A stretch of 64,000 bases of DNA from an uncultured Gemmatimonadaceae bacterium (GTDB lineage Bacteria; Gemmatimonadota; Gemmatimonadetes; Gemmatimonadales; Gemmatimonadaceae), in contig CAWHHI010000020.1 in the NCBI GenBank assembly GCA_963829055.1, forward strand, positions 608,001-672,000. Direction: 5' to 3'. The notes beneath the pieces were generated by a model. It worked only from the letters and a program-made list of their open reading frames with translations. It was not told where the DNA came from and did not search any database. The translations under genes and the position numbers were made by a program. Positions 1-64,000 of this stretch are shown here, piece after piece. Numbering within the stretch: position 1 is the stretch's first letter; each line of letters opens with the position of its first letter.

Positions 1-1105
1 CGTGATCCCGATCGACCTCGCCGCGCTCATCTACACCTCGGGAAGCACCGGGAATCCGAAGGGCGTGATGCTCACGCATCAGAACATGGTCTTCGCCGCC
101 GGGAGCATCGCCGAGTATCTGCGCCTCGACGTCAGCGATCGGATCGTGAACGTGCTGCCGCTCGCGTTCGACTACGGGCTGTACCAGCTGCTGATGAGCG
201 TACTGCTCGGCGCAACGTTGATCGTCGAGCGCTCGTTCGTGTACCCGGTGCCGGTCCTCAGGCGCGTCATCGAGCAGGAGGTCACGGTCTTCCCCATCGT
301 GCCCACGATCGGCGCGACGCTGCTGTCGCTCCACCGGAGCGGCGGGCTGGACGTTCCCATCAGTGCGTCGCGTGACGAACACGGCGGCGGCGCTCCCGCC
401 GGAGTTCATCCAGCGGCTCACGACGGTCTTCCCGAACGCGCTCATCTTCGCGATGTACGGGCTCACCGAGTGCAAACGCGTCAGCTATCTGGAGCCGGAG
501 CGGGTGCTCGAGAAGCCGACGTCCGTCGGCAAGGCGATTCCCGGCACCGAGGTGTTTCTCCTTTCTCCCGACGGCGCACCGGTTCCGGCAGGCGAGACCG
601 GCATTCTGCACGTGCGCGGTCCGCACGTCATGGTCGGCTACTGGAAGCAGCCAGAGCTAACGGCGACAATGCTCAAGCCCGGTCGGCTCCCGGGTGAACG
701 GGTGCTGTGCACGCACGACTTCTTCACCATGGATGCCGACGGCGACCTGTACTTCGTCGGCCGCTCCGACGACATCATCAAGACGCGCGGCGAGAAGGTG
801 AGCCCGGTCGAGGTGGAGAACGTCCTTCACCGAGATCGCCGGTGTGCGTGAGGCGGCCGTGGTCGGCGTTCCCGACGAGATGCTCGGCGAAGCGATTCGC
901 GCGTTCGTCGTGCTCGACGAGGGCGCGTCGCTGACCGAGCAGCAGGTCAAGCGGGAGTGCATGGCGCGGCTCGAGAGCTTCATGGTGCCGCGGGATGTCG
1001 TGTTCGTGCCGCGAGCTGCCGAAGACGGCGACGGCCAAGGTCTCGCGACGGCTGCTTCGCGAACACGGCGGCGCGGCGGTCATGGCTCAGTCGAAGAGCG
1101 GTTGA
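1..1105 (+). CDS. AMP-dependent acyl-CoA ligase / adenylation enzyme (5' truncated by window edge, frameshifted)
   Basis: AMP-binding motif YTSGSTGNPKG, MYGLTE, GRSDDIIKTRGEKVSPVEVE and C-terminal LPKTATAKV spread over ORFs 2..697, 363..851, 844..; indels between frames. Confidence 0.85.
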
Positions 1106-1279
1106 TTCGGGCGCAGTGTCTCGCGCCGCTTTCGACGCCCCGATTCGTACCGTTCGCCGCATTCGAATGGCCCGTCAGCCTCACAGCTATCATATTCGAC
1201 TTCCAGCGTTGCGAGAGGCCCAGCTGTGGTAGGGAGTGGCATCTCCACACGTCCGGCGAGCTCGCGGAAACTCGCTGCT

Positions 1280-3097
1280 ATGTCCGTGTCGCGCATCCCA
1301 AGTCGAGCGAGCGCCGTCGGTTTGGTGGTATTAGTTGCGTCGGCTGCTCTGAGTTGCGGCAAGGGGGTGACCGACGCCTCATCCGGTTCTCCGAACACGG
1401 TCGCTTCAGTCGCCGTCGCGCCGGAGTCGGTGTCGATCCCCATCTCCAGGACGGCACAGCTCGAGGCGACGCTGCATAACGCAGCGGGGGATGTCATTAG
1501 CGGTAGGGCGGTGAGCTGGTCGAGCTCTAATCTCGCGGTTGCAACGGTCTCGACGTCCGGTCTCGCAACAGCCGTCGCCGTCGGGAACGCAGTTATTACC
1601 GCGACCAGCAACGGGAAGTCAGGGCGCGCGGACGTAACCGTCGTGCCCACGCCCGTAAATCGCCTGCTCGTGACGCCATCAACGGCATCGGTTGCCTCCG
1701 GGTCGACGCAGACGTTCACCGCCACAGCGTATGACGCCGACGGCAGCATCGTTGCGACGCCGTCCGTATCGTGGACCTCATCGAACACGGGCGTCGCAAC
1801 GGTCAGCGCTTCTGGCGTTGCGAGTGGCGTTGCTGGCGGGCTCGCCACGATTTCAGCCAGGTCCAGTGACAAGACCGCGAGCGCGACGCTCGCGGTGGTC
1901 TCGGCCGCGTCGTGCAAGCTGGTCGACGGCGCCGGCGCTGTCCGGACCTCACCGCTCGCCAAGCCAGGTTACCTGCAATCGGTCATCGACCCGGATTTTG
2001 GCACGACCATCACGCGCATTTCGGGCGATCCCGGAGCGCCGATCCCCGTGGTCGGAGGGACGTGGGGTACGACGGTCTATGGCAATTACCCGAAGGATCC
2101 GGCGTGGAACGCCGACCAGTCGCTTCTGCTTCTGAAACACACGGGCACCTCGCAAGCAGGGTTTCTCTTCCTCGACGGCGAGACGTATCGGGTGCTATTG
2201 GCGCGGCGCGGTCCCAGTGGCGTCATCGATACGCGCTGGCACCCGACGATGCCCGACATCATGCTGTGGGTGTCCGCGGACGGAAGCGTCAGCCACTGGA
2301 ACGTCAGGACCAACACGTCCATCGCGAAGTTTCGAGCGTCGGGATATTCCGGCGCGAGCTTCGGAAGCTACGAGGGAAACCCATCGCGCGACGGCAGGTA
2401 CGTCGCTGTACAAGCCTCGCGTAACTCGGACGGTCATGTCGTTGCTTTCGTCGTCGACGTGGACGCGGGAACCAGGTCCGGGGACGTCGACCTGACGGCC
2501 GCGAACATTACGGATCTCGACTGGGTGTCGGTCTCGGAAGGTGGCGGCTATGTCGTGGCGTACGGGACGATCGACGGCCGGCAGCAACGCACGAAGGTGT
2601 GGCGACGCGACGGGACTGCGGTGGGCTACTGGCAGGACTTCACCTTCGGCCATTACGACCTCGGGCTCGACGCGGCCGGCAACGAGGTCGCCTTTGGCGC
2701 CGTGGGCCAGTCGCCTTACGCCCATCACTTCGTCGCCCGGCGTCTGGATTCGGGGGCGATCACCGACGTCTCCGGCGCCCTAACGAGTTTCAACTGGCAC
2801 GCGACGACGCGCAACACCGCGCGCTCGGGCTGGGGCTATGCCGCCACGAACGACCGCACCGGGTATCCACTGGACGGGGAGATCTATGCGGTCAAGCTCG
2901 ACGGGTCGTTCACGGTGGAACGCTACGCGCACCATCGCGCGAACAACATCGACTACGACTCGGCCCCGTTCCCGACCCCCTCACCCGACGGCCGACGCGT
3001 GCTGTTCGCGTCGAACTGGGGCGAGGCGAGCGGGAGGCCGGTGCAGGCCTACGTCGTGGACACGCGGCAACTCTGCCCGAACGGGCTTCCGCAGTAA
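1280..3097 (+). CDS. Lipoprotein with 2 Big_2 (Ig-like group 2) repeats and a C-terminal beta-propeller
   Basis: Lipobox-like ALSC; repeats WSSSNLAVATVSTSGLATAV and WTSSNTGVATVSASGVASGV; PD40/TolB-like C-terminus PTPSPDGRRVLFASNW; intact ORF 1226..3097. Confidence 0.8.
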   Translation: MSVSRIPSRASAVGLVVLVASAALSCGKGVTDASSGSPNTVASVAVAPESVSIPISRTAQLEATLHNAAGDVISGRAVSWSSSNLAVATVSTSGLATAVAVGNAVITATSNGKSGRADVTVVPTPVNRLLVTPSTASVASGSTQTFTATAYDADGSIVATPSVSWTSSNTGVATVSASGVASGVAGGLATISARSSDKTASATLAVVSAASCKLVDGAGAVRTSPLAKPGYLQSVIDPDFGTTITRISGDPGAPIPVVGGTWGTTVYGNYPKDPAWNADQSLLLLKHTGTSQAGFLFLDGETYRVLLARRGPSGVIDTRWHPTMPDIMLWVSADGSVSHWNVRTNTSIAKFRASGYSGASFGSYEGNPSRDGRYVAVQASRNSDGHVVAFVVDVDAGTRSGDVDLTAANITDLDWVSVSEGGGYVVAYGTIDGRQQRTKVWRRDGTAVGYWQDFTFGHYDLGLDAAGNEVAFGAVGQSPYAHHFVARRLDSGAITDVSGALTSFNWHATTRNTARSGWGYAATNDRTGYPLDGEIYAVKLDGSFTVERYAHHRANNIDYDSAPFPTPSPDGRRVLFASNWGEASGRPVQAYVVDTRQLCPNGLPQ

Positions 3098-3115
3098 CGC
3101 GCGCCCGCGGCACGC

Positions 3116-3799
3116 CTAACGAAAGTCGTCGGCGAGGTTCGCGCTGTCGTAGGGCAGCAGCCTCGCCGGTGGCGCGACGTACACGCCGCCCTCCTGCGTA
3201 TCGCGCAGCACAGTGGCGCCCGCACCGATCACGGTACGGTCGGCGATCGTTAGGCCGTCGCGCACCGTGGAGTGGATGCCGACGAAGCAGTAGGAGCCGA
3301 TCTTCACGTAGCCGGCGATGGCGATCATGCCGACGAGGAAGCTGTGATCCCCGATCGTCGAATTGTGCCCGATGTGGACGCCGGACCCCATGTACACGTT
3401 GTTGCCGATCGTGACGAACGGGTGGATAACGCTGTGCTCCAGGATCCAGCAGTTGTCACCGATCGTCAGGTCCGGCCACGTGTGCGCGCGCGAGCTGACG
3501 TAGCTCACGAGGTCGTAACCCTTCGCCTTCGCCTCGGCGTACTTCTCGGCGCGCAGCTCGTTCACGCGCCGGAAGCTCACCGAGATGTGCATCGCGTGCG
3601 TGTCGGGCGGGTGAGAGCGCTCGATGTCCTCGAACGGGACCACCGGCAGTCCCAGCATCGTCCTTTCGGTGATGTAGGCGCCATCGACCGTGAACGCGAC
3701 GACCTCGTGCGGCGAGTCGTGCGTGAGCACCGTGTGCGCGAAGCAGGCCATTTGGCCGTTTCCGAAGAGCACTACCTTGCGGGGTTTCATGTTCTTCAT
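3116..3799 (-). CDS. Sugar O/N-acetyltransferase, NeuD/PglD-type hexapeptide-repeat family
   Basis: KVVLFGNG N-terminal motif; hexapeptide repeats TIGDNCWI, TIGNNVYM, IGHNSTIGDH; ATG at 3799 overlaps the upstream TGA. Confidence 0.85.
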   Translation of the reverse strand: MKNMKPRKVVLFGNGQMACFAHTVLTHDSPHEVVAFTVDGAYITERTMLGLPVVPFEDIERSHPPDTHAMHISVSFRRVNELRAEKYAEAKAKGYDLVSYVSSRAHTWPDLTIGDNCWILEHSVIHPFVTIGNNVYMGSGVHIGHNSTIGDHSFLVGMIAIAGYVKIGSYCFVGIHSTVRDGLTIADRTVIGAGATVLRDTQEGGVYVAPPARLLPYDSANLADDFR

Positions 3800-4973
3800 G
3801 GTTCCTGACCGGCCATCGCGCGAGGCGCGCGGGCCGAGCGCCGCGGTCCGGCGAATGACGGCGACGACGCGCTCGAGGTCGGCCTCCGTGAGGTTGGATC
3901 CCGACGGGAGACAGAGCCCGCGGGCGAAGAGGTCGTCGGCGACTCCTCGGCCGACAATCGGCGACCGTGCGTAAAGCGGCTGCAGGTGCATTGGCTTCCA
4001 CACCGGCCGAGCCTCGATGCCCTCTGCGTCGAGCGCGCGACGAACGTCTTCGCGGTCGGCAGCCAAACTCCTCGCGGATCGATCGTCAGGGTCGTGAGCC
4101 ACCGGGTGTGCGTGCCCCACGGCGCCTCGGGCATGAACTCGATGCCCGGCAGGTCGCCTAGCGCCTCGCGGTAGAACGCGAAGTTCCGTCGGCGCGCCGC
4201 GACGCGCTCCTCGAGCACGCTGGAGCTGGCCGCGCCCGATCGCGGCGAGGACGTTGCTCAGCCGGTAGTTGTAGCCGATCTCCGAGTGCTCGTAGTGCGG
4301 CGCCGGGTCGCGCGCCTGCGTGGCCAGCTTGCGCGCGTGCGCGACGCAGCGCCTCGTCGGCGGACACGAGCATGCCGCCGCCGGCGGTGGTGATGATCTT
4401 GTTGCCGTTGAAGGAGAACACGCCGCATCGCGCCCGACGGTTCCCGGCGCGCGGCCCTTGTACGACGCGCCTAGCGCCTCGGCCGCGTCCTCGATCAGCG
4501 GGACACCGTACCGGGCGCACGCGGCGCTGATCGGATCGAGGTCGGCGCTCTGGCCGTACAGGTGCACGAGCACGACCGCCTTCGGGAGTCGGCCCCGGCG
4601 CGCGCGCGCGTCGAGCGCCTCCTCGAGCAGCGCCGGGTCCATGTTCCACGACGACGCGCTCGCTGTCGATGAAGACGGGCGTCGCGCCGAGATAGACGAT
4701 CGGGTTCACGCTGGCCACGAAGGTGAGCGTCGAGACGAGCACCTCGTCTCCGGGCCCGACGCCGGCGAGCATCAACGCGAGGTGCAGCGCCGCCGTGCCC
4801 GAGCTCACGGCGACCGCGTACCGCGCGCCGACCGCGGCGGCGAACTCCTCCTCGAACGCGTCGACGTGCGGACCGAGCGGCGTCACCCAGTTCGTGGCGA
4901 ACGCGTCGGCGACGAATTGCTCCTCGAGGCCCGAGAGGTGCGGCGAGGAAAGGAAGACTCGCTTGGAGGTCAT
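3796..4973 (-). CDS. DegT/DnrJ/EryC1/StrS aminotransferase (frameshifted)
   Basis: VFLSSPH, SSGTAALHLAL, VHLYGQ, IEDAAEALG, SFNGNKIITT, GYNYRLSN, RPVWKPMHLQP, GLCLPSG in successive frames. Confidence 0.9.
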
Positions 4974-4996
4974 TCGCTCTTGTCTGGGTGCCGAGC

Positions 4997-6007
4997 TCAC
5001 GCCACCATCGCGAACTCGTCGAACTTCGCCACACGCACGCCCAAGCGCGCTTCGAGTGCGCGGGGATCCGACACGTTGCCCAGCCGCCACGCCACGAGCG
5101 CCATCATGAGGTTTGCGCCAGCCATCTGAGAGAACGGAAGGCCACCCCCAATTCGTGGATTCAGGTCGATGATGACTGGGGGGGCGCCCGTGGCCATGAA
5201 CACGTCGCAGTCGAGCGAGCCAATGTGCCCGAGCGCGGTGCCAAGGGTCCTGCCAAGTGCCGCGAGCTCGTCGTTCATGACGGTCACCGCACGGTCAGTG
5301 CTACCAGCTCGCATGCGCAGCTTCTGGCGCGCCAGCGTGGTGACGTGACGTCCAGCAAGGTCGTTGATCACGTCGACGCCGTATTCATCGCCGACGAGCC
5401 GCTCCTGGATGAGCACGGATTCCTCGGGCGTCACTGCGCCAGCCCTGATCATTGACCGGGGTGCACGCAGCGTCGCGAGCTCGTGGATGAGCTCCAGCTC
5501 TCGCGCGCTGGCCGCCATCTCCACGCCGATCGACGTCGAGCCAAAACGCGGCTTCACAACGATCGGGTACGAGAGATCGTGCTGGAGAATGGCGCGCTGG
5601 GCCTCGGCGAGCGACAGCCACGTCCGGGGACTTCGAAGTCCGCAGCGCGCGAGAAATCGATTCGCCTCCCACTTGTCCTCGCACAGCGCGATGACGCGGG
5701 TGTCGGACACGACCGGGAACGCGTCGACAGCGAGAAATCGTTCGCGGTGTTCAGCGATTACGCCGAGCTCGCGTTCATTGAGCGGGATGACGAGACGTAT
5801 GGCGTTCGACGCACAGATGTCCAGGAGCGTGTCGACGTACGACTCTTCGGTGCATGGTGGAACCGCGAACGCGCCGTCGGCCTCGCTGAGCGCGGGTGCG
5901 TCGGCGGACGCTTCGGCAGCGAACAAGTGACCGTCCGGCGGCAGCGCGCGGCGCATGTCACGAAGGACGCGATTGGACCGGCCGACCGATGTGACCAGCA
6001 CGTTCAT
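4997..6007 (-). CDS. ATP-grasp domain protein (polysaccharide-locus type)
   Basis: MNVLVTSVGR start; CEDKWEA, YPIVVKPRFGSTSIG, LIQERLVGDEY, IIDLNPRIGGG. Confidence 0.85.
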   Translation of the reverse strand: MNVLVTSVGRSNRVLRDMRRALPPDGHLFAAEASADAPALSEADGAFAVPPCTEESYVDTLLDICASNAIRLVIPLNERELGVIAEHRERFLAVDAFPVVSDTRVIALCEDKWEANRFLARCGLRSPRTWLSLAEAQRAILQHDLSYPIVVKPRFGSTSIGVEMAASARELELIHELATLRAPRSMIRAGAVTPEESVLIQERLVGDEYGVDVINDLAGRHVTTLARQKLRMRAGSTDRAVTVMNDELAALGRTLGTALGHIGSLDCDVFMATGAPPVIIDLNPRIGGGLPFSQMAGANLMMALVAWRLGNVSDPRALEARLGVRVAKFDEFAMVA

Positions 6008-6017
6008 TGCCCCCTCC

Positions 6018-7089
6018 TCACACGCCGACGGCGGCGTTAGGCGGTCGACGATACGCCGGGAAGAACCCCGGCGACGCATTGTCTGTCCGCAGCGACTCGT
6101 CACGCACGTTCGCCAGCTGATTGTACCGTTCGTCGTCGAACACAACGCGTACTGTATGGAACTCCGCTTCCAGCGGCGAGAAACCCGCTCTTGAAGCGGT
6201 GGAGTGACCCGCCACCTCCGCCGAGTCCTCCTCCGAGATTCAGCAACGTGGCGCCGAGATCCTTCGCCCACTGTCGGACGAAGTCGAACATCAGCTTCGA
6301 CGGCGCCTTTGGGAAGTGAACCTCGGCGGTGCCGCCCAGGTGGTATTCGGCAAGTCCATCGACCAGCAGGAACAGCCCGCTCGCGGCGACGTCTCCGTCC
6401 GGCCCGCGCACCGTGCACAGGTGAAGGCGGTCTCCGAGCATTGCCCGGAGCTCATCGAAGTACCGCTCGGAGAAGAAATAGAACGCACTCGCCGAATTGC
6501 GTTCCATCGTGGCGCGGTAAACTACCTGGAAGTCCGAATACGCGGTCCAGTTATCCATTTCGACCGTGTATCCCATGCGGATGAGCCGCGCGATATTGCG
6601 CCGGTGATCGAGGCGAGTCTCGGCCTGCCACTGCTCATAGCTCCTGGCCAAGTCCACGTACACGACACTCCCATGATGGACCACGGCCCCAGCCGCTCCA
6701 TAGAGTGCGGCCGGCATCGAATAGAACGGATGCAGCCGGATGAACGCGCTCACCAAGCCACGCTCGCGGCCAACATCCCGGAGTGCCTGTAGCGAGGTGT
6801 GGAGCAGGTCGGGCCGAGCGCCGCTGGTCGTGATCGGGCCAGAGTAGCCATACGGGCTGGTCGCGTCTCGCCAATCCGGTGGCGCGTTGAGGTCGGAGGG
6901 AAGCTCGCGCACCAGCAGTGGCATGAGCAGGGCATGCTCGCCCTCTTCGACGTAGAAGGCGACGGGTTCTCCGCACTCGTAGTTGCCGGCAACACGGCAA
7001 TACGCGGGAAGGTGGTAGGCGTCGTGAGGAGCACGGTCGAGGAAACGCTGCCACCGCGCGTCGTTCAGCGAAAGGAAGTCGGCGATCAT
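6018..7089 (-). CDS. FemAB-like GNAT-family acyl/aminoacyl transferase (3' frameshift)
   Basis: DATSPYGYSGP, FIRLHP, YHLGGT, LNLGGG...LHRFKSGF; C-terminus continues in ORF 6018..6215 (GFFPAYR). Confidence 0.8.
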
Positions 7090-7663
7090 GCTGATGAATC
7101 AGGCCCCCGCGGCAGGCTTAGGCAACCTTAGAGCGGTCTCCGGCTCGAATTGGTGTTGCACATGCGCAGCAGACTGTGGGGTCATACAACAATCTGCGCA
7201 GCGCTAATTGAGGCCACGCGAAAACCCGGAGCGGAGGTCTAATTGGCAAGTCAATGGTACGCAAGAAGATAAGCGTCTACGAAAAACCACGTTTCGCCGG
7301 GCCGTCGAGCGCCGGATGTGCTATGGACAATTCCCGTACGCCCATTACAATGGGCTAGGCTGCTACGATTAGACTTCATCAATCTAACGTTAGGCAGCGT
7401 CGAGGTGGAGAGCCGCCCGTTGCGTCGAGGTCGCCTGACACCACGTCACGCCTCGAGACAGCGAACAGAAGCGTATTGTGTCGGCGGGCGGGGGGTCACG
7501 TGGAAATGAATTGTTTGTGCAGGCTCTCACCGAGCATTCTCGGTGTGGCTCGAGCCGATGTTCGCGTAACGACGCCGGGATGGCGTCGTGCTCGGACCAG
7601 GCACGTCGCTACGCCGCACGAGCTGCCGGCCTCACCGTTGCGCCTAACGCCATCACAGCAGCG

Positions 7664-8287
7664 ATGAAGGTCCTACTAATCATGTTCTCCCTGCTCCTTT
7701 GCGGAGCATCGCCGGCCGCGCTCGCCCAGTCTTCGGGTCCGGTGGCCAGCGGCGCGCTCAATCCTGGCGATGTCGTCCGGATCACGGTGTGGCGCAAGCC
7801 CGAGCTCAGCGGGGATTTCGTGGTCGCGGGTGACGGCTCCGTCTCCCACCCGCTCTATCGCGAGGTTCGGGTGACCGGAATCCCGCTCGCGGCCGTCGAG
7901 GCGCGGCTCCGGGAGTTTCTCGGGAAACTCGAGACGAATCCGCAGTTCGTCGTCGAGCCGTTGCTCCGAGTTGCGGTTGCCGGGGAAGTACGACAACCAA
8001 ACCTGTACACGTTGCGGCCGGAGACGTCACTGGGGCAGGCGGTGGCCATGGCAGGCGGCGCGACCGATCGCGGTCGGCCAGACCGCGTCCTGCTCGTGCG
8101 CGACAACAAGCAGGTGGTCGTAACGCTACGTGCCGCCGACCAGAGCGGGGCTGCCATGCCCATACGCTCCGGCGATCAGATCGTGGTCGAGCGGACGAGT
8201 GCGGTCTTTCGAGATTACATTGCACCGATCGTCAGCATCCTCGGCGCCACGGCGGCGATCGTGAGCGTGGTTATCTACAACCGATAA
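7664..8287 (+). CDS. Polysaccharide biosynthesis/export protein (short Wza-like, SLBB domain)
   Basis: Signal peptide; LNPGDVVRITVW, VAVAGEVRQPNLY, AVAMAGGAT, IRSGDQIVV. Confidence 0.85.
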   Translation: MKVLLIMFSLLLCGASPAALAQSSGPVASGALNPGDVVRITVWRKPELSGDFVVAGDGSVSHPLYREVRVTGIPLAAVEARLREFLGKLETNPQFVVEPLLRVAVAGEVRQPNLYTLRPETSLGQAVAMAGGATDRGRPDRVLLVRDNKQVVVTLRAADQSGAAMPIRSGDQIVVERTSAVFRDYIAPIVSILGATAAIVSVVIYNR

Positions 8288-8294
8288 GGCGAGC

Positions 8295-10745
8295 ATGTCA
8301 ATCGTTCAGAAGGACCGCAACCACTCTCGCCGCGCAGCTACGATCCGGCGACAGTCTGACTGAACGTGAGCCCATCGTCGCGATGACATTCCCGCGAGGG
8401 GATCACGCTTTCGGATATCTTCAGCATCATTGCGCCGGCACGTGGTGCTGGTCCTCGCCGCGACCATAGCGATCGGCTCACTCGCCGCGCTTTCGGTCTT
8501 TCGGGAAACCCCGACCTACCGCGCGACCGCCACGCTTCGGCTCACCGACACGCGAAGCTCGATGACCGGGGCACTCGGCCACGGGGCCAGCGGACCCACG
8601 GCAGGGCACCAACCCCATGCTGTCGCAGGTCCAGCTCCTCAAGAGCAAGGCGCTGATCGGTGCGGTGGTGGATTCGGTGGGACTGCGGCTCCATCCGGTA
8701 GAGCGCGGATTCTCGGCCTCCGTGCTGAGCCAGGTCCGTGTCGATCCGGGGGTAGTGCAGGACACGTTCTTCCTCGCCTTCTCCAACGACGGATACACGG
8801 TCAGGAACGGGTCCCGTGACACCCGCGTCGCCTACAACGCGCCGTACCAGGCGGTCGGTGTGAGCTTCGCCGTCACGGCGAAGCCCCCGGTGGATCGCGG
8901 CACGCTCGTGCTGTCGCCGCGCGAGCAGACGATCGACGACTTCATCCTCAATCTCCGCGTAACGCCGCGCGATGAGACGAACGTCGTGGACGTCTCCTTT
9001 TCGGACGCGGTTCCGCAGGTGGCGCAGCGCGTCGTCAACACGCTCGTGAGCGAGTTTCAGGACGTCGACATCCGGCAAGCGCAGGGTGAGTCTCGGCGCC
9101 GCCGCATCTTTCTCGCTGAGCAACTCCGTGAGATCGACGGGCAACTGTCCAAGTCGGAAGGAGCGCTCGCTTCGTTCCGCAGCCGCGAGCAGGTGTTCAG
9201 CTCTCGCGAGAAGTTCCAGGCGCAGCAGACGGCGCTGATGACGCTCGACATTCGCCGCGAGGAGCTCGACGCGGATCGTCGCGTGTACGAGTCGCTAGTG
9301 CAGAAGCTGCAGCAGGCATCCGGCGACCAAAAAGATGATGAGCTGCGAACGCTCATCGCCGCGCCTGATGTCAGCACGAACCCCGTGGTCTCTCAGCTGT
9401 ACCAGCAACTCGCCCGGTATCAGACCTCGCGTGACTCGCTCACCACCGGCGAATGGCGGAGCGCCCCGGGCAATCCGGACGTGGCGCGCCTCGATCAGCT
9501 GATCTCGTCGACCGAGCAGCGACTCCTCGGCGCCGTCCGTGGACAGATCGCGACGATCGACGTGCGACGCGACGCACTGGGGACACTCCGGACGCGGAAC
9601 GCGGCCGCGATCGAGGCACTGCCGCGCGCCGAGTCGGCCGAAGAGCGACTCGTTAGGCAGGTGGAATCCAACCGCCTCCTGGCTGACCGCCTGAAGGACG
9701 AGTACCAGAAGGCGCGGCTGGCCGAGGCCGTGGAGGCGGGGCAGGTCGAAGTCCTGGACCTTGCGTCGTTGCCGTATCGGCCCGTCGCCCGGCTACGGAC
9801 GCTGCGGCTGCTACTTGGCGTCCTGGTCGGACTGACGCTCGGCGTACTCGGCGCATTGCTCATCGACAGCACGAACGCCCGCGTCCGGCGCCGCGTCGAC
9901 ATCGAGGAGGAGATGCGCGTCCCGGTGCTGGCTGTCATCCCGCGAATCGTGCCCGAGGCGGACGGCCATTCGCTGCGTCGGCTATCGGCGAGACTGGTCT
10001 CCAAGCGCGGGAACGCTCGTGCTGCACGACGGAACGGCCAGAGTGTACGCCCACAGAGCGCGGCTGCCTTCATGACGCCGGCGGGTAGCGAGGCATTTCG
10101 CCTGCTGCGTTCGAGCCTGAAATGGGCCCAGCGGGATGGCTCCGGCAAGACGCTCGTCATCTCGAGCGCCCTCTCCGAGGAGGGGAAGACGACCACGTCG
10201 GCGAACCTCGCCGTGGTGTACGCGCTCGAGGGAAAGCGAGTGCTGCTGATCGACTGCGATCTCCGCCGGCCACGACTGCACCAGGTTTTCCGCGTGCCGC
10301 GTAGCCCCGGGGTCGCGCAGGTTCTCCGAGAAGACATTGGTCCGGCGGCAGCGGTGCGGGACACGTTCTTCCACGGGCTCTCCTTTCTCCCGGCGGGTCG
10401 GGACACCGGTGGCGATCACCGACTACATCGGCTCCGATCGCATGCGAGCGCTGCTGGCGGCACTGTCGGATCACTTCGACATGATCATCATCGATACGCC
10501 GCCGGTTCTCGCAGTTGCCGACGCGGTCGCACTCGGCGCCGCTCGTTGATGGCGTTCTGTTGGTGGTCGGCGCTGGCACCACTGACCGCCATGCGGTGGA
10601 ACAGGCGCTCGGTCAGCTGGGGAGCACAGGCGCGCGGGTCGTGGGTGCGGTGCTCAACGATTCGCGCGGTGAGGTGGAGCGGTATGGTGGCAGCGACTAC
10701 TAACGTGTACCAGGACAACTACGCCGATATCGACGAGCGCCTAGC
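8295..10745 (+). CDS. wzc: Polysaccharide co-polymerase / tyrosine autokinase (Wzc family; frameshifted, ends approximate)
   Basis: Wzz-like N-terminus (YRATATL, SQVQLLKS), coiled coil, TM helix, EAFRLLRSSL, Walker A SALSEEGKTT, LLIDCDLRRP, IIIDTPP, Tyr-rich tail. Confidence 0.85.
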
Positions 10746-10777
10746 AGTTCGGCCCGATCGTCCTGAGCGCTCATCCA

Positions 10778-12200
10778 GTGGGCACCGCACTCGATCGTCT
10801 CTATTCGCCGGGTCGTCGGCCTGGCGGCACGGCACGACCAACCGGCGGATCTTCGCCGCGATGGTCGTGGTTGGCGCCGCCACGCTGTTGGCCAAGGTCG
10901 CTCGCGATGGCGAAGGACGTGGCGGTTGCCTCCTACTTCGGGACCTCCGACGCGGTCGACGCGTACTTCATCGCTTTGACGGTGCCGACGTTCGCGATCA
11001 ACGTGCTCGCCGGCTCGATTCCGGCCGCGCTGATCCCGGCGTACCTGCGCGTCCGGGAACGCGACGGTGTCGCCGGGGCCGGTCGCTTGTTAGGCAACGT
11101 GCTGATGCTCGCAGGCACGGCGATCGGCGTCTCGTGCCTCGTGCTTGCGCTTGCTCGCGCCCGTCCTCATGCCGATCGTGGGGGCACGGTTCAGCAGCTG
11201 AGAAGCTGGCGCTCACCCAGCACCTGTTCCTCCTCGTGCTTCCGGGGGTGCTCGTCTCCGGGATCTCAGGAATGTTCGCAGCCGTCCTCAACTCGCACGA
11301 ACGGTTTCTGCTTGCCGCGGCCACACCGGCGTTCATGTCGATCTTCAGTATCGCGTTTCTGGTCGCGGCGGCGGACCGTTGGGGGATCTACGCACTCGCG
11401 ATCGGCCTGACAGCCGGCTATGTCGCCGAGCTCGCCGTACTGACGTGGAGCCTGCGATCGAGGAACCTGCTGACGGTCCCGCGCCGAGCCAGCTGGCGTG
11501 ACCCCGACGTACAGCTCGTCCTCGGACAGTACGCGCCGCTCGTCATCGGCGGCGCGGTGATGAGCAGCTCGCCGCTGATCGACCAGGCAATGGCCGCGTC
11601 GCTCGGACCAGGCAGCGTCGCGCAGCTCGTCCTACGCGAGCAGGCTCGTCACCGCGGGGCTGGGCATCGGCGTGACGGCGCTGTCGACCGCGATCTTCCC
11701 GCACTTCTCGCGGATGGTGGCGGCCGGCGATTGGTCCGGGTTGCGTCATACGCTTCGCACGTATTCCCGTCTGGGCCTCGTGGCAGGGGCCCGTGTCGTC
11801 TTAGCTGATCGTCGCGTTCTCGGAACCACTCGTTAGGTTGGTCTTCGAGCGCGGCCAGTTCGTGGCGAGCGATACTCGAGCCGTGGCACACGTCCAGGCG
11901 CTCTACGCGCTCCAGATTCCGTTCTACGTGCTCGGCATCGTGGGTGTGCAACTCCTGCACGCGATCAGCGCGAACCGGGTGCTCATGTGGGTGAGCATCG
12001 GGAATTTCTTCACCAACATTATCGGGAACTACATCTTCATGCGGCTGTGGGGCGTGGCGGGAATCGCGGCGGCCACTTCCATGGTGTACGCCATTTCGAT
12101 GGTCGTGATCCTCACCGCTGTCGGAAAGCGCTTGCGCAGCCTCGAACGCGAGAGCTCGCCGCCGCGAACCACGCACCCTGACTCACGGGTGCCAGCATGA
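10778..12200 (+). CDS. MurJ/MviN-family (MOP) flippase in EPS locus (frameshifted)
   Basis: AKDVAVASYFGTSDAVDAYFIA, IDQAMAASLGPGSVA, VFERGQF; many hydrophobic segments across frames. Confidence 0.8.
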
Positions 12201-13465
12201 CAGCGCGTGACCTGGAGACGCAGGGCGGCATTGAGCCCGTTTCCGCTGAGCCTGCGCTGCCGTCTGCGGTCGTTCAAGAATCGCCTCGGCCGGCTAGCAC
12301 GCATCCGAGAGTGACGATGGTGATCTCATCGCTTCGCGCCGGAGGCGCCGAGCGTGTCCTCTCGCGAATGGCCAGTTACTGGGCCCAGCGCGACTGGCCG
12401 ATCACCTTGGTCACGCTCGAGCCAACCTCGGCCGATTTTTACCCCGTGCATTCCGAGGTCAAGCGGGTCGGGCTCGACGCCAGTGGAGTGTCGACGAGCC
12501 TCTGGCGCGCGCTCCGGAGCAATCGACACAGGGTACAACTAATTCGCCGCGCGATTCGCGCTTCGCGACCAGAGGTCGTGATCTCCTTCATGGTCCCGAC
12601 GACCATAATCACGCTCCTCGCCGCACGTCCGGAGCGTGTCCCGGTGATCGTCTCGGAGCGAACGGACCCGTCCCGCGCTCCGCTCGCTCGAATCTGGGCC
12701 GCGTTGCGACGGGTCACGTACCCGTGGGCGGTTGCGGTCGTGGTTCAGACACCGGATGTGGAACGTTGGGCTCACTCCTTTCTGAGAAAGGACCGGGTCC
12801 ACGTCATTCCGAATCCCGTCGCCGCTCCCCCGCCGCTCGATGCGAGCGCGCAGGCGAGCGCGACATCGATCGCGGTCGCGTCGCAGGCCGACGACGGCGC
12901 ATGTCATGTCCTATCAGTCGGCCGGATGGATGCAAACAAGGGATTCGATCTTCTCATCCGCGCGTTCGCACAGTGTCGTGCGAATCGACCCGCGTGGCAG
13001 CTGACGATTCTCGGTGACGGAAAGGAACGACCACGGTTGGAGGCGCTGGCAAAGGATCTCGGAGTTGCGTCGCACGTGCACTTGCCCGGCACCGTACGCG
13101 ACCCGACTCCAGCACTCTTCGGAGCCGACATGTTCGTGCTCTCGTCGCGATACGAAGGGTTCCCGAATGCGCTGCTCGAGGCGATGGCGGTGGGACTCCC
13201 GGTTATCGCCACGAATTCCCGTGGCCCCTCGCGCATTGTGCGCAACGACGTCGATGGCCTTCTCGTTCCCGTCGACGACGTCGCTGCGCTCGCCACCGCA
13301 ATGGCAGGGCTCATGGACGACGAGCCACGGCGACGGCGGCTCGGGCAACGCGCAACGGAAGTGGCCGAGCGGTTCAACGTCGACCGGATCATGGCGACGT
13401 GGGAAGCCGTGATCGCTGAAGTCTTGGTGCACCAGGCTTCCGGAAACGGGAGGAAACAGAGGTGA
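12197..13465 (+). CDS. Glycosyltransferase family 4
   Basis: GGAERV, VIVSER, SVGR...KGFDLLI, SSRYEGFPNALLEAMAVG. Confidence 0.92.
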   Translation: MTARDLETQGGIEPVSAEPALPSAVVQESPRPASTHPRVTMVISSLRAGGAERVLSRMASYWAQRDWPITLVTLEPTSADFYPVHSEVKRVGLDASGVSTSLWRALRSNRHRVQLIRRAIRASRPEVVISFMVPTTIITLLAARPERVPVIVSERTDPSRAPLARIWAALRRVTYPWAVAVVVQTPDVERWAHSFLRKDRVHVIPNPVAAPPPLDASAQASATSIAVASQADDGACHVLSVGRMDANKGFDLLIRAFAQCRANRPAWQLTILGDGKERPRLEALAKDLGVASHVHLPGTVRDPTPALFGADMFVLSSRYEGFPNALLEAMAVGLPVIATNSRGPSRIVRNDVDGLLVPVDDVAALATAMAGLMDDEPRRRRLGQRATEVAERFNVDRIMATWEAVIAEVLVHQASGNGRKQR

Positions 13466-14403
13466 GCACGCACCAGTACCCCTTCACCGTGTTCACGCCG
13501 ACGCACAACCGTGCGCACACCCTCGACCGCGTGTACTCGAGCCTGGATGCCCAGACCTTCCGGGACTTCGAGTGGCTCATCGTGGACGACGGGTCCACTG
13601 ATGGTACGCCGGAGTTGGTGAGTCAGTGGCAGCAGCGAGCCGACTTTCCCATTCGGTACTTCTGGCAAGAGAAGCGCGGAAAACACGTCGCGTTCAACGC
13701 GGGTGCGCGCGAGGCCAAGGGGGAACTGTTCCTGCCGCTCGATTCGGACGACGCATGTGTGCCGGACGCGCTCGAGCGATTCCGCTACCACTGGGAATCC
13801 ATTCCGGCCGAGCAGCGGCATCGTTTCTCCGGCGTCACCGCGTTATGCAAGGACCAGCACGGCACTCTCGTCGGCAGCCCGTTTCCGTCCGCGGTGATCG
13901 ATTCGAACTCCCTCGAGATTCACTACCGATTTCACGTCAGCGGTGAAAAGTGGGGATTCCAACGAACGGAGGTGCTGCGCGAGTTCCCCTTCCCCGATCT
14001 CGGCGCGACCTACGTGCCGGAGAGCATCGTGTGGGGGAAGATCGCGCGCCGCTACGCGACGCGATTCGTGAATGACATTCTCAGGATCTACTACATCGGA
14101 GAGCCGTCGCTCATGTTCGGACAGCCCGCCGGCAGAAACGCCGCGGGTGGACGCCTGCAGCACCTCTCCGTCCTGAACGAGCAACTCGATTACCTTGGCG
14201 CGGCGCCGATCCAGTTCTTTGCGTCGGCCACGCACTACGCGCGTTTCTCGTTCCATCTCGGTGCGCCGATCACTCACCAGTTCGCGGACATCGAGACCGC
14301 CGGCGGGCGGCTGCTCTGGTCCCTTGCGGCTCCGACAGGCTGGCTGCTGTACCGGCGTGATGTGCACCGCGGGACCCGCCTAACGGGTACACCGCGTGCC
14401 TAG
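13462..14403 (+). CDS. Glycosyltransferase family 2
   Basis: FTVFTPTHNRA, IVDDGSTD, LDSDD; start overlaps upstream stop. Confidence 0.92.
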   Translation: MSTHQYPFTVFTPTHNRAHTLDRVYSSLDAQTFRDFEWLIVDDGSTDGTPELVSQWQQRADFPIRYFWQEKRGKHVAFNAGAREAKGELFLPLDSDDACVPDALERFRYHWESIPAEQRHRFSGVTALCKDQHGTLVGSPFPSAVIDSNSLEIHYRFHVSGEKWGFQRTEVLREFPFPDLGATYVPESIVWGKIARRYATRFVNDILRIYYIGEPSLMFGQPAGRNAAGGRLQHLSVLNEQLDYLGAAPIQFFASATHYARFSFHLGAPITHQFADIETAGGRLLWSLAAPTGWLLYRRDVHRGTRLTGTPRA

Positions 14404-15631
14404 CCCGAACGGCGCGGTGCAGACCGCTCGCTACCGGGCGGCCCCGGATCGCGCGCCGTCACCGACCAGTGGCGGTGCCGCTCCGGCCAGCACGCTGCGG
14501 ATCGCGTTCCTCATCAGGAGCCTCGGGTACGGTGGCGCCGAACGACAACTCGTCGTGCTGGCGAGTGCTCTGCGCGCGCGTGGGCACACAGTCTCGGTGC
14601 TCACGTTTTACCCGGGCGGCGAGTTGGAGCCGGAGCTCCGTAACGCCGGCGTTCGAGTGCGGTCGCTCGAGAAGCGCGGCCGTTGGGACATCGCGACGTT
14701 TCTCGCGAGCCTGCGGCGTGCACTGCGCGAGGAGTCGCCTGACGTCCTGCACAGCTACCTGGTGGTCCCGAACATCGTCGCGGCGACGATCCGGCCACTG
14801 TTCCCCGGGGCCCGCGTGGTCTGGGGCGAACGAGCCTCGAACATGGACCTCAGCCACTACGACTGGGTGTCGCGTTTCTCGAGCGGCCTGGCACGCCGAC
14901 TGTGCCGCGTCCCGGACCTGCTCATCGTCAATTCGCGGGCCGGCTTCGAATACGCGGTCGCTCGCGGATACCCGCGCGAAAAGATGCTCGTCATTCCGAA
15001 CGGGATCGACACCGAGCGCTTCGCGCCGGATGCAGCCGCGAGACGCCGTGTCCGGGACGAGTGGCAGGTGAGTGGCATCGAGCGCTTGGTGGGCCTCGTG
15101 GGGCGCCTCGACCCGGTGAAGGACCACCGAACGTTTCTCAACGCCGCCGCGCAAGCGGGGCGGGATCTCAACGGCGTGAGATTCGTCTGCGTCGGCGACG
15201 GCGACCCGCGATATCGCAGCGAGATGCAGCAGACGGCAACCGCGCTCGGCATTGGTGATCGCGTGAGTTGGGTCGGCGCTCGTGCGGACATGCCGGCGGT
15301 GTACAACGCACTCGACATCGCCTGCCTCTCGTCCGCGTCGGAAGGATTTCCGAACGTACTTGCGGAAGCGATGGCCTGCGGGATTCCGTCGGTCACGACC
15401 GACGTTGGTGACTGTGCGTGGCTGATGCCGCGCCCGGATCTCATCGCTCCGCCCGGTGACGCAACCGCGCTGGCGACGCGAATGAGATCGTTGCTCGACT
15501 CCGAGCCACGAGAGACGGCAGCGATCGGCCGCGAGCTGCGTGAGCGCATCGTCGAGCACTTTTCCGTCGCGAGCCTTGTCAGCAACACGGAGCAGGCGCT
15601 GTTCGGCCTGTTCGGGAGGGCACCGGCGTGA
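14396..15631 (+). CDS. Glycosyltransferase family 4
   Basis: GGAERQL, VIPNGID, GRLDPVKDH, SEGFPNVLAEAMACG. Confidence 0.92.
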   Translation: MPSPNGAVQTARYRAAPDRAPSPTSGGAAPASTLRIAFLIRSLGYGGAERQLVVLASALRARGHTVSVLTFYPGGELEPELRNAGVRVRSLEKRGRWDIATFLASLRRALREESPDVLHSYLVVPNIVAATIRPLFPGARVVWGERASNMDLSHYDWVSRFSSGLARRLCRVPDLLIVNSRAGFEYAVARGYPREKMLVIPNGIDTERFAPDAAARRRVRDEWQVSGIERLVGLVGRLDPVKDHRTFLNAAAQAGRDLNGVRFVCVGDGDPRYRSEMQQTATALGIGDRVSWVGARADMPAVYNALDIACLSSASEGFPNVLAEAMACGIPSVTTDVGDCAWLMPRPDLIAPPGDATALATRMRSLLDSEPRETAAIGRELRERIVEHFSVASLVSNTEQALFGLFGRAPA

Positions 15632-16913
15632 GGCTCCGGACGTTGAAGCAGTTGCCGTCGGTCGTACTCATGTCTGGGCTCTTCGCGGTATTCATCAGCT
15701 ACCTCGACAACTACCTCGAGGCGCGACAGGCGCTCCCGTTCCTCAACGTGACGATGTTTCTGTGGAGCCTCACGGCGATGACGGCCGGTAGTGTCGTACG
15801 AGCCGCGGCATCGCTGCGCGAGCGCTCGCGACTGCTTGGACTCTACCGCATGCACGTCGCCGTGCTCTTTCCACTCGGCGCGGTGGTCGTGTTCTCGTTC
15901 ATGAGTGCATTTCTCCCGGCAGCCAACCTCGATGACGGCCCGCGGTGGGTCCTCTATCCGGCGTACAACGCCGCGATCGTCGTGCTCTCGATGCTGCTGC
16001 CGCTTCCGGAGCATCACCGGAAGTTTTTCCGCTGGTACCTGCTCATCGCGTTCGTGCTCGCCGCGGCGAGCGTGTTCGTCGACGTCCTTCGTCCCGGCAC
16101 ATTCTCCATCCTCCCCGACCGAGCTGCCGGGTTTGCCCGGAACCCGAATGGTGGTGCGTTCCTGCTCATAGCGCTCTGCTGCTTCGCTGATCGTTTTCGA
16201 TCGCGTGCGTGGTCTGGATCTGGTCGTTCTGGGGGTGACGGCGCTCGGCGTGCTCGCCACCCTGTCACGCGGCGGGGCCCTGCTTCTCGCGTTCGTCGTC
16301 TGCTGTTACACACCCTGTGTCGTTAGGTCCGCCGCGCGACGCGGGGTTCGTGTCCTCGTCACGCGCGTGGCGGCGCTCCTGTTGCTGGGCGCCGGAACCT
16401 ACTTCGGCATCACGCGCCTGATCAGTCAGCGGATGTTCGCCTCCGGATCTCGCATGGGCATGCTGAGTGGCAAGCAGGAAATCGTCGGCCCCCGCGAGTC
16501 GAGGATCGGGCTGGTCGCGGAGTCGTGGGAGCTGGTGCAGCAAGCGCCAATGCTCGGCTACGGCAGCGGCTTCACCTATACGATGGAGCAGGGGCCGCAC
16601 AACATCTATCTCAGTCGCTGGCTCGACAACGGCCTGGCCGGCGTCGTGAGCTACGTCTGGCTCATCGCCGCGGCGTGCCTAACGTTTCTGGCGACGCCGG
16701 TACACCCCCGGCCTCGTGTTCATTGGAGCCGTGGCCATCCAGGGCTTCTTCAGTCACAACCTCCTCGAGGAGCGAGTGTTTCTGCTGCTGCTTGGTGTCC
16801 TCTTGACCATGTCACTGTTTAACGCGACTGAACGCGCCGTGGTGCCTCTGGCGCCTCAGCGCGCGCCGCATCGCGTCCGGCCCGCGCTTCGGTCTCCGCG
16901 ACCGCGGCGCTGA
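15628..16913 (+). CDS. O-antigen ligase / Wzy-like polymerase (frameshifted)
   Basis: RAAGFARNPN, TLSRGG, LGYGSG...GPHNIYL; polytopic; pieces in ORFs 15628..16326, 16205..16822, 16716..16913. Confidence 0.8.
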
Positions 16914-16972
16914 CGCGCACCCTGCTCCTGTCTCGCTCACACAGGCGAGATCACCCGGTCCCCGGTAGCGCT

Positions 16973-18869
16973 ATGTGTGGAATTGCGGGACTACGCCTCC
17001 GGGACCCAGCCGGACTCGACGCCGCCGAGGAGCGGATGGAACGCATGCTCGCGCGCCTCTCCCATCGCGGGCCTGACGACGCAGGCACGTGGGTAGATCG
17101 TCCAGCCGGCGTTCTCCTCGGACATCGCCGCCTGGCCGTCATCGACATCTCTCCGCTCGGACATCAGCCGATGGTGTCTGACGACGGACGGCTGGCGATC
17201 GTGTTCAACGGCGAGATCTACAACTTCCCCGAGCTGCGCCGAGAGCTCGAAGCGCACGGTGTGCGGTTCAGGTCGACCTCGGACACCGAGGTGCTGCTGT
17301 ACGGGTATCGCGAGTGGGGCGAGCACGTCGTGGATCGACTTGTCGGCATGTACGCCTTCGCCATCTGGGACGCGGCGACGGACCGGCTGTTCCTGGCCCG
17401 CGATCGCACCGGCGAGAAGCCGCTGTACTATGCGAACGGCCCATGGGGCTTCGCGTTCGCATCGGAGGTGGCAGCGCTCACCGAGTTGCCGGATGTGAGC
17501 GACGAGATCGACCAGGAGGCACTCTCGCTGTACCTGCAGTATCAGTACGTTCCCGCGCCGCACTCGATCTATCGCGGCATTCGGAAGCTGCCGCCGGGCC
17601 ATGCCATGCGGGTCCAGAATGGGCGCGTCACCGCCTGGCGGTATTGGGATCCAGTGCCGCTGGCAGCGGGGCCGCGTCTCGCCATCAGCGAAGCCGACGC
17701 CACCGCGCAACTGGAGTCGCTCCTGCGCACCGCCGTGCGCGGACAGATGATCGCCGACGTGCCGCTCGGCGCCTTTCTCTCGGGAGGGATCGACTCCACG
17801 GCGGTGGTGAGCCTGATGGTGGAGCTCAGCACCATCCCCGTGCGGACGTTCACCGTCGGCTTCGATGATCCCAGGTTCGACGAATCCAAGCACGCGAGCG
17901 CGGTGGCCAAGGTCCTCGGCACCGATCACACCGTGGAGTACCTGACGGAGCGTGACGCCCTCGAGCTCATCCCCACCGTGCCGCAGAATGTACGGCGAGC
18001 CGTTCGCGGACCCGTCCGCACTGCCGACACATCTCGTCGCGCGGACGGCGCGGCGACACGTGACCGTCAGCCTCTCCGGGGACGGCGGCGATGAGGCGTT
18101 AGGCGGCTACCATCGCTACCAGCATTTGGCGATCGCGTCGCTCGTAGCGGGACCGCGCAGCGTCGGTCGTCTTTTTCAGCCGGCCTTGGCGCGGCTTCCG
18201 GGCAAGGTCGGTCGGGCAGCGGCGCTCCTGTCGCTCCCGCCGAGCGAGGTCTACCGACGGTTCGTCTCGTTTTTCGCGCCTGCTGACGTGCGGTCGCTGA
18301 CCGGGGCCACGACAAGGTACGAAGAGTACGATCGCGCATGGAGCTCCACGCTCGGCCGCCCGGTGCGACAGCGCGCAATGTTGTCTGACCTGCTCACCTA
18401 CCTCCCCGAGGCCATCCTCGTCAAAGTCGATCGGGCCGCGATGGCGACCTCGCTCGAGACCCGCGCACCGTTGCTCGACCACCGCGTTCTGGAGTTCACG
18501 CTCCGCCTGCCTGCACACCTCGTTCACGGCAAGCGGTTGTTGAAGCGACTCGTGTACCGACGCGTACCGCGCGAGATCATGGATCGCCCAAAACAGGGTT
18601 TCGGCGTCCCGCTCGGCCGATGGTTCCGGGGCGAGCTCAGGCCGATGGTGCTGGACACGCTGACTCCGGACCGCTTGCGAACGGCCGGGATCCAGGACGC
18701 CAGCGTAGCGCTCCAAATCATCGAGCAGCACATGTCGGGACGCGTGGACCATTCCGCTCGTATCTGGGCGCTGCTCGTGCTTGCCATGTGGAGCGATGCG
18801 CGTCATGAGCGACGTTCCCAATCGCCATTTCGCATCGGGCAGGCGCTGGCTCCGGCGCAGCCTGGTTAG
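16973..18869 (+). CDS. asnB: Asparagine synthase (glutamine-hydrolysing) family amidotransferase 1 (one frameshift near 17985)
   Basis: MCGIAG, HRGPD, FNGEIYN, FLSGGIDS, SLSGDGGDE, KVDRAAMA, RPKQGF. Confidence 0.9.
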
Positions 18870-18890
18870 CCCAGCAATCGGTCGCGCCCC

Positions 18891-20070
18891 ATGATCACGG
18901 TCGCTCACGTCATCACCGGCCTCGGGCAGGGTGGAGCGGAGATGATGCTGCTCAAGCTTCTCCAGCAGACCGACCGCACGCAGTTCTCGGTGCGGGTGGT
19001 ATCACTGCTGGACCCGCCCGGTCCCGTCGCGGACCGCGTGCGGGCACTCGGCATCCCCGTCGACGCGTTAGGCATCGGCCGTCGCGTCCCCAACCCCGCC
19101 GGGCTGTGGCGTCTCGCCCGCCTCCTCCGCGCCACGCGCCCCGACGTCGTACAGACGTGGATGTACCACGGTGATCTCGTCGGGGGGCTAGCCGCCAAGC
19201 TCGCATCCATCCGCCTGCCGGTCATCTGGAACATCCGGCAGAGCAACTTCGACGCGAACCACAGCCGGCGCCGCACGATCCAGCTCGCACGACTCTGCGC
19301 CGCGCTCTCGTCTCGCCTTCCGTGCAAGATCCTCTGCTGCTCGGACGTCGCTCGTCGCGTTCACGTGGCGATGGGCTACGATGCAGTCCAAGATGCAGGT
19401 CATACCGAACGGGTTCGATCTGGTCGCATTTCGGCCCGATTCGGCCGCGCGCGTCGCGCTCCGTGCCGAGCTCGGGCTCCCGGCCGATGCCGCCCTGATC
19501 GGCATGGTGGCGAGACTCGACCCACAGAAGGACCACGGAACGTTCCTCGCCGCCGCGACACGGCTGCACGCCCGGCTGCCTAACGTCCATTACATCCTCT
19601 GTGGCGCCGGCATCGACACCGCCAACGCCGACCTGGCCATGGCGATCGATCGCGCGGGATTGACTGCCGTGTGCCACTTACTCGGACAGCGGAACGACAT
19701 TGCCCGAGTCACGGCCGCCCTGGATCTCGCGACCCTCTCCTCGGCATACGGCGAGGGCTTTCCCAACGTGCTTGGCGAAGCGATGGCATGCGAGGTCCCC
19801 TGCGTCGCCACGGACGTGGGGGACTCTGCGCACGTGATCGGTGACACGGGTCGGGTCGTACCACCTCGCGATCCCGACGCACTGGCGAGCGCGTGGAGCG
19901 AGATGTTCGCCGCCGGGGAAACCGCACTTCACGCGCTCGGCCAGCGAGCGCGACGCCGCATTGTCGATAACTTCTCGATCGCGAGGGTGACGCGCACGTA
20001 CGAAGCGACGTATCAGTCCGTAGTGACCTCGGCCCTTCGTTCGCGCCAACCACTTCCCCGGCTGTCGTAG
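18891..20070 (+). CDS. Glycosyltransferase family 4 (frameshift near 19385)
   Basis: GGAEMML, QTWMYH, VIPNGFD, ARLDPQKDH, GEGFPNVLGEAMAC. Confidence 0.9.
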
Positions 20071-20071
20071 C

Positions 20072-22084
20072 ATGTGCGGAATAGCAGGCTTCTGGCGACA
20101 CGGTCCGATGGGAGACGATCCCCACTCCACGGCTCGGCGCATGGCCGCGGCGCTTGCGCATCGCGGGCCCGACGCCGAGGGCACGTGGGTCGACGAATAC
20201 GCCGGGATCGCGCTCACGCACCGGCGACTTTCCATCATCGACCTCTCGCCTCTCGGCAGTCAGCCGATGGTCTCGCCGGGAGGACGCTTCGTCATTGTCT
20301 TCAACGGCGAGGTGTACAACTACGCCGCATTGCGTAAAGAGCTCGAGGCGGGCGCCAATCCGGTCGTAACCTTCCGCGGTCACTCGGATACGGAGGTGAT
20401 GCTCGCCGCCATTGAAGCATGGGGTCTCGAAGCCGCTGTGCGTCGATTCGTGGGCATGTTCGCGTTCGCCCTGTGGGATCGGCAACAACACACGCTATGC
20501 CTCGTCCGCGATCGGCTGGGCATCAAGCCGCTGTACTACGGGTGGGGCGGCAACACGCTGTTGTTCGGCTCGGAGCTTCGAGCATTCACCGCCCACCCGG
20601 ACTTTCGAGGTGAGATCGACCGGAGCGCTGTCGCTCTCCTTCTCAAGCACAACTGCATCCCCGCGCCTCACTGCATTTATCGGGGCGTCTACAAGCTCCC
20701 TCCGGGATCGATCCTCACGTTAGGCAGCCCGGACTCGCGGGACACTTCGCCGGTCGCGTACTGGTCAGCGCGAGACGTCGCCGAGCGAGGCACGAGCGAT
20801 CCGTTCATGGGCACCGAGACGGAGGCGGTCGATCAGCTCGATACCCTGCTCCGAGAAGCGGTCTCACTCCGCATGATCGCGGACGTGCCCATCGGCGCGT
20901 TTCTGTCCGGGGGGCTGGATTCTTCGACGGTCGTCGCGCTCATGCAGGCGCAGAGTAGCCGACCGATCAAGACGTTTACGATCGGATCGACGGACGCGGG
21001 CTTCGACGAATCACGCCACGCACGCACGGTGGCGCGCCACCTCGGAACGGATCACACCGAGCTCGTAGTTACGCCCGAGGACGCGCTCGCCGTGATTCCA
21101 CGGCTTCCGACGCTATATGACGAACCGTTCGCTGACTCCTCGCAGATACCGACGTATCTCATCTCGGCGTTGACCCGACGCGACGTGACAGTCGCGCTCT
21201 CGGGCGATGGCGGCGACGAGCTGTTCGCCGGCTACAATCGGCACGTCTGGGCGAACCGCGTGTGGGCGGGAACGCGGTGGTTGCCGCGCGCCGTTCGGAA
21301 CGCACAGGCGAGCGCCATCACCGCGATCTCGCCGCGCACGTGGGACAGGTTGTTCGAGCGCGCGAGTCCTGTGATTCCGCGTGGGCTACGGTTCGGCACC
21401 CCGGGCTACAAGCTGCACAAGTTGGCTGGGGTCCTTTCCGCCCCGAGCCAGGAGGAGATCTACAACCGCCTGTCGTCGCACTGGGAAGCTCCGCTCTCCG
21501 TGGTGCTCGGAGCAACCGACCTTACGGCCGCGACGCCCGAGCCGGCCAGCCGCACGGCAGTGCCCAGCTTCATTGAGAAGATGTTGTACCTGGACCTCGT
21601 CACGTATCTGCCAGACGACATTCTGACGAAGGTAGACCGCGCGAGCATGGCTGTGGGGCTGGAAGCACGAGTGCCGATCCTCGACCATCGCGTCGTCGAG
21701 TTCGCGTGGCGCCTGCCGCTCTCCATGAAGTACCGAGACGGAACGAGCAAGTGGGTCTTGCGGCAAGTCCTCTACCGCTACGTGCCTCGGTCGCTCGTCG
21801 AGCGGCCGAAAGCCGGATTTGGCATTCCACTGGGTTCGTGGCTGCGCGGCCCGTTGCGGGAATGGGCCGAAGAGCTGTTAGACGAACGGCGTCTCGTCAG
21901 TGAGGGGTTCTTCAACCCGACGACGATCCGGCAGCGCTGGCAGGAGCACCTCACGGGAAAGAGAGGCTGGGAATACCATCTGTGGGATGTGCTGATGTTC
22001 CAGGCCTGGCTCGAGTCATCGCGGGCTTCGAATCCACCGTCGCACGCACGCCTGCCCGTCGATGCCGCTCAACCGGTCGGCTGA
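20072..22084 (+). CDS. asnB: Asparagine synthase (glutamine-hydrolysing) family amidotransferase 2
   Basis: Intact 670 aa ORF: MCGIAG, HRGPD, FNGEVYN, FLSGGLDS, ALSGDGGDELFAGY, KVDRASMA. Confidence 0.93.
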   Translation: MCGIAGFWRHGPMGDDPHSTARRMAAALAHRGPDAEGTWVDEYAGIALTHRRLSIIDLSPLGSQPMVSPGGRFVIVFNGEVYNYAALRKELEAGANPVVTFRGHSDTEVMLAAIEAWGLEAAVRRFVGMFAFALWDRQQHTLCLVRDRLGIKPLYYGWGGNTLLFGSELRAFTAHPDFRGEIDRSAVALLLKHNCIPAPHCIYRGVYKLPPGSILTLGSPDSRDTSPVAYWSARDVAERGTSDPFMGTETEAVDQLDTLLREAVSLRMIADVPIGAFLSGGLDSSTVVALMQAQSSRPIKTFTIGSTDAGFDESRHARTVARHLGTDHTELVVTPEDALAVIPRLPTLYDEPFADSSQIPTYLISALTRRDVTVALSGDGGDELFAGYNRHVWANRVWAGTRWLPRAVRNAQASAITAISPRTWDRLFERASPVIPRGLRFGTPGYKLHKLAGVLSAPSQEEIYNRLSSHWEAPLSVVLGATDLTAATPEPASRTAVPSFIEKMLYLDLVTYLPDDILTKVDRASMAVGLEARVPILDHRVVEFAWRLPLSMKYRDGTSKWVLRQVLYRYVPRSLVERPKAGFGIPLGSWLRGPLREWAEELLDERRLVSEGFFNPTTIRQRWQEHLTGKRGWEYHLWDVLMFQAWLESSRASNPPSHARLPVDAAQPVG

Positions 22085-23404
22085 CAACGAGGCGTTGCCT
22101 GCGTCGGTTCTGTCGGGACCAACCGGCGAGCGCCGCGGACGATCGCATTCGACTCGTTCACATTACTACCGTACCCGAATCGCTGAATTTCCTCGCCGGG
22201 CAGGTGGGGTACATGACGGCGCGCGGCTTGAGCGTCACTGCGGTCTCGTCGCCGGGCAGCGAGCTCGGTGCCTTCGGGGCTCGCGAGGCCGTGCCGACAT
22301 ACGCCGTCGCAATGGCGCGGCGCATCACGCCGCTGCGCGATCTGATCTCCATATGGCAGATCTACCGCGTGCTGCGGCGCATCCGCCCGCACATTGTCCA
22401 CGCCCAGACCCCGAAGGGCGGTCTTCTGGGCACAATCGCCGCGTGGCTCGCCGGCGTACGCGTCCGCGTCTATCACATCCGCGGGCTGCCTCTCATGACC
22501 GCAACGGGTGCGCGCCGACGCCTGTTGTGGACCACGGAGCGAATCGCCTGCGGACTGTCTCACGCGGTACTCTGTGTCAGCCATTCGGTGCGTGACGTCG
22601 CTATCGCCGAGCGGCTGTGCGCGCCGGGCAAGATCACGGTCCTGCTCGGAGGTAGCGGTAACGGAGTCGATGCGGAGGGGCGCTTCGATCCGCGCCATGA
22701 GCCCGACCGCCGCGACACGCACGCGGGAACGCCTCGGCATCCCGCCTAACGCGGACGTGATCGGATACGTCGGGCGCATCGTCCGGGACAAAGGCGTGGT
22801 CGAGCTCGTGCGCGCGTGGTCGGCGCTGCGCAATGCCTATCCGAACGCGCGGCTGCTGATCGTCGGGCCGTTTGAACCGCAGGATCCGATTCCGCGCGAC
22901 GTCGAGGACATCCTTCGTGGCGACCCGCGCGTTCACCTGACAGGGCAGGTGCATGAGACAGCGCCACTGTACGCAGCCATGGACCTCGTCGTCCTGCCGA
23001 CGTACCGCGAGGGGTTTCCCAACGTGCCGCTCGAAGCGGCATCGATGGGACTCCCGGTAGTCGCGACGCGTGTCCCAGGCTGCACGGACGCGGTGGAGGA
23101 CGGGGTGACCGGAACACTCGTCGCCCCGCGGGACTCGGGGGCGCTCGCCGATGCCGTCGGGGCATACTTGCGAGACAGCGACCGCCGAAGCGCGCATGGG
23201 AGCGCCGGACGCCGGCGCGTGCTGCTCGAGTTCCGTCGCGAGTTGATATGGGACGCGCTGTACGCCCATTACATCACGCTGCTGAAACGACACGGCCGCA
23301 CTGGGCCCCGGATGCCACGAGTCCCGGTTGGCGAGGTGCCACCGGGACTCGGGAATCGGGCTGCAACACCCGAGGAAACACCAGAGGACGCGACGTATCG
23401 TTAG
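22062..23404 (+). CDS. Glycosyltransferase family 4, CapM-like (frameshifted, start approximate)
   Basis: HITTVPESL, HAQTPKGGLLG, GSGNGVD, VGRIVRDKG, YREGFPNVPLEAASMG. Confidence 0.88.
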
Positions 23405-23463
23405 GCGCGAGCGGTATCGCTCAGGCGCTCGGGTCGGCCCAGGCGCCTGGGTAGGTCTCCGGG

Positions 23464-24667
23464 GTCAGGGGCAGATGGGGCGGATGTCGACGACGTAGGT
23501 CTGGACGGGGCGGCTGGTGGAGCTGCCCCAGTTGGAGGCGAAGACGACGCGCTTGCCGTCGGGCGAGGCGGTCGGGAAGGGGGCCGAGTCGTAGTCGGTG
23601 TTGTTGGCCCGGTGGTGGGCGTAGCGCTCGACGCGCCCCCCGCCGTCGAGGTTGACCGCGTAGATCTCCCCGTCGAAGGCGTAGCCGGTGCGGTCGTTCG
23701 TCGCCGCGTAGCCCCAGCCCGGGCGGGCGGTGCTGCGGGTGCCGGCGTGCCAGTTGTAGCTCGTCACCGCCCCGGTGAGGTCCGTGATCGCCCCGCTGTC
23801 GAGCCGGCGGGCGATGAAGTGGTGCGCGTAGGGCGACTGGCCCACGGCGCCGAAGGCGACCTCGTTGCCGGCCGCGTCGAGCCCCAGGTCGTAGTGGCCG
23901 AAGGTGTAGTCCTGCCAGTAGCCGACCGGCGCCCCGGTCGCGCGCGACCAGACCCGGGTGCGCTGCCTGGCGCCGTCGATGACGCCGTAGGCGACCACGT
24001 AGCCGCCGCCCGCCGACACCGACACCCAGTCGAGGTCCGTCACGCCCGGCCGCCGTCAGGTCGATGACCGCGCCCGGCGCTGCCGCCGTCGACGTCGAGC
24101 ACGCGCGCCACCAGGTGGCCGTCGGAGGCGCGCACCGCCTTGGCCACCAGGTAGCGCCCGTCGTTCGACAGGTTCCCCTCGCTCGGCCCCATCTCGTTGG
24201 AGCGCGTAGCCGGCGACGGCCGGCACCCTGCACCGTGCCCGTGTTCGTGCGCACGTTCCAGTGCCGCACCGCCCCGTCGGGGGCCAGCGACACCGCCACG
24301 TCGGCCAGGCGCGGGTGCAGCCGCCACTCCCCGCCCCCCGGCGGGCCGCCGCGCGAGAACAGCGGCTGGTAGGTGGCGCCGTCGAGGAACAGGGTGAACC
24401 CGGTCCCCTTCATCTGCTTCAGCACCAGCAGCCGCTGGTCGGCCGTCCACACCGGGTCCTTCGAGTAGTTGTGGTAGGCCACCGTCGGCCACGTCCCCGA
24501 CACCCCGCCGCCGATCGGCGTGCCCGGGTCGCCGGTGATGCGCGTGATCGTGGTGCCGAAGTCCGGCTCGAGCACCGACTGCAGGTAGCCCGGCTTCGCC
24601 AGCGCCGTCGTCGCCCGCGCCCCCGTCGACGTCACCACGCTGCACGACCCCCCGCTCGGCGGCGTCG
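23464..24667 (-). repeat. Copy A of ~1.2 kb near-identical direct repeat encoding the propeller domain
   Basis: Matches 29057..30256 base for base apart from roughly 15 substitutions and a few indels (by eye). Confidence 0.92.
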
Positions 24668-27078
24668 GCGCCACCGTCAGCACGGCCATACCGGTCTTTC
24701 CCTCACTCGTCGCGATGACGTTCGCGGTGCCAGCGGCCACCGTCGTAACCAGTCCGGTGGCGGAGACCTGGGCGACCGACGAAGCCGACGACGACCAAGT
24801 CACCGACCGCCCCGTCAGCACGTTCCCCGCCGCGTCCGTGAGCGACGCCGACGCCTGCGTGGTCTGACCCACGATGAGCGACGTCGACGACAGCGACACG
24901 GAGACGGTAGCCACCGGTATCGGCGAAACGGTGAGCGAGAGTGATCCGCTCTTTCCCTCGCTCGTCGCGGTCACCGTCACCGAGCCACTCGCGACGCCTT
25001 TCACCAGGCCGCTCGGCGAAACCGTCGCCACTGCTGTATTCGACGACGTCCAGCCCACGGTGCGTCCGGTGAGCTCGCGGCCGATCGCGTCCTTGATTGT
25101 CACGGTCACCGATAACGTCGACCCAACGACCAGCGACGTCGAGCTCGCCGATAGCGTTACGGTCGCCACCGGCGCGGGGGCCGGCGCGTCGATGGTCACC
25201 GTCGCGGCGCCGGTTTGATTCTCGCTCGTCGCTACGATCGATGCCGAACCCGCGCTCACGGCCGTCACCACTCCGGTAGGCGAAACCGTCGCCACGCCGG
25301 TGTTGGCGCTTGACCAGGTCACCGTGCGACCGGTCAACGGATTGCCCGCTGCATCCCGAAGGACCGCGGTTGCCTGTGTCGTCGCCCCGATCGCCACTGA
25401 CGCCGACGCCAGCGTCACCGACACTGACGCGACCGGCGCTGGCGGCGGCTCCGCGACGGTGACCGCTGTCGTGGAGCTGATGTCGTCAGCGACGGCGGAG
25501 ATCGTGGCGCTTCCGCCGCCCATCGCCTTCACCAATCCCGCCGGTCCGACGGTCGCCACCGCCGTGTTGGAGCTCGACCAATTCACTGCGCGATCGGCGA
25601 GCGGCACGCCCGATGCGTCGCGCACGGTAGCCGAAAGCGTCGCGGTATCACCTGTTGTGAGCGAGAGGCTGGCCGGAGACACGACGACGGACGCGGCAGG
25701 AATCACCGTGACCGACACGGGGGCCGACGAGGCCAGCCCACTGGACGACGCCTGAACGGATGTGCTGCCGATCGCGGCGGCGCTGACAGCGCCGGATGCC
25801 GTGACGGGCGCGACTGCGCTGTTCGCGCTCGCCCATTTGATCGTTTGGTTCGGGATGGCGACTCCCTTCGCGTCGCGCACCTCCGCCTGCAGCTGCGTAT
25901 TCTGGCCGACCGTGAGCGAGACGCTCGACGGGAGGATGGCGATCGATGCCGGCACGGGTGCGCTGATGGTCAGCGACGCGTTGCCGATTTTCGCTTCGCA
26001 GATGGCGCTGATGGTCACGGACCCGTTCGCGACAGCGGTCACGAGGCCCTTGGAGTCCACCGCGGCGAGCGCGGGATTGGAGCTCTGCCAGGCGATGGTG
26101 CGCCCCGTCAGGACGTTGCCCTGCGCGTCCTTCACGGTGGCGGTGGCTTGCGTGGTCTGTCCGACCGACAGCGTCCCGCTGCCTAACGACACGCCGACCG
26201 TGGCCGCCGGCACGCCAAGCACGTTCACGGACGCCGTGGCTTTCTTGCTCTTCGACTGCGCCGTGATGATCGCGAGTCCCTTCGCGACACCCGTGACGAG
26301 GCCAGCGTCCGAGACGGTGGCAATCGATGGATTCGAGGACGACCACTTTGGAACGACACCGCTCACGATGCGTCCGTTGTCATCGAGCGCGGAGGCGGTG
26401 AGCTGCAGGCTTTCGCCAGGAAGGATCGAGGCGTTCAGCGGTGCCACCGTGAGGGACGACGTCGATCCACGAAGGACGTCGACCGAGGCCGACGCCGTGA
26501 CGCCGCTCAGCTGCGCACTGATCGTCACCGATCCCTCTTCGAGACCGGTCATCACGCCATCAGCGCTGATGGTCGCCACCGTCGGATCGGAGCTCACCCA
26601 CTGAACGCTCGCCCCACTTGCCGCAACCGTCCCCGCCGCGGTGGTCGTCGACGCGACGAGACGGAGCGAATCGCCGAGCATAACGAGTGCGGCTCCAGGC
26701 AACACCGCGAGCGACGGCGGCGACTGAATGATGACGGTCGCGGTGTCTGGCGCGGCGCCCGCCTGAACGATGATGTGAGCGACACCAGGCGTTAGGCCCG
26801 CGACCAGCCCCGCGGCCGAAACAGTCGCGACGGACGGGTTGTCGGATCGCCATTCGACCGCGTGATCACGGGTGACGTTCCGATCGTCGAAGACGCGAGC
26901 GGTCAGCTGGGAGCTGGCCCCGGTCGTTATGGTATCTGCTTTTGGTGAGACCGAGACGCGAAAGGCTGATGGTGGGCGTGCTACTGCTGCCCGGGCTCAT
27001 GGAGTCGGGGCTGCAGCCCTCGACCATGACGCTCATGACGAGTAAGGACGCCGTGACCGTGCGGATAAGCGGTCGCAT
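23465..27078 (-). CDS. Large lipoprotein with about 9 Big_2 repeats and a C-terminal beta-propeller (frameshifted)
   Basis: MRPLIRTVTASLLVMSVMVEGC signal with GGAGGGG RBS; nine W-x-S-x-N...VATVS..GLV repeats; propeller ending PTASPDGKRVVFASNW...DIRPICP in ORF 23465..24043. Confidence 0.8.
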
Positions 27079-27100
27079 GGACCCCTCCGTGAGGGTACGT

Positions 27101-27196
27101 TCGGCGGCTCGGCCGGCGTGGCACGCGACCCGACGCGTGCGGTAGCCCCGTTGGCTTTGCGTCCCCGGCTTTCGCCGGGTTTGCCCTTGTCGCGTC
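27101..27196 (-). ncRNA. c-di-GMP-I (GEMM-I) riboswitch
   Basis: Minus strand GACGCGACAAGGGCAAACCCGGCGAAAGCCGGGGACGCAAAGCCAACGGGGCTAC...GCCGAGCCGCCGA fits the GGCAAAC-stem-GAAA-stem-GACGCAAAGC core; lies about 20 nt upstream of the ATG at 27078. Confidence 0.92.
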
Positions 27197-27436
27197 ACCC
27201 TCAGGGGGTGGTGCGATCTTGCCAATCAGTTTTCGATGACGTCCGGATGACGACCCGCGCTTTGGGCGCGTCACCCGCACGGCGGCACGGTCCTTCACGC
27301 GACCCCCATTTTGTCGCGTGATCACATCGTTAGGCGGTCCGGCGGCGCAGAGTTACTGTGATGCAGCGCTCATTCAACGACAGCGCGTCGGGACAGTGCA
27401 ACCATCATGGCGAAATGCGAGTGCCGCGCGATCACG

Positions 27437-28813
27437 TTAGGCACCGTGCGATGGCTGTTCGTCACGATGCCGGCCTCTCCACCACGTGACGAGCCCCATC
27501 GCGGCCAGCACGCACACGAACGGCATCGCCGGATGACGGAAACGGCCGACACCCACGGGCCCGCCGGCTATGGTGATGAAGTAGGCGATGCTCAGCACCG
27601 AGAGCAGCACCGCCGGGTCGAGTGTACGATGTTCGGCAAGCCACCCCCGTACTGCCAGGGCGTACATGAAGACGAGAAACATCCCGAGCACGCCGAGCAA
27701 CACGAAGGCGAGCAGGTTCGTGTGCAGGATGCGCCGGATCCCGGCTGCGAGCCCATCGGTCACGACCACGCTCAGCACACCGCTGTTCCCCTCGTACAGC
27801 CCGTACGACTGCAGCAGCGAGAGTGCGCCCGGGTCGAGCATCACGCGCGTCATGCCGGCGACGTGAATTCGCGCGTAGAGCGGAAGGTTCGCCTTGACGA
27901 TCCGGCCGCCTTCAGCGCCCATGTAGGTGAAGCGGCGCCCTCGCGACCACGTTGCCTGCTCCGGGTGACGCCGCAGGTAGACGCGGCCGTCGTGGTAGCC
28001 CCACGCCGTTTGCACGTCAGCGTAGGATCTCCCTTCTCTCCTCGCCTCGACGGCCGCGGCGTTGTAGAAGTACATGTTGACGGCCGAGATCGCGGAAAAT
28101 CCGCCAAAGTCGAGCGCTCGATTCCGGATGTGCCACGGCGCAACGATCGACAGAGCCACCACCGTCGCGAGCACGAAGTGGCTCAGCCGACGCCAATCAC
28201 GAGCGGCGATCGCCGCCGCGGCGAGGAACGCCAACAGTCCAAACGAGAGGTAGTACCCGGCCGGACGGACGTACGCCGCAACCGAAAGGAGCGCAGTCCC
28301 GGCCAGGAGCGCGGAGCGCTTCGGCGCGCGAACATACGCGACCAACAGGGCGACGGCCCAGACGACGAGGAGTGTGAAGAGCGTCTCCGTGCCTAACGCG
28401 GATGTCGCTCTGACCGAGATCGGTTCGAACGCGTAGAGCGCAGCCGCAATGAGCCCTGCGCGCGCGTCGCCCGTTACCCTGCGCGCAACGACGAACACAC
28501 CCAGCGTCGTGAGCACCGACAGCGCCACCTGGATCACGATCGTGACCGGAACCACATGTCCCGACCAGAGCCCGACGACCAGAAGGAGCGGATAGCCGGG
28601 CGTGCGCTCGAGCTCGGGGATTCCACGCACCGCGAAGGTTCCGCGGGCCAGCAGCTCACGCGCCGGTGCCAGGTACGACTCGCTGTCCTGCTCGATGAAC
28701 ACGCTCGGATCGCGCGTTACCAGCCACGCTCCGAGCGCGTACGCCATGCGAACCGCCGCGGCAATGACGAGCAGCCAGATCAGCAGTTCCCGCTCCCGCG
28801 GTTGCGCTCGCAT
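27437..28813 (-). CDS. GT-C fold membrane glycosyltransferase (ArnT/PMT-like)
   Basis: EQDSESY, ERTPGYPLLL, GTETLFTLL, AYVRP, RFRHPAMP; multiple TM helices; ORF 27437..28882, start chosen at MRAQPR. Confidence 0.75.
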   Translation of the reverse strand: MRAQPRERELLIWLLVIAAAVRMAYALGAWLVTRDPSVFIEQDSESYLAPARELLARGTFAVRGIPELERTPGYPLLLVVGLWSGHVVPVTIVIQVALSVLTTLGVFVVARRVTGDARAGLIAAALYAFEPISVRATSALGTETLFTLLVVWAVALLVAYVRAPKRSALLAGTALLSVAAYVRPAGYYLSFGLLAFLAAAAIAARDWRRLSHFVLATVVALSIVAPWHIRNRALDFGGFSAISAVNMYFYNAAAVEARREGRSYADVQTAWGYHDGRVYLRRHPEQATWSRGRRFTYMGAEGGRIVKANLPLYARIHVAGMTRVMLDPGALSLLQSYGLYEGNSGVLSVVVTDGLAAGIRRILHTNLLAFVLLGVLGMFLVFMYALAVRGWLAEHRTLDPAVLLSVLSIAYFITIAGGPVGVGRFRHPAMPFVCVLAAMGLVTWWRGRHRDEQPSHGA

Positions 28814-28962
28814 TAAATGAATGGCGGTCCGTCCAACGCTCAATGAGCGGTACAAGCAAGGCAGCGCTGACGAACGATGCAAGGCGTCGATCCCGTGGCC
28901 GGTGTCGCGACGCAGTGAATGGCGTCGGTGAGCTGCGGCGTTAGCGGCGCGCGTGTCAACGC

Positions 28963-28998
28963 CAAGTGGGGGGCACCTGACTAGGTGCCCCCCACTTG
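28963..28998. terminator. Perfect 16 bp hairpin downstream of the ricin-Big_2-propeller gene
   Basis: CAAGTGGGGGGCACCT-gact-AGGTGCCCCCCACTTG; no clear U-tract. Confidence 0.65.
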
Positions 28999-29056
28999 TT
29001 ACGTCGACCTCACCCTGCCTCCCTCACCCTGCATCGGGCGCGGGAGCGGGCCCCGC

Positions 29057-30256
29057 GTCAGGGGCAGATGGGGCGGATGTCGACGACGTAGGTCTGGACG
29101 GGGCGGCTGGTGGAGCTGCCCCAGTTGGAGGCGAAGACGACGCGCTTGCCGTCGGGCGAGGCGGTCGGGAAGGGGGCCGAGTCGTAGTCGGTGTTGTTGG
29201 CCCGGTGGTGGGCGTAGCGCTCGACGCGCCCCCCGCCGGCGAGGTTCACCGCGTAGATCTCCCCGTCGAAGGCGTAGCCGGTGCGGTCGTTCGTCGCCGC
29301 GTAGCCCCAGCCCGGGCGGGCGGTGCTGCGGGTGCCGGCGTGCCAGTTGTAGCTCGTCACCGCCCCGGTGAGGTCCGTGATCGCCCCGCCGTCGAGCCGG
29401 CGGGCGATGAAGTGGTGCGCGTAGGGCGACTGGCCCACGGCGCCGAAGGCGACCTCGTTGCCGGCCGCGTCGAGCCCCAGGTCGTAGTGGCCGAAGGTGT
29501 AGTCCTGCCAGTAGCCGACCGGCGCCCCGGTGGCCCGCGACCAGAGCCGGGTGCGCTGCCGGGCGCCGTCGATGACGCCGTAGGCGACCACGTAGCCGCC
29601 GCCCGCCGACACCGACACCCAGTCGAGGTCCGTCACCCCGGCCGCCGTCAGGTCGATGACCGGCCCGGCGCTGCCGCCGTCGACGTCGAGCACGCGCGCC
29701 ACCAGGTGGCCGTCGGAGGCGCGCACCGCCTTGGCCACCAGGTAGCGCCCGTCGGCCGACAGGTTCCCCTCGCTCGGCCCCATCTCGTTGGAGCCGTAGC
29801 CGGCGACGGCCGGCACCCGCACCGTGCCCGTGTTCGTGCGCACGTTCCAGTGCCGCACCGCCCCGTCGGGGGCCAGCGACACGGCCACGTCGGCCAGGCG
29901 CGGGTGCAGCCGCCACTCCCCGCCCCCCGGCGGGCCGCCGCGCGAGAACAGCGGCTGGTAGGTGGCGCCGTCGAGGAACAGGGTGAACCCGGTCCCCTTC
30001 ATCTGCTTCAGCACCAGCAGCCGCTGGTCGGCCGTCCACACCGGGTCCTTCGAGTAGTTGTGGTAGGCCACCGTCGGCCACGTCCCCGACACCCCGCCGC
30101 CGATCGGCGTGCCCGGGTCGCCGGTGATGCGCGTGATCGTGGTGCCGAAGTCCGGCTCGAGCACCGACTGCAGGTAGCCCGGCTTCGCCAGCGCCGTCGT
30201 CGCCCGCGCCCCCGTCGACGTCACCACGCTGCACGACCCCCCGCTCGGCGGCGTCG
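29057..30256 (-). repeat. Copy B of ~1.2 kb near-identical direct repeat encoding the propeller domain
   Basis: Matches 23464..24667. Confidence 0.92.
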
Positions 30257-31107
30257 CCACCGTGCTGCTCCCGCTCACCGTCGAGCACCGCCGTGCCGGA
30301 TACGCCACCGGCCGTGGCCGTGATCGTCGCCGTGCCCGCACCGAGCGCCGTAGCGAGACCGGCGGCGGTCACACTGGCCACCGAAGGAGCAGAGCTAGTC
30401 CACGACACGGTCTGTCCGGTCAACGCGTTGCCGTTTGCATCTTCGAGGGTCGCGGTAGCCTGCGCCGTCTGAGCAATCGTGATCGACGCAGCGCTCAACG
30501 CGACAGAAACGCTCGCGACGGCGACGGGCCCCGGAGCGGGAGCGCTCGAAATGACGCTCTCGCCCCACTTCTGGCTGTTGTCGCCGTTTCGGCAGTTATC
30601 AATGTAGAGCGTTGTTCCATCGACGGGATGGCCGTTAAAGGAAATGCAGAGGCCGTTGATTCCCTTGATCCGTCCGCCGCTCGTCAGCGTCCACTGCTGG
30701 TTGGCCCGTCCGTGGCAACCCCAGATCACGATTCGGTCGCCGACGTTACCCTCAGCGGTGTAAGCATCGAGGCAGTAGCCCGACCCGATCTTGATGAGGC
30801 GGTCGGGCGTCAACTCGAATTTCTGGGAAGTTGTACCGGCGCACGGCTGAAGCTCGACCCGAGCTCCGTCGTACATCGACCCATTGCGAATCGTCATGCA
30901 CTTCGAATCCTGCCAGCTAGAGTTGATGGTGGCGACGACTGATCCGTTCGATACATCAACGACGGCGAGAGAGGGGTTGACGACGTTGTCCGGGCTGACC
31001 ATGCCGGGAGAGTCGGGAGAACAGGCCGCGAGCTGGAGGGCGAATACGAAAACCGAGAACGCCACAGCGCGGCTAGCCGACTTGGGTCGGCTGGCAAGGA
31101 ATTGCAT
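29058..31107 (-). CDS. Lipoprotein: ricin-B lectin + 1 Big_2 + beta-propeller (frameshift near 30285)
   Basis: QLAAC lipobox; QxW ricin repeats (SQKF, NQQW, SQKW) with Cys pairs; one Big_2 repeat; propeller in ORF 29058..30341. Confidence 0.85.
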
Positions 31108-31130
31108 CTTACAGCTTCCTCCGGGTACAA

Positions 31131-31228
31131 CGGCGGCTCGACTGGCGTGACCCGCGCACACCCTGCGCGCGAACGGTAGCCTCGTAGCTTTGCGTCGCCG
31201 GCTTTAGCCGGTTTTGCCTTTGTCGCGT
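31131..31228 (-). ncRNA. c-di-GMP-I (GEMM-I) riboswitch with a UAAA P2 loop
   Basis: Minus strand CACGCGACAAAGGCAAAACCGGCTAAAGCCGGCGACGCAAAGCTACGAGGCTAC...GTCGAGCCGCCG; about 25 nt upstream of the ATG at 31107. Confidence 0.88.
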
Positions 31229-31461
31229 GCCCCCGGAAGGGGCGCTGCGATCCTGCCGTCAGTTTGGTGTGAGCTGAAACTGTACGGGATCGCTCTAGGC
31301 CCTACAATTATTCAGGCAATTAGGTTGCTTTAAGTTTTGTCTGCCTCGGTCAGGATGGTTTAAGACTTTCTCAGGAAAGCGTTTGGGTTACTCGCGCGTT
31401 TTAGAAAATGCCAATGTCTTTGGTTATGACTGGCTAATGAGTCAACGAACCGTCTGCCAGG

Positions 31462-32490
31462 TCAGGGCACACGGAGACCATCTCGCCGCAGCGCCAGACG
31501 GGCGCGGAGAACACCTGTAACCACCTGCTTGAACACGGCAGGATTTCCGTTGTAGCCGAACCGGGGCAGAAGGAACGGCGATTCAGTCGACGAATGCCAC
31601 AGCGACGCCGTCGCATATCCTGGCGTCGCAGTCACCGCGGTCTCGAATCCAAGCGCCCGCAGGTTTGCGGGTTCACGACGGGAAATGTCCTGCGGACCTC
31701 CGTTTGGATAACAAAAGATCGGCACCGCCCCGGGCGTCTGTTCGCGCAGCCGTAGCCATGAGCCTTCGATTTCCCGACGTGCGGAGGCATCGTCCAGCTG
31801 CGACATGATGGGATGCGTGATGGTATGCGGTCCGAACGACACACCCTGTCGTGCAAAGCCGCGAATCTCGTCCCAGGTCATCGGCGCAAACTCGGCGGGC
31901 GCGTGTGCGGGTAGGTCCACGCCGAGCAGCCGCTCAACCTCCCCGAGAACGCGCCGCCTCTCCGTGTCCGATACACGCTTGACATGCTCGGTCAGAGCCC
32001 TTGCGGCTTTGTGAGCCAGCTCCGTTGTGCCCAGCGTCGCGGAGAACTGTTCATGCCCGACCTCGAGATCGAGCTTACGGATTTTTGCCTGAGCCATTGT
32101 CTCGCGTAGACGGTCCCACCAATACCAACCGCCTTCGTCCACTACCCCTGTGGCGATGAAGACGGTGACCGGACAGTCGAACTCGGCGAAGAGTCCGGCG
32201 CCAACAGTGGCGAAGTCGGCGTAGCCATCATCGACGGTGAACGCGATCGTCTTCCCTAGCCGGGAGTCGCGGTCGCGCAGTCGGCCGACCAGCTCGGTAA
32301 GTGACACGAGCTCGTATCGGTTCCGCCGGAGGTAGGCGAGGTCTGCGCGCACGACACTCGGGTCGTGACCGCCGTTGCCGCGTTCACGGTCGGCGAAGCG
32401 GTGCAGCATGAAGATCGACCCAGATCCTCGGAGCAGTTGTTGAGAAAACGGAGCAACGAGGTCTGCGGCGAGCTTGAACGGGTTGAGCAT
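31462..32490 (-). CDS. Polysaccharide deacetylase (NodB/CE4 family)
   Basis: IFMLHR, AFTVDDGY, FGPHTITHP, FCYPNG, LLPRF. Confidence 0.9.
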   Translation of the reverse strand: MLNPFKLAADLVAPFSQQLLRGSGSIFMLHRFADRERGNGGHDPSVVRADLAYLRRNRYELVSLTELVGRLRDRDSRLGKTIAFTVDDGYADFATVGAGLFAEFDCPVTVFIATGVVDEGGWYWWDRLRETMAQAKIRKLDLEVGHEQFSATLGTTELAHKAARALTEHVKRVSDTERRRVLGEVERLLGVDLPAHAPAEFAPMTWDEIRGFARQGVSFGPHTITHPIMSQLDDASARREIEGSWLRLREQTPGAVPIFCYPNGGPQDISRREPANLRALGFETAVTATPGYATASLWHSSTESPFLLPRFGYNGNPAVFKQVVTGVLRARLALRRDGLRVP

Positions 32491-32719
32491 TGGCAGTGCC
32501 GGTGTGGATGCGGGCGCCGAGCGGCGTCGCACGAGGTTATGACTCGCGTCTGAGGATGGCAACGCCAACAGGGTTAGCCTCTCGGTTCAGCTTCACTGGT
32601 TCGGGCTGAAATGGTGATCGACCGTTCCACTCTGGTACGCGCGACGACCGCGTCTGATATTCCGAATCCCACGCGATTGTCGCTTCGTCTGTGCTCTGGA
32701 AGTAAGCCGAGGTTTTTGT

Positions 32720-34316
32720 ATGCGCGACCACGTGACGCGGCGTCCCATGCCGGTCGAACAATCCATCCTCTGGAAGCCGCTGCGCGACTCTCACTATGTC
32801 GTCGCATCGCTGCAGCCGGCCGACGGCGGTCGCCGCAGGATCTTCATTCGCCAGCAGGTCGTTGCCCGTGTGGAAGCACTCGTGCGAGCCCATGGCCGTC
32901 GTACTGTCGGACTGCTCCTCGGCCAGTTGTATCAATGCTCCACAACCGGCGCGGACTACCTGGTCATCGAATCAATTTCGGAGCACGAGGTCGTCGGAGA
33001 CGAAAATGACCTAGCGACCACGATCGGCGCAGCGTTGGAGGACCGGTCGACACAGCGTCATGGCGTCTTCGGGTTTGGGGACGATCACGCACACGTTCTT
33101 GGTTGGTATCGCGGAGTGACGGCTGTCGAGGCAAGGCCATCACTCAGTACCGCGGGGATTCACGCCTCTCTCTTCGGTCAACCCTGGCAGACGACCCTCG
33201 TCGTCAGCGAAGGCACCCGGCCGGAGGGCGCGTTTTTTCTGCATGACGTCGTGAATTCGCGCTGGTTCTACGCGCCGTTTTACGAGCTGCTGAGCCACGC
33301 GCCCGCGCCGGACCAGCCAAAGGCGACGGTTATCAATTGGCCGCAGTACATGACAGCGGAACCAGTGGTTCCCGCAGAGCGTGCGGCCAGCGCTGCGCCA
33401 GAGGCGGAGCTGGCAGACGTCCGAGCCGCAGAAGCCCTATGAGCGGCCGTGGTTGAGGCGGCCATCGGACAAGCACACCAGGGAGGAGCGTAGTCGGTTA
33501 CGCGACGGCGCGGACTCGCCGCTCGTGGATACGCCGACTGCGCTAACGGGCGACGCACCGGAGCCCGTGTCGCACGATGGGCGGCCTCTGGCGGATCAGC
33601 CTGTGGTGGACCGCCCAGTGACGAATCGGCCCGCCCCGCGGTCGGCTGACGCGCCACGAGGAAATCGAGAACGGCCGGGCTCGCGACGCGAGGAAAAGTC
33701 GACGGAAAAGCTGTCGATCGTCGATGACCGCGATCAGAAAAAGGAGACACCGCCGAGCACGCGCCGGCTCGGCGATGACGACGATACCGTCATGGGCGAG
33801 GACCCCGGCCGCTACATCGAGATTGCCCGTGCGGAGGGCTTCTTCATTGCCGCGAAATTCGACGCCGCGGGAGAGAGAGGTCGCGCGGAAACGCTCTGGG
33901 TGCTGAACGAGCCGTATTCCGGTTTATTGCTCGCCGTAGTGGGTGCGGGCTCGGAAGTCGTCGACGCGACCCTTCACTACAACCTGCAGACAGACGACGT
34001 GGGGTTGCAGCAGACGCCCTTCCCCGAGCACCGCGATCCCGAGTCGAAGACGATCTATGTTCGGGAGACGTGCATGGACTCGTTACGCGCGCGGTGCCGT
34101 CGCCTCCGAGCGACGAACGCGCTGCTGCGCGAGTGGAAAGTGACGCCGCCGATCTCCTTTCTCACGCCCGGCGAGTGGGAGTCCATCCCGGTGTCCGGCA
34201 CCGCGGCAGACGGCGGTGTCCGGGGGACCAGTGACCTCAACAAGGCGCGAATCGCGGAGCTGCCGCCCGGAGTTCGGAGCCAGTTCCATCTCCCCGGCGG
34301 CGAATCGAACGCCTAA
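32720..34316 (+). CDS. Hypothetical protein with a degenerate JAB/MPN-like N-terminal domain, low-complexity linker and unknown C-terminal domain (probable frameshift near 33440)
   Basis: RIFIRQQV...VGLLLG...YLVIE...VLGWY...H..LF.QPWQTTLVV resembles the MPN pattern; ORFs 32720..33442 and 33381..34316. Confidence 0.55.
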
Positions 34317-34321
34317 CGACG

Positions 34322-35308
34322 CTACGGCTCGAGCACCATTTTCCCGCCGGTCTCCCGCGTCTCGACCGCGCGGTGCGCCTCCAGCACGCGATGCGCCTCC
34401 GCCGCGTCGGCCAGCGGGAACGTCCTCTCGATCGCCAGGTGCAGCCATCCCTCGGCGAGCCAGCTCAATAGCTCGGTTGTCCGAGCGGCGAACTCCTCGG
34501 CCGCCGCGACGTGATGCGCGAATAGGGGACGAGTGAGGTAGAGCGAGCCCTTGCGGTTCAGGATCTGCGGATCGACCGGTGCGACCGGCCCGCTGGCCTG
34601 CCCGCAGAGCACCATCATGCCGCGGGGACTGAGGCAGTCGAGACTTCCGTCGAACGTGTCCTTGCCAACGGAGTCGTATACCACTTGCACTCCCCTCCCG
34701 CCCGTTAGGCGGCCCACTTCCGCGACGAAATCCTGCCGCGGATAGAGTATCACCTCGTCGGCACCGGCGTCGCGGACCAGCGTGGCCTTCTCCGGCGTCG
34801 AGGTCGTGCCGACCACCCACGCGCCGCGCCGCTTCGCGATCTGGCAGAGAAGGAGGCCGACCCCTCCCGCCGCCGCGTGTATCAGGCACCGGTCCCCCGG
34901 TTTCAGCGGGTACGTGGACATCGCGAGGTAGTGGGCGGTGATCCCGCGCATGAGCACGGCGCCGCCGACCCTCGCCTCGACGGCGTCGGGAAGTCTGACG
35001 AGCCGTTCCGCCCGCGCCGTCGCCAACTCGGCGTACGCCCCCTTGAACGATTCCGAGGTAACACGGTCGCCCACTCGCGGCCAGGTCACTCCTTTGCCCA
35101 CCGCGACTACGGTACCGGCACCCTCGCCCCCCGGCGTGAAGGGATATTGCACGGGGACCTCCCCGCTCCGCTGAAAAACTTCGACGACGTTGACGCCGAT
35201 CGCCTCCAACTTGACGACGGCCTCCCCAGGGCCGGGGTCCGGGTCAGGGACGTCCTCGAGGCGCATCACCTCCGGACCACCCGGCGCCGGGACACGAATG
35301 GCCTTCAT
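34322..35308 (-). CDS. qor: NADPH:quinone oxidoreductase (zeta-crystallin / MDR family)
   Basis: MKAIRV..PGGPEVM, HAAAGGVG, VVYDSVGKDTF, KGSLYLTRP. Confidence 0.92.
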   Translation of the reverse strand: MKAIRVPAPGGPEVMRLEDVPDPDPGPGEAVVKLEAIGVNVVEVFQRSGEVPVQYPFTPGGEGAGTVVAVGKGVTWPRVGDRVTSESFKGAYAELATARAERLVRLPDAVEARVGGAVLMRGITAHYLAMSTYPLKPGDRCLIHAAAGGVGLLLCQIAKRRGAWVVGTTSTPEKATLVRDAGADEVILYPRQDFVAEVGRLTGGRGVQVVYDSVGKDTFDGSLDCLSPRGMMVLCGQASGPVAPVDPQILNRKGSLYLTRPLFAHHVAAAEEFAARTTELLSWLAEGWLHLAIERTFPLADAAEAHRVLEAHRAVETRETGGKMVLEP

Positions 35309-35469
35309 GTGGCCCTCATTATCAGCTCGGGATCGGTTTCAGCCACAGCGCCGCGGGCGCAAGGGACAACAAGGAACAACAAGGGATCGACACGTTAGGC
35401 GCTGAGTACGTTGGGACGACCGATCGCAAGCCACGGCCCATGGGATGTCGCTGCCGCGCATGAGGACGT

Positions 35470-37962
35470 TCACGAACGCGACGCCGCGAGGTCAACAAGA
35501 GCGTCTACGCGTTGCGCAATTTCCGGCGCCGCGTGGCACCAGCTATGCCAAAGCGCGCCTGAGTCACCAGCGCTACGATACCCATTGTCCAGTTGTTGTG
35601 CGATGCCGAGGTGGCATGCCACGGGGGACGAGTGGAGCGCCGGGGCGATTTCCGGTGACGTACCCGGAACCACGGAAACGCCCTTGTTCGGCGATTCGCG
35701 AACCGAGCGATACTGATGAGGAAAGAAGCGGCTCAGCGATTCCTGCATGGGGGTTCCCATCGTGAACAGGTACACGACGGCCGCGGCACCTTCCCCTCCC
35801 GGTCCGTACCCGAGGCGCGTTAGGCGCACATCACCCTGCCTGGGACCCGCCTCTGCCTCATGCCTCAGAAAGCCAAGGAGGTCGGTCGAGATGAGCGCGC
35901 CGAGGTCACGCGCCACAATGACAACGCCTGTGTAGGGGGTCGGCTCTTCATCCTCGACCCCGACGGACGCGATGTGTCGGAGGAGCGAGACATAGCGCTC
36001 GGCGATCCGCGCTCGGGGCGTGTCGTCACCCGGCAGCGCGCGAAGATAGTTATCCACGCTCAGCATGGCGCCGAGTCGCGAGCTTCCGACGTTCGCCACA
36101 ATCGCGATGAGCACGGCCGCTGCGGCCGTCACGGCCGCGATGGTGCCAATGTTCAACGTCGTGAGTCGCTGAGCAGTGCGGAAGCCGGACGCGAGGAACG
36201 GGGGGAGAGCGATGAGGGATGATCCGTGCAGCCCCACGACACTGGCCGGTGGGATGACGAAGATTGCGATCCACAAAAGCCACGTGACGGCGGAGGTTGT
36301 ATCGGATCCGCGCGAGAACGACGGCAGAAGCAACCCCGCTCCTGCCAGAGCGAGCGTCCCGACGAGACCGCAGCTCATGGTCAGCACGAACAGTACGCCG
36401 AAGTACTGCTGCACACTCGGCTGGCCGGGACATGGGCTGTCCGCCGCCATCGGCGGTAATTGGAGTGACGAGCTGAATGCGACCGGTTCCGGGACCCTTC
36501 GTTCCAGCCAGTCCGGGAGCGGAGCAATGGACAGCGTGAGGCACTGGAACGCGCTGGACTTTCGTGCAACGTAGGGGAACACCCCCGCCCAGAGAACCAT
36601 CGTGAAAAGCAGGACGCCTATCGAGGACCAGGCCAGGACGAGGCGTCCCGTACGCAGGGCCGTCCGCGCTCGACCGCGCCGAGCGTCTGCGGCGGCGGTG
36701 TCCCCGGAATCACCGTGCATCCTGGTTGCGACGTAGCCGGCCAGAGCAATGACCACGGCCAGGAAGCAGAGCATGAACCAAAGCGCTCTGAGTGACACCC
36801 ACTCGACCTGAATGGTCCACAACGTCGCCTGCTCCACCGAGCCTAACGCGGCGGTCGGCAGCAGATTCACCGCTGCGCCTGGATAGTAAATCGCTCGGTG
36901 CTGGGCGCCGCTGGCGGCGAGGCACCACATGAAACCCGCCGCACAAGCGAAGTACAGGAGATGCCCCAACCAGAGTGCTCCCGGCCTAACGCGATCGTAC
37001 TGCCGGAACACGAGGTGAGCGAGCGCCCACCCGGTGAGCCACCACTCGACCGCGGTGAGGATGGGGCGTTGCGACGGTCCGACAATCTTTTCGAAGGCGA
37101 CGCCCAAGCCCCCACCAAGTATGATCAACGCTACCGGAGGAATCGCACTCCGGGACAGCCCGCGCTCGAAGAGCGTCTCGACGATTGTCTTGTGGAACAG
37201 CGCGTACGCAACCGCCCCGCCAATAATTCCCCCAAGCATGGCCGACGCAATGACGGGAGCAGTGTCGGAGAGCAGCCGAACCACCACCGGACCGAGCGAC
37301 CCTAGCAACAGAATGGCGGTCAGCAGGGCAATGGGGAGTACGAGTAGCCGAACCGCATACGCCTGCATCCTGGAGATCCACCGCCACGTCCGACTGCCTC
37401 GATGCTCCCGAGCAGCGTCGTCAACCGCCTGCCGCCCGAGATCCGCTACTTGCAGCACGAGCTGATACAGGGCGCCGAAAAACGCCCACGGACCCTTGGC
37501 GATTCGCAAGAGGTCCGCCGAATACATGTCGAACACGTCGACGCGGGTACCGTCCGATCGCTGGCCCTCGAGACGCGTTGTCAGGTACGCTGCTTGTTCG
37601 CCTGCTCCCTTGTAGCCCACGAGGCGCATGCGCATCGACTCATGCGCGACATAGGCGGGGTCACTGATAGGGGTCGCCTCGACGGATGAGCACAACGCCT
37701 TTTCGCGGTCCGCGATCTCAACCGGGTGGAGCGGGAGATAGACCGGATGCTCATGGAACCGGGAGTACCGCGCATCGGGCAGCGATTGCAGCAGGCTCGC
37801 CACGTCGACGGCGAAATCCCCTCGCTGTTGTTTCACGTCGCCCTGGACAGTGATTATCGCAATGCGAGCGCGGCTAGCGGTACATCCCTCTTCAACTTCG
37901 GCGCTCGAAAATGGAGTACCAACGGTACCCATCGATGCCTCGTCGTTCGAGAACACAGCCAA
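35470..37962 (-). CDS. Polytopic membrane protein with degenerate alpha/beta-hydrolase-like termini
   Basis: 830 aa open frame with many hydrophobic helices; IAIITVQG, VVIVARDLG, LFTMGTP motifs. Confidence 0.6.
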   Translation of the reverse strand: MAVFSNDEASMGTVGTPFSSAEVEEGCTASRARIAIITVQGDVKQQRGDFAVDVASLLQSLPDARYSRFHEHPVYLPLHPVEIADREKALCSSVEATPISDPAYVAHESMRMRLVGYKGAGEQAAYLTTRLEGQRSDGTRVDVFDMYSADLLRIAKGPWAFFGALYQLVLQVADLGRQAVDDAAREHRGSRTWRWISRMQAYAVRLLVLPIALLTAILLLGSLGPVVVRLLSDTAPVIASAMLGGIIGGAVAYALFHKTIVETLFERGLSRSAIPPVALIILGGGLGVAFEKIVGPSQRPILTAVEWWLTGWALAHLVFRQYDRVRPGALWLGHLLYFACAAGFMWCLAASGAQHRAIYYPGAAVNLLPTAALGSVEQATLWTIQVEWVSLRALWFMLCFLAVVIALAGYVATRMHGDSGDTAAADARRGRARTALRTGRLVLAWSSIGVLLFTMVLWAGVFPYVARKSSAFQCLTLSIAPLPDWLERRVPEPVAFSSSLQLPPMAADSPCPGQPSVQQYFGVLFVLTMSCGLVGTLALAGAGLLLPSFSRGSDTTSAVTWLLWIAIFVIPPASVVGLHGSSLIALPPFLASGFRTAQRLTTLNIGTIAAVTAAAAVLIAIVANVGSSRLGAMLSVDNYLRALPGDDTPRARIAERYVSLLRHIASVGVEDEEPTPYTGVVIVARDLGALISTDLLGFLRHEAEAGPRQGDVRLTRLGYGPGGEGAAAVVYLFTMGTPMQESLSRFFPHQYRSVRESPNKGVSVVPGTSPEIAPALHSSPVACHLGIAQQLDNGYRSAGDSGALWHSWCHAAPEIAQRVDALVDLAASRS

Positions 37963-38055
37963 CCGTCGCGGAACTGTCCGTGATGAATGAAGCAGTTCCA
38001 GCAGTAAGTGGCCAGACCCATGCTGCTGTGTCGGTATAAGGAAGCATGTGACACA

Positions 38056-38089
38056 GCGGCCCCGGGACGCGTTCGCGTCCCGGGGCCGC
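38056..38089 (-). terminator. GC-rich hairpin downstream of ahcY
   Basis: GCGGCCCCGGGACGCG-tt-CGCGTCCCGGGGCCGC perfect inverted repeat about 40 nt after the ahcY stop. Confidence 0.7.
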
Positions 38090-38127
38090 CTGCCGTTCCC
38101 GATTCCCCATGCGGGGTTTCAGCCGAT

Positions 38128-39611
<1,484 letters not shown>

Positions 39612-39647
39612 CAATCCTCATCGTTAGGTAAGTGAATCATGCAGAGT

Positions 39648-39672
39648 GCTATCAGCTATCAGCTATCAGCTA
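39648..39672. repeat. Tandem heptamer repeat (GCTATCA) x3.5
   Basis: gctatca gctatca gctatca gcta at the sahR 3' end / ahcY leader. Confidence 0.8.
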
Positions 39673-40637
39673 CTGACGGCTGAGACTCCGGCTCCGAGCA
39701 TCCGCTGCCACGACGAACAACGCCGGGCCATTCGCGTCCGCATCGACTGGCAGCGGCGTGTAACGCACGCCGAGTGAAGCCGGCGGCGGACAGCCACTCG
39801 GTCATCTGCTCGGACGAAAAACCCTGCCACACGTGGCCCATCTGCTGGCGGTACTCCTCGCGGTCGTGCGGCATCATGTCGACCACGATCAGGCGTCCGC
39901 CCGGCCGTAGCACACGCGCCGCCTCGCCTAACGCCTTCTGCGGCTCGGCAATGTAGTGCAGCACGAGCGACATGACGGCCGCGTCCATCTGACCGGGCTC
40001 GATCGGCAGCGCCTCCAGCTCGCCCTGCCTGATCTCGACGTTGCTCAAGCCATCGAGCCGGCGGCGGGCGGCGGCGAGCATTGCCGCCGACGCGTCGACG
40101 GCGATGACGCGCTGCACGAACGGCGCGAGCGTCGCCGTGAGCGGGCCGGTGCCGCAACCCAGGTCGGCGATGAGCCAGTCGGGGTCGACCAGCGCGAGCA
40201 TGCCGGCCAGCGGCGATCGCTCGCCGAACAGCTCGCCGCGCACTGCGTCCCACTGTCCCGCGACGGACGAGAAGAACTCCTGCGAGCGCGACCGGCGTTC
40301 GCTCAACACGCCGTCCACGCGGCGCGAGTCCTGGCGCCCGGCGGGACTCGCGGCTACCTGGTCACGCACGATCGTCCAGAGCTGGCGCGCGGCCGAATCG
40401 AGCGCCGTCTCCAGTCGGTAGTAGCGGCTGGTGCCATCGGCTCGGGACGCCACCCACCCGTCGTCGCTCAGGATCTTGAGGTGGCGGCTCACCGTGGATC
40501 TGCGGGAGCTGCAGCACCGAACAGAGCTCGGTGACCGTGAGCTCGCGATCCTCCAGCACGTGAAGCAGCCGGCTCCGTGTTGGGTCGGAGAGCGCGCTGA
40601 GCTGGTCGAAGACGCCGGGGCGTAGAGTAGTATTCAT
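39659..40637 (-). CDS. sahR: ArsR HTH + SAM-binding methyltransferase-like regulator (SahR type; frameshifted)
   Basis: ALSDPTRSRLL...ELTVTELC...VSRHLKIL HTH; ADLGCGTG SAM-binding motif; directly upstream of ahcY. Confidence 0.85.
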
Positions 40638-40652
40638 CCGTATATCCGGATG
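40635..40652. promoter_or_regulatory. Palindromic operator, putative SahR site
   Basis: CATCCG-tatatc-CGGATG (ATC-N10-GAT) overlapping the sahR start codon. Confidence 0.65.
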
Positions 40653-40654
40653 TA

Positions 40655-40683
40655 ACGCTACAACCATCGGACCCGAGAGTCAA
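40655..40683 (-). promoter_or_regulatory. Sigma70-type promoter of sahR-ahcY
   Basis: Minus strand TTGACT-N17-TAGCGT. Confidence 0.6.
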
Positions 40684-40894
40684 GCACCCGTGGTCCCCTG
40701 TAGGAGCGAGTTCGTTGCGATCCAGAACGCGCTCCGTAAGTAGGTGAACCGGCGTGAGGCGAAGTTCCGGCGCTCCGGATTGTGCACCCCGGCACATGGC
40801 AGCGCCGGGGTCAACCATCTATAGTTCCGTCCGTTCCGTGCCTGGCGCTGTTGCCGGCATTGGGTGGAGTCCCGTTCGAGGAGTAGTGCCGCGA

Positions 40895-41770
40895 ATGATT
40901 CGACGGAGGGTCGTGCTCCTTCCGCTGCGCGCAGCACGTCTCGGTCGCCTCGCGCTGCTGCTCCTCGGCAGCGCGATGGCGTGCGAATCCGCACCCGCCT
41001 CGAACGCGGATTCCGCCGTCGCACAGGCGCCGAAGGACACGGGCGCAGTCACGGACAAGTACGTGCCCAGCGTCGACGAGGGCCTTGGCGCGTCGATCGC
41101 GATCCTGATCGACAACTCCGGTTCGATGAAGAAAGCGGCCGAGGGCGACAGCCGCCGAAGTACGTCGTCGCGCGCGAGGCGCTCGAAGCAATGCTGGCGT
41201 CGACCGACTCGTTCGTGGCGCGAGCAGCCGGACTTCCCGATCAACGTCGGCCTGTACCGGTTCTCGAGTCCGCGTGACGGCGATGGTGCCGATCAGGCGC
41301 TACGACCGCGGCCGCGCCTCAAGTCGCGGCGCTCGACATCGATGCCCGAACCCGACGGCGGCACCGCGATCGGAAGGGCGATGGACGTCGCGCGTGACGA
41401 CCTCTATCGCGCCGGGACATTCCGGAAGTACATCCTTGTCGTCACCGACGGCGAGAACACGGACGGCGTGTCGCCTCGCCGCATCGCGCAAGAGATCAAC
41501 CGGCGCAGTGAAGGCGCGGTGCGCATGTACTTCGTCGCGTTCGACGTCGACGCCGAGCGGTTCGCGCTTCGTGCGCGACGTGCGAGGCGAGGTGGTCGGC
41601 GCCCGCAACGGCTGACGCGCTCCGCGCACGACTCGACGACGATCTACCGCGGGAAGATTCTTTCCGAAGCAGTGGATGCCGGCGAGACCTCAGCGCGGCT
41701 TGCCGCCGATTCGGCCTCGCGCGATTCGGCCAAGCCTCCGACGACTCCGAGGAAGGACACACGACCATGA
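40895..41770 (+). CDS. VWA-domain lipoprotein (frameshifted)
   Basis: LLLLGSAMAC lipobox-like; MIDAS residues in ILIDNSGS, GGTAIG, ILVVTDG; stop overlaps next ATG. Confidence 0.8.
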   Translation: MIRRRVVLLPLRAARLGRLALLLLGSAMACESAPASNADSAVAQAPKDTGAVTDKYVPSVDEGLGASIAILIDNSGSMKKAAEGDSRRSTSSRARRSKQCWRRPTRSWREQPDFPINVGLYRFSSPRDGDGADQALRPRPRLKSRRSTSMPEPDGGTAIGRAMDVARDDLYRAGTFRKYILVVTDGENTDGVSPRRIAQEINRRSEGAVRMYFVAFDVDAERFALRARRARRGGRRPQRLTRSAHDSTTIYRGKILSEAVDAGETSARLAADSASRDSAKPPTTPRKDTRP

Positions 41771-42518
41771 TCATGGGAAAATTCTTCCAGCGCGTTCCGC
41801 GCGCAGCTCAACAAGATCGCGAACATCTTCTTCGAGGCTGACCCGATCGCGGTGATGCAGCTCGAGGTGGATCAGGCGACCGAGCGTCTCAAGGAAGGAC
41901 GGAAGGGACTCGAGATGTATCGCGGCCTCGTGGAGACCGTCGCGCGTCAGGTCGCGGCCGGCAAGTCGAACATCGTCCAGCTCGAGGCGCAGATCAAAGC
42001 GCATCTCAAGGCAGGCAATCGCGACGTGGCCGGCCAGCTCGCGATTCAGCTGCAGAAGGCGCAGACGGAGCTCGCGCGAACAACGAGCAGCAGCTCGAGA
42101 TGCACGAGCAGGCCTATCAGAACAACCTGCTCAAGATTCAGAAGGCGAACAAAGACATCGTGAAGGTGACGCGACAAGATCCGGCAGTACGACGCGGAGC
42201 TGAAGATGAGCGCGGCGGAGGCCGAGATCGCGCAGATCTCCGAGTCGTTCGACATGAACGTGACGACGGACTTCGGCGAGATCGAGTCACGTGATCCAGC
42301 AGAAGATCGACACGAACCGCGGCCGCGCGCGCGTGGCGACCGACATGTCGTCGAAGGGCATCGAGTCGATCAAGGCCGAGGAAGCGGCCGAGAAGGCGAT
42401 GGCCGAGGATCTTCTCTCGAAGTACGAGGTGCAGCTCGGTCTCAAGTCGCCGGAAACGACGCCGGTGGCGGATACCGTCAAGAGTCTCGGACCGCGGTGG
42501 AAAACAAATAGGGACTAG
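41767..42518 (+). CDS. PspA/IM30 (bacterial ESCRT-III-like) family protein (frameshifted)
   Basis: Amphipathic N-terminus MIMGKFF..FRAQLNK, ADPIAVMQLEVDQATERL, long coiled coil with LKAGNRDVAGQLA, about 245 aa after joining ORFs 41852.., 42100.., 42206.., 42291.. Confidence 0.75.
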
Positions 42519-42622
42519 GGACTGGGGCTGGGGCCAGTGACTCGGCGAGGATGCTAGCTCGCAGCGAAGCTCCCGCCGAGTCCCTAGTCCCCAGTCCCGA
42601 GTCCCAGCAACCAGTCCTCTAG
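42508..42622. repeat. Intergenic hairpin with heptamer arms (GGGACTA / TAGTCCC-like)
   Basis: gggactagggactggggctgggg...gactcggcg...cgccgagtc cctagtccccagtcccgagtccc. Confidence 0.7.
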
Positions 42623-42638
42623 CTCCACGTACCCAACC

Positions 42639-44381
42639 ATGGCAAACGGCAGACCGAAACCGGCGTTCTTCCTCGTGATGTTCCTCGTCGTCGCGGGGCT
42701 GATCTACTACGGCGTCTCGCGCTTCGGCGGCACGAAGCCGGCCTCGGCGGCAGCGACAGCTCGAGCCATCTCGCCGACGGATCTCGCGAACAGAAGGGCG
42801 GGCCCGAGGCGCCTGACGCGAGCAGCGTCACGACGGTCAAGGAGTACAGCTACGTCGCGAGCGCCAAGCTGCCCGAGGTGAAGGGCACGTCGGCCTACAC
42901 GCCGATGGTCGACAACACCGTGCGCATGGCGCTCAACGTGTGGGCGGGATGGGCGCCGGTGATCCACGCCAACAACGGCTTCAAGGCCGGCAAGGTCTGG
43001 AAGACGCCGAGCGGCAAGACGTTCAAGCTCGAGCTCGTGCTGATCGACGACCCGATCGCCATGCGCGACGCCTACGCGTCGGGCAAGGTGCACATCGGGT
43101 GGGCGACGCTCGACATGATACCGCTGTTCGTCGAGCAGTTGCGAAAGGACTCGCGCACGATGCCGCGCGTCTACCAGCAGATCGACTGGTCGAACGGCGG
43201 CGACGGCATCGTGTGTCGCGCAGAACGTCAAGTCGGTGACCGACCTGCGCGGCAAGACGGTCGTGCTCGCGCAGAACTCGCCGTCGCACTTCTTCCTGCT
43301 CAACACGCTCATCAGCGGCGGCCTGCAGCCGGCGACGTGCAGTACAAGTTCACGCAGGACGCGTTCCAGGCGGCCGCGGCGTTCAACGCCGACAAGTCCG
43401 TGGCGTGCGCCGTGAGCTGGGCGCCGGACATCTACAACCTCGCCGACGCGAGCGGGCAACAAGATGCTCGTGAACACGCAGACGGCGAACAAGCTCATCG
43501 CCGACGTGTGGTTCGCGCGCGCCGACTTCGCGAAGGACAACCGCGCGATCATCGAAGGGCTCGTCGCGCGGGATCTTCGAGGCGATGGAGACGCTGAAGA
43601 GCGCAGGACGGGAAGGCGACAGGTCGCGAAGCTGATGGCCGCCGGGCTACTCCATTCCGGAGAAGGACGCGCTCGGCATGCTCGGCGACGCGCACTCGAC
43701 GAACTACGCCGAGAATCGCGAGTTCTTCCTCAACCAGAACAACCCGACGAACTTCGAGCGCACGTGGAACACGGCGTACTTCCTCTACCGGAAGATCGGC
43801 AGCGTGTCGGGGAATCCGGTGCCGTTCGACCAGGTGATGGACTTCTCGGTCATCCAGAAGCTCGGCGAGCGAGCCGGTCTACGCGAACTCAGAAGAACGA
43901 GTATCAGGTGCAGTTCGTGCCGACGTCGGCGACGGCGGTGCAGGCCGAGAGCAACGAGATTCTCACGAAGAGCATCGTCATCCAGTTCTACCCGAACTCC
44001 GACGACATCGAGAAGACGATCGAGAAGACGGTGGACGGAAAGACGGTGCAGGAGGCGTACGATCCGAACGCGCCGTTCGTGGTCGAGGAGGCGGGCAAGC
44101 TCGCCGGACAGTTCGGCGCGGCGCGCATCGTCATCGAGGGCCACACCGACGCGTCGATGAAGAACTCGGGCACCGTCACGGCGGCCGACGTGCAGGAGCT
44201 CTCGCTCCGGCGCGCGAACGCGGTGAAGCAGGCGCTCATTCGCAAGTTCCCGTCGCTGCAGCCCAATCAGTTCACCACGGCGGGCCGCGGGTGGGATCGG
44301 CCGGCCGATCCGAGCGACCCGAACAACAACGCGAAGAACCGGCGCGTCGAGATCAAGGTCTATCCGCTGGAGTCGAAGTAG
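42639..44381 (+). CDS. NMT1/SsuA-like ABC substrate-binding protein fused to a C-terminal OmpA-like peptidoglycan-binding domain (frameshifted)
   Basis: N-terminal TM anchor; WAGWAP, IDWSNGGDGIV, DLRGKTV, LIADV; OmpA motifs IEGHTD, LSLRRANAVK, NRRVEI. Confidence 0.8.
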
Positions 44382-44388
44382 GTCCGCG

Positions 44389-45271
44389 GTGACTGAATCG
44401 GTGACGACCCAGACACCGACGGCGGCCGCGCCGCCGTCGGTGCAGGCCGCGCCGCAGTCGCTCATGCGGCGGCTGTTCACGCTGCGCGAATCCCGCCGCC
44501 GCTCGTCAAGCGCGCAGTCGGGATCGCCGGCGTCGGCCTCGGCGTGTTCGTCTGGTTCCTGCTCACGCTCGGCTCCACGCCCGAGACACGCATCGTCTCG
44601 CCGGTCGTGCTGCCGAGCCCGGGGAAGTGCTCCGCAGCATCCCGACGCTGTTCACGCGAGCGCGGACTCGTCGCGAGCACGGCGGCGACGCTCGCGTCGC
44701 GTCCTCAGCGGCTTCGGGCTGGCGATCCTCGTCGGCGTGCCGTTAGGCATTCTCGCCGGCGCGTACCGCATCTTCGACGCGTTCACCGGACCGATCTCGC
44801 TGTTCTGCGCAACATTCCGGTCGCCGTGCTGATCCCGCTCACGATTCTGTGGTTCGGCATCGACGAGACGCAGAAGACGATGTTCATCTTCATCGCCACG
44901 GCGCCGTTCGTGTTCTTCGACGCGGCGCGCGCCGTGGCCGGCGTGCACGACCGCTACGTCGAGACGGCGCAGACGTTAGGCGCGTCGCCGCGCGCAGGTC
45001 GTGACGAAGGTGCTCATCCCGCTCGCGATGCCCGACATCTACTACAGCCTGCGCAGCCTGTTCGGTCTCGCGTTCGGCTACATCATGCTCGCCGAGCTCG
45101 TGAACGCGGAGCACGGGCTGGGCTACCTGCTGATGATCGAGCCAGCGACGCGGGCTCACCGAGCACATCTTCGCGATCCTCATCGTGATCGGGCTGCTCG
45201 CGTACGGGATCGACCGGCTGCTGTACTGGTTCCAGCGCGGGCTGTTCCCGTATCGGACCGAAGACGACTGA
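44389..45271 (+). CDS. ABC transporter permease (SsuC/TauC type; frameshifted)
   Basis: VLPSP, VGVPLGI, RNIPVAVLIPLTILWFGIDE, YVETAQTLGAS, IMLAELVNAEHGLG. Confidence 0.85.
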
Positions 45272-45278
45272 CACGACC

Positions 45279-46153
45279 GTGACGCACGAACGACAGCCAG
45301 CGCGCGAGCGCCGGCGCCACCGCCGGCCGCGGCGCCGCCGGCTCGCGCCGCCGGTCGTCCTGTTCGACCACGTGACGAAGACCTACGACAACGGCTTCAC
45401 GGCGATCAAGGACGTGTCGTTCGTCGTCGAGGACATTCCGAACGAAGATGGAGTTCATCACCATCCTCGGTCCGTCGGGCTGCGGGAAGTCGACGGTGCT
45501 GCGACTCATCGCGGGACTGACGCCGCAGTATCCGGCGACGTCGGGCACGGTGCTCGTCGTCGGGCAAGCCGGTGCTCGGTCCCGGGCGCCGATCGCGGCA
45601 TGGTCTTTCAGGATTACTCGTCGTTCGACAATCGCACGGTCGAGGACAACGTCGCGTTCGGGCTCGAGTGCCGCGGTGTTGCCGCCGAGCGAGCGGCGCG
45701 AGCGCGCGCGCGAGTGGATCAGCAAGGTCGGCCTCGACGTCGATCGCGATGCGGCGAAGTATCCGCACCAGCTCTCGGGCGGCATGCGTCAGCGCGTCGC
45801 CATCGCGCGGACGCTCATCCTGAATCCGCGCATCATCCTGATGGACGAGCCGTTCGGCGCGCTCGATCCGTCGCACGCGGCTCAGCATGCAGGACATGCT
45901 CGTGTCGCTGTCGCGCGAGGCGCAGGCGACGGTCTTCTTCGTCACGCACTCCATCGAGGAAGCCGTCTACCTCGGCGACCGGACGTACGTCGTTCTCGTC
46001 GTGCCCGGGAACGATTCTCAAGGAGCTGCGCGGTGCCGCCGCCGGACTTCCCGGCGAAGCGAGATGCAGCGGCAGCCCGAGTTCATGGAGATCGTGTTCG
46101 AGATTCGCGACATGGTGGAGTCGCTCGAGATCGTCGACTCGCGCGGGGGATGA
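45279..46153 (+). CDS. ABC transporter ATP-binding protein (SsuB/TauB type; frameshifted)
   Basis: [51 protein letters not shown]. Confidence 0.92.
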
Positions 46154-47114
46154 GTGAGCCCGCGCGTGGCACACCGGACCGGCGGAGCTCGTCGCTGATG
46201 GCGCCTAACGACTCGTCCGGCGCCAGACTCGGCGCCTACGTCAAGCACGCGTTCCTCTACCCCTGGAACCTGCTGTTCTTCCTCGGCGGCGCGCGCGCTG
46301 GCGGCAATGTCGCCGCAGGCCCGACGCATTCCTGCCGATCATCGGCGGACTCGAGCTCGCGTACCTCACGGGCCTGCTCGTCGATCCCACGCTTCCGCAC
46401 CGCGATCGACGCGAAGATCGCGGCGAAGGCGCGCGAGGCGAGCGCGCGACGCGCCGCGCGTCGAGCCGTCGAGCCAGCAGTCGCTCGAGCGCATTCTCGA
46501 GTCGCTGCCGGCGCCGGCGCTTCGCGCGCTTCCTGCTGCTGCGCCAGCGCTGCTTCGAGATGCGCTCCATCGCGTCGCGGCATTCGCGGCCAGGCGGACC
46601 GGCACGCGCGACTCGGCCGAGATCGATTCGGACGCCGGCGCTCGATCGACTGCTCTATCTGTTCCTGCGGCTGCTCGTGTCGCAGAACGGGCTCGATCGC
46701 TTTCTGCGCAGCACGAGCGAGAAGGAGCTCGACGCGCAAGCTCGACGGACATGCGCACGCGCTTCGAGGCGGCGAAGACCGGCCGGCGACGAACGCGTGA
46801 CGCAACTCGCTGCAGGACAGCGTCGCGGACGCCGAGCTGCGGCTCGACAACTATCGGAAGGCGACGAAGGACGCGGAGTTCGTGGCGATCGAGCTCGATC
46901 GCATCGAGACGAAGATCCAGGCGCTCATCGAGATGGGTGTGAGCCGCCAGGACCCCGAGACTACCTGAGCCATCAGGTGACGGCGGCGGCGGAGAGCATG
47001 CAGCACACGGAGGCCGCGGTGAACCAGCTGCAGCATTTGACCGGCCTCGCCGACTCAGATCGACGAGCCACCGGCGATTCTCGAGGCGACCATTGGCGGA
47101 CTGGTGGCGCGTGA
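46150..47114 (+). CDS. Hypothetical membrane-anchored helical/coiled-coil protein (heavily frameshifted)
   Basis: Joined frames read [56 protein letters not shown]; overlaps both neighbours. Confidence 0.65.
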
Positions 47115-48958
47115 CCGCTGAGTCGATCGCCGCGCACGCGCCGCGTTCAGGACGCCGCGCGCGTCGAAGCGCGGAGCTGCCGGCGTGGTATCCGCCGTGG
47201 GCGCGAGTCGCTCGCCGAGCAGTACTTCTCCGGCACGGCGTCGGTGTTCGTGCTGCACGGCAACACGTACGACCTCGTTCCGCTCGTCGACCCTGACGCG
47301 GACGGCGCGGCGGACTACGGGACGGTTCCCGATTTTCTGGCCGAGCAGCTGTTCGGCCGCTGGGATCTCGTGCTGCACTACGATCTCGGTCGCGGACTGC
47401 GCGTCGTTCGCCGGGCGCAGTGAGAAACGACTCAAGGAGATGGTCGCGCTGGCGACGCGCCGCATCGGCGATCTGTCGACGGTGAAGAACGATCCGGCGA
47501 TCGTGATCGGGCTGCTCGATCTGCTCGTGCGCGACAACGTGATGGCGGCGCCGGAGAAGCGGCTCAAGATCGCGATTCTGATCAACCAGGCGTCGTTTCT
47601 GTTCCCCGCCGGCGAGCCCGGTCGAACGAGCTTCGCCGGCGTCCGGCATGCTCGTGACGCTGCTCAACTGGGCGACGAGCACGCACGTGAAGCATCTCGA
47701 GATGGCGTGCGTGCTCATCGACGAGCGGCGGAGTGACGTGAGCGATCGCGTGACGGGCAATCCGCACGTCGCGACGGTCGAGGTGCCGCTGCCCGTCGGA
47801 GGACGAGCGCCTCGCGTTCCTGCGCGACGTCGCGACTCGCGGCGCGAACGGATCGGGCGTCGCCGATTGGTCGCGCGCGTCGGACTACACGCGTGGAGCA
47901 GCTCGCGACGCTCAGCGCCGGCATGTCGCTCAACGATCTGCGGCACGCTGGTCGCGTGCGGCGACACGCGGCGGGCCGCGTCTCGACTCGCAGCGTGTTC
48001 CGCGATCTCAAGAAGCGCCTGCTCGAACGCCAGGGACAGGGGCTGCTGGAGTTCATCGAGCCGAAGTGGAAGCTCGACACCGTCATCGGCCACGAGGCGG
48101 CGAAGCAGCGGCTGCGCGACGACGCGGCGTTGCTCGCGCGCGGCGCGCTGGACTGCGTGCCGATGGGCTATCTGCTCTGCGGACCGGTCGGAACCGGCAA
48201 GTCGTTTCTCGCGATGTGTGCGGCCGGCGAGATCGGCATCCCGTGCGTGATGCTCAAGAACTTCCGCTCGAAGTACGTCGGCGAGACGGAGGGCAATCTC
48301 GAGCGCGTGCTGTCGGTGCTCCGCGCAATGGGCCCGGTGATGGTGGTCATCGACGAGGCCGACGCGGCGTTAGGCGACCGCGATACCGAGGGTGACTCCG
48401 GGACGTCGAGCCGCGTGTTCGGCATGATCGCGACGCAGATGGGCGACACGCGTTATCGCGGCAAGATCCTGTGGATGCTGCTCACCGCGCGGCCGGATCT
48501 GCTGCCGATCGACATCAAGCGCCAGGGCCGCGCCGAGGTGCACATTCCGCTGTTCTATCCGTTCGGAGGACGACGAGCTGCGGAAGATGTTCGTCATGCT
48601 CGCGAAGAAGCTCGGGACGACGCTGCGCGAGGAGGACGTGCCGCCGGTGCTCCGCGGAGCACAAGGGCATGCTGTCGGGCGCGGACATCGAGGGCATCGT
48701 GGCGCGCGCGTGGCGGCGGTCGCTGCTCGTCGGGCGCGAAGGTCGGTCACGCCCGAAGCGCTGGCCGAGGTGATCGCGCAGTTCCTTCCGTCGACGCAGG
48801 GGCTGGAGAAGGAGCTGCAGGAGACGGCGGCGATCATCGAGTGTACGGATCGCGAGTTTCTGCCGCCGGCGATCGTGGCCGAGGTGGAGCGGGCTGGTGG
48901 GCGCGGGCCGCTGCAGCAGCGCCTAACGGCGCTCAAGGAGATGGTGGCGCGGCTCTAG
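47111..48958 (+). CDS. Classical-clade AAA+ ATPase with a degenerate N-terminal module (frameshifted)
   Basis: Walker A GPVGTGKS, pore loop SKYVGETEGNL, Walker B VVIDEAD, SRH TARPDLLPIDIKRQGR, LSGADIEGIV. Confidence 0.88.
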
Positions 48959-48979
48959 TCGTGTGCGACGGGGCTGGGC

Positions 48980-49182
48980 CGGCGTCATCCCGGCGTGCTG
49001 GCCAGTCACTCAGCACGTCAGCACTGAGTATGAGGTGTCAGGCGTCAGTCTCCGAGCCCAGTAACCAGTCCGCCGCAACCCAGCGCGACCCAAGCCGGCG
49101 GATACGGGGCCTGATGCCTGACACCTGCTGCTGAGCAGTCGCTGACGCACTTGGTACTGGCCATGCCGCCGCCGGATGCTGT
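48980..49182. repeat. ~200 bp imperfect palindrome between convergent genes
   Basis: AGGTGTCAGGCGTCAG pairs with CTGATGCCTGACACCT; TGGCCAGT with ACTGGCCA; CATCCCGGCG with CGCCGGATG. Confidence 0.7.
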
Positions 49183-49194
49183 CCCGTTAGCAGT

Positions 49195-51948
49195 TTATTC
49201 GCCCGCAACGCGATGATGGGGTCGACTCGCGCCGCCCGTCCGTGTCGGTACGACGGCCGCCAGCAGCGCGACGCCGAACAGCACCGCGGCCGCAAGCGCG
49301 AACGCCAGCGGGTCGCGTGCCGACGTCTGGAACAGCAGCGGCGCCACCGTCGGACCGGCGGCGATCGCGATCGCGAAGCCGATCACCGCCCCGACGATCG
49401 CCACGCGCACCGCGCCGTCCGATCACCATGCGGCCGATGTCGCGCGTCCCTGCGCCTAGCGCCACGCGGATGCCGAGCTCGCGGATGCCGCCGCGAGACA
49501 TCGTACGCGAGCACGCTGTAGAGGCCTAACGCCGCGACGACGACCGCCAGCAGGCCGAACACGCCGAACGCCGTGGCACCCAGCTGCCACGCGCGCATCT
49601 GCGGGTTCACCAGCGTCGTCGAGCGGCTGCACGTCGATGAACGGCGCGTCCGGGACGCGCGTCTGCAGTTCGCGCCGCAGCGACTTCCACCGCCTTGCCG
49701 CGATCACCGACCGGTCGCACGAACAGCACGCGACTGTGCGACCAGGCTGGGCGCCTGGTCGAGCGGCACGAAGAACTGCACGGCCGGGTCCTCGAGGAGC
49801 GCGGAAGCGGCGGGAATTCTCCGACGACGCCGACGATCTGGGCGCACGGCATGGTGTCGCCGCCGACCTTCATGCAGTGACCGATCGCTTCCTCGTTAGG
49901 CCACCAGAGCTCGGCCAGCGTCTTGTTCACGACCACCACGCGCGCCGACGTGCCCCGGTCGGCCTCGGTGAAGCCGCGCCCGCGCAGAATCGCGTATCCC
50001 CATCGTCCGGAAGAAGTCGCTCGCGACGGCGTTGAAGTACGGACCGCCTGCGCGCGTGAGCGGCAGCGAGTCTCGGCCGGGCACCTTCACCTCCTCGGCC
50101 CAGAGCGTAGAGAACGGCAGACCGCCGGCGACGCGCCGCATGCTCGACGCCCGGCGCCGCCCGCGCCGCAGTCGAGCAGCCGCGTGTACAGCGCGTCGAT
50201 CTCCGACGTCGCGCGATGCGCATGCCGGACGTGCGCACCTTGACGACCAAGCACACGATCAGTCTCCAGACCTAACGGCAGCGCCTGAATGCGCTCGCAG
50301 GCTGCGCACGAAGAGCACGGCGCCCGACGAGAAACACGACCGTCAGCGCCGCCTGCGTGACGAGGAGCAGCACGTCCGCGTGCGCGAACGCACCGGGCCG
50401 CCGCTCTGGCGCCGGCGCGCAGCGCGTCCGAAACCGCAGGGCGACTCGACTGCAGGGCCGGGAAGCAGACCGCTCACGATCCCCGCCAGCGACCGCGGCG
50501 ATCGCCGTGTAGGCCACGAGACGCAGATCGACGGCGCGGCCGGCGGCGAGTCGGACGTGAAGAGCACGCGCCGGACGAGACCACCGCCCCACACGGTCAC
50601 GATGATCGCGGCGATACCGGCCGCGAGCGCGAGCAGCACCGTCTCGCACACGAGCTGCCTGACGAGTCGCGACCGCGATCGATGCCGAGCGCGATTCGCA
50701 CCGCGACCTCACGCTGGCGCGCGATACCGCGCGCGAGCTGCAGGTTCGCGACGTTGGCGCATGCGATGAGCAGCACGAGGAGCGATACCGCGCCGAGCAG
50801 GACGGCGACCTTCGCGTCGGTGCTGTCCGCGCGGGCCTCGTCGCGGCAGCACCGAGACGAGCATGCACGCTCGGGCTCAGCGTCGCGATCTCACGAGGCG
50901 ACTCGCCGTCGCGAACGATCGCCCGCGCGCAGCGCCGCCGTCGCGATCGCCGATGCCCGCTCGGGCGTCACGCCGGCCGTGAGACGCGCGCGATGATCTG
51001 AAGCCAGTAGCCTGACGACTGCGCAACCATCTCTGCGTACTCCTCCGCGCGTGACGTTGGCCGTGAGCGGCACCCAGGCGTCGACGACTTCGCTCGTCAC
51101 GCCGGTGAAGCCCTGCGGCGCGACGCCGACCACGGTGTATGGTCGTCGCCGATCGTGAGCGTACGACCGATCGCCGACCGGTCTGCCCTCGAACTGTCGC
51201 TGCCAGAATCCGTAGCCGAGGACGAGCACTCGCGGCGCGGTCGGGTTGCCATCCTCTTCGGGGAGGAAGAAGCGGCCGACCGCGGGCCGCACGCCGAGCG
51301 TCGTGAAGTAGTTCGCGGAGACGCGCATGCCGCGCAGCTCATGCGCGTCGCGCCCGCGACCGAATCGCCATGTCGTCGGGCGAATACGCCGCGACCTGCT
51401 CGAACGCCGACGCGGCCGATCGCATGTCGCGATAGATCGGGTACGACAGGACGCGCTGCTGGCGCGTCGTTGCCGTCGACGCGTCGGCCCAACTCGCGGA
51501 CACTGACGACGCGTCGCGGATCGGTGACGTGCGCCGGCGCGCGCAGCAGCAGGCGGTCGATCGACGCCGAACATCGTGACGTTCGCGCCGATGCCTAACG
51601 CCAGCACGAGCACGACGACGGCGGCGAACCCGGGCTGCGATGCGGAGCGAGCGCGCGGAGTACGCGAGGTCCTGGCCGAGCGTCTCCCACCACGCCTGTC
51701 GTCGCTCGCGCGTCAGCCGCCGCTGGTCGACGCGCGCGATCTCGGCTCGTGCCTCGGCGACGTCGCCGAACTCGCGCGCCGCAATGTCACGGGCGACGTC
51801 GGCTGGCGTGCCTCGCGCGACGAGCTCGGCGACGCGGCTCTCGAGGTGGAAGCGGATCTCGTCGTCGACGTCGCGCTGAACGCGGCGGCCGGACTCCGGG
51901 AGGTTGAGCAGGCGGCGAATGCCGCTCACGCGCATTCTCGCGGCTCAT
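49195..51948 (-). CDS. Duplicated MacB/FtsX-type orphan permease (ADOP family; heavily frameshifted)
   Basis: [11 protein letters not shown] prefix domain, [48 protein letters not shown]. Confidence 0.85.
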
Positions 51949-52302
51949 GCTGGTGCCCTCCCTTCGGCCGACTCGAGGATGCGGAACACCGCTTCGACGT
52001 AGCGCGTCCAGCTCGCGGCCTTGGTCTGGAGCTGACGGCGTGCCGGCGGCGGTCAGCTGATAGTAGCGCGCGCGCCGGTTGTTCTCGGAGAGTCCCCACT
52101 CGCTCTCGATGAGGCCGTTCTCCTCGAGCCGGTGGAGTGCGAGGTAGAGCGCGCGGTCCTCGACGAGGATGACGTCTTCGCTCGTCTCGCGGATCCAGCG
52201 GGCGACGGCGTAGCCGTGGCGCGGGCCCCAGGCGAGGGTGCGGAGGACGAGGAGGTCCAGCGTCCCCTGCAGGAGCATCGGTTCGGCGGCGGCGTTCGGC
52301 AT
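51945..52302 (-). CDS. PadR-family transcriptional regulator
   Basis: LLQGTLDLLVLRTL...HGYAVARWI...LYLALHRLE...WGLSENNRRARYYQLT; directly upstream of the permease. Confidence 0.9.
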
Positions 52303-52486
52303 CGCGTGCTTCCCCGGAGTGGCTCCGGGGAAGGTTGTCATGGGGACGGACCTTCGCAAGTGCTGGCTGGGAGCCCGTCAACGCGAGCGGCAGCGAGGCG
52401 ACCTGCGTGAGTACTCGTGGCCGGCCTGGCTACGATGACTTCACAGAAGGTCCGCATCGCTGACGCTCGCGGATGACAGCGAGCTT

Positions 52487-53749
52487 CTACTGACACGCCG
52501 CCACCGCCTCGCGCAGCAGCGGAAGCACCGCGCTCGATCTCGGCCATCGACACGGCGCCGACGGAGAGTCGGAACCAGCCCGTGTCTTCCTTCACGCCGA
52601 ACGCCTGGAATGGCACGACGCCGAAGCCCGCCGCCTTCAGCAGGTAGCGGCGGACGTCGTCGTTCGTGCGCAGCGTCTGGCCGTCCGGGGTCCGCTTGCC
52701 GTTCAGCGCGAAGCGCGCGCTCAGGTAGATCGCGCCCATCGGCAGCCGTCGCGTCGACCGGCAGGCCGTCGGCCCGCATCGCCATGATGCCGTCGTACAG
52801 CGCGTCGAGGCGCTGGCGCAGCGCCGGCCGTGAGTCGGCGTCGCGATACGTGCGCGACCTCGTTAGGCGCGTCGAGCAGCTTCGCGGTCGCGATCTGCTC
52901 CGCGCGCGGCGCCCACGCGCCGACGTGGCCGAGGAAGTTGTTCATCGAGTCGATGATGTCTTCGCGGCCCGACGACCCAGCCCACGCGCACGCCCGTCGC
53001 CGCGAACGCCTTCGAGATGCCGTCGACGTAGATCGTGTACGGCGCCATCTCCGGACGCAGCGACACCGGGTCCACGTGCCGCGTGTCGCCGAACGTGAGC
53101 ATCCAGTAGACCTGGTCGTACATGACGTACAGCGGCCGCTCGCCGGCGCCGCGCCGCGCGTTCTCCTCGAGCACCAGGTCGCAGATCTCGCCTAACGCTT
53201 CCGGCGTGAACGCCGTGCCGGTCGGGTTGAGCGGCGAGTTGAGCGAGAGGAGCCGCGCGCCACGGATCACCGGCGCGAGCAGCTCGCGCGTCGGGCAGGA
53301 ACGTCGTCGTCGCGCGACGTCGGCACCGGGACGGCGACCGCGCCGGTCAGGTGACAGTAGTGGTTGTTGTTCCACGACGGCACCGGGAACACGACGCGAT
53401 CGCCGGGATCGACGAGCGTGCGGAACGTGCCGTAGATGCCCGGGCGCGAACCGGCACGTGACGAGCACCGAGCTCGCCGGGATAGTCGAGTCCCAGCCCG
53501 CGCTCGTAGAACCGCCGCACGGATTCGCGAAGCGGCGCGACGCCGTTGGACGGCGGATAGTTCGTCTCGCCGCGGCGCAGCGCCTCGGCGATCTCGTTCT
53601 CGAGGAACTTCGGGATCCGGAATTCCGCCGGCGAGAAGTCGCCGACGGTCAGGTTGCACACGCGCTGTGCCGGCCTCGGTCATCGCGCGAATCTCGCCGG
53701 CGATCCGCAGGATCTCCGAGCCGGACATGCCTTCCGACATTGCCGACAT
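52487..53749 (-). CDS. PLP-dependent aminotransferase class I/II (frameshifted; start may lie further upstream)
   Basis: SEILRIA, NLTVGDF, NSPLNPTG, YDQVY, DGISKAFAATGVRVGW, WFRLSVG. Confidence 0.88.
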
Positions 53750-54233
53750 GCGGCGTGCTACTTCGGTCGACTGCTGACGGTGTCGATCGTGCCTGTGGCA
53801 GATCCTGGTTCGAACATGTCGCAGCCTCGGGTGCGAGTGAGCGGCGCGCGGAGACGCGTCGCGGCGGAAAAGATCGGGCGGCGCTCCGGAAACTTATCGA
53901 CGCCAGCGCCGCGAGGTGAACGCCAAGATCACCATAGATCACATGCCGCGGTGTAGGGTCACGTCGGCCGGGCTCGACGCGATGACGCTCCAGCGGTCCG
54001 CGCGATGCGCTCCATGGCGCGCGACCGGCCGTGTGGGTCGGTCGTCTCTCACGCGAGCGGCTCGCGCAGCTTCCATCGCACGCGTCAAGTCCACCGCCAT
54101 CCGAGCGACGCACTCGCTCTTCACCTTGGCCGAACCACTCGCCCGCCACCTCGTTCCCGGTCGACGGCATCGAAGTCCCGATTCACGACGGACCGCCCAC
54201 ACCGGCTGCCGACACCGGCGGTCGCGCCTCGCG

Positions 54234-55384
54234 ATGGCACTGCTCGCGTACGTCGCGCTCGATCACGGCCGTCGTCACGCTGCTGCCGTTCCAGTTCGCG
54301 CTCCCGACCGAGCCGCGCGTGATGCTCACCGGCGGGCTGTTCGACGTGCTGGCGAACGTCGGTCTGTTCGTGCCGCTCGGCTTTCTGTACGCGGTCGCTC
54401 GACAGGACGCGAGCCGTGCCGCCCGCGCGAGTCTTGCCTCGTGGCGCTGCTCGCGAGCGCGTCGATCGAGTCGGTGCAGCTCTTCGAGGTAACACGATTC
54501 GCGTCGCTGTCGGACGTGCTCGCCAACGGATGCCGGCGCCTACCTCGGCGCGGTGCTCCAGCGGCGCCTGTCCCGACGCATTGCGATGGACGCGCGGACC
54601 GTCGGGCGGCTGTCGCTCGAGCTGCCGCTCATGGCGACTCGTCTATCTGCTCGTTCCGCTGCTCTGGCTGGACGGGCTCGCCGGCGCCGAATCGGCGACG
54701 CCGCTCTGGCCGCTGCTGGCGCTCGGACTGTTCGGAGCGAGCCTGCTCTCTGCGGCGCAACGACATCACTTCGGCCCGAACCATCTGCTGTCGCGCGAAG
54801 CTGATGGTCGCGGCCGCATGCGGGTGGTTTCTGCTGGGTGCGTTTCCCGGGCTCGCGCCGCGCGCGTCGATCGTGTTGCTTCTGATGCTCGCGGCGATCG
54901 GCGCGTTCGTCTGGGTGCGCTCGGAGGACCAGAAGCGGAGCGCGCTCGATCAACCGCCGCTTCGAGTCGAGGGCGCTCTCGGAAGCGGCTCCATTCTACG
55001 CCGCGTATCTGCTGCTGCTCGTCGCCCCGGTCGCCGGACTTTCGGCATCGTCATGGCGTGGCGCGCTGGGATTCGAGGCGACGCGGGGACTGGGGAACGA
55101 CCCCGGTGCTGCACATCGTCGAGACCGTGGCGGCGTTCACCTTGCTCGGCTACATGCTGGCCGAGTTCCGCGGCCGACGCGAGGCGCGATTTCGGGACGG
55201 TGTGCCGCACATGGCCGCCTGGTGCGGCGGTGCCGCGCTGGTGGCCGAGGTGCTCGAGGGGTTCCGCCAGGACGGCGGCGCGAGCGCCTGCGCTGGGCGC
55301 TTCTCGTCGTGGGCGTCGCTGTACGGCGCGTGGCTCTATCACCTGCAGCGGGCGCACGTTAGGCGACTGCTCGGGCGGGCGTAA
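54234..55384 (+). CDS. VanZ-family membrane protein (frameshifted, start approximate)
   Basis: TLLPF, DVLANVGLFVPLGFL, SIESVQLF...RFASLSDVLANG. Confidence 0.7.
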
Positions 55385-55482
55385 CGGCACACCCGAGCGC
55401 GACGGCGGCTCGACGAGGGTTCAACGCGCGCGGGACACGCTGGCGTAGAGGAAGGCGGACCCACCTTCCAGCCGAAGCCTCC

Positions 55483-57010
55483 ATGCCCCGCACGCTCTTC
55501 ATGCATCGCGTCGCCCTCGCCGCCCTGCTCTTCCCTGCCGTCGTCCAGGCGCAGGCGCCGAACCGCTCGCCGGCCGCCGGCGAGCCCAAAGTCGGTCCGC
55601 CACGAGGTACCGTGATCGTGGTGGGTGGTGGGTCGATGGGCCCGGAGATCTACTCCCAGTTCATCGAGGCGGCGGGAGGGCCGGACGCGCTCATCATCGA
55701 CGTGCCGAATGCCGGCGGCGCCGACTCGTACGGGCAGGACGCGCCGGGCACGCGCGGGTGGAAGGCGGCCGGCGCGAAGAACGTCCACGTCCTGTTCACG
55801 AAGGACCGGAAGATCGCGGACTCCGACTCGTTCGTGGCGGTGATCAAGAAGGCGGGCGGCGTCTGGTTCGAGGGTGGGCGCCAGTTCCACCTCGTGCGAG
55901 GACTACGGCGGTACCAAGACCGAGCAGGCGTTCCGCGATGTGCTCGCTCGCGGCGGTGTCGTCGGCGGATCGTCGGCAGGCGCCTCGATCCTCGGCGACT
56001 TCCTCGTGCGCGGTGCGCCGTCGAGCAACAACCGGATCATGGATTATCCGGGATGCGAGAAGGGATTCGCGTATCTGCGCGAACGTCGGCATCGATCAGC
56101 ATGTGGTGGCGCGCGAGCGACTGCCCGACCTCGCCGATTCCATCATGACGAAGTACCCGAAGATGCTCGCGATCTCGGAGGACGAGGGCACGGCGTGGGT
56201 AGTAAAGGGCGACACGGCGACGATCATCGGGCGGAACAAGGCATTCGTCTACGGCGGCAACGACCCGAACGGATCCTGGCGTTCCGTTCCTCACGCTGCG
56301 ACCGGGCGACATGTACAACCTCGCGACGCGGCGAGTCATGCATCGCGCGGTCAGCGACTCGCCGCTGACGCGTCGCGTTCGTCGATTCGATCTTCGCGAA
56401 ATACAACGACGCGTCCGCTGGCGGGGCGACGGTGCTCGTCGCGCAGGACGGGAAGGTGCTGGTGAACAAGTCGTGGGGAATTCCGCCGCAGGCGCGTTAC
56501 ATGCCGACGACGACGGTGCCGCAGTTCACGTTAGGCGCGATGTCCGGCGTGTTCACGACGTTGTGCTCGCAGATTCCCGAGCCGCCGCCAGGCCGGCCGA
56601 ATGCGGCCGCGCGCGACACGACGCAGCCGGACACGACGCCGAATCCGACAGCAGGGATGACGCCGTTTCAGCGGTGCGTCGCGCGGCAGATCAGCGGCCC
56701 GATCGGCATGCACAAGACGACGGCAACGCCGGATGGTCAGGTGCAGTCGAACGTCGACGAGCTGTACCGACTCGAGCTCGGGCTCGAGAATCCTCGCACG
56801 TGGAAAGACATCGACCCGACGAAAGGCTGGGAGGCGGACACGGCCAACGGCGTTGCGCGGCTCGGCGTCTACGGCGCCGAGGGCGGAAAGCGAAGCGCGT
56901 TCGTGCGGGTTCCGGACAAGAAGGCGGTGGTCATCATCCTCACGAACGATGACTCGGCGGACGCGAAGGGAATGGCTAACCGGATCGCGGAACGGCTACT
57001 CTCGCGTTAG
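55483..57010 (+). CDS. Exported cyanophycinase-like peptidase S51 with a C-terminal degenerate serine-hydrolase (beta-lactamase-fold) region (frameshifted)
   Basis: Signal peptide; VIVVGGG, GVWFEGGRQ, GGSSAGA, IDQH...RER, ISEDEGTA; tail ATVLVAQDGKVL...FVRVPDKKAVVIILTN. Confidence 0.75.
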
Positions 57011-57016
57011 GCCATG

Positions 57017-57211
57017 TTTGGCCGGCATCGCGATTCGTATCACCAGTAACATGTCGTGAGTCCTCAGTCGTCAGGCATCAGGTTTCAGTCCCGCCTGGCG
57101 AACGGCTTGGGTGGCCGTCGATGCGCCGACTCAAGACTCGACTGATGACTGATGACCGACGACTCACGAACTGAAAACTCACGACAGGCGCGAACGCTCG
57201 CGATGCCAGCC
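57017..57211 (+). repeat. Copy 1 of ~195 bp palindromic intergenic element (MITE/REPIN-like)
   Basis: Terminal inverted repeats GGCATCGCGA...TCGCGATGCC; internal GTCGTGAG/CTCACGAC arms and ACTGATG heptamers; homologous to 62353..62546 reverse-complemented. Confidence 0.85.
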
Positions 57212-57221
57212 GTGCTCGTTC

Positions 57222-59255
57222 TCAGGGAACCGCAGCCGGAGATCCCTGCACGTTAGGCTGCTCTGGCACAATGCCTCTCGTGTCGTCAGCCGGAGCTGCA
57301 TCGCGGTCACGATACCAGTAGGCGACCGCCAGGAGGAACAGGCCGGCGAGGAAGTAGCTCGCGACTCGCCATCCGATCACGAGCGATGACGCTTCCGCCA
57401 TCGCCTTCAGCGCCGCGAAGATCGCGAGGCCGAGCCCGACGTGGCGGAGCACTCGGATCCCGCGGTGCCGGCCGATGAAGATCGCCGCGACGCCGACCAC
57501 CGCGTAGTACAGGATCAGCAGGAACGTCGCCGCGTCCGGCGAGTAGGCGTGCGACAGCTCCGTGTTCCCCCACATGAACGTCACCGCTGCGCCGGCGAGC
57601 CTGACAGCTGTCCGCGTTTCCAGCGTGCCCGGGCCCACGTCGAGGAGCTGCACGCGCGACGCGTTCCACGAGACGACGAGCCATGCCGCCGACATCGCCA
57701 ACGCCGCGAGCGACGGCGCGGTCAGGAACGGCGTGTACTGGTAGCTCGGGCGGTCGAGCAACTGCTGGAACGTCCACACCGTCAGGATCGCGAGGCCGAG
57801 CGCGATCGGTACGGCGAGGAGCCGCGTGCGCTCTCGGCGCAGCAGCAGCGACAGCGCCGCCGCGTGCGCGGCGAGCGCCACGCAGGACTCCACTGCCCTG
57901 TCCTCGAGCGCGAACAAAAGCGCGGCGCCGCTCGTGATGCCGCCGACCATGAGGTGCGTGGGACGGACGGCGGGCTGCAGATACGCAGCTGCCGCAGCTG
58001 CCGCCGTCCATCCCAGGGCAACGAGTGTGCGCGCGGTCATCGTGTCGTGAACGCTCGCGAGGGCTACCGCACCTAACGCCAACGGGAGCACCGCCGCCGT
58101 GAACAACGGCTGGCGCGTTCGCGGCCCATCCGCAGGAATGACTTCACCGCGTCCCGCGACGAACACGCTCGCGTACGCCGTCACGGTTCCAAGCGCCGCC
58201 AGGATGAGCAGGTCCGTTGCGGGCGCGCGGTCGATCGCCTGCGCCGCGATCGTTCCGAGAAGCGCGACGATCGCCGACCGACTAATGCGCGCGCCCCACG
58301 TTCCCCGCGTGATGATGAGCGCGGTCCAGGCGATCGCGACGGCGAAGATCGCCGGATAATCCTGCGCGTACGCTTCGAGACTGCGCGGCCCGACTCCCGC
58401 CGCCGACGCCGTGTACAGCCAGCAACCGATGGTTGTCACGGCGACCGCCGTCCGCCAGGCGCGGCCGCGTAGCGCGGCGAGTCCGCAGGCGAGCACCACG
58501 TACCCGTAGATCAGCAGCGCGATGATGCTGCCCGACTCGCGCGACGTCACGAACGGCGCGATGAGCGCTCCGCCAACGCCGACGCTGAACAGCGCCTCCT
58601 CGTCGCCGACCCACGCGAGCACGGCCAGCGCGACCGACGCCGCAGCCGCTGCGCCGAGCGCCACCCACGACGGCACCAATTCGAGATATGGACCCGCGCC
58701 CCACGCATCGACGTGCACGAGTGCGAGCGCCAACGCGAGCAGTGTGCTGCCGAATCGCTTCGAACCGCGCGACCGCACCCGCCATCCAACGACCGCGACC
58801 GCCGCCGCGCCGAGCGCACCGAGGAACACGCGCAGGCCCGGCCCGATCTTGCCGTGGGCGATGGCCCAGCTGAGAAACGCGCCCGCGCCGAGCAGAATCG
58901 TGAGCGACGCCAGGGCGAGCGTTCCGTAGCGACCGATCAGCGATTCGAGGTCGAGCGATGGTCGTTCTGTGCCTGCTCGGCGATCCGCCGTCCGCCGTTC
59001 GGCCTCACGGCGATCGGCCTCGAGCTTCGTGACGATGGCCGGGTCCGCGCACGGTCTCGACCGGGCGCTCGAGCCGACATGGGCGTGGACGCGCGTGTCC
59101 CGTCGAGTCGATCGACGACGTCGCGAAGCGCCCGAACCTCCCGCACGAGGTTGGCGACCGTCTGTTCGAGGAGGTCGAGACGCTCTGGCAAGCGGGGTCG
59201 GGACGGGGAACGCGCGCACTTCGAGCTTCGCGCCGATCGACGGATCGAGGCGCAA
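57222..59255 (-). CDS. DUF2339-like polytopic membrane protein (5' end frameshifted, start uncertain)
   Basis: DLESLIGRYG...GAGAFLSWAIAHGKIGPGLRV; C-terminal WRVASYFLAGLFLLAVAYWY. Confidence 0.75.
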   Translation of the reverse strand: MRLDPSIGAKLEVRAFPVPTPLARASRPPRTDGRQPRAGGSGASRRRRSTRRDTRVHAHVGSSARSRPCADPAIVTKLEADRREAERRTADRRAGTERPSLDLESLIGRYGTLALASLTILLGAGAFLSWAIAHGKIGPGLRVFLGALGAAAVAVVGWRVRSRGSKRFGSTLLALALALVHVDAWGAGPYLELVPSWVALGAAAAASVALAVLAWVGDEEALFSVGVGGALIAPFVTSRESGSIIALLIYGYVVLACGLAALRGRAWRTAVAVTTIGCWLYTASAAGVGPRSLEAYAQDYPAIFAVAIAWTALIITRGTWGARISRSAIVALLGTIAAQAIDRAPATDLLILAALGTVTAYASVFVAGRGEVIPADGPRTRQPLFTAAVLPLALGAVALASVHDTMTARTLVALGWTAAAAAAAYLQPAVRPTHLMVGGITSGAALLFALEDRAVESCVALAAHAAALSLLLRRERTRLLAVPIALGLAILTVWTFQQLLDRPSYQYTPFLTAPSLAALAMSAAWLVVSWNASRVQLLDVGPGTLETRTAVRLAGAAVTFMWGNTELSHAYSPDAATFLLILYYAVVGVAAIFIGRHRGIRVLRHVGLGLAIFAALKAMAEASSLVIGWRVASYFLAGLFLLAVAYWYRDRDAAPADDTRGIVPEQPNVQGSPAAVP

Positions 59256-59398
59256 GCTAGCTCAGCCCGCGTCGAGTGGCGATGGGTCGCCGGTTCGTCA
59301 CAACGTGGCACGCACGGAGCGAAACCGGTCGAACTATTTCGGTGGTGCGTCTGTCCGAGCTAGACCGGCCGACCCTCCCTCAACTCGAGACCGTCCGC

Positions 59399-61834
59399 AT
59401 GGATACGCTGCTTCGCGACCTGCGCTACCTCCTGCGCTCACTGCGCTCAGCCCGCGCGTTCTCGGCGGTTGTCGTGCTCACGATCGCGGTTGCCGTCGGT
59501 GCCAGCACCGCGCTCTTCAGCGTCGTCGATCCGCTGCTGCTCCGCGCCGAGCCGTTCAGGGATGCGGGCAGGTTGATGGCGCTGTGGGAGTCGCCGCCAC
59601 GGGCGGACGGTGGGGTCGCACCGGGAAAGAACGAGGTCTCGCCGGGCACGTTCCTCGACTGGAGCGCCGAGCGTGCGGTGTTCGATGGTGTGGCGGCCGT
59701 CGCGCCGTGGCGGCCGAACCTCACTGGCATCGATGAGCCCACGCGTCTCAACGCGACCGCCGTGTCGCGCGACTTCTTCCAGACGCTGGGCGCCACGCCG
59801 TTGATTGGCCGAGTGTTCGTGCCCGAGGAAGCGACCACGGGCAAGAACTCGGTGGTCGTGCTGTCCTACGACTTCTGGCGGCAGCGGTTCGGCGGCGACT
59901 CGGGGATCGTCGGGCGCGAGATCTCGCTCAACGGTCGGCCGTACGCGGTGGTGGGCGTGATGCCGGAACGCTTTCAGCTTCGGTATCCGCTGCCGCAGGC
60001 GTCGGACCTCTGGCGTCCCATGGTGATCGAAGGAGCGACGGCGACGAATCGTCAGGCGCATTACCTGTATGTCTTCGGACGCCTGCGCGCCGGTGTCTCG
60101 CCGGAGCGCGCGCAGTCCGCGTTGACGGCGCTCGCCGCGCGTCGCGCGACGGATTTTCCCGCGACGAACCGCGGCTGGGGCGCGCGCGTGATCCCGCTGC
60201 GCGACGACATCGCGAGTGACGTGCGGCCGCTGCTGCTCGTTGGATCGGCCGCCGTTGCGCTGGTGTTGTTGATCGCCTGCGCGAACGTGGCGAACCTGCT
60301 GCTGGCGCGCGGTGCGACGCGCGCCCGAGAGGTCGCGCTGCGTACCGCGTTAGGCGCCACTCGACAGCGCATTGTCCGGCAACTGGCGACGGAGAGCGTC
60401 GCGCTCGCGCTCCTTGGCGCGGTGTTGGGCCTGCCGCTCGCGCGCGTGCTCGTCTCCGTGCTCGTGCGATTCGGACCTCCCGCCTTCCAGGCGAACAGCG
60501 AGATCGCGCTCGACGTGCGCGCCGTGATTGTTCGCCGTAGCGCTCGCAATCGTGACCGGCGTTGTGTTCGGGCTTGCGCCGGCGTTGTATGCGGCGCGGA
60601 CATCGGCAGGTGACGCGCTCCGCGAGGGCGGCCGACGCGTGTCGAGCGGGAGAGCCGGCGCGCGTACGCGTGATGCGCTCGTCGCGGTCGAGGTCGCGCT
60701 GGCGGTACTGCTGCTCATCGGCGCCGGCCTAACGCTGCTCAGCTTCTCCCGTCTCCTGCGTGTCGACCCAGGGTTCGATGCACGCAACGCGCTGACGTTC
60801 GAGCTCGGGCTTCCCGCTTCGACATACCAGACGCCGGAGGCCGTCACGCAGGCGCATCATCGGCTCGTCGACGCGCTGCGCGCACTACCGGGCGTGACGC
60901 AGCGCGGGCGCGTCGAGTCATGTGCCGCTCGCGGGCGGCAACATGACGACCGGACTGGAGATCGAGGGGAGGCCCGTCGTGGCGCCGGAGCGTCCGGCAG
61001 AGGTGAACTATCGCGTCACGACGGATGGGTTCACCGCCGCGTCAGGCATGACGATGCGACGCGGTCGGGCGATCGCCGCGAGCGACGCGGCCGGTGGCTG
61101 GCGCGTCGCCACGATCAGCGAGACCGCCGCCGCGCGACTGTTCCCGGGCGAGGATCCGATCGGCCGTCGCGTTCGCGTGTCCGGCGACTCCGCGTGGCTC
61201 GCAGATCGTTGGCGTGGTGCGGGACGTCAGGCACACGTCGCTCGAGAGTGCGCCGGGCGTCGACGTCTACATCCCGGTCGAGCGCGAGCCGTCGAACTAC
61301 ATGCGCTACGTCGTCAGGACGAGCGGTGCTCCCGGCGCGCTGGCGCCAGACGTCAGGCGCGCCGTCCGGGCGTTCGATCCGTCGCTGCCGATCGTGGGAC
61401 TCGAGAGTCTCGAGAGCGTGGTGGCGCGAGCGAGTGTCCCGCGCCGGTTCGCGATGCTGCTGCTCGGGTCGTTCGCGCTCATCGCGGTGGTGCTGGCGGT
61501 GGGAGGGGTATACGCGATGGTCGCCTACGCGGTGAGCCAACGCACACATGAGCTGGCGGTGCGCGTCGCACTTGGCGCGCGCCCGGCGGAGGTCATCCGC
61601 GCGGTGATGACCCGCGGCCTCGGCGCCGTGGCCGTCGGCCTGGGCGCCGGAGTCCTGCTCGCGTTCGCGTTAGGTCGAGCGATCTCCGCCCTGCTCTACG
61701 GCGTGAGCGCGCACGATCCGGCGATCTACCTGGCCGCTCCGGCGCTGCTCGGGCTCGTGGCGGTGGCGTCCGCGTTGCTGCCCGCGTTGCGGGCGTCGCG
61801 GATCGATCCGATCGTCGCGCTGCGGGACGCCTAA
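59399..61834 (+). CDS. Duplicated MacB/FtsX-type orphan permease (frameshifted)
   Basis: [66 protein letters not shown]. Confidence 0.9.
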
Positions 61835-61876
61835 CGCCCTGATCCGCTGGTGCCGCCGTGGCCATGGTTACGGCGG

Positions 61877-62272
61877 CTACCGCGTCAGGATCCGGTTCAG
61901 CACGTCCTTCGCGATCTCCTTGTCGTACTCGACGGCGCTCTTCTTCGCGGTCACTTCGACCTTCGTCGTCGAATCGGTCGATCGATTGAGCTCGGCCGTC
62001 ACTTCGTACTCGCCTTTCGTGCCGATCAGCTTTCGCTGTTCGCCACTGTTCTCCGTACTGCGCCCGGTCTCCGTGATACCAGCCTGCTGGAACGCCGTGA
62101 CGCTGCGGTCGAACACCTGAGTGACGTTGCCGGCGACGACGGACGTCGCGCCGCGGTTCGTGTAAGCGATGGCGCCCGCGGCGCCAGCACCGGCAGCGAC
62201 GAGGAAACAACCACCGGCGGAGAGCGTCGAGACGGCGAGAACAAAGCCCGCGGCGAAGGCACGCGAATGCAT
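61877..62272 (-). CDS. DUF3568-like lipoprotein
   Basis: LSAGGC lipobox followed by AAGAGAAGAIAY; about 131 aa. Confidence 0.65.
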   Translation of the reverse strand: MHSRAFAAGFVLAVSTLSAGGCFLVAAGAGAAGAIAYTNRGATSVVAGNVTQVFDRSVTAFQQAGITETGRSTENSGEQRKLIGTKGEYEVTAELNRSTDSTTKVEVTAKKSAVEYDKEIAKDVLNRILTR

Positions 62273-62352
62273 GGAAGCTCCTGAAGAATCAATGTGGAAT
62301 GGACGGACCACATCGAGCCAATGCGAGAAGTATGCGAGCCGCAATGGCTGCA

Positions 62353-62546
62353 GGACCGGCATCGCGAACGTTCGCGCCTGTCGTGAGTGATCAGTGCGTG
62401 AGTCGTCGGTCATCAGTCATCAGTCGAGTCGCCAGTAGCAGCAATGGCGGTTCGTAGCCGTTCGCCAGGCGGGACTGAAAACTGATGACTAACGACTGAT
62501 TGCTCACGACGTGTTACTGGTGCGACCGACCGCGATGCCGGCCAAA
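62353..62546 (-). repeat. Copy 2 of ~195 bp palindromic intergenic element
   Basis: Reverse complement shares TTTGGCCGGCATCGCG, CACCAGTAACA, TTTCAGTCCCGCCTGGCGAACGGCT, GACTCGACTGATGACTGATGACCGACGACTCACG and ACTCACGACAGGCGCGAACG with copy 1. Confidence 0.85.
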
Positions 62547-62557
62547 TCAGTGGTGTC

Positions 62558-63490
62558 TCACTTCGACCAGAGCAGCATGACTCCACAAGCGGCGCCTGAG
62601 ATGCGGTATCGCGTTGGCACCGTCGCGCCCGAGTAATACTCGACGCCCGCGAGATCCCAGGTCGAGATGATGTCGAAATCCGCCTCGTCGAGCAGAATGT
62701 CGTCGAGGTAGGTCTGCACGAGACACGGCTTGCTCGACGTGCACGAACTGGCTGAGGTCGCGGTGCCGATTGGCGGATCGTTCGAAGAGGCCCCTTGTCC
62801 CGCGCCACCGCTCCCCGACACGCCTGTGGGCGAGCCGCCCGTCGTGGCTCCGCCGCGACCGCCGCTTCCGCCGCCCTTCGCGCCTGGCTTGATCGCCTCC
62901 GACGGTGAGCTCCCGACGCCGCACGAGCCGCGCACGCTGGCAATGTGGGGGCGACCATCGCCGTCATGGACCACGCGCAGTCCGGGGAAGCGACTCATCG
63001 CCACGACACCGAAGTCGCGACTTCCTTCCTTCTCCAGCTGATCGACCGTCATGAATTTCCCGAGGCCGATCCGCCGTCGCGCCTCGAAGTCGCGGAGCCG
63101 CGACGCACCGGCCGCTTTGACTTCCACCGCCTCCATTGTCACGGCCGTGCGTTCGAGTTGGAACACGATTCCGGTGGTATCGCCCTGGAACGGCAGCATT
63201 GTATCGGCGGCAGCGTAGCCGAGGAAGCGGACGCGGATGCGGTGGCTTCCGACAGGGATGCCGGGGAGGTGCGCCTCGCCCAACGCATCGGTGCGACCAC
63301 TGCGGCCGAGCTCCGGGAAGATCACCTCGGCACCCTGCAGTGCCTGGCCACTCCCAGCGTCCGCTACGCCGACAACCAGCACGGTGGTCGGCGTTTTGAC
63401 GTTCGCGACCTGACATGGCGCGACGGCTGGAGCGGCGAACAGCAGGGCGCCCGCGACGCCCGCGACAATGGCGTGGACCTTTGCATCCAT
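62558..63490 (-). CDS. Exported protein: carboxypeptidase-regulatory-like domain + TonB-plug-like domain, no beta-barrel
   Basis: Signal peptide; GQALQGAEV...TDALG...RVRFLGY; DFEARRRIGLGKF; LAGVEYY...CGVMLLWSK. Confidence 0.65.
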   Translation of the reverse strand: MDAKVHAIVAGVAGALLFAAPAVAPCQVANVKTPTTVLVVGVADAGSGQALQGAEVIFPELGRSGRTDALGEAHLPGIPVGSHRIRVRFLGYAAADTMLPFQGDTTGIVFQLERTAVTMEAVEVKAAGASRLRDFEARRRIGLGKFMTVDQLEKEGSRDFGVVAMSRFPGLRVVHDGDGRPHIASVRGSCGVGSSPSEAIKPGAKGGGSGGRGGATTGGSPTGVSGSGGAGQGASSNDPPIGTATSASSCTSSKPCLVQTYLDDILLDEADFDIISTWDLAGVEYYSGATVPTRYRISGAACGVMLLWSK

Positions 63491-63609
63491 GGCGCTGACC
63501 AACCCGGTTCCGATCGCTCGATGATGTGTTGGTGCGCGACGAATCGCCAGCGGGCAGCGTGGCCGGCGTCAGAAATGGCGCGAGTGGTCCCGGTCTCGCA
63601 CGCCGAGAA

Positions 63610-64000
63610 TCAGCCGACGACGCCCAGTCGTCGCTCGAGCTCTTCCCGCCGCGAGCGACTCACGCGAAGCCGCACCCCGCTCTTGAGCTGCACCTCGTAG
63701 TCGCCACCCGCGCCACGGTGAAACGTGTCGATGAGATCGACGCGGACGATGATCGAGCGATGGATGCGCAGGAATCGATTCGGATCGAGCCTCTGCTCGA
63801 GCGTCTGGATCGCTTCGCGAATGAGATAGGCGCGCTCGCTCGTGTGGAGCTCGACGTACGGACCGCTCGCGGTGATGTACTCGATCTGCGAGACGGGAAC
63901 GACGCGAACCTTTCCGCGCATCTCCACCGCGATGCGCTCGAGATACGCGCTCGTCGTTGCGCGGTGCGGGCAGCACCGGGCTGCGCGCCATCGCCGGTCC
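63610..64000 (-). CDS. LytTR-family response regulator (5' truncated by window edge)
   Basis: IEYITASGPYVELH, LEQRLDPNRFLRIHRSIIV, LRVSRSR. Confidence 0.9.
   Translation of the reverse strand, partial: DRRWRAARCCPHRATTSAYLERIAVEMRGKVRVVPVSQIEYITASGPYVELHTSERAYLIREAIQTLEQRLDPNRFLRIHRSIIVRVDLIDTFHRGAGGDYEVQLKSGVRLRVSRSRREELERRLGVVG

Follow-up and report, generated by a model that had tools for sequence, protein, structure and literature searches.

The stretch of DNA analyzed here (the window, 64 kb, GC 0.64-0.70) comes from a soil Gemmatimonadaceae bacterium in whose genome an eight-letter word, CGTTAGGC, is repeated about 5,000 times across genes and spacers. In the window the heptamer CGTTAGG occurs 51 times, 29 on the + and 22 on the - strand, while 3.18 copies are expected (sd 1.94) and none of 100 dinucleotide shuffles reached 51. 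The full octamer is present 44 times versus 0.96 expected, the largest shuffle giving 5. These counts and the positions (Table 1) agree with the first-pass annotation, which had listed about 51 heptamers, split 29/22 by strand, and about 44 octamers. By our own crude gene calls, 25 copies lie within ORFs, eight lie across an ORF end, and the other 18 count as "intergenic". Assembly frameshifts split genes, and several of the 18 fall in genes broken this way, such as the copy at 18097 in an asparagine synthase. All six stop codons previously attributed to the word (genes ending at 3116, 23404, 27437, 34316, 57010, and 61834) were verified, and two more are supplied by it, at 16326 (from a 7-mer) and 52863.

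Table 1. Copies of the word in the window, with placement by our crude gene calls and state in aligned congeners or sequencing runs.
Copy	Position	Strand	Placement
7-mer	2779..2785	-	in ORF 1367-3097(+), frame C CTA ACG
8-mer, stop codon	3114..3121	-	TAG of ORF 3116-4642(-); retained in 3/3 aligned congeners
8-mer	3248..3255	+	in ORF 3116-4642(-), frame GC CTA ACG; missing from 3/3 aligned congeners
8-mer	6035..6042	+	outside gene calls
8-mer	7388..7395	+	outside gene calls
8-mer	7642..7649	-	outside gene calls
8-mer	9651..9658	+	in ORF 8617-11808(+), frame C GTT AGG C
7-mer	11831..11837	+	between two frames of split MurJ-like gene
8-mer	14378..14385	-	in ORF 13462-14403(+), frame GC CTA ACG
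7-mer, stop codon	16321..16327	+	TAG of ORF 15628-16326(+)
8-mer	16677..16684	-	outside gene calls
8-mer	18097..18104	+	frameshifted asparagine synthase; GCG TTA GGC inside D-E-A-L-G-G-Y
8-mer	19066..19073	+	outside gene calls
8-mer	19578..19585	-	in ORF 19381-20070(+), frame G CCT AAC G
8-mer	20718..20725	+	in ORF 20141-22084(+), frame CG TTA GGC
8-mer	22744..22751	-	in glycosyltransferase ORF 22697-23404(+), frame G CCT AAC G
8-mer, stop codon	23399..23406	+	TAG of ORF 22697-23404(+)
8-mer	26181..26188	-	in ORF 23421-26705(-), frame CG TTA GGC
8-mer	26790..26797	+	outside gene calls
8-mer	27328..27335	+	outside gene calls
8-mer, stop codon	27435..27442	+	TAA of ORF 27437-28813(-)
8-mer	28391..28398	-	in ORF 27437-28813(-), frame CG TTA GGC
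8-mer, stop codon	34311..34318	-	TAA of ORF 33381-34316(+)
8-mer, naturally polymorphic	34703..34710	+	in ORF 34322-35308(-); C at 34706 in contigs of run X3 = CGTCAGGC; word in runs X1 and X2
8-mer	35393..35400	+	outside gene calls
8-mer	35818..35825	+	in ORF 35470-37836(-), frame GC CTA ACG
8-mer	36841..36848	-	in ORF 35470-37836(-), frame CG TTA GGC
8-mer	36984..36991	-	in ORF 35470-37836(-), frame C GTT AGG C
8-mer	39286..39293	+	S-adenosylhomocysteine hydrolase, P-N in variable loop; retained in 3/4 congeners, fourth = CGTCAGGC
7-mer	39622..39628	+	intergenic; surrounding stretch missing from aligned relatives
8-mer	39926..39933	-	in methyltransferase-domain ORF 39659-40492(-); retained in 2/4 congeners
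8-mer	44741..44748	+	outside gene calls
8-mer	44974..44981	+	outside gene calls
8-mer	46203..46210	-	outside gene calls
8-mer	48368..48375	+	in ORF 47893-49134(+), frame CG TTA GGC
8-mer	48921..48928	-	in ORF 47893-49134(+), frame G CCT AAC G
8-mer	49524..49531	-	outside gene calls
8-mer	49894..49901	+	outside gene calls
7-mer	50271..50277	-	outside gene calls
8-mer	51593..51600	-	in ORF 51339-51935(-), frame C GTT AGG C
8-mer, stop codon	52861..52868	+	TAA of ORF 52863-53270(-)
8-mer	53190..53197	-	in ORF 52863-53270(-), frame CG TTA GGC
8-mer	55357..55364	+	in ORF 55106-55384(+), frame C GTT AGG C
8-mer	56529..56536	+	in ORF 56432-57010(+), frame CG TTA GGC
8-mer, stop codon	57005..57012	+	TAG of ORF 56432-57010(+)
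8-mer	57251..57258	+	in ORF 57222-59255(-), frame G CCT AAC G
7-mer	58072..58078	-	in ORF 57222-59255(-), frame CG TTA GG
8-mer	60348..60355	+	in ORF 59342-60613(+), frame CG TTA GGC
8-mer	60727..60734	-	outside gene calls
7-mer	61668..61674	+	in ORF 61214-61834(+), frame CG TTA GG
8-mer, stop codon	61829..61836	-	TAA of ORF 61214-61834(+)

The genome of 7.78 Mb encodes 5,004 copies of CGTTAGGC, about one per 1.5 kb. Markov models of orders 0-3 predict 102-297 copies; a masked order-3 model predicts 30, putting the observed number at about 165 times expectation. The 3,365 copies in coding sequence compare with 149-178 after synonymous codons were shuffled within genes (10 runs), so the enrichment, about 21-fold, survives the codon-preserving null proposed in the first-pass annotation. 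Genome-wide, conservation is confined to the bare 8-mer; the flanks are unconserved. The counts, the bare 8-mer, and the codon null support the earlier claim of a genome-wide signal at the DNA level over an effect of coding or of repeat elements.

Copies avoid one another over about 300 bp. Relative to the mean, the density of pairs is 0.22 up to 100 bp and 0.44 between 100 and 200 bp, and it levels off at about 1 past 500 bp; 215 gaps are under 200 bp versus 611 expected. Among one-off variants, C to T at position 1 (34x), C to T at position 8 (42x), and G to T at position 6 (10.6x) are over-represented, and those at positions 2, 3, 5, and 7 are near 1x. Sites are gained and lost between congeners and strains by point substitution, three times via CGTCAGGC, the variant of the C/T transition at position 4.

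Within coding sequence the four allowed frames hold 1336, 937, 609, and 456 copies and the two stop frames 4 and 21. The word supplies 448 of the 7,499 stop codons of the genome. That it forces rare codons, as suggested from the window, holds genome-wide: 1,341 of 2,919 TTA codons (46%) sit in the word. It encodes 22.5% of [SPTA]LG, 19.8% of [SCRG]LT, 46.6% of PN[VADEG], and 9.6% of VR[LPHQR] peptides, and the PN dipeptide is found 3,550 times versus 2,532 expected. The word has shifted peptide frequencies, in agreement with a study of uptake sequences and proteomes (PMC2817400). In the S-adenosylhomocysteine hydrolase, homologues have PN, KK, KD, PK, RS, RD, KT, or PD at the loop position where the word encodes P-N.

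Of 151 Gemmatimonadaceae genomes divided by a threshold of our own, 21 are word-rich, representing 11 genera, and 130 are not. Richness switches on and off within genera, a single genus including genomes with 5,926 (G066), 6,209 (G166), and 99 (G124) copies. CGTTAGGC is the top word in all nine word-rich genera sampled, and thus no dialects were seen. A polysaccharide gene cluster almost without a DNA-level counterpart in six congeners has a word density like that of the rest of the genome.

The possibility of a long-read basecalling or assembly artefact is refuted, and we give it virtually no credence. The assembly is error-prone with many genes split, and contigs from four public runs differ from it by missing single bases (at 16688, 16887, 17987, 19386, 22127, 22716, 26969, 30283, 31347, and 33430, the ten best supported among 12 of 26). 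However, these indel errors are located away from CGTTAGGC, and among 40 of the 558 differences only one falls inside a word. Six fragmented congener assemblies (260-1,170 contigs) have 2,501-5,112 copies each, independent runs from 2017-2023 gave contigs matching at 97-100% across word-bearing stretches, and the named, PacBio-finished genome of Gemmatirosa kalamazoonensis is equally word-rich. The word is therefore present in sequence free of the errors of this assembly, the check called for at the outset. A polar signal for recombination or translocation is also exceedingly unlikely. Chi and KOPS/AIMS are over-represented octamers too, read by DNA-processing machines, and contig C16 leans weakly toward the leading strand (158/111 on the positive-skew arm, 187/209 on the other). 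Chi and KOPS strongly follow the direction of replication, whereas CGTTAGGC is split 2,547/2,457 by strand, 759/700 in positive-skew bins, and 978/976 in negative-skew bins genome-wide, and 27/20, 28/28, and 33/38 in samples from other word-rich genomes, upholding the lack of polarity reported from the window. Chi enrichment in E. coli is also far below the 165-fold found here. Little probability attaches to drive by a methyltransferase mark with very-short-patch-like repair of near-matches, as proposed for HIP1 (GCGATCGC) of cyanobacteria, and we regard it as disfavoured. Like CGTTAGGC, HIP1 is a hyper-abundant octamer in genes and spacers with an unsettled function, and both the 2.9-fold excess of CGTCAGGC and its place as the commonest polymorphism are consistent with such repair. 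But HIP1 is palindromic and linked to methyltransferases, while CGTTAGGC is asymmetric. The SMRT methylome of the cultured word-rich strain G. kalamazoonensis KBS708 reports only RGATCY, ATGCAC, and CCAGN7TCA, all m6A (PMC3974934), yet its two megaplasmids are word-rich (104 copies in 150 kb sampled versus 1.6 expected). Site-by-site repair would not predict mutual avoidance of copies. Since SMRT sequencing is poor at detecting 5-methylcytosine, the case against this modification depends on gene searches: the six word-rich genomes searched gave no match to C5 methyltransferase (PF00145), and a search of this genome (86% complete) found no Vsr (PF03852).

Cassette arrays of this order have integron attC sites whose R'/R'' core is identical to the 7-base core of the word, GTTAGGC/GCCTAAC; the consensus of attC/attI core sites is GTTRRRY for the R' box and RYYYAAC for the R'' box. 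The first-pass annotation, which could match the word to no described motif, has to be amended in this respect, though the copies here do lack an attC context. An integrase-family or other R-box reader might drive or use the copies, directly or via cassette-tuned uptake, but we consider this improbable. In its favor, a word-poor genome from a sister family has an array (G021:C95) whose attC sites start with GCCTAAC and end in C-GTTAGGC, the whole 8-mer; of the 35 full 8-mers within 24 kb, 34 share a strand. This genome encodes an integrase (C20:208041-208958; score 265.7 bits, cut-off 265) and contains attC-like pairs in which each arm carries the full 8-mer. Constraint imposed by integrase specificity could also account for the missing dialects, and in Vibrio integron recombination is fed by natural transformation (PMC12614218). 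Integrases above the cut-off are encoded in 88 of the 151 genomes, but they do not track richness, being present in 11 of 21 word-rich and 77 of 130 other genomes. Unlike attC sites, most copies are single, within ordinary genes, in both orientations, and without a partner box or hairpin; neighboring pairs 40-160 bp apart (44 -+, 52 ++, 42 +-, 40 --) do not have attC geometry. Genomic cassette insertion sites (attG) have only a GWT consensus (bioRxiv 10.1101/2022.09.11.507474), and we know of no way for an integrase to multiply single R boxes. A protein that binds the word within the cell, for example a chromosome-organizing or nucleoid protein, with selection for many well-spread sites, was also suggested initially and remains a candidate, though an unlikely one. 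Even dispersal with short-range avoidance, 0.48-0.80 copies per kb on all 20 contigs, and equal use of the strands are consistent with it, and a single undrifted word in nine sampled genera fits a conserved housekeeping protein. For a housekeeping function it is odd that 130 of the 151 genomes do without the word and that one genus has both states. Individual sites also turn over fast, no candidate protein was found, and known nucleoid proteins read degenerate sites rather than a strict word of 6-8 bases.

Of the mechanisms first suggested, a putative uptake tag fits best. We tentatively propose, at somewhat less than an even chance, that CGTTAGGC is a lineage-wide "self word" under DNA-level molecular drive with a putative reader, similar to the DUS of Neisseriaceae and the USS of Pasteurellaceae (together DUES). 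What the analysis shows is the abundance, anatomy, phyletic pattern, and reality of the word, the absence of reported methylation in a cultured relative, and the presence of uptake genes. DUS and USS are likewise short and non-palindromic, occur about once per 1-1.5 kb without orientation bias and with many genic copies, and are restricted to some lineages of a family. They too shift peptide frequencies (PMC2817400). PMC1939737 reports 1,471 copies (1.83 Mb) and 1,965 copies (2.15 Mb), with the same graded over-representation of one-off forms. Foreign DNA joined to contig ends lacks the word, again favoring uptake. The genome encodes ComEC, a ComEA-like gene, DprA, and a type IV pilus cluster; a ComEC homologue is present in all 21 word-rich genomes, and all 10 genomes that gave no match are word-poor. 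Unlike DUS and USS, CGTTAGGC belongs to another phylum (Gemmatimonadota) and has another spelling; that uptake or recombination is the biased step here, and that a reader exists, we infer.

Several observations argue against the uptake reading. Nearly every genome of the family has ComEC and PilM (141 and 148 of 151, respectively), which therefore cannot explain why only 21 are word-rich. Minor pilins beside pilM are encoded in word-rich and word-poor genomes alike and are 25-39% identical among the former, which does not exceed the identity between rich and poor genomes, while an identical word would need a conserved reader. A search for a ComP-type receptor, unlike in DUS and USS bacteria, gave no match here, though it also matched no control genome. 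Known uptake sequences drift into dialects; none were seen in the nine genera, although their ComEC is 45-57% identical to that of this genome. DUS often form inverted terminator-like pairs, which are rare here (13 of 40 pairs within 60 bp); a further difference is that richness goes on and off within genera. According to PMC2817400, uptake sequences are missing from genes that have no homologues among relatives, in contrast to the counterpart-poor yet word-rich polysaccharide cluster.

Under the uptake reading, a sequence-specific reader would favor word-bearing DNA fragments, most likely as free DNA is taken up via the type IV pilus and ComEC, or as incoming DNA enters recombination. Alleles gaining the word by point mutation would then be copied to other cells more often than word-less alleles. 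Copies would build up where proteins tolerate them, in four of six frames, variable loops, stop codons, and spacers, and a second copy near an existing one would bring no added gain, leading to short-range avoidance.

The heptamer CGTTAGG occurs 51 times in the window (29 on the plus strand and 22 on the minus strand), where dinucleotide shuffles gave 3.18 copies expected (sd 1.94, largest 9). Both count and coordinates agree with those of the first-pass annotation, which had proposed a genome-wide signal acting at the DNA level. The full octamer CGTTAGGC, hereafter the word, is found in 44 copies with 0.96 expected. The genome from which the window was taken, G000, comprises 7,784,024 bases in 20 contigs and contains the heptamer 6,391 times and the octamer 5,004 times, with 2,547 octamers on the forward strand and 2,457 on the reverse. 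This amounts to one octamer per 1,556 bp, at a density of 0.48-0.80 copies per kb across all 20 contigs. Markov models of orders 0-3 predict 102-297 octamers, and under the order-3 model CGTTAGGC is the most over-represented 8-mer of G000. Trained with the word masked, the order-3 model predicts 30 copies, an enrichment of about 165-fold. To determine expectation within genes, synonymous codons were shuffled in the 7,516 predicted genes, which come from a crude caller of our own and cover about 77% of the genome. Ten runs gave 149-178 copies as against 3,365 observed, under a null that retains the rare codons which the word itself brings in (1,341 of 2,919 TTA codons, or 46%, lie inside the word). 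The enrichment thus survives the codon-preserving comparison on which the first-pass annotation had made its proposal depend. In the literature searched, supplementary files aside, we found no published description of CGTTAGGC as a genomic feature; among the matches listed, its full-text occurrences are primers or constructs and none connects Gemmatimonas with uptake sequences.

The word is real and not a sequencing artefact. Six congeners, all fragmented assemblies of 260-1,170 contigs, carry 2,501-5,112 copies each. In three 50-kb samples from the two megaplasmids of Gemmatirosa kalamazoonensis KBS708, a PacBio-finished type strain (PMC3974934), there are 104 copies, 52 per strand, with 1.6 expected; the word written backwards, used as a control, has three. 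Contigs of public sequencing runs match positions 16001-36000 of the window at 97-100% with all 30 depth bins covered, and one of the best 40 of 558 substitutions falls in a word copy. The basecalling artefact that the first-pass annotation had allowed for does not account for a word present in fragmented congeners, independent runs, and a PacBio-finished genome. The G000 assembly itself is noisy, with the genes for S-adenosylhomocysteine hydrolase, an asparagine synthase, a glycosyltransferase, and a MurJ-like protein each split. Single extra bases in the window, taken from the best 12 of 26 indel differences from contigs of four public runs of four studies over positions 16001-36000, coincide exactly with frame breaks in two of these genes. 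Several of the extra bases coincide with split genes; they are indel errors of the assembly and not marks of pseudogenes.

Near-identical DNA was found in 20 public runs (X1-X20) of 17 studies, from soil, rhizosphere, and freshwater sediment dated 2017-2025, with 35-56% of the sampled sequence words of positions 16001-26000 present. The species of G000 appears widespread. The window also includes a 1.2-kb duplication, and a contig of run X2 skips the DNA lying between its two copies, suggesting natural structural variation.

The word is defined by a strict core. Variants with one change at positions 2, 3, 5, or 7 occur at about 1x expectation. At position 1 a T is found at 34x and an A or G at 8x; at position 8 T reaches 42x, G 27x, and A 5.7x; at position 6 T reaches 10.6x, and CGTCAGGC, the C/T variant at position 4, is at 2.9x. 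The flanks hold at most 0.13 bits per position, and their sole visible pattern is the three-base periodicity of coding sequence. Since the flanks are unconserved, the word belongs to no larger repeat, and the conserved sequence or hairpin past the core that would mark a REP or MITE is absent around it. Repeats in G000 total 66 kb. A second abundant element, with 487 copies of about 45 bases and none in the window, ends in CGCTCGGAATGACA, often begins near GATTCCTCGACTC, and resembles a small hairpin repeat of the REP type.

Orientation of the word is unrelated to replication. By 50-kb GC-skew bins the two orientations number 759 and 700 where skew is positive and 978 and 976 where it is negative, with a weak lean on contig C16, in keeping with the lack of strand polarity noted in the first-pass annotation. 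Strong co-orientation with replication of the Chi or KOPS type was seen neither in G000 nor in the sampled word-rich genomes, that is, those with many copies. An apparent plus-only strand in genus g55 was rejected, its contigs reading 27/20 and 28/28. Copies shun each other when close: relative to the mean, pair density is 0.22 at 0-100 bp, 0.44 at 100-200 bp, 0.76 at 200-300 bp, and about 1 beyond 500 bp, and only 215 gaps are shorter than 200 bp with 611 expected. Longer gaps follow an exponential distribution, with 26 of 8-16 kb where 26.5 are expected. Close inverted pairs are rare, making up 13 of the 40 pairs within 60 bp.

Each strand of the word holds a stop codon in one frame, and in genes the four other frames are used. 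An additional 392 copies lie at gene edges and 1,249 outside gene calls, the latter an overestimate of intergenic copies because the assembly carries many frameshifts. The word supplies 250 of 932 TAA and 198 of 1,941 TAG stops, together the stops of 448 out of 7,499 genes. Of peptides able to host the word with no residue altered, the share encoded by it is 22.5% for [SPTA]LG, 19.8% for [SCRG]LT, 46.6% for PN[VADEG], and 9.6% for VR[LPHQR]. The G000 proteome is shifted by the word: the dipeptide PN is found 3,550 times with 2,532 expected (1.4x), and tripeptides that extend it with V, A, D, E, or G stand at 1.18-1.42x the dipeptide-based expectation, those with L, R, S, or T at 0.68-0.87x. 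One copy encodes Pro-Asn in a variable loop of the S-adenosylhomocysteine hydrolase, and the same loop in 11 homologues reads PN, KK, KD, PK, RS, RD, KT, PD, or has an insertion. A perfect tandem repeat of the heptamer GCTATCA lies in the hydrolase gene's upstream spacer. This repeat matches many places as well as contig ends in the congeners G003 and G004, and G000 has seven arrays of at least three units; the array in a genome with few copies of the word (word-poor), G124, is of another heptamer, GCAGAAA.

Locations and properties of the features discussed (window positions unless a contig is named; C numbers without a genome are contigs of G000)
Feature	Location	Observation
Single bases absent from contigs of up to four public runs	16688; 16887; 17987; 19386; 22127	Asparagine synthase frame breaks at 17987
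Further single extra bases relative to public-run contigs	22716; 26969; 30283; 31347; 33430	Glycosyltransferase frame breaks at 22716
Substitution in a word copy	34706	T to C, run X3
Duplication, about 93% identity	23463-24667 and 29056-30256	Links a Big_2-repeat gene and the ORF at 29058-30278
Join in run X2 contig	23463 to 29057	Intervening 5.6 kb skipped
Word read as xCG-TTA-GGC		1,336 copies in genes
Word read as CCT-AAC		937 copies in genes
Word read as CTA-ACG		609 copies in genes
Word read as GTT-AGG		456 copies in genes
Word copy encoding P-N in hydrolase loop	39286	Word in 3 of 4 congeners, CGTCAGGC in the fourth
Word copy	39926	Retained in 2 of 4 congeners
Word copy	39622	In an intergenic stretch missing elsewhere
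Word copy at a stop codon	3114	Word in 3 of 3 congeners
Word copy	3248	Word in 0 of 3 congeners
Tandem repeat (GCTATCA) x3.6	39648-39672	Upstream of hydrolase gene
Polysaccharide-synthesis cluster	1-28000	
Integron integrase gene	C20:208041-208958	
Regions noted for the integrase and attC-like pairs	C20:197000-218300; C20:119251-191861	Five attC-like pairs share GCCTAACGC...GCAACGYACGTTAGGC
Sister-family cassette arrays	L150-L151 (G021:C95:1-40000); G019:C3; G021:C43; G021:C80	Word-poor genomes
Long stretches without the word	C6:1-55000; C6:600000-620000; C11:1-45000	All at contig ends
Duplicated segment at a junction	C6:53106-56175	Same as C2:34856-37962
Duplicated segment at a junction	C11:42439-47069	Same as C8:435100-439730

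In aligned orthologous DNA, copies of the word come and go by point substitution. The word was retained in 8 of 18 comparisons at 75-87% local identity, from five scorable sites, too few for a test; only five could be scored because the first 20 kb of the window barely aligns to the six congeners. One copy is common to two genomes of other genera while absent from the window's genus. The polysaccharide-synthesis cluster encodes glycosyltransferases, asparagine synthases, a Wzz/GNVR kinase, a MurJ-like flippase, and an export protein. It has almost no DNA-level counterpart in the six congeners or in 150 family genomes, yet the word is as dense there as elsewhere. Recent transfer between genera rich in the word was rejected: positions 8001-28000 have no match above 72% identity in the 150 other family genomes, and the sole match is an asparagine synthase gene at 65-70%. 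The only long stretches of G000 lacking the word are at three contig ends. Two of them, on C6 (the first) and C11, meet the main contig at segments also present on other contigs and encode second copies, at 46-65% identity, of aroC, DAHP synthase, ftsK, leucyl aminopeptidase, trpG, and folD, all normally single-copy genes, and both most likely arose by chimeric joining of another organism's DNA during assembly. The word is also useful as a lineage barcode, having revealed about 120 kb of probably foreign DNA at the three ends.

To determine how common the word is among related bacteria, we surveyed the family. The close relatives of the hydrolase gene are from Gemmatimonadaceae metagenome-assembled genomes and are at most 84% identical. 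Among 31 relatives, all seven from the window's own genus are word-rich, as is one from a different genus; most others have 6-60 copies, fewer than of the backwards control word. In a sample of 151 Gemmatimonadaceae genomes, 21 genomes from 11 of 77 genera are word-rich, at a threshold of at least 350 GTTAGGC per Mb and by our own arithmetic with rounded genome sizes. Many are intermediate and about 100 have fewer than 100 copies. The tallies include four unpublished genomes (G013, G051, G052, and G150), all word-poor, and no conclusion rests solely on them. Richness can flip within a genus, as with G066 (5,926 copies) and G166 (6,209) versus G124 (99), and G057 (5,148) versus G116 (991). ComEC is 54-57% identical to that of G000 in some rich genera and 45-49% in others with poor genera interleaved; the rich lineages thus do not form a single clade closest to G000. 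The same 8-mer is the top word in samples from nine rich genera (g1, g47, g55, g80, g35, g69, g76, g62, and g9) with GC contents of 63.6%-74.1%, and no diverged dialect was seen in these samples. No substitute word was found in 40-100 kb samples of the word-poor G124, G047, and G016; a sample of the same range from word-poor G007 gave a weak ATAGACG signal (21 copies, 3.6 expected).

Like the DNA uptake sequences of Neisseriaceae (DUS) and Pasteurellaceae (USS), the word is dense, at about one copy per 1.5 kb over the whole genome and far above chance, and its strands are balanced. Also as in DUS and USS, its copies within genes occupy frames and positions that are tolerated, peptide frequencies are shifted, and its mismatched forms are over-represented in a graded manner, from about 1x to 34-42x. 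For uptake sequences, one paper describes graded mismatch forms (PMC1939737), and another a doubling in peptide frequencies along with copies placed at residues of low conservation (PMC2817400). As its anatomy matches these descriptions, we tentatively suggest that CGTTAGGC may work like an uptake sequence, which by this analogy is a real possibility though somewhat short of probable. Unlike DUS and USS, CGTTAGGC is without dialects in the nine sampled genera, its close inverted pairs are rare, and no dedicated conserved receptor was found, as ComP is in Neisseria. Ordinary uptake sequences drift into dialects. We do not class the word as an uptake sequence because of these differences in dialects, inverted pairs, and receptor.

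G000 encodes ComEC, a ComEA-like protein, DprA, two tandem pilins, three minor pilins, and PilMNO. A ComEC homologue is encoded in all 21 rich genomes, and the 10 genomes without a match, in a search with a stricter first filter, are all word-poor. With ComEC in 141 and PilM in 148 of the 151 genomes, the uptake machinery does not discriminate rich from poor because it is near-universal in the family. A search for the ComP-type receptor (PF16732, ComP_DUS) gave no match, and the control was equally silent in every genome. The minor pilins beside pilM are 25-39% identical among rich genomes and equally present in poor ones. Pilin clusters from six rich, one intermediate, and four poor genomes encode the same kinds of genes with no extra conservation among the rich, and the minor pilins are neither confined to word-rich genomes nor conserved among them. 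As readers of the word we rejected a 306-aa minor pilin and, by presence or absence, the integron integrase, ComEC, and PilM, all found in rich and poor genomes alike.

The word contains GTTAGGC, which fits the integron attC core boxes GTTRRRY / RYYYAAC, and in a cassette array of the sister family (G021:C95) the attC recombination sites begin GCCTAAC and end C-GTTAGGC. An integron integrase scores above the NCBIfam cut-off in 88 of the 151 family genomes; a review gives 20% for Gammaproteobacteria (PMC8618304). Together with these 88 genomes, the likeness of the word to the integron core is a remarkable coincidence. The word could be the integron R box reused, with a conserved reader of the R box favouring DNA that carries CGTTAGGC and molecular drive tagging the whole chromosome. 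The reader would be a relative of the integrase, or an uptake or recombination factor tuned to attC ends, and the preference that brings in gene cassettes would also have tagged the chromosome. Such reuse would explain one undrifted word in nine genera with ComEC only 45-57% identical, as dialects would be absent because the specificity of the integron system is fixed. We consider it unlikely. A direct link of word and integron is disfavoured by pair geometry, integrase distribution, and insertion consensus. Neighbouring copies 40-160 bp apart in G000 have no excess of attC-type inverted pairing (44 -+, 52 ++, 42 +-, 40 --), and the 51 window copies are in mixed orientation with no one-way attC-like array. 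The integrase is above cut-off in 11 of the 21 word-rich genomes and in 77 of the remaining 130, and its presence does not track richness. For genomic insertion sites of cassettes elsewhere, the consensus is GWT only (bioRxiv 10.1101/2022.09.11.507474). It is very unlikely that methylation with repair drives the word. The SMRT methylome of the word-rich G. kalamazoonensis lists m6A at RGATCY, ATGCAC, and CCAGN7TCA only (PMC3974934), and CGTTAGGC is not among these three motifs. HIP1-like words are palindromic with a cognate methyltransferase, whereas CGTTAGGC is asymmetric. As for a co-occurring methyltransferase, proposed as a check in the first-pass annotation, no C5 enzyme (PF00145) was found in six of six word-rich genomes (G000 and five that are 92-100% complete). 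Vsr (PF03852) was not found in G000 (86% complete), and a repair drive acting site by site does not predict that copies avoid each other.

The integrons themselves were also examined. The sister-family arrays are large and run one way, with about 35 attC sites in 24 kb. G000 has a few attC-like pairs along with its integrase gene, and one or more cassette arrays are likely in the two C20 regions listed. Around the integrase, the word is on the minus strand in 12 of 14 copies to the left and on the plus strand in 10 of 11 to the right.

Returning to the uptake-like reading, it is open to a direct test in G. kalamazoonensis KBS708, a word-rich type strain in culture whose genome is finished and whose methylome is published. 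Being spelled like the integron core site in an integrase-rich family, the word raises a testable link of DNA uptake with cassette capture. If it is an uptake or recombination tag, no earlier system of this kind is known to us beyond the Proteobacteria. The tag would then belong to a phylum common in soils yet difficult to culture, and would imply sequence-selective gene exchange among soil bacteria.
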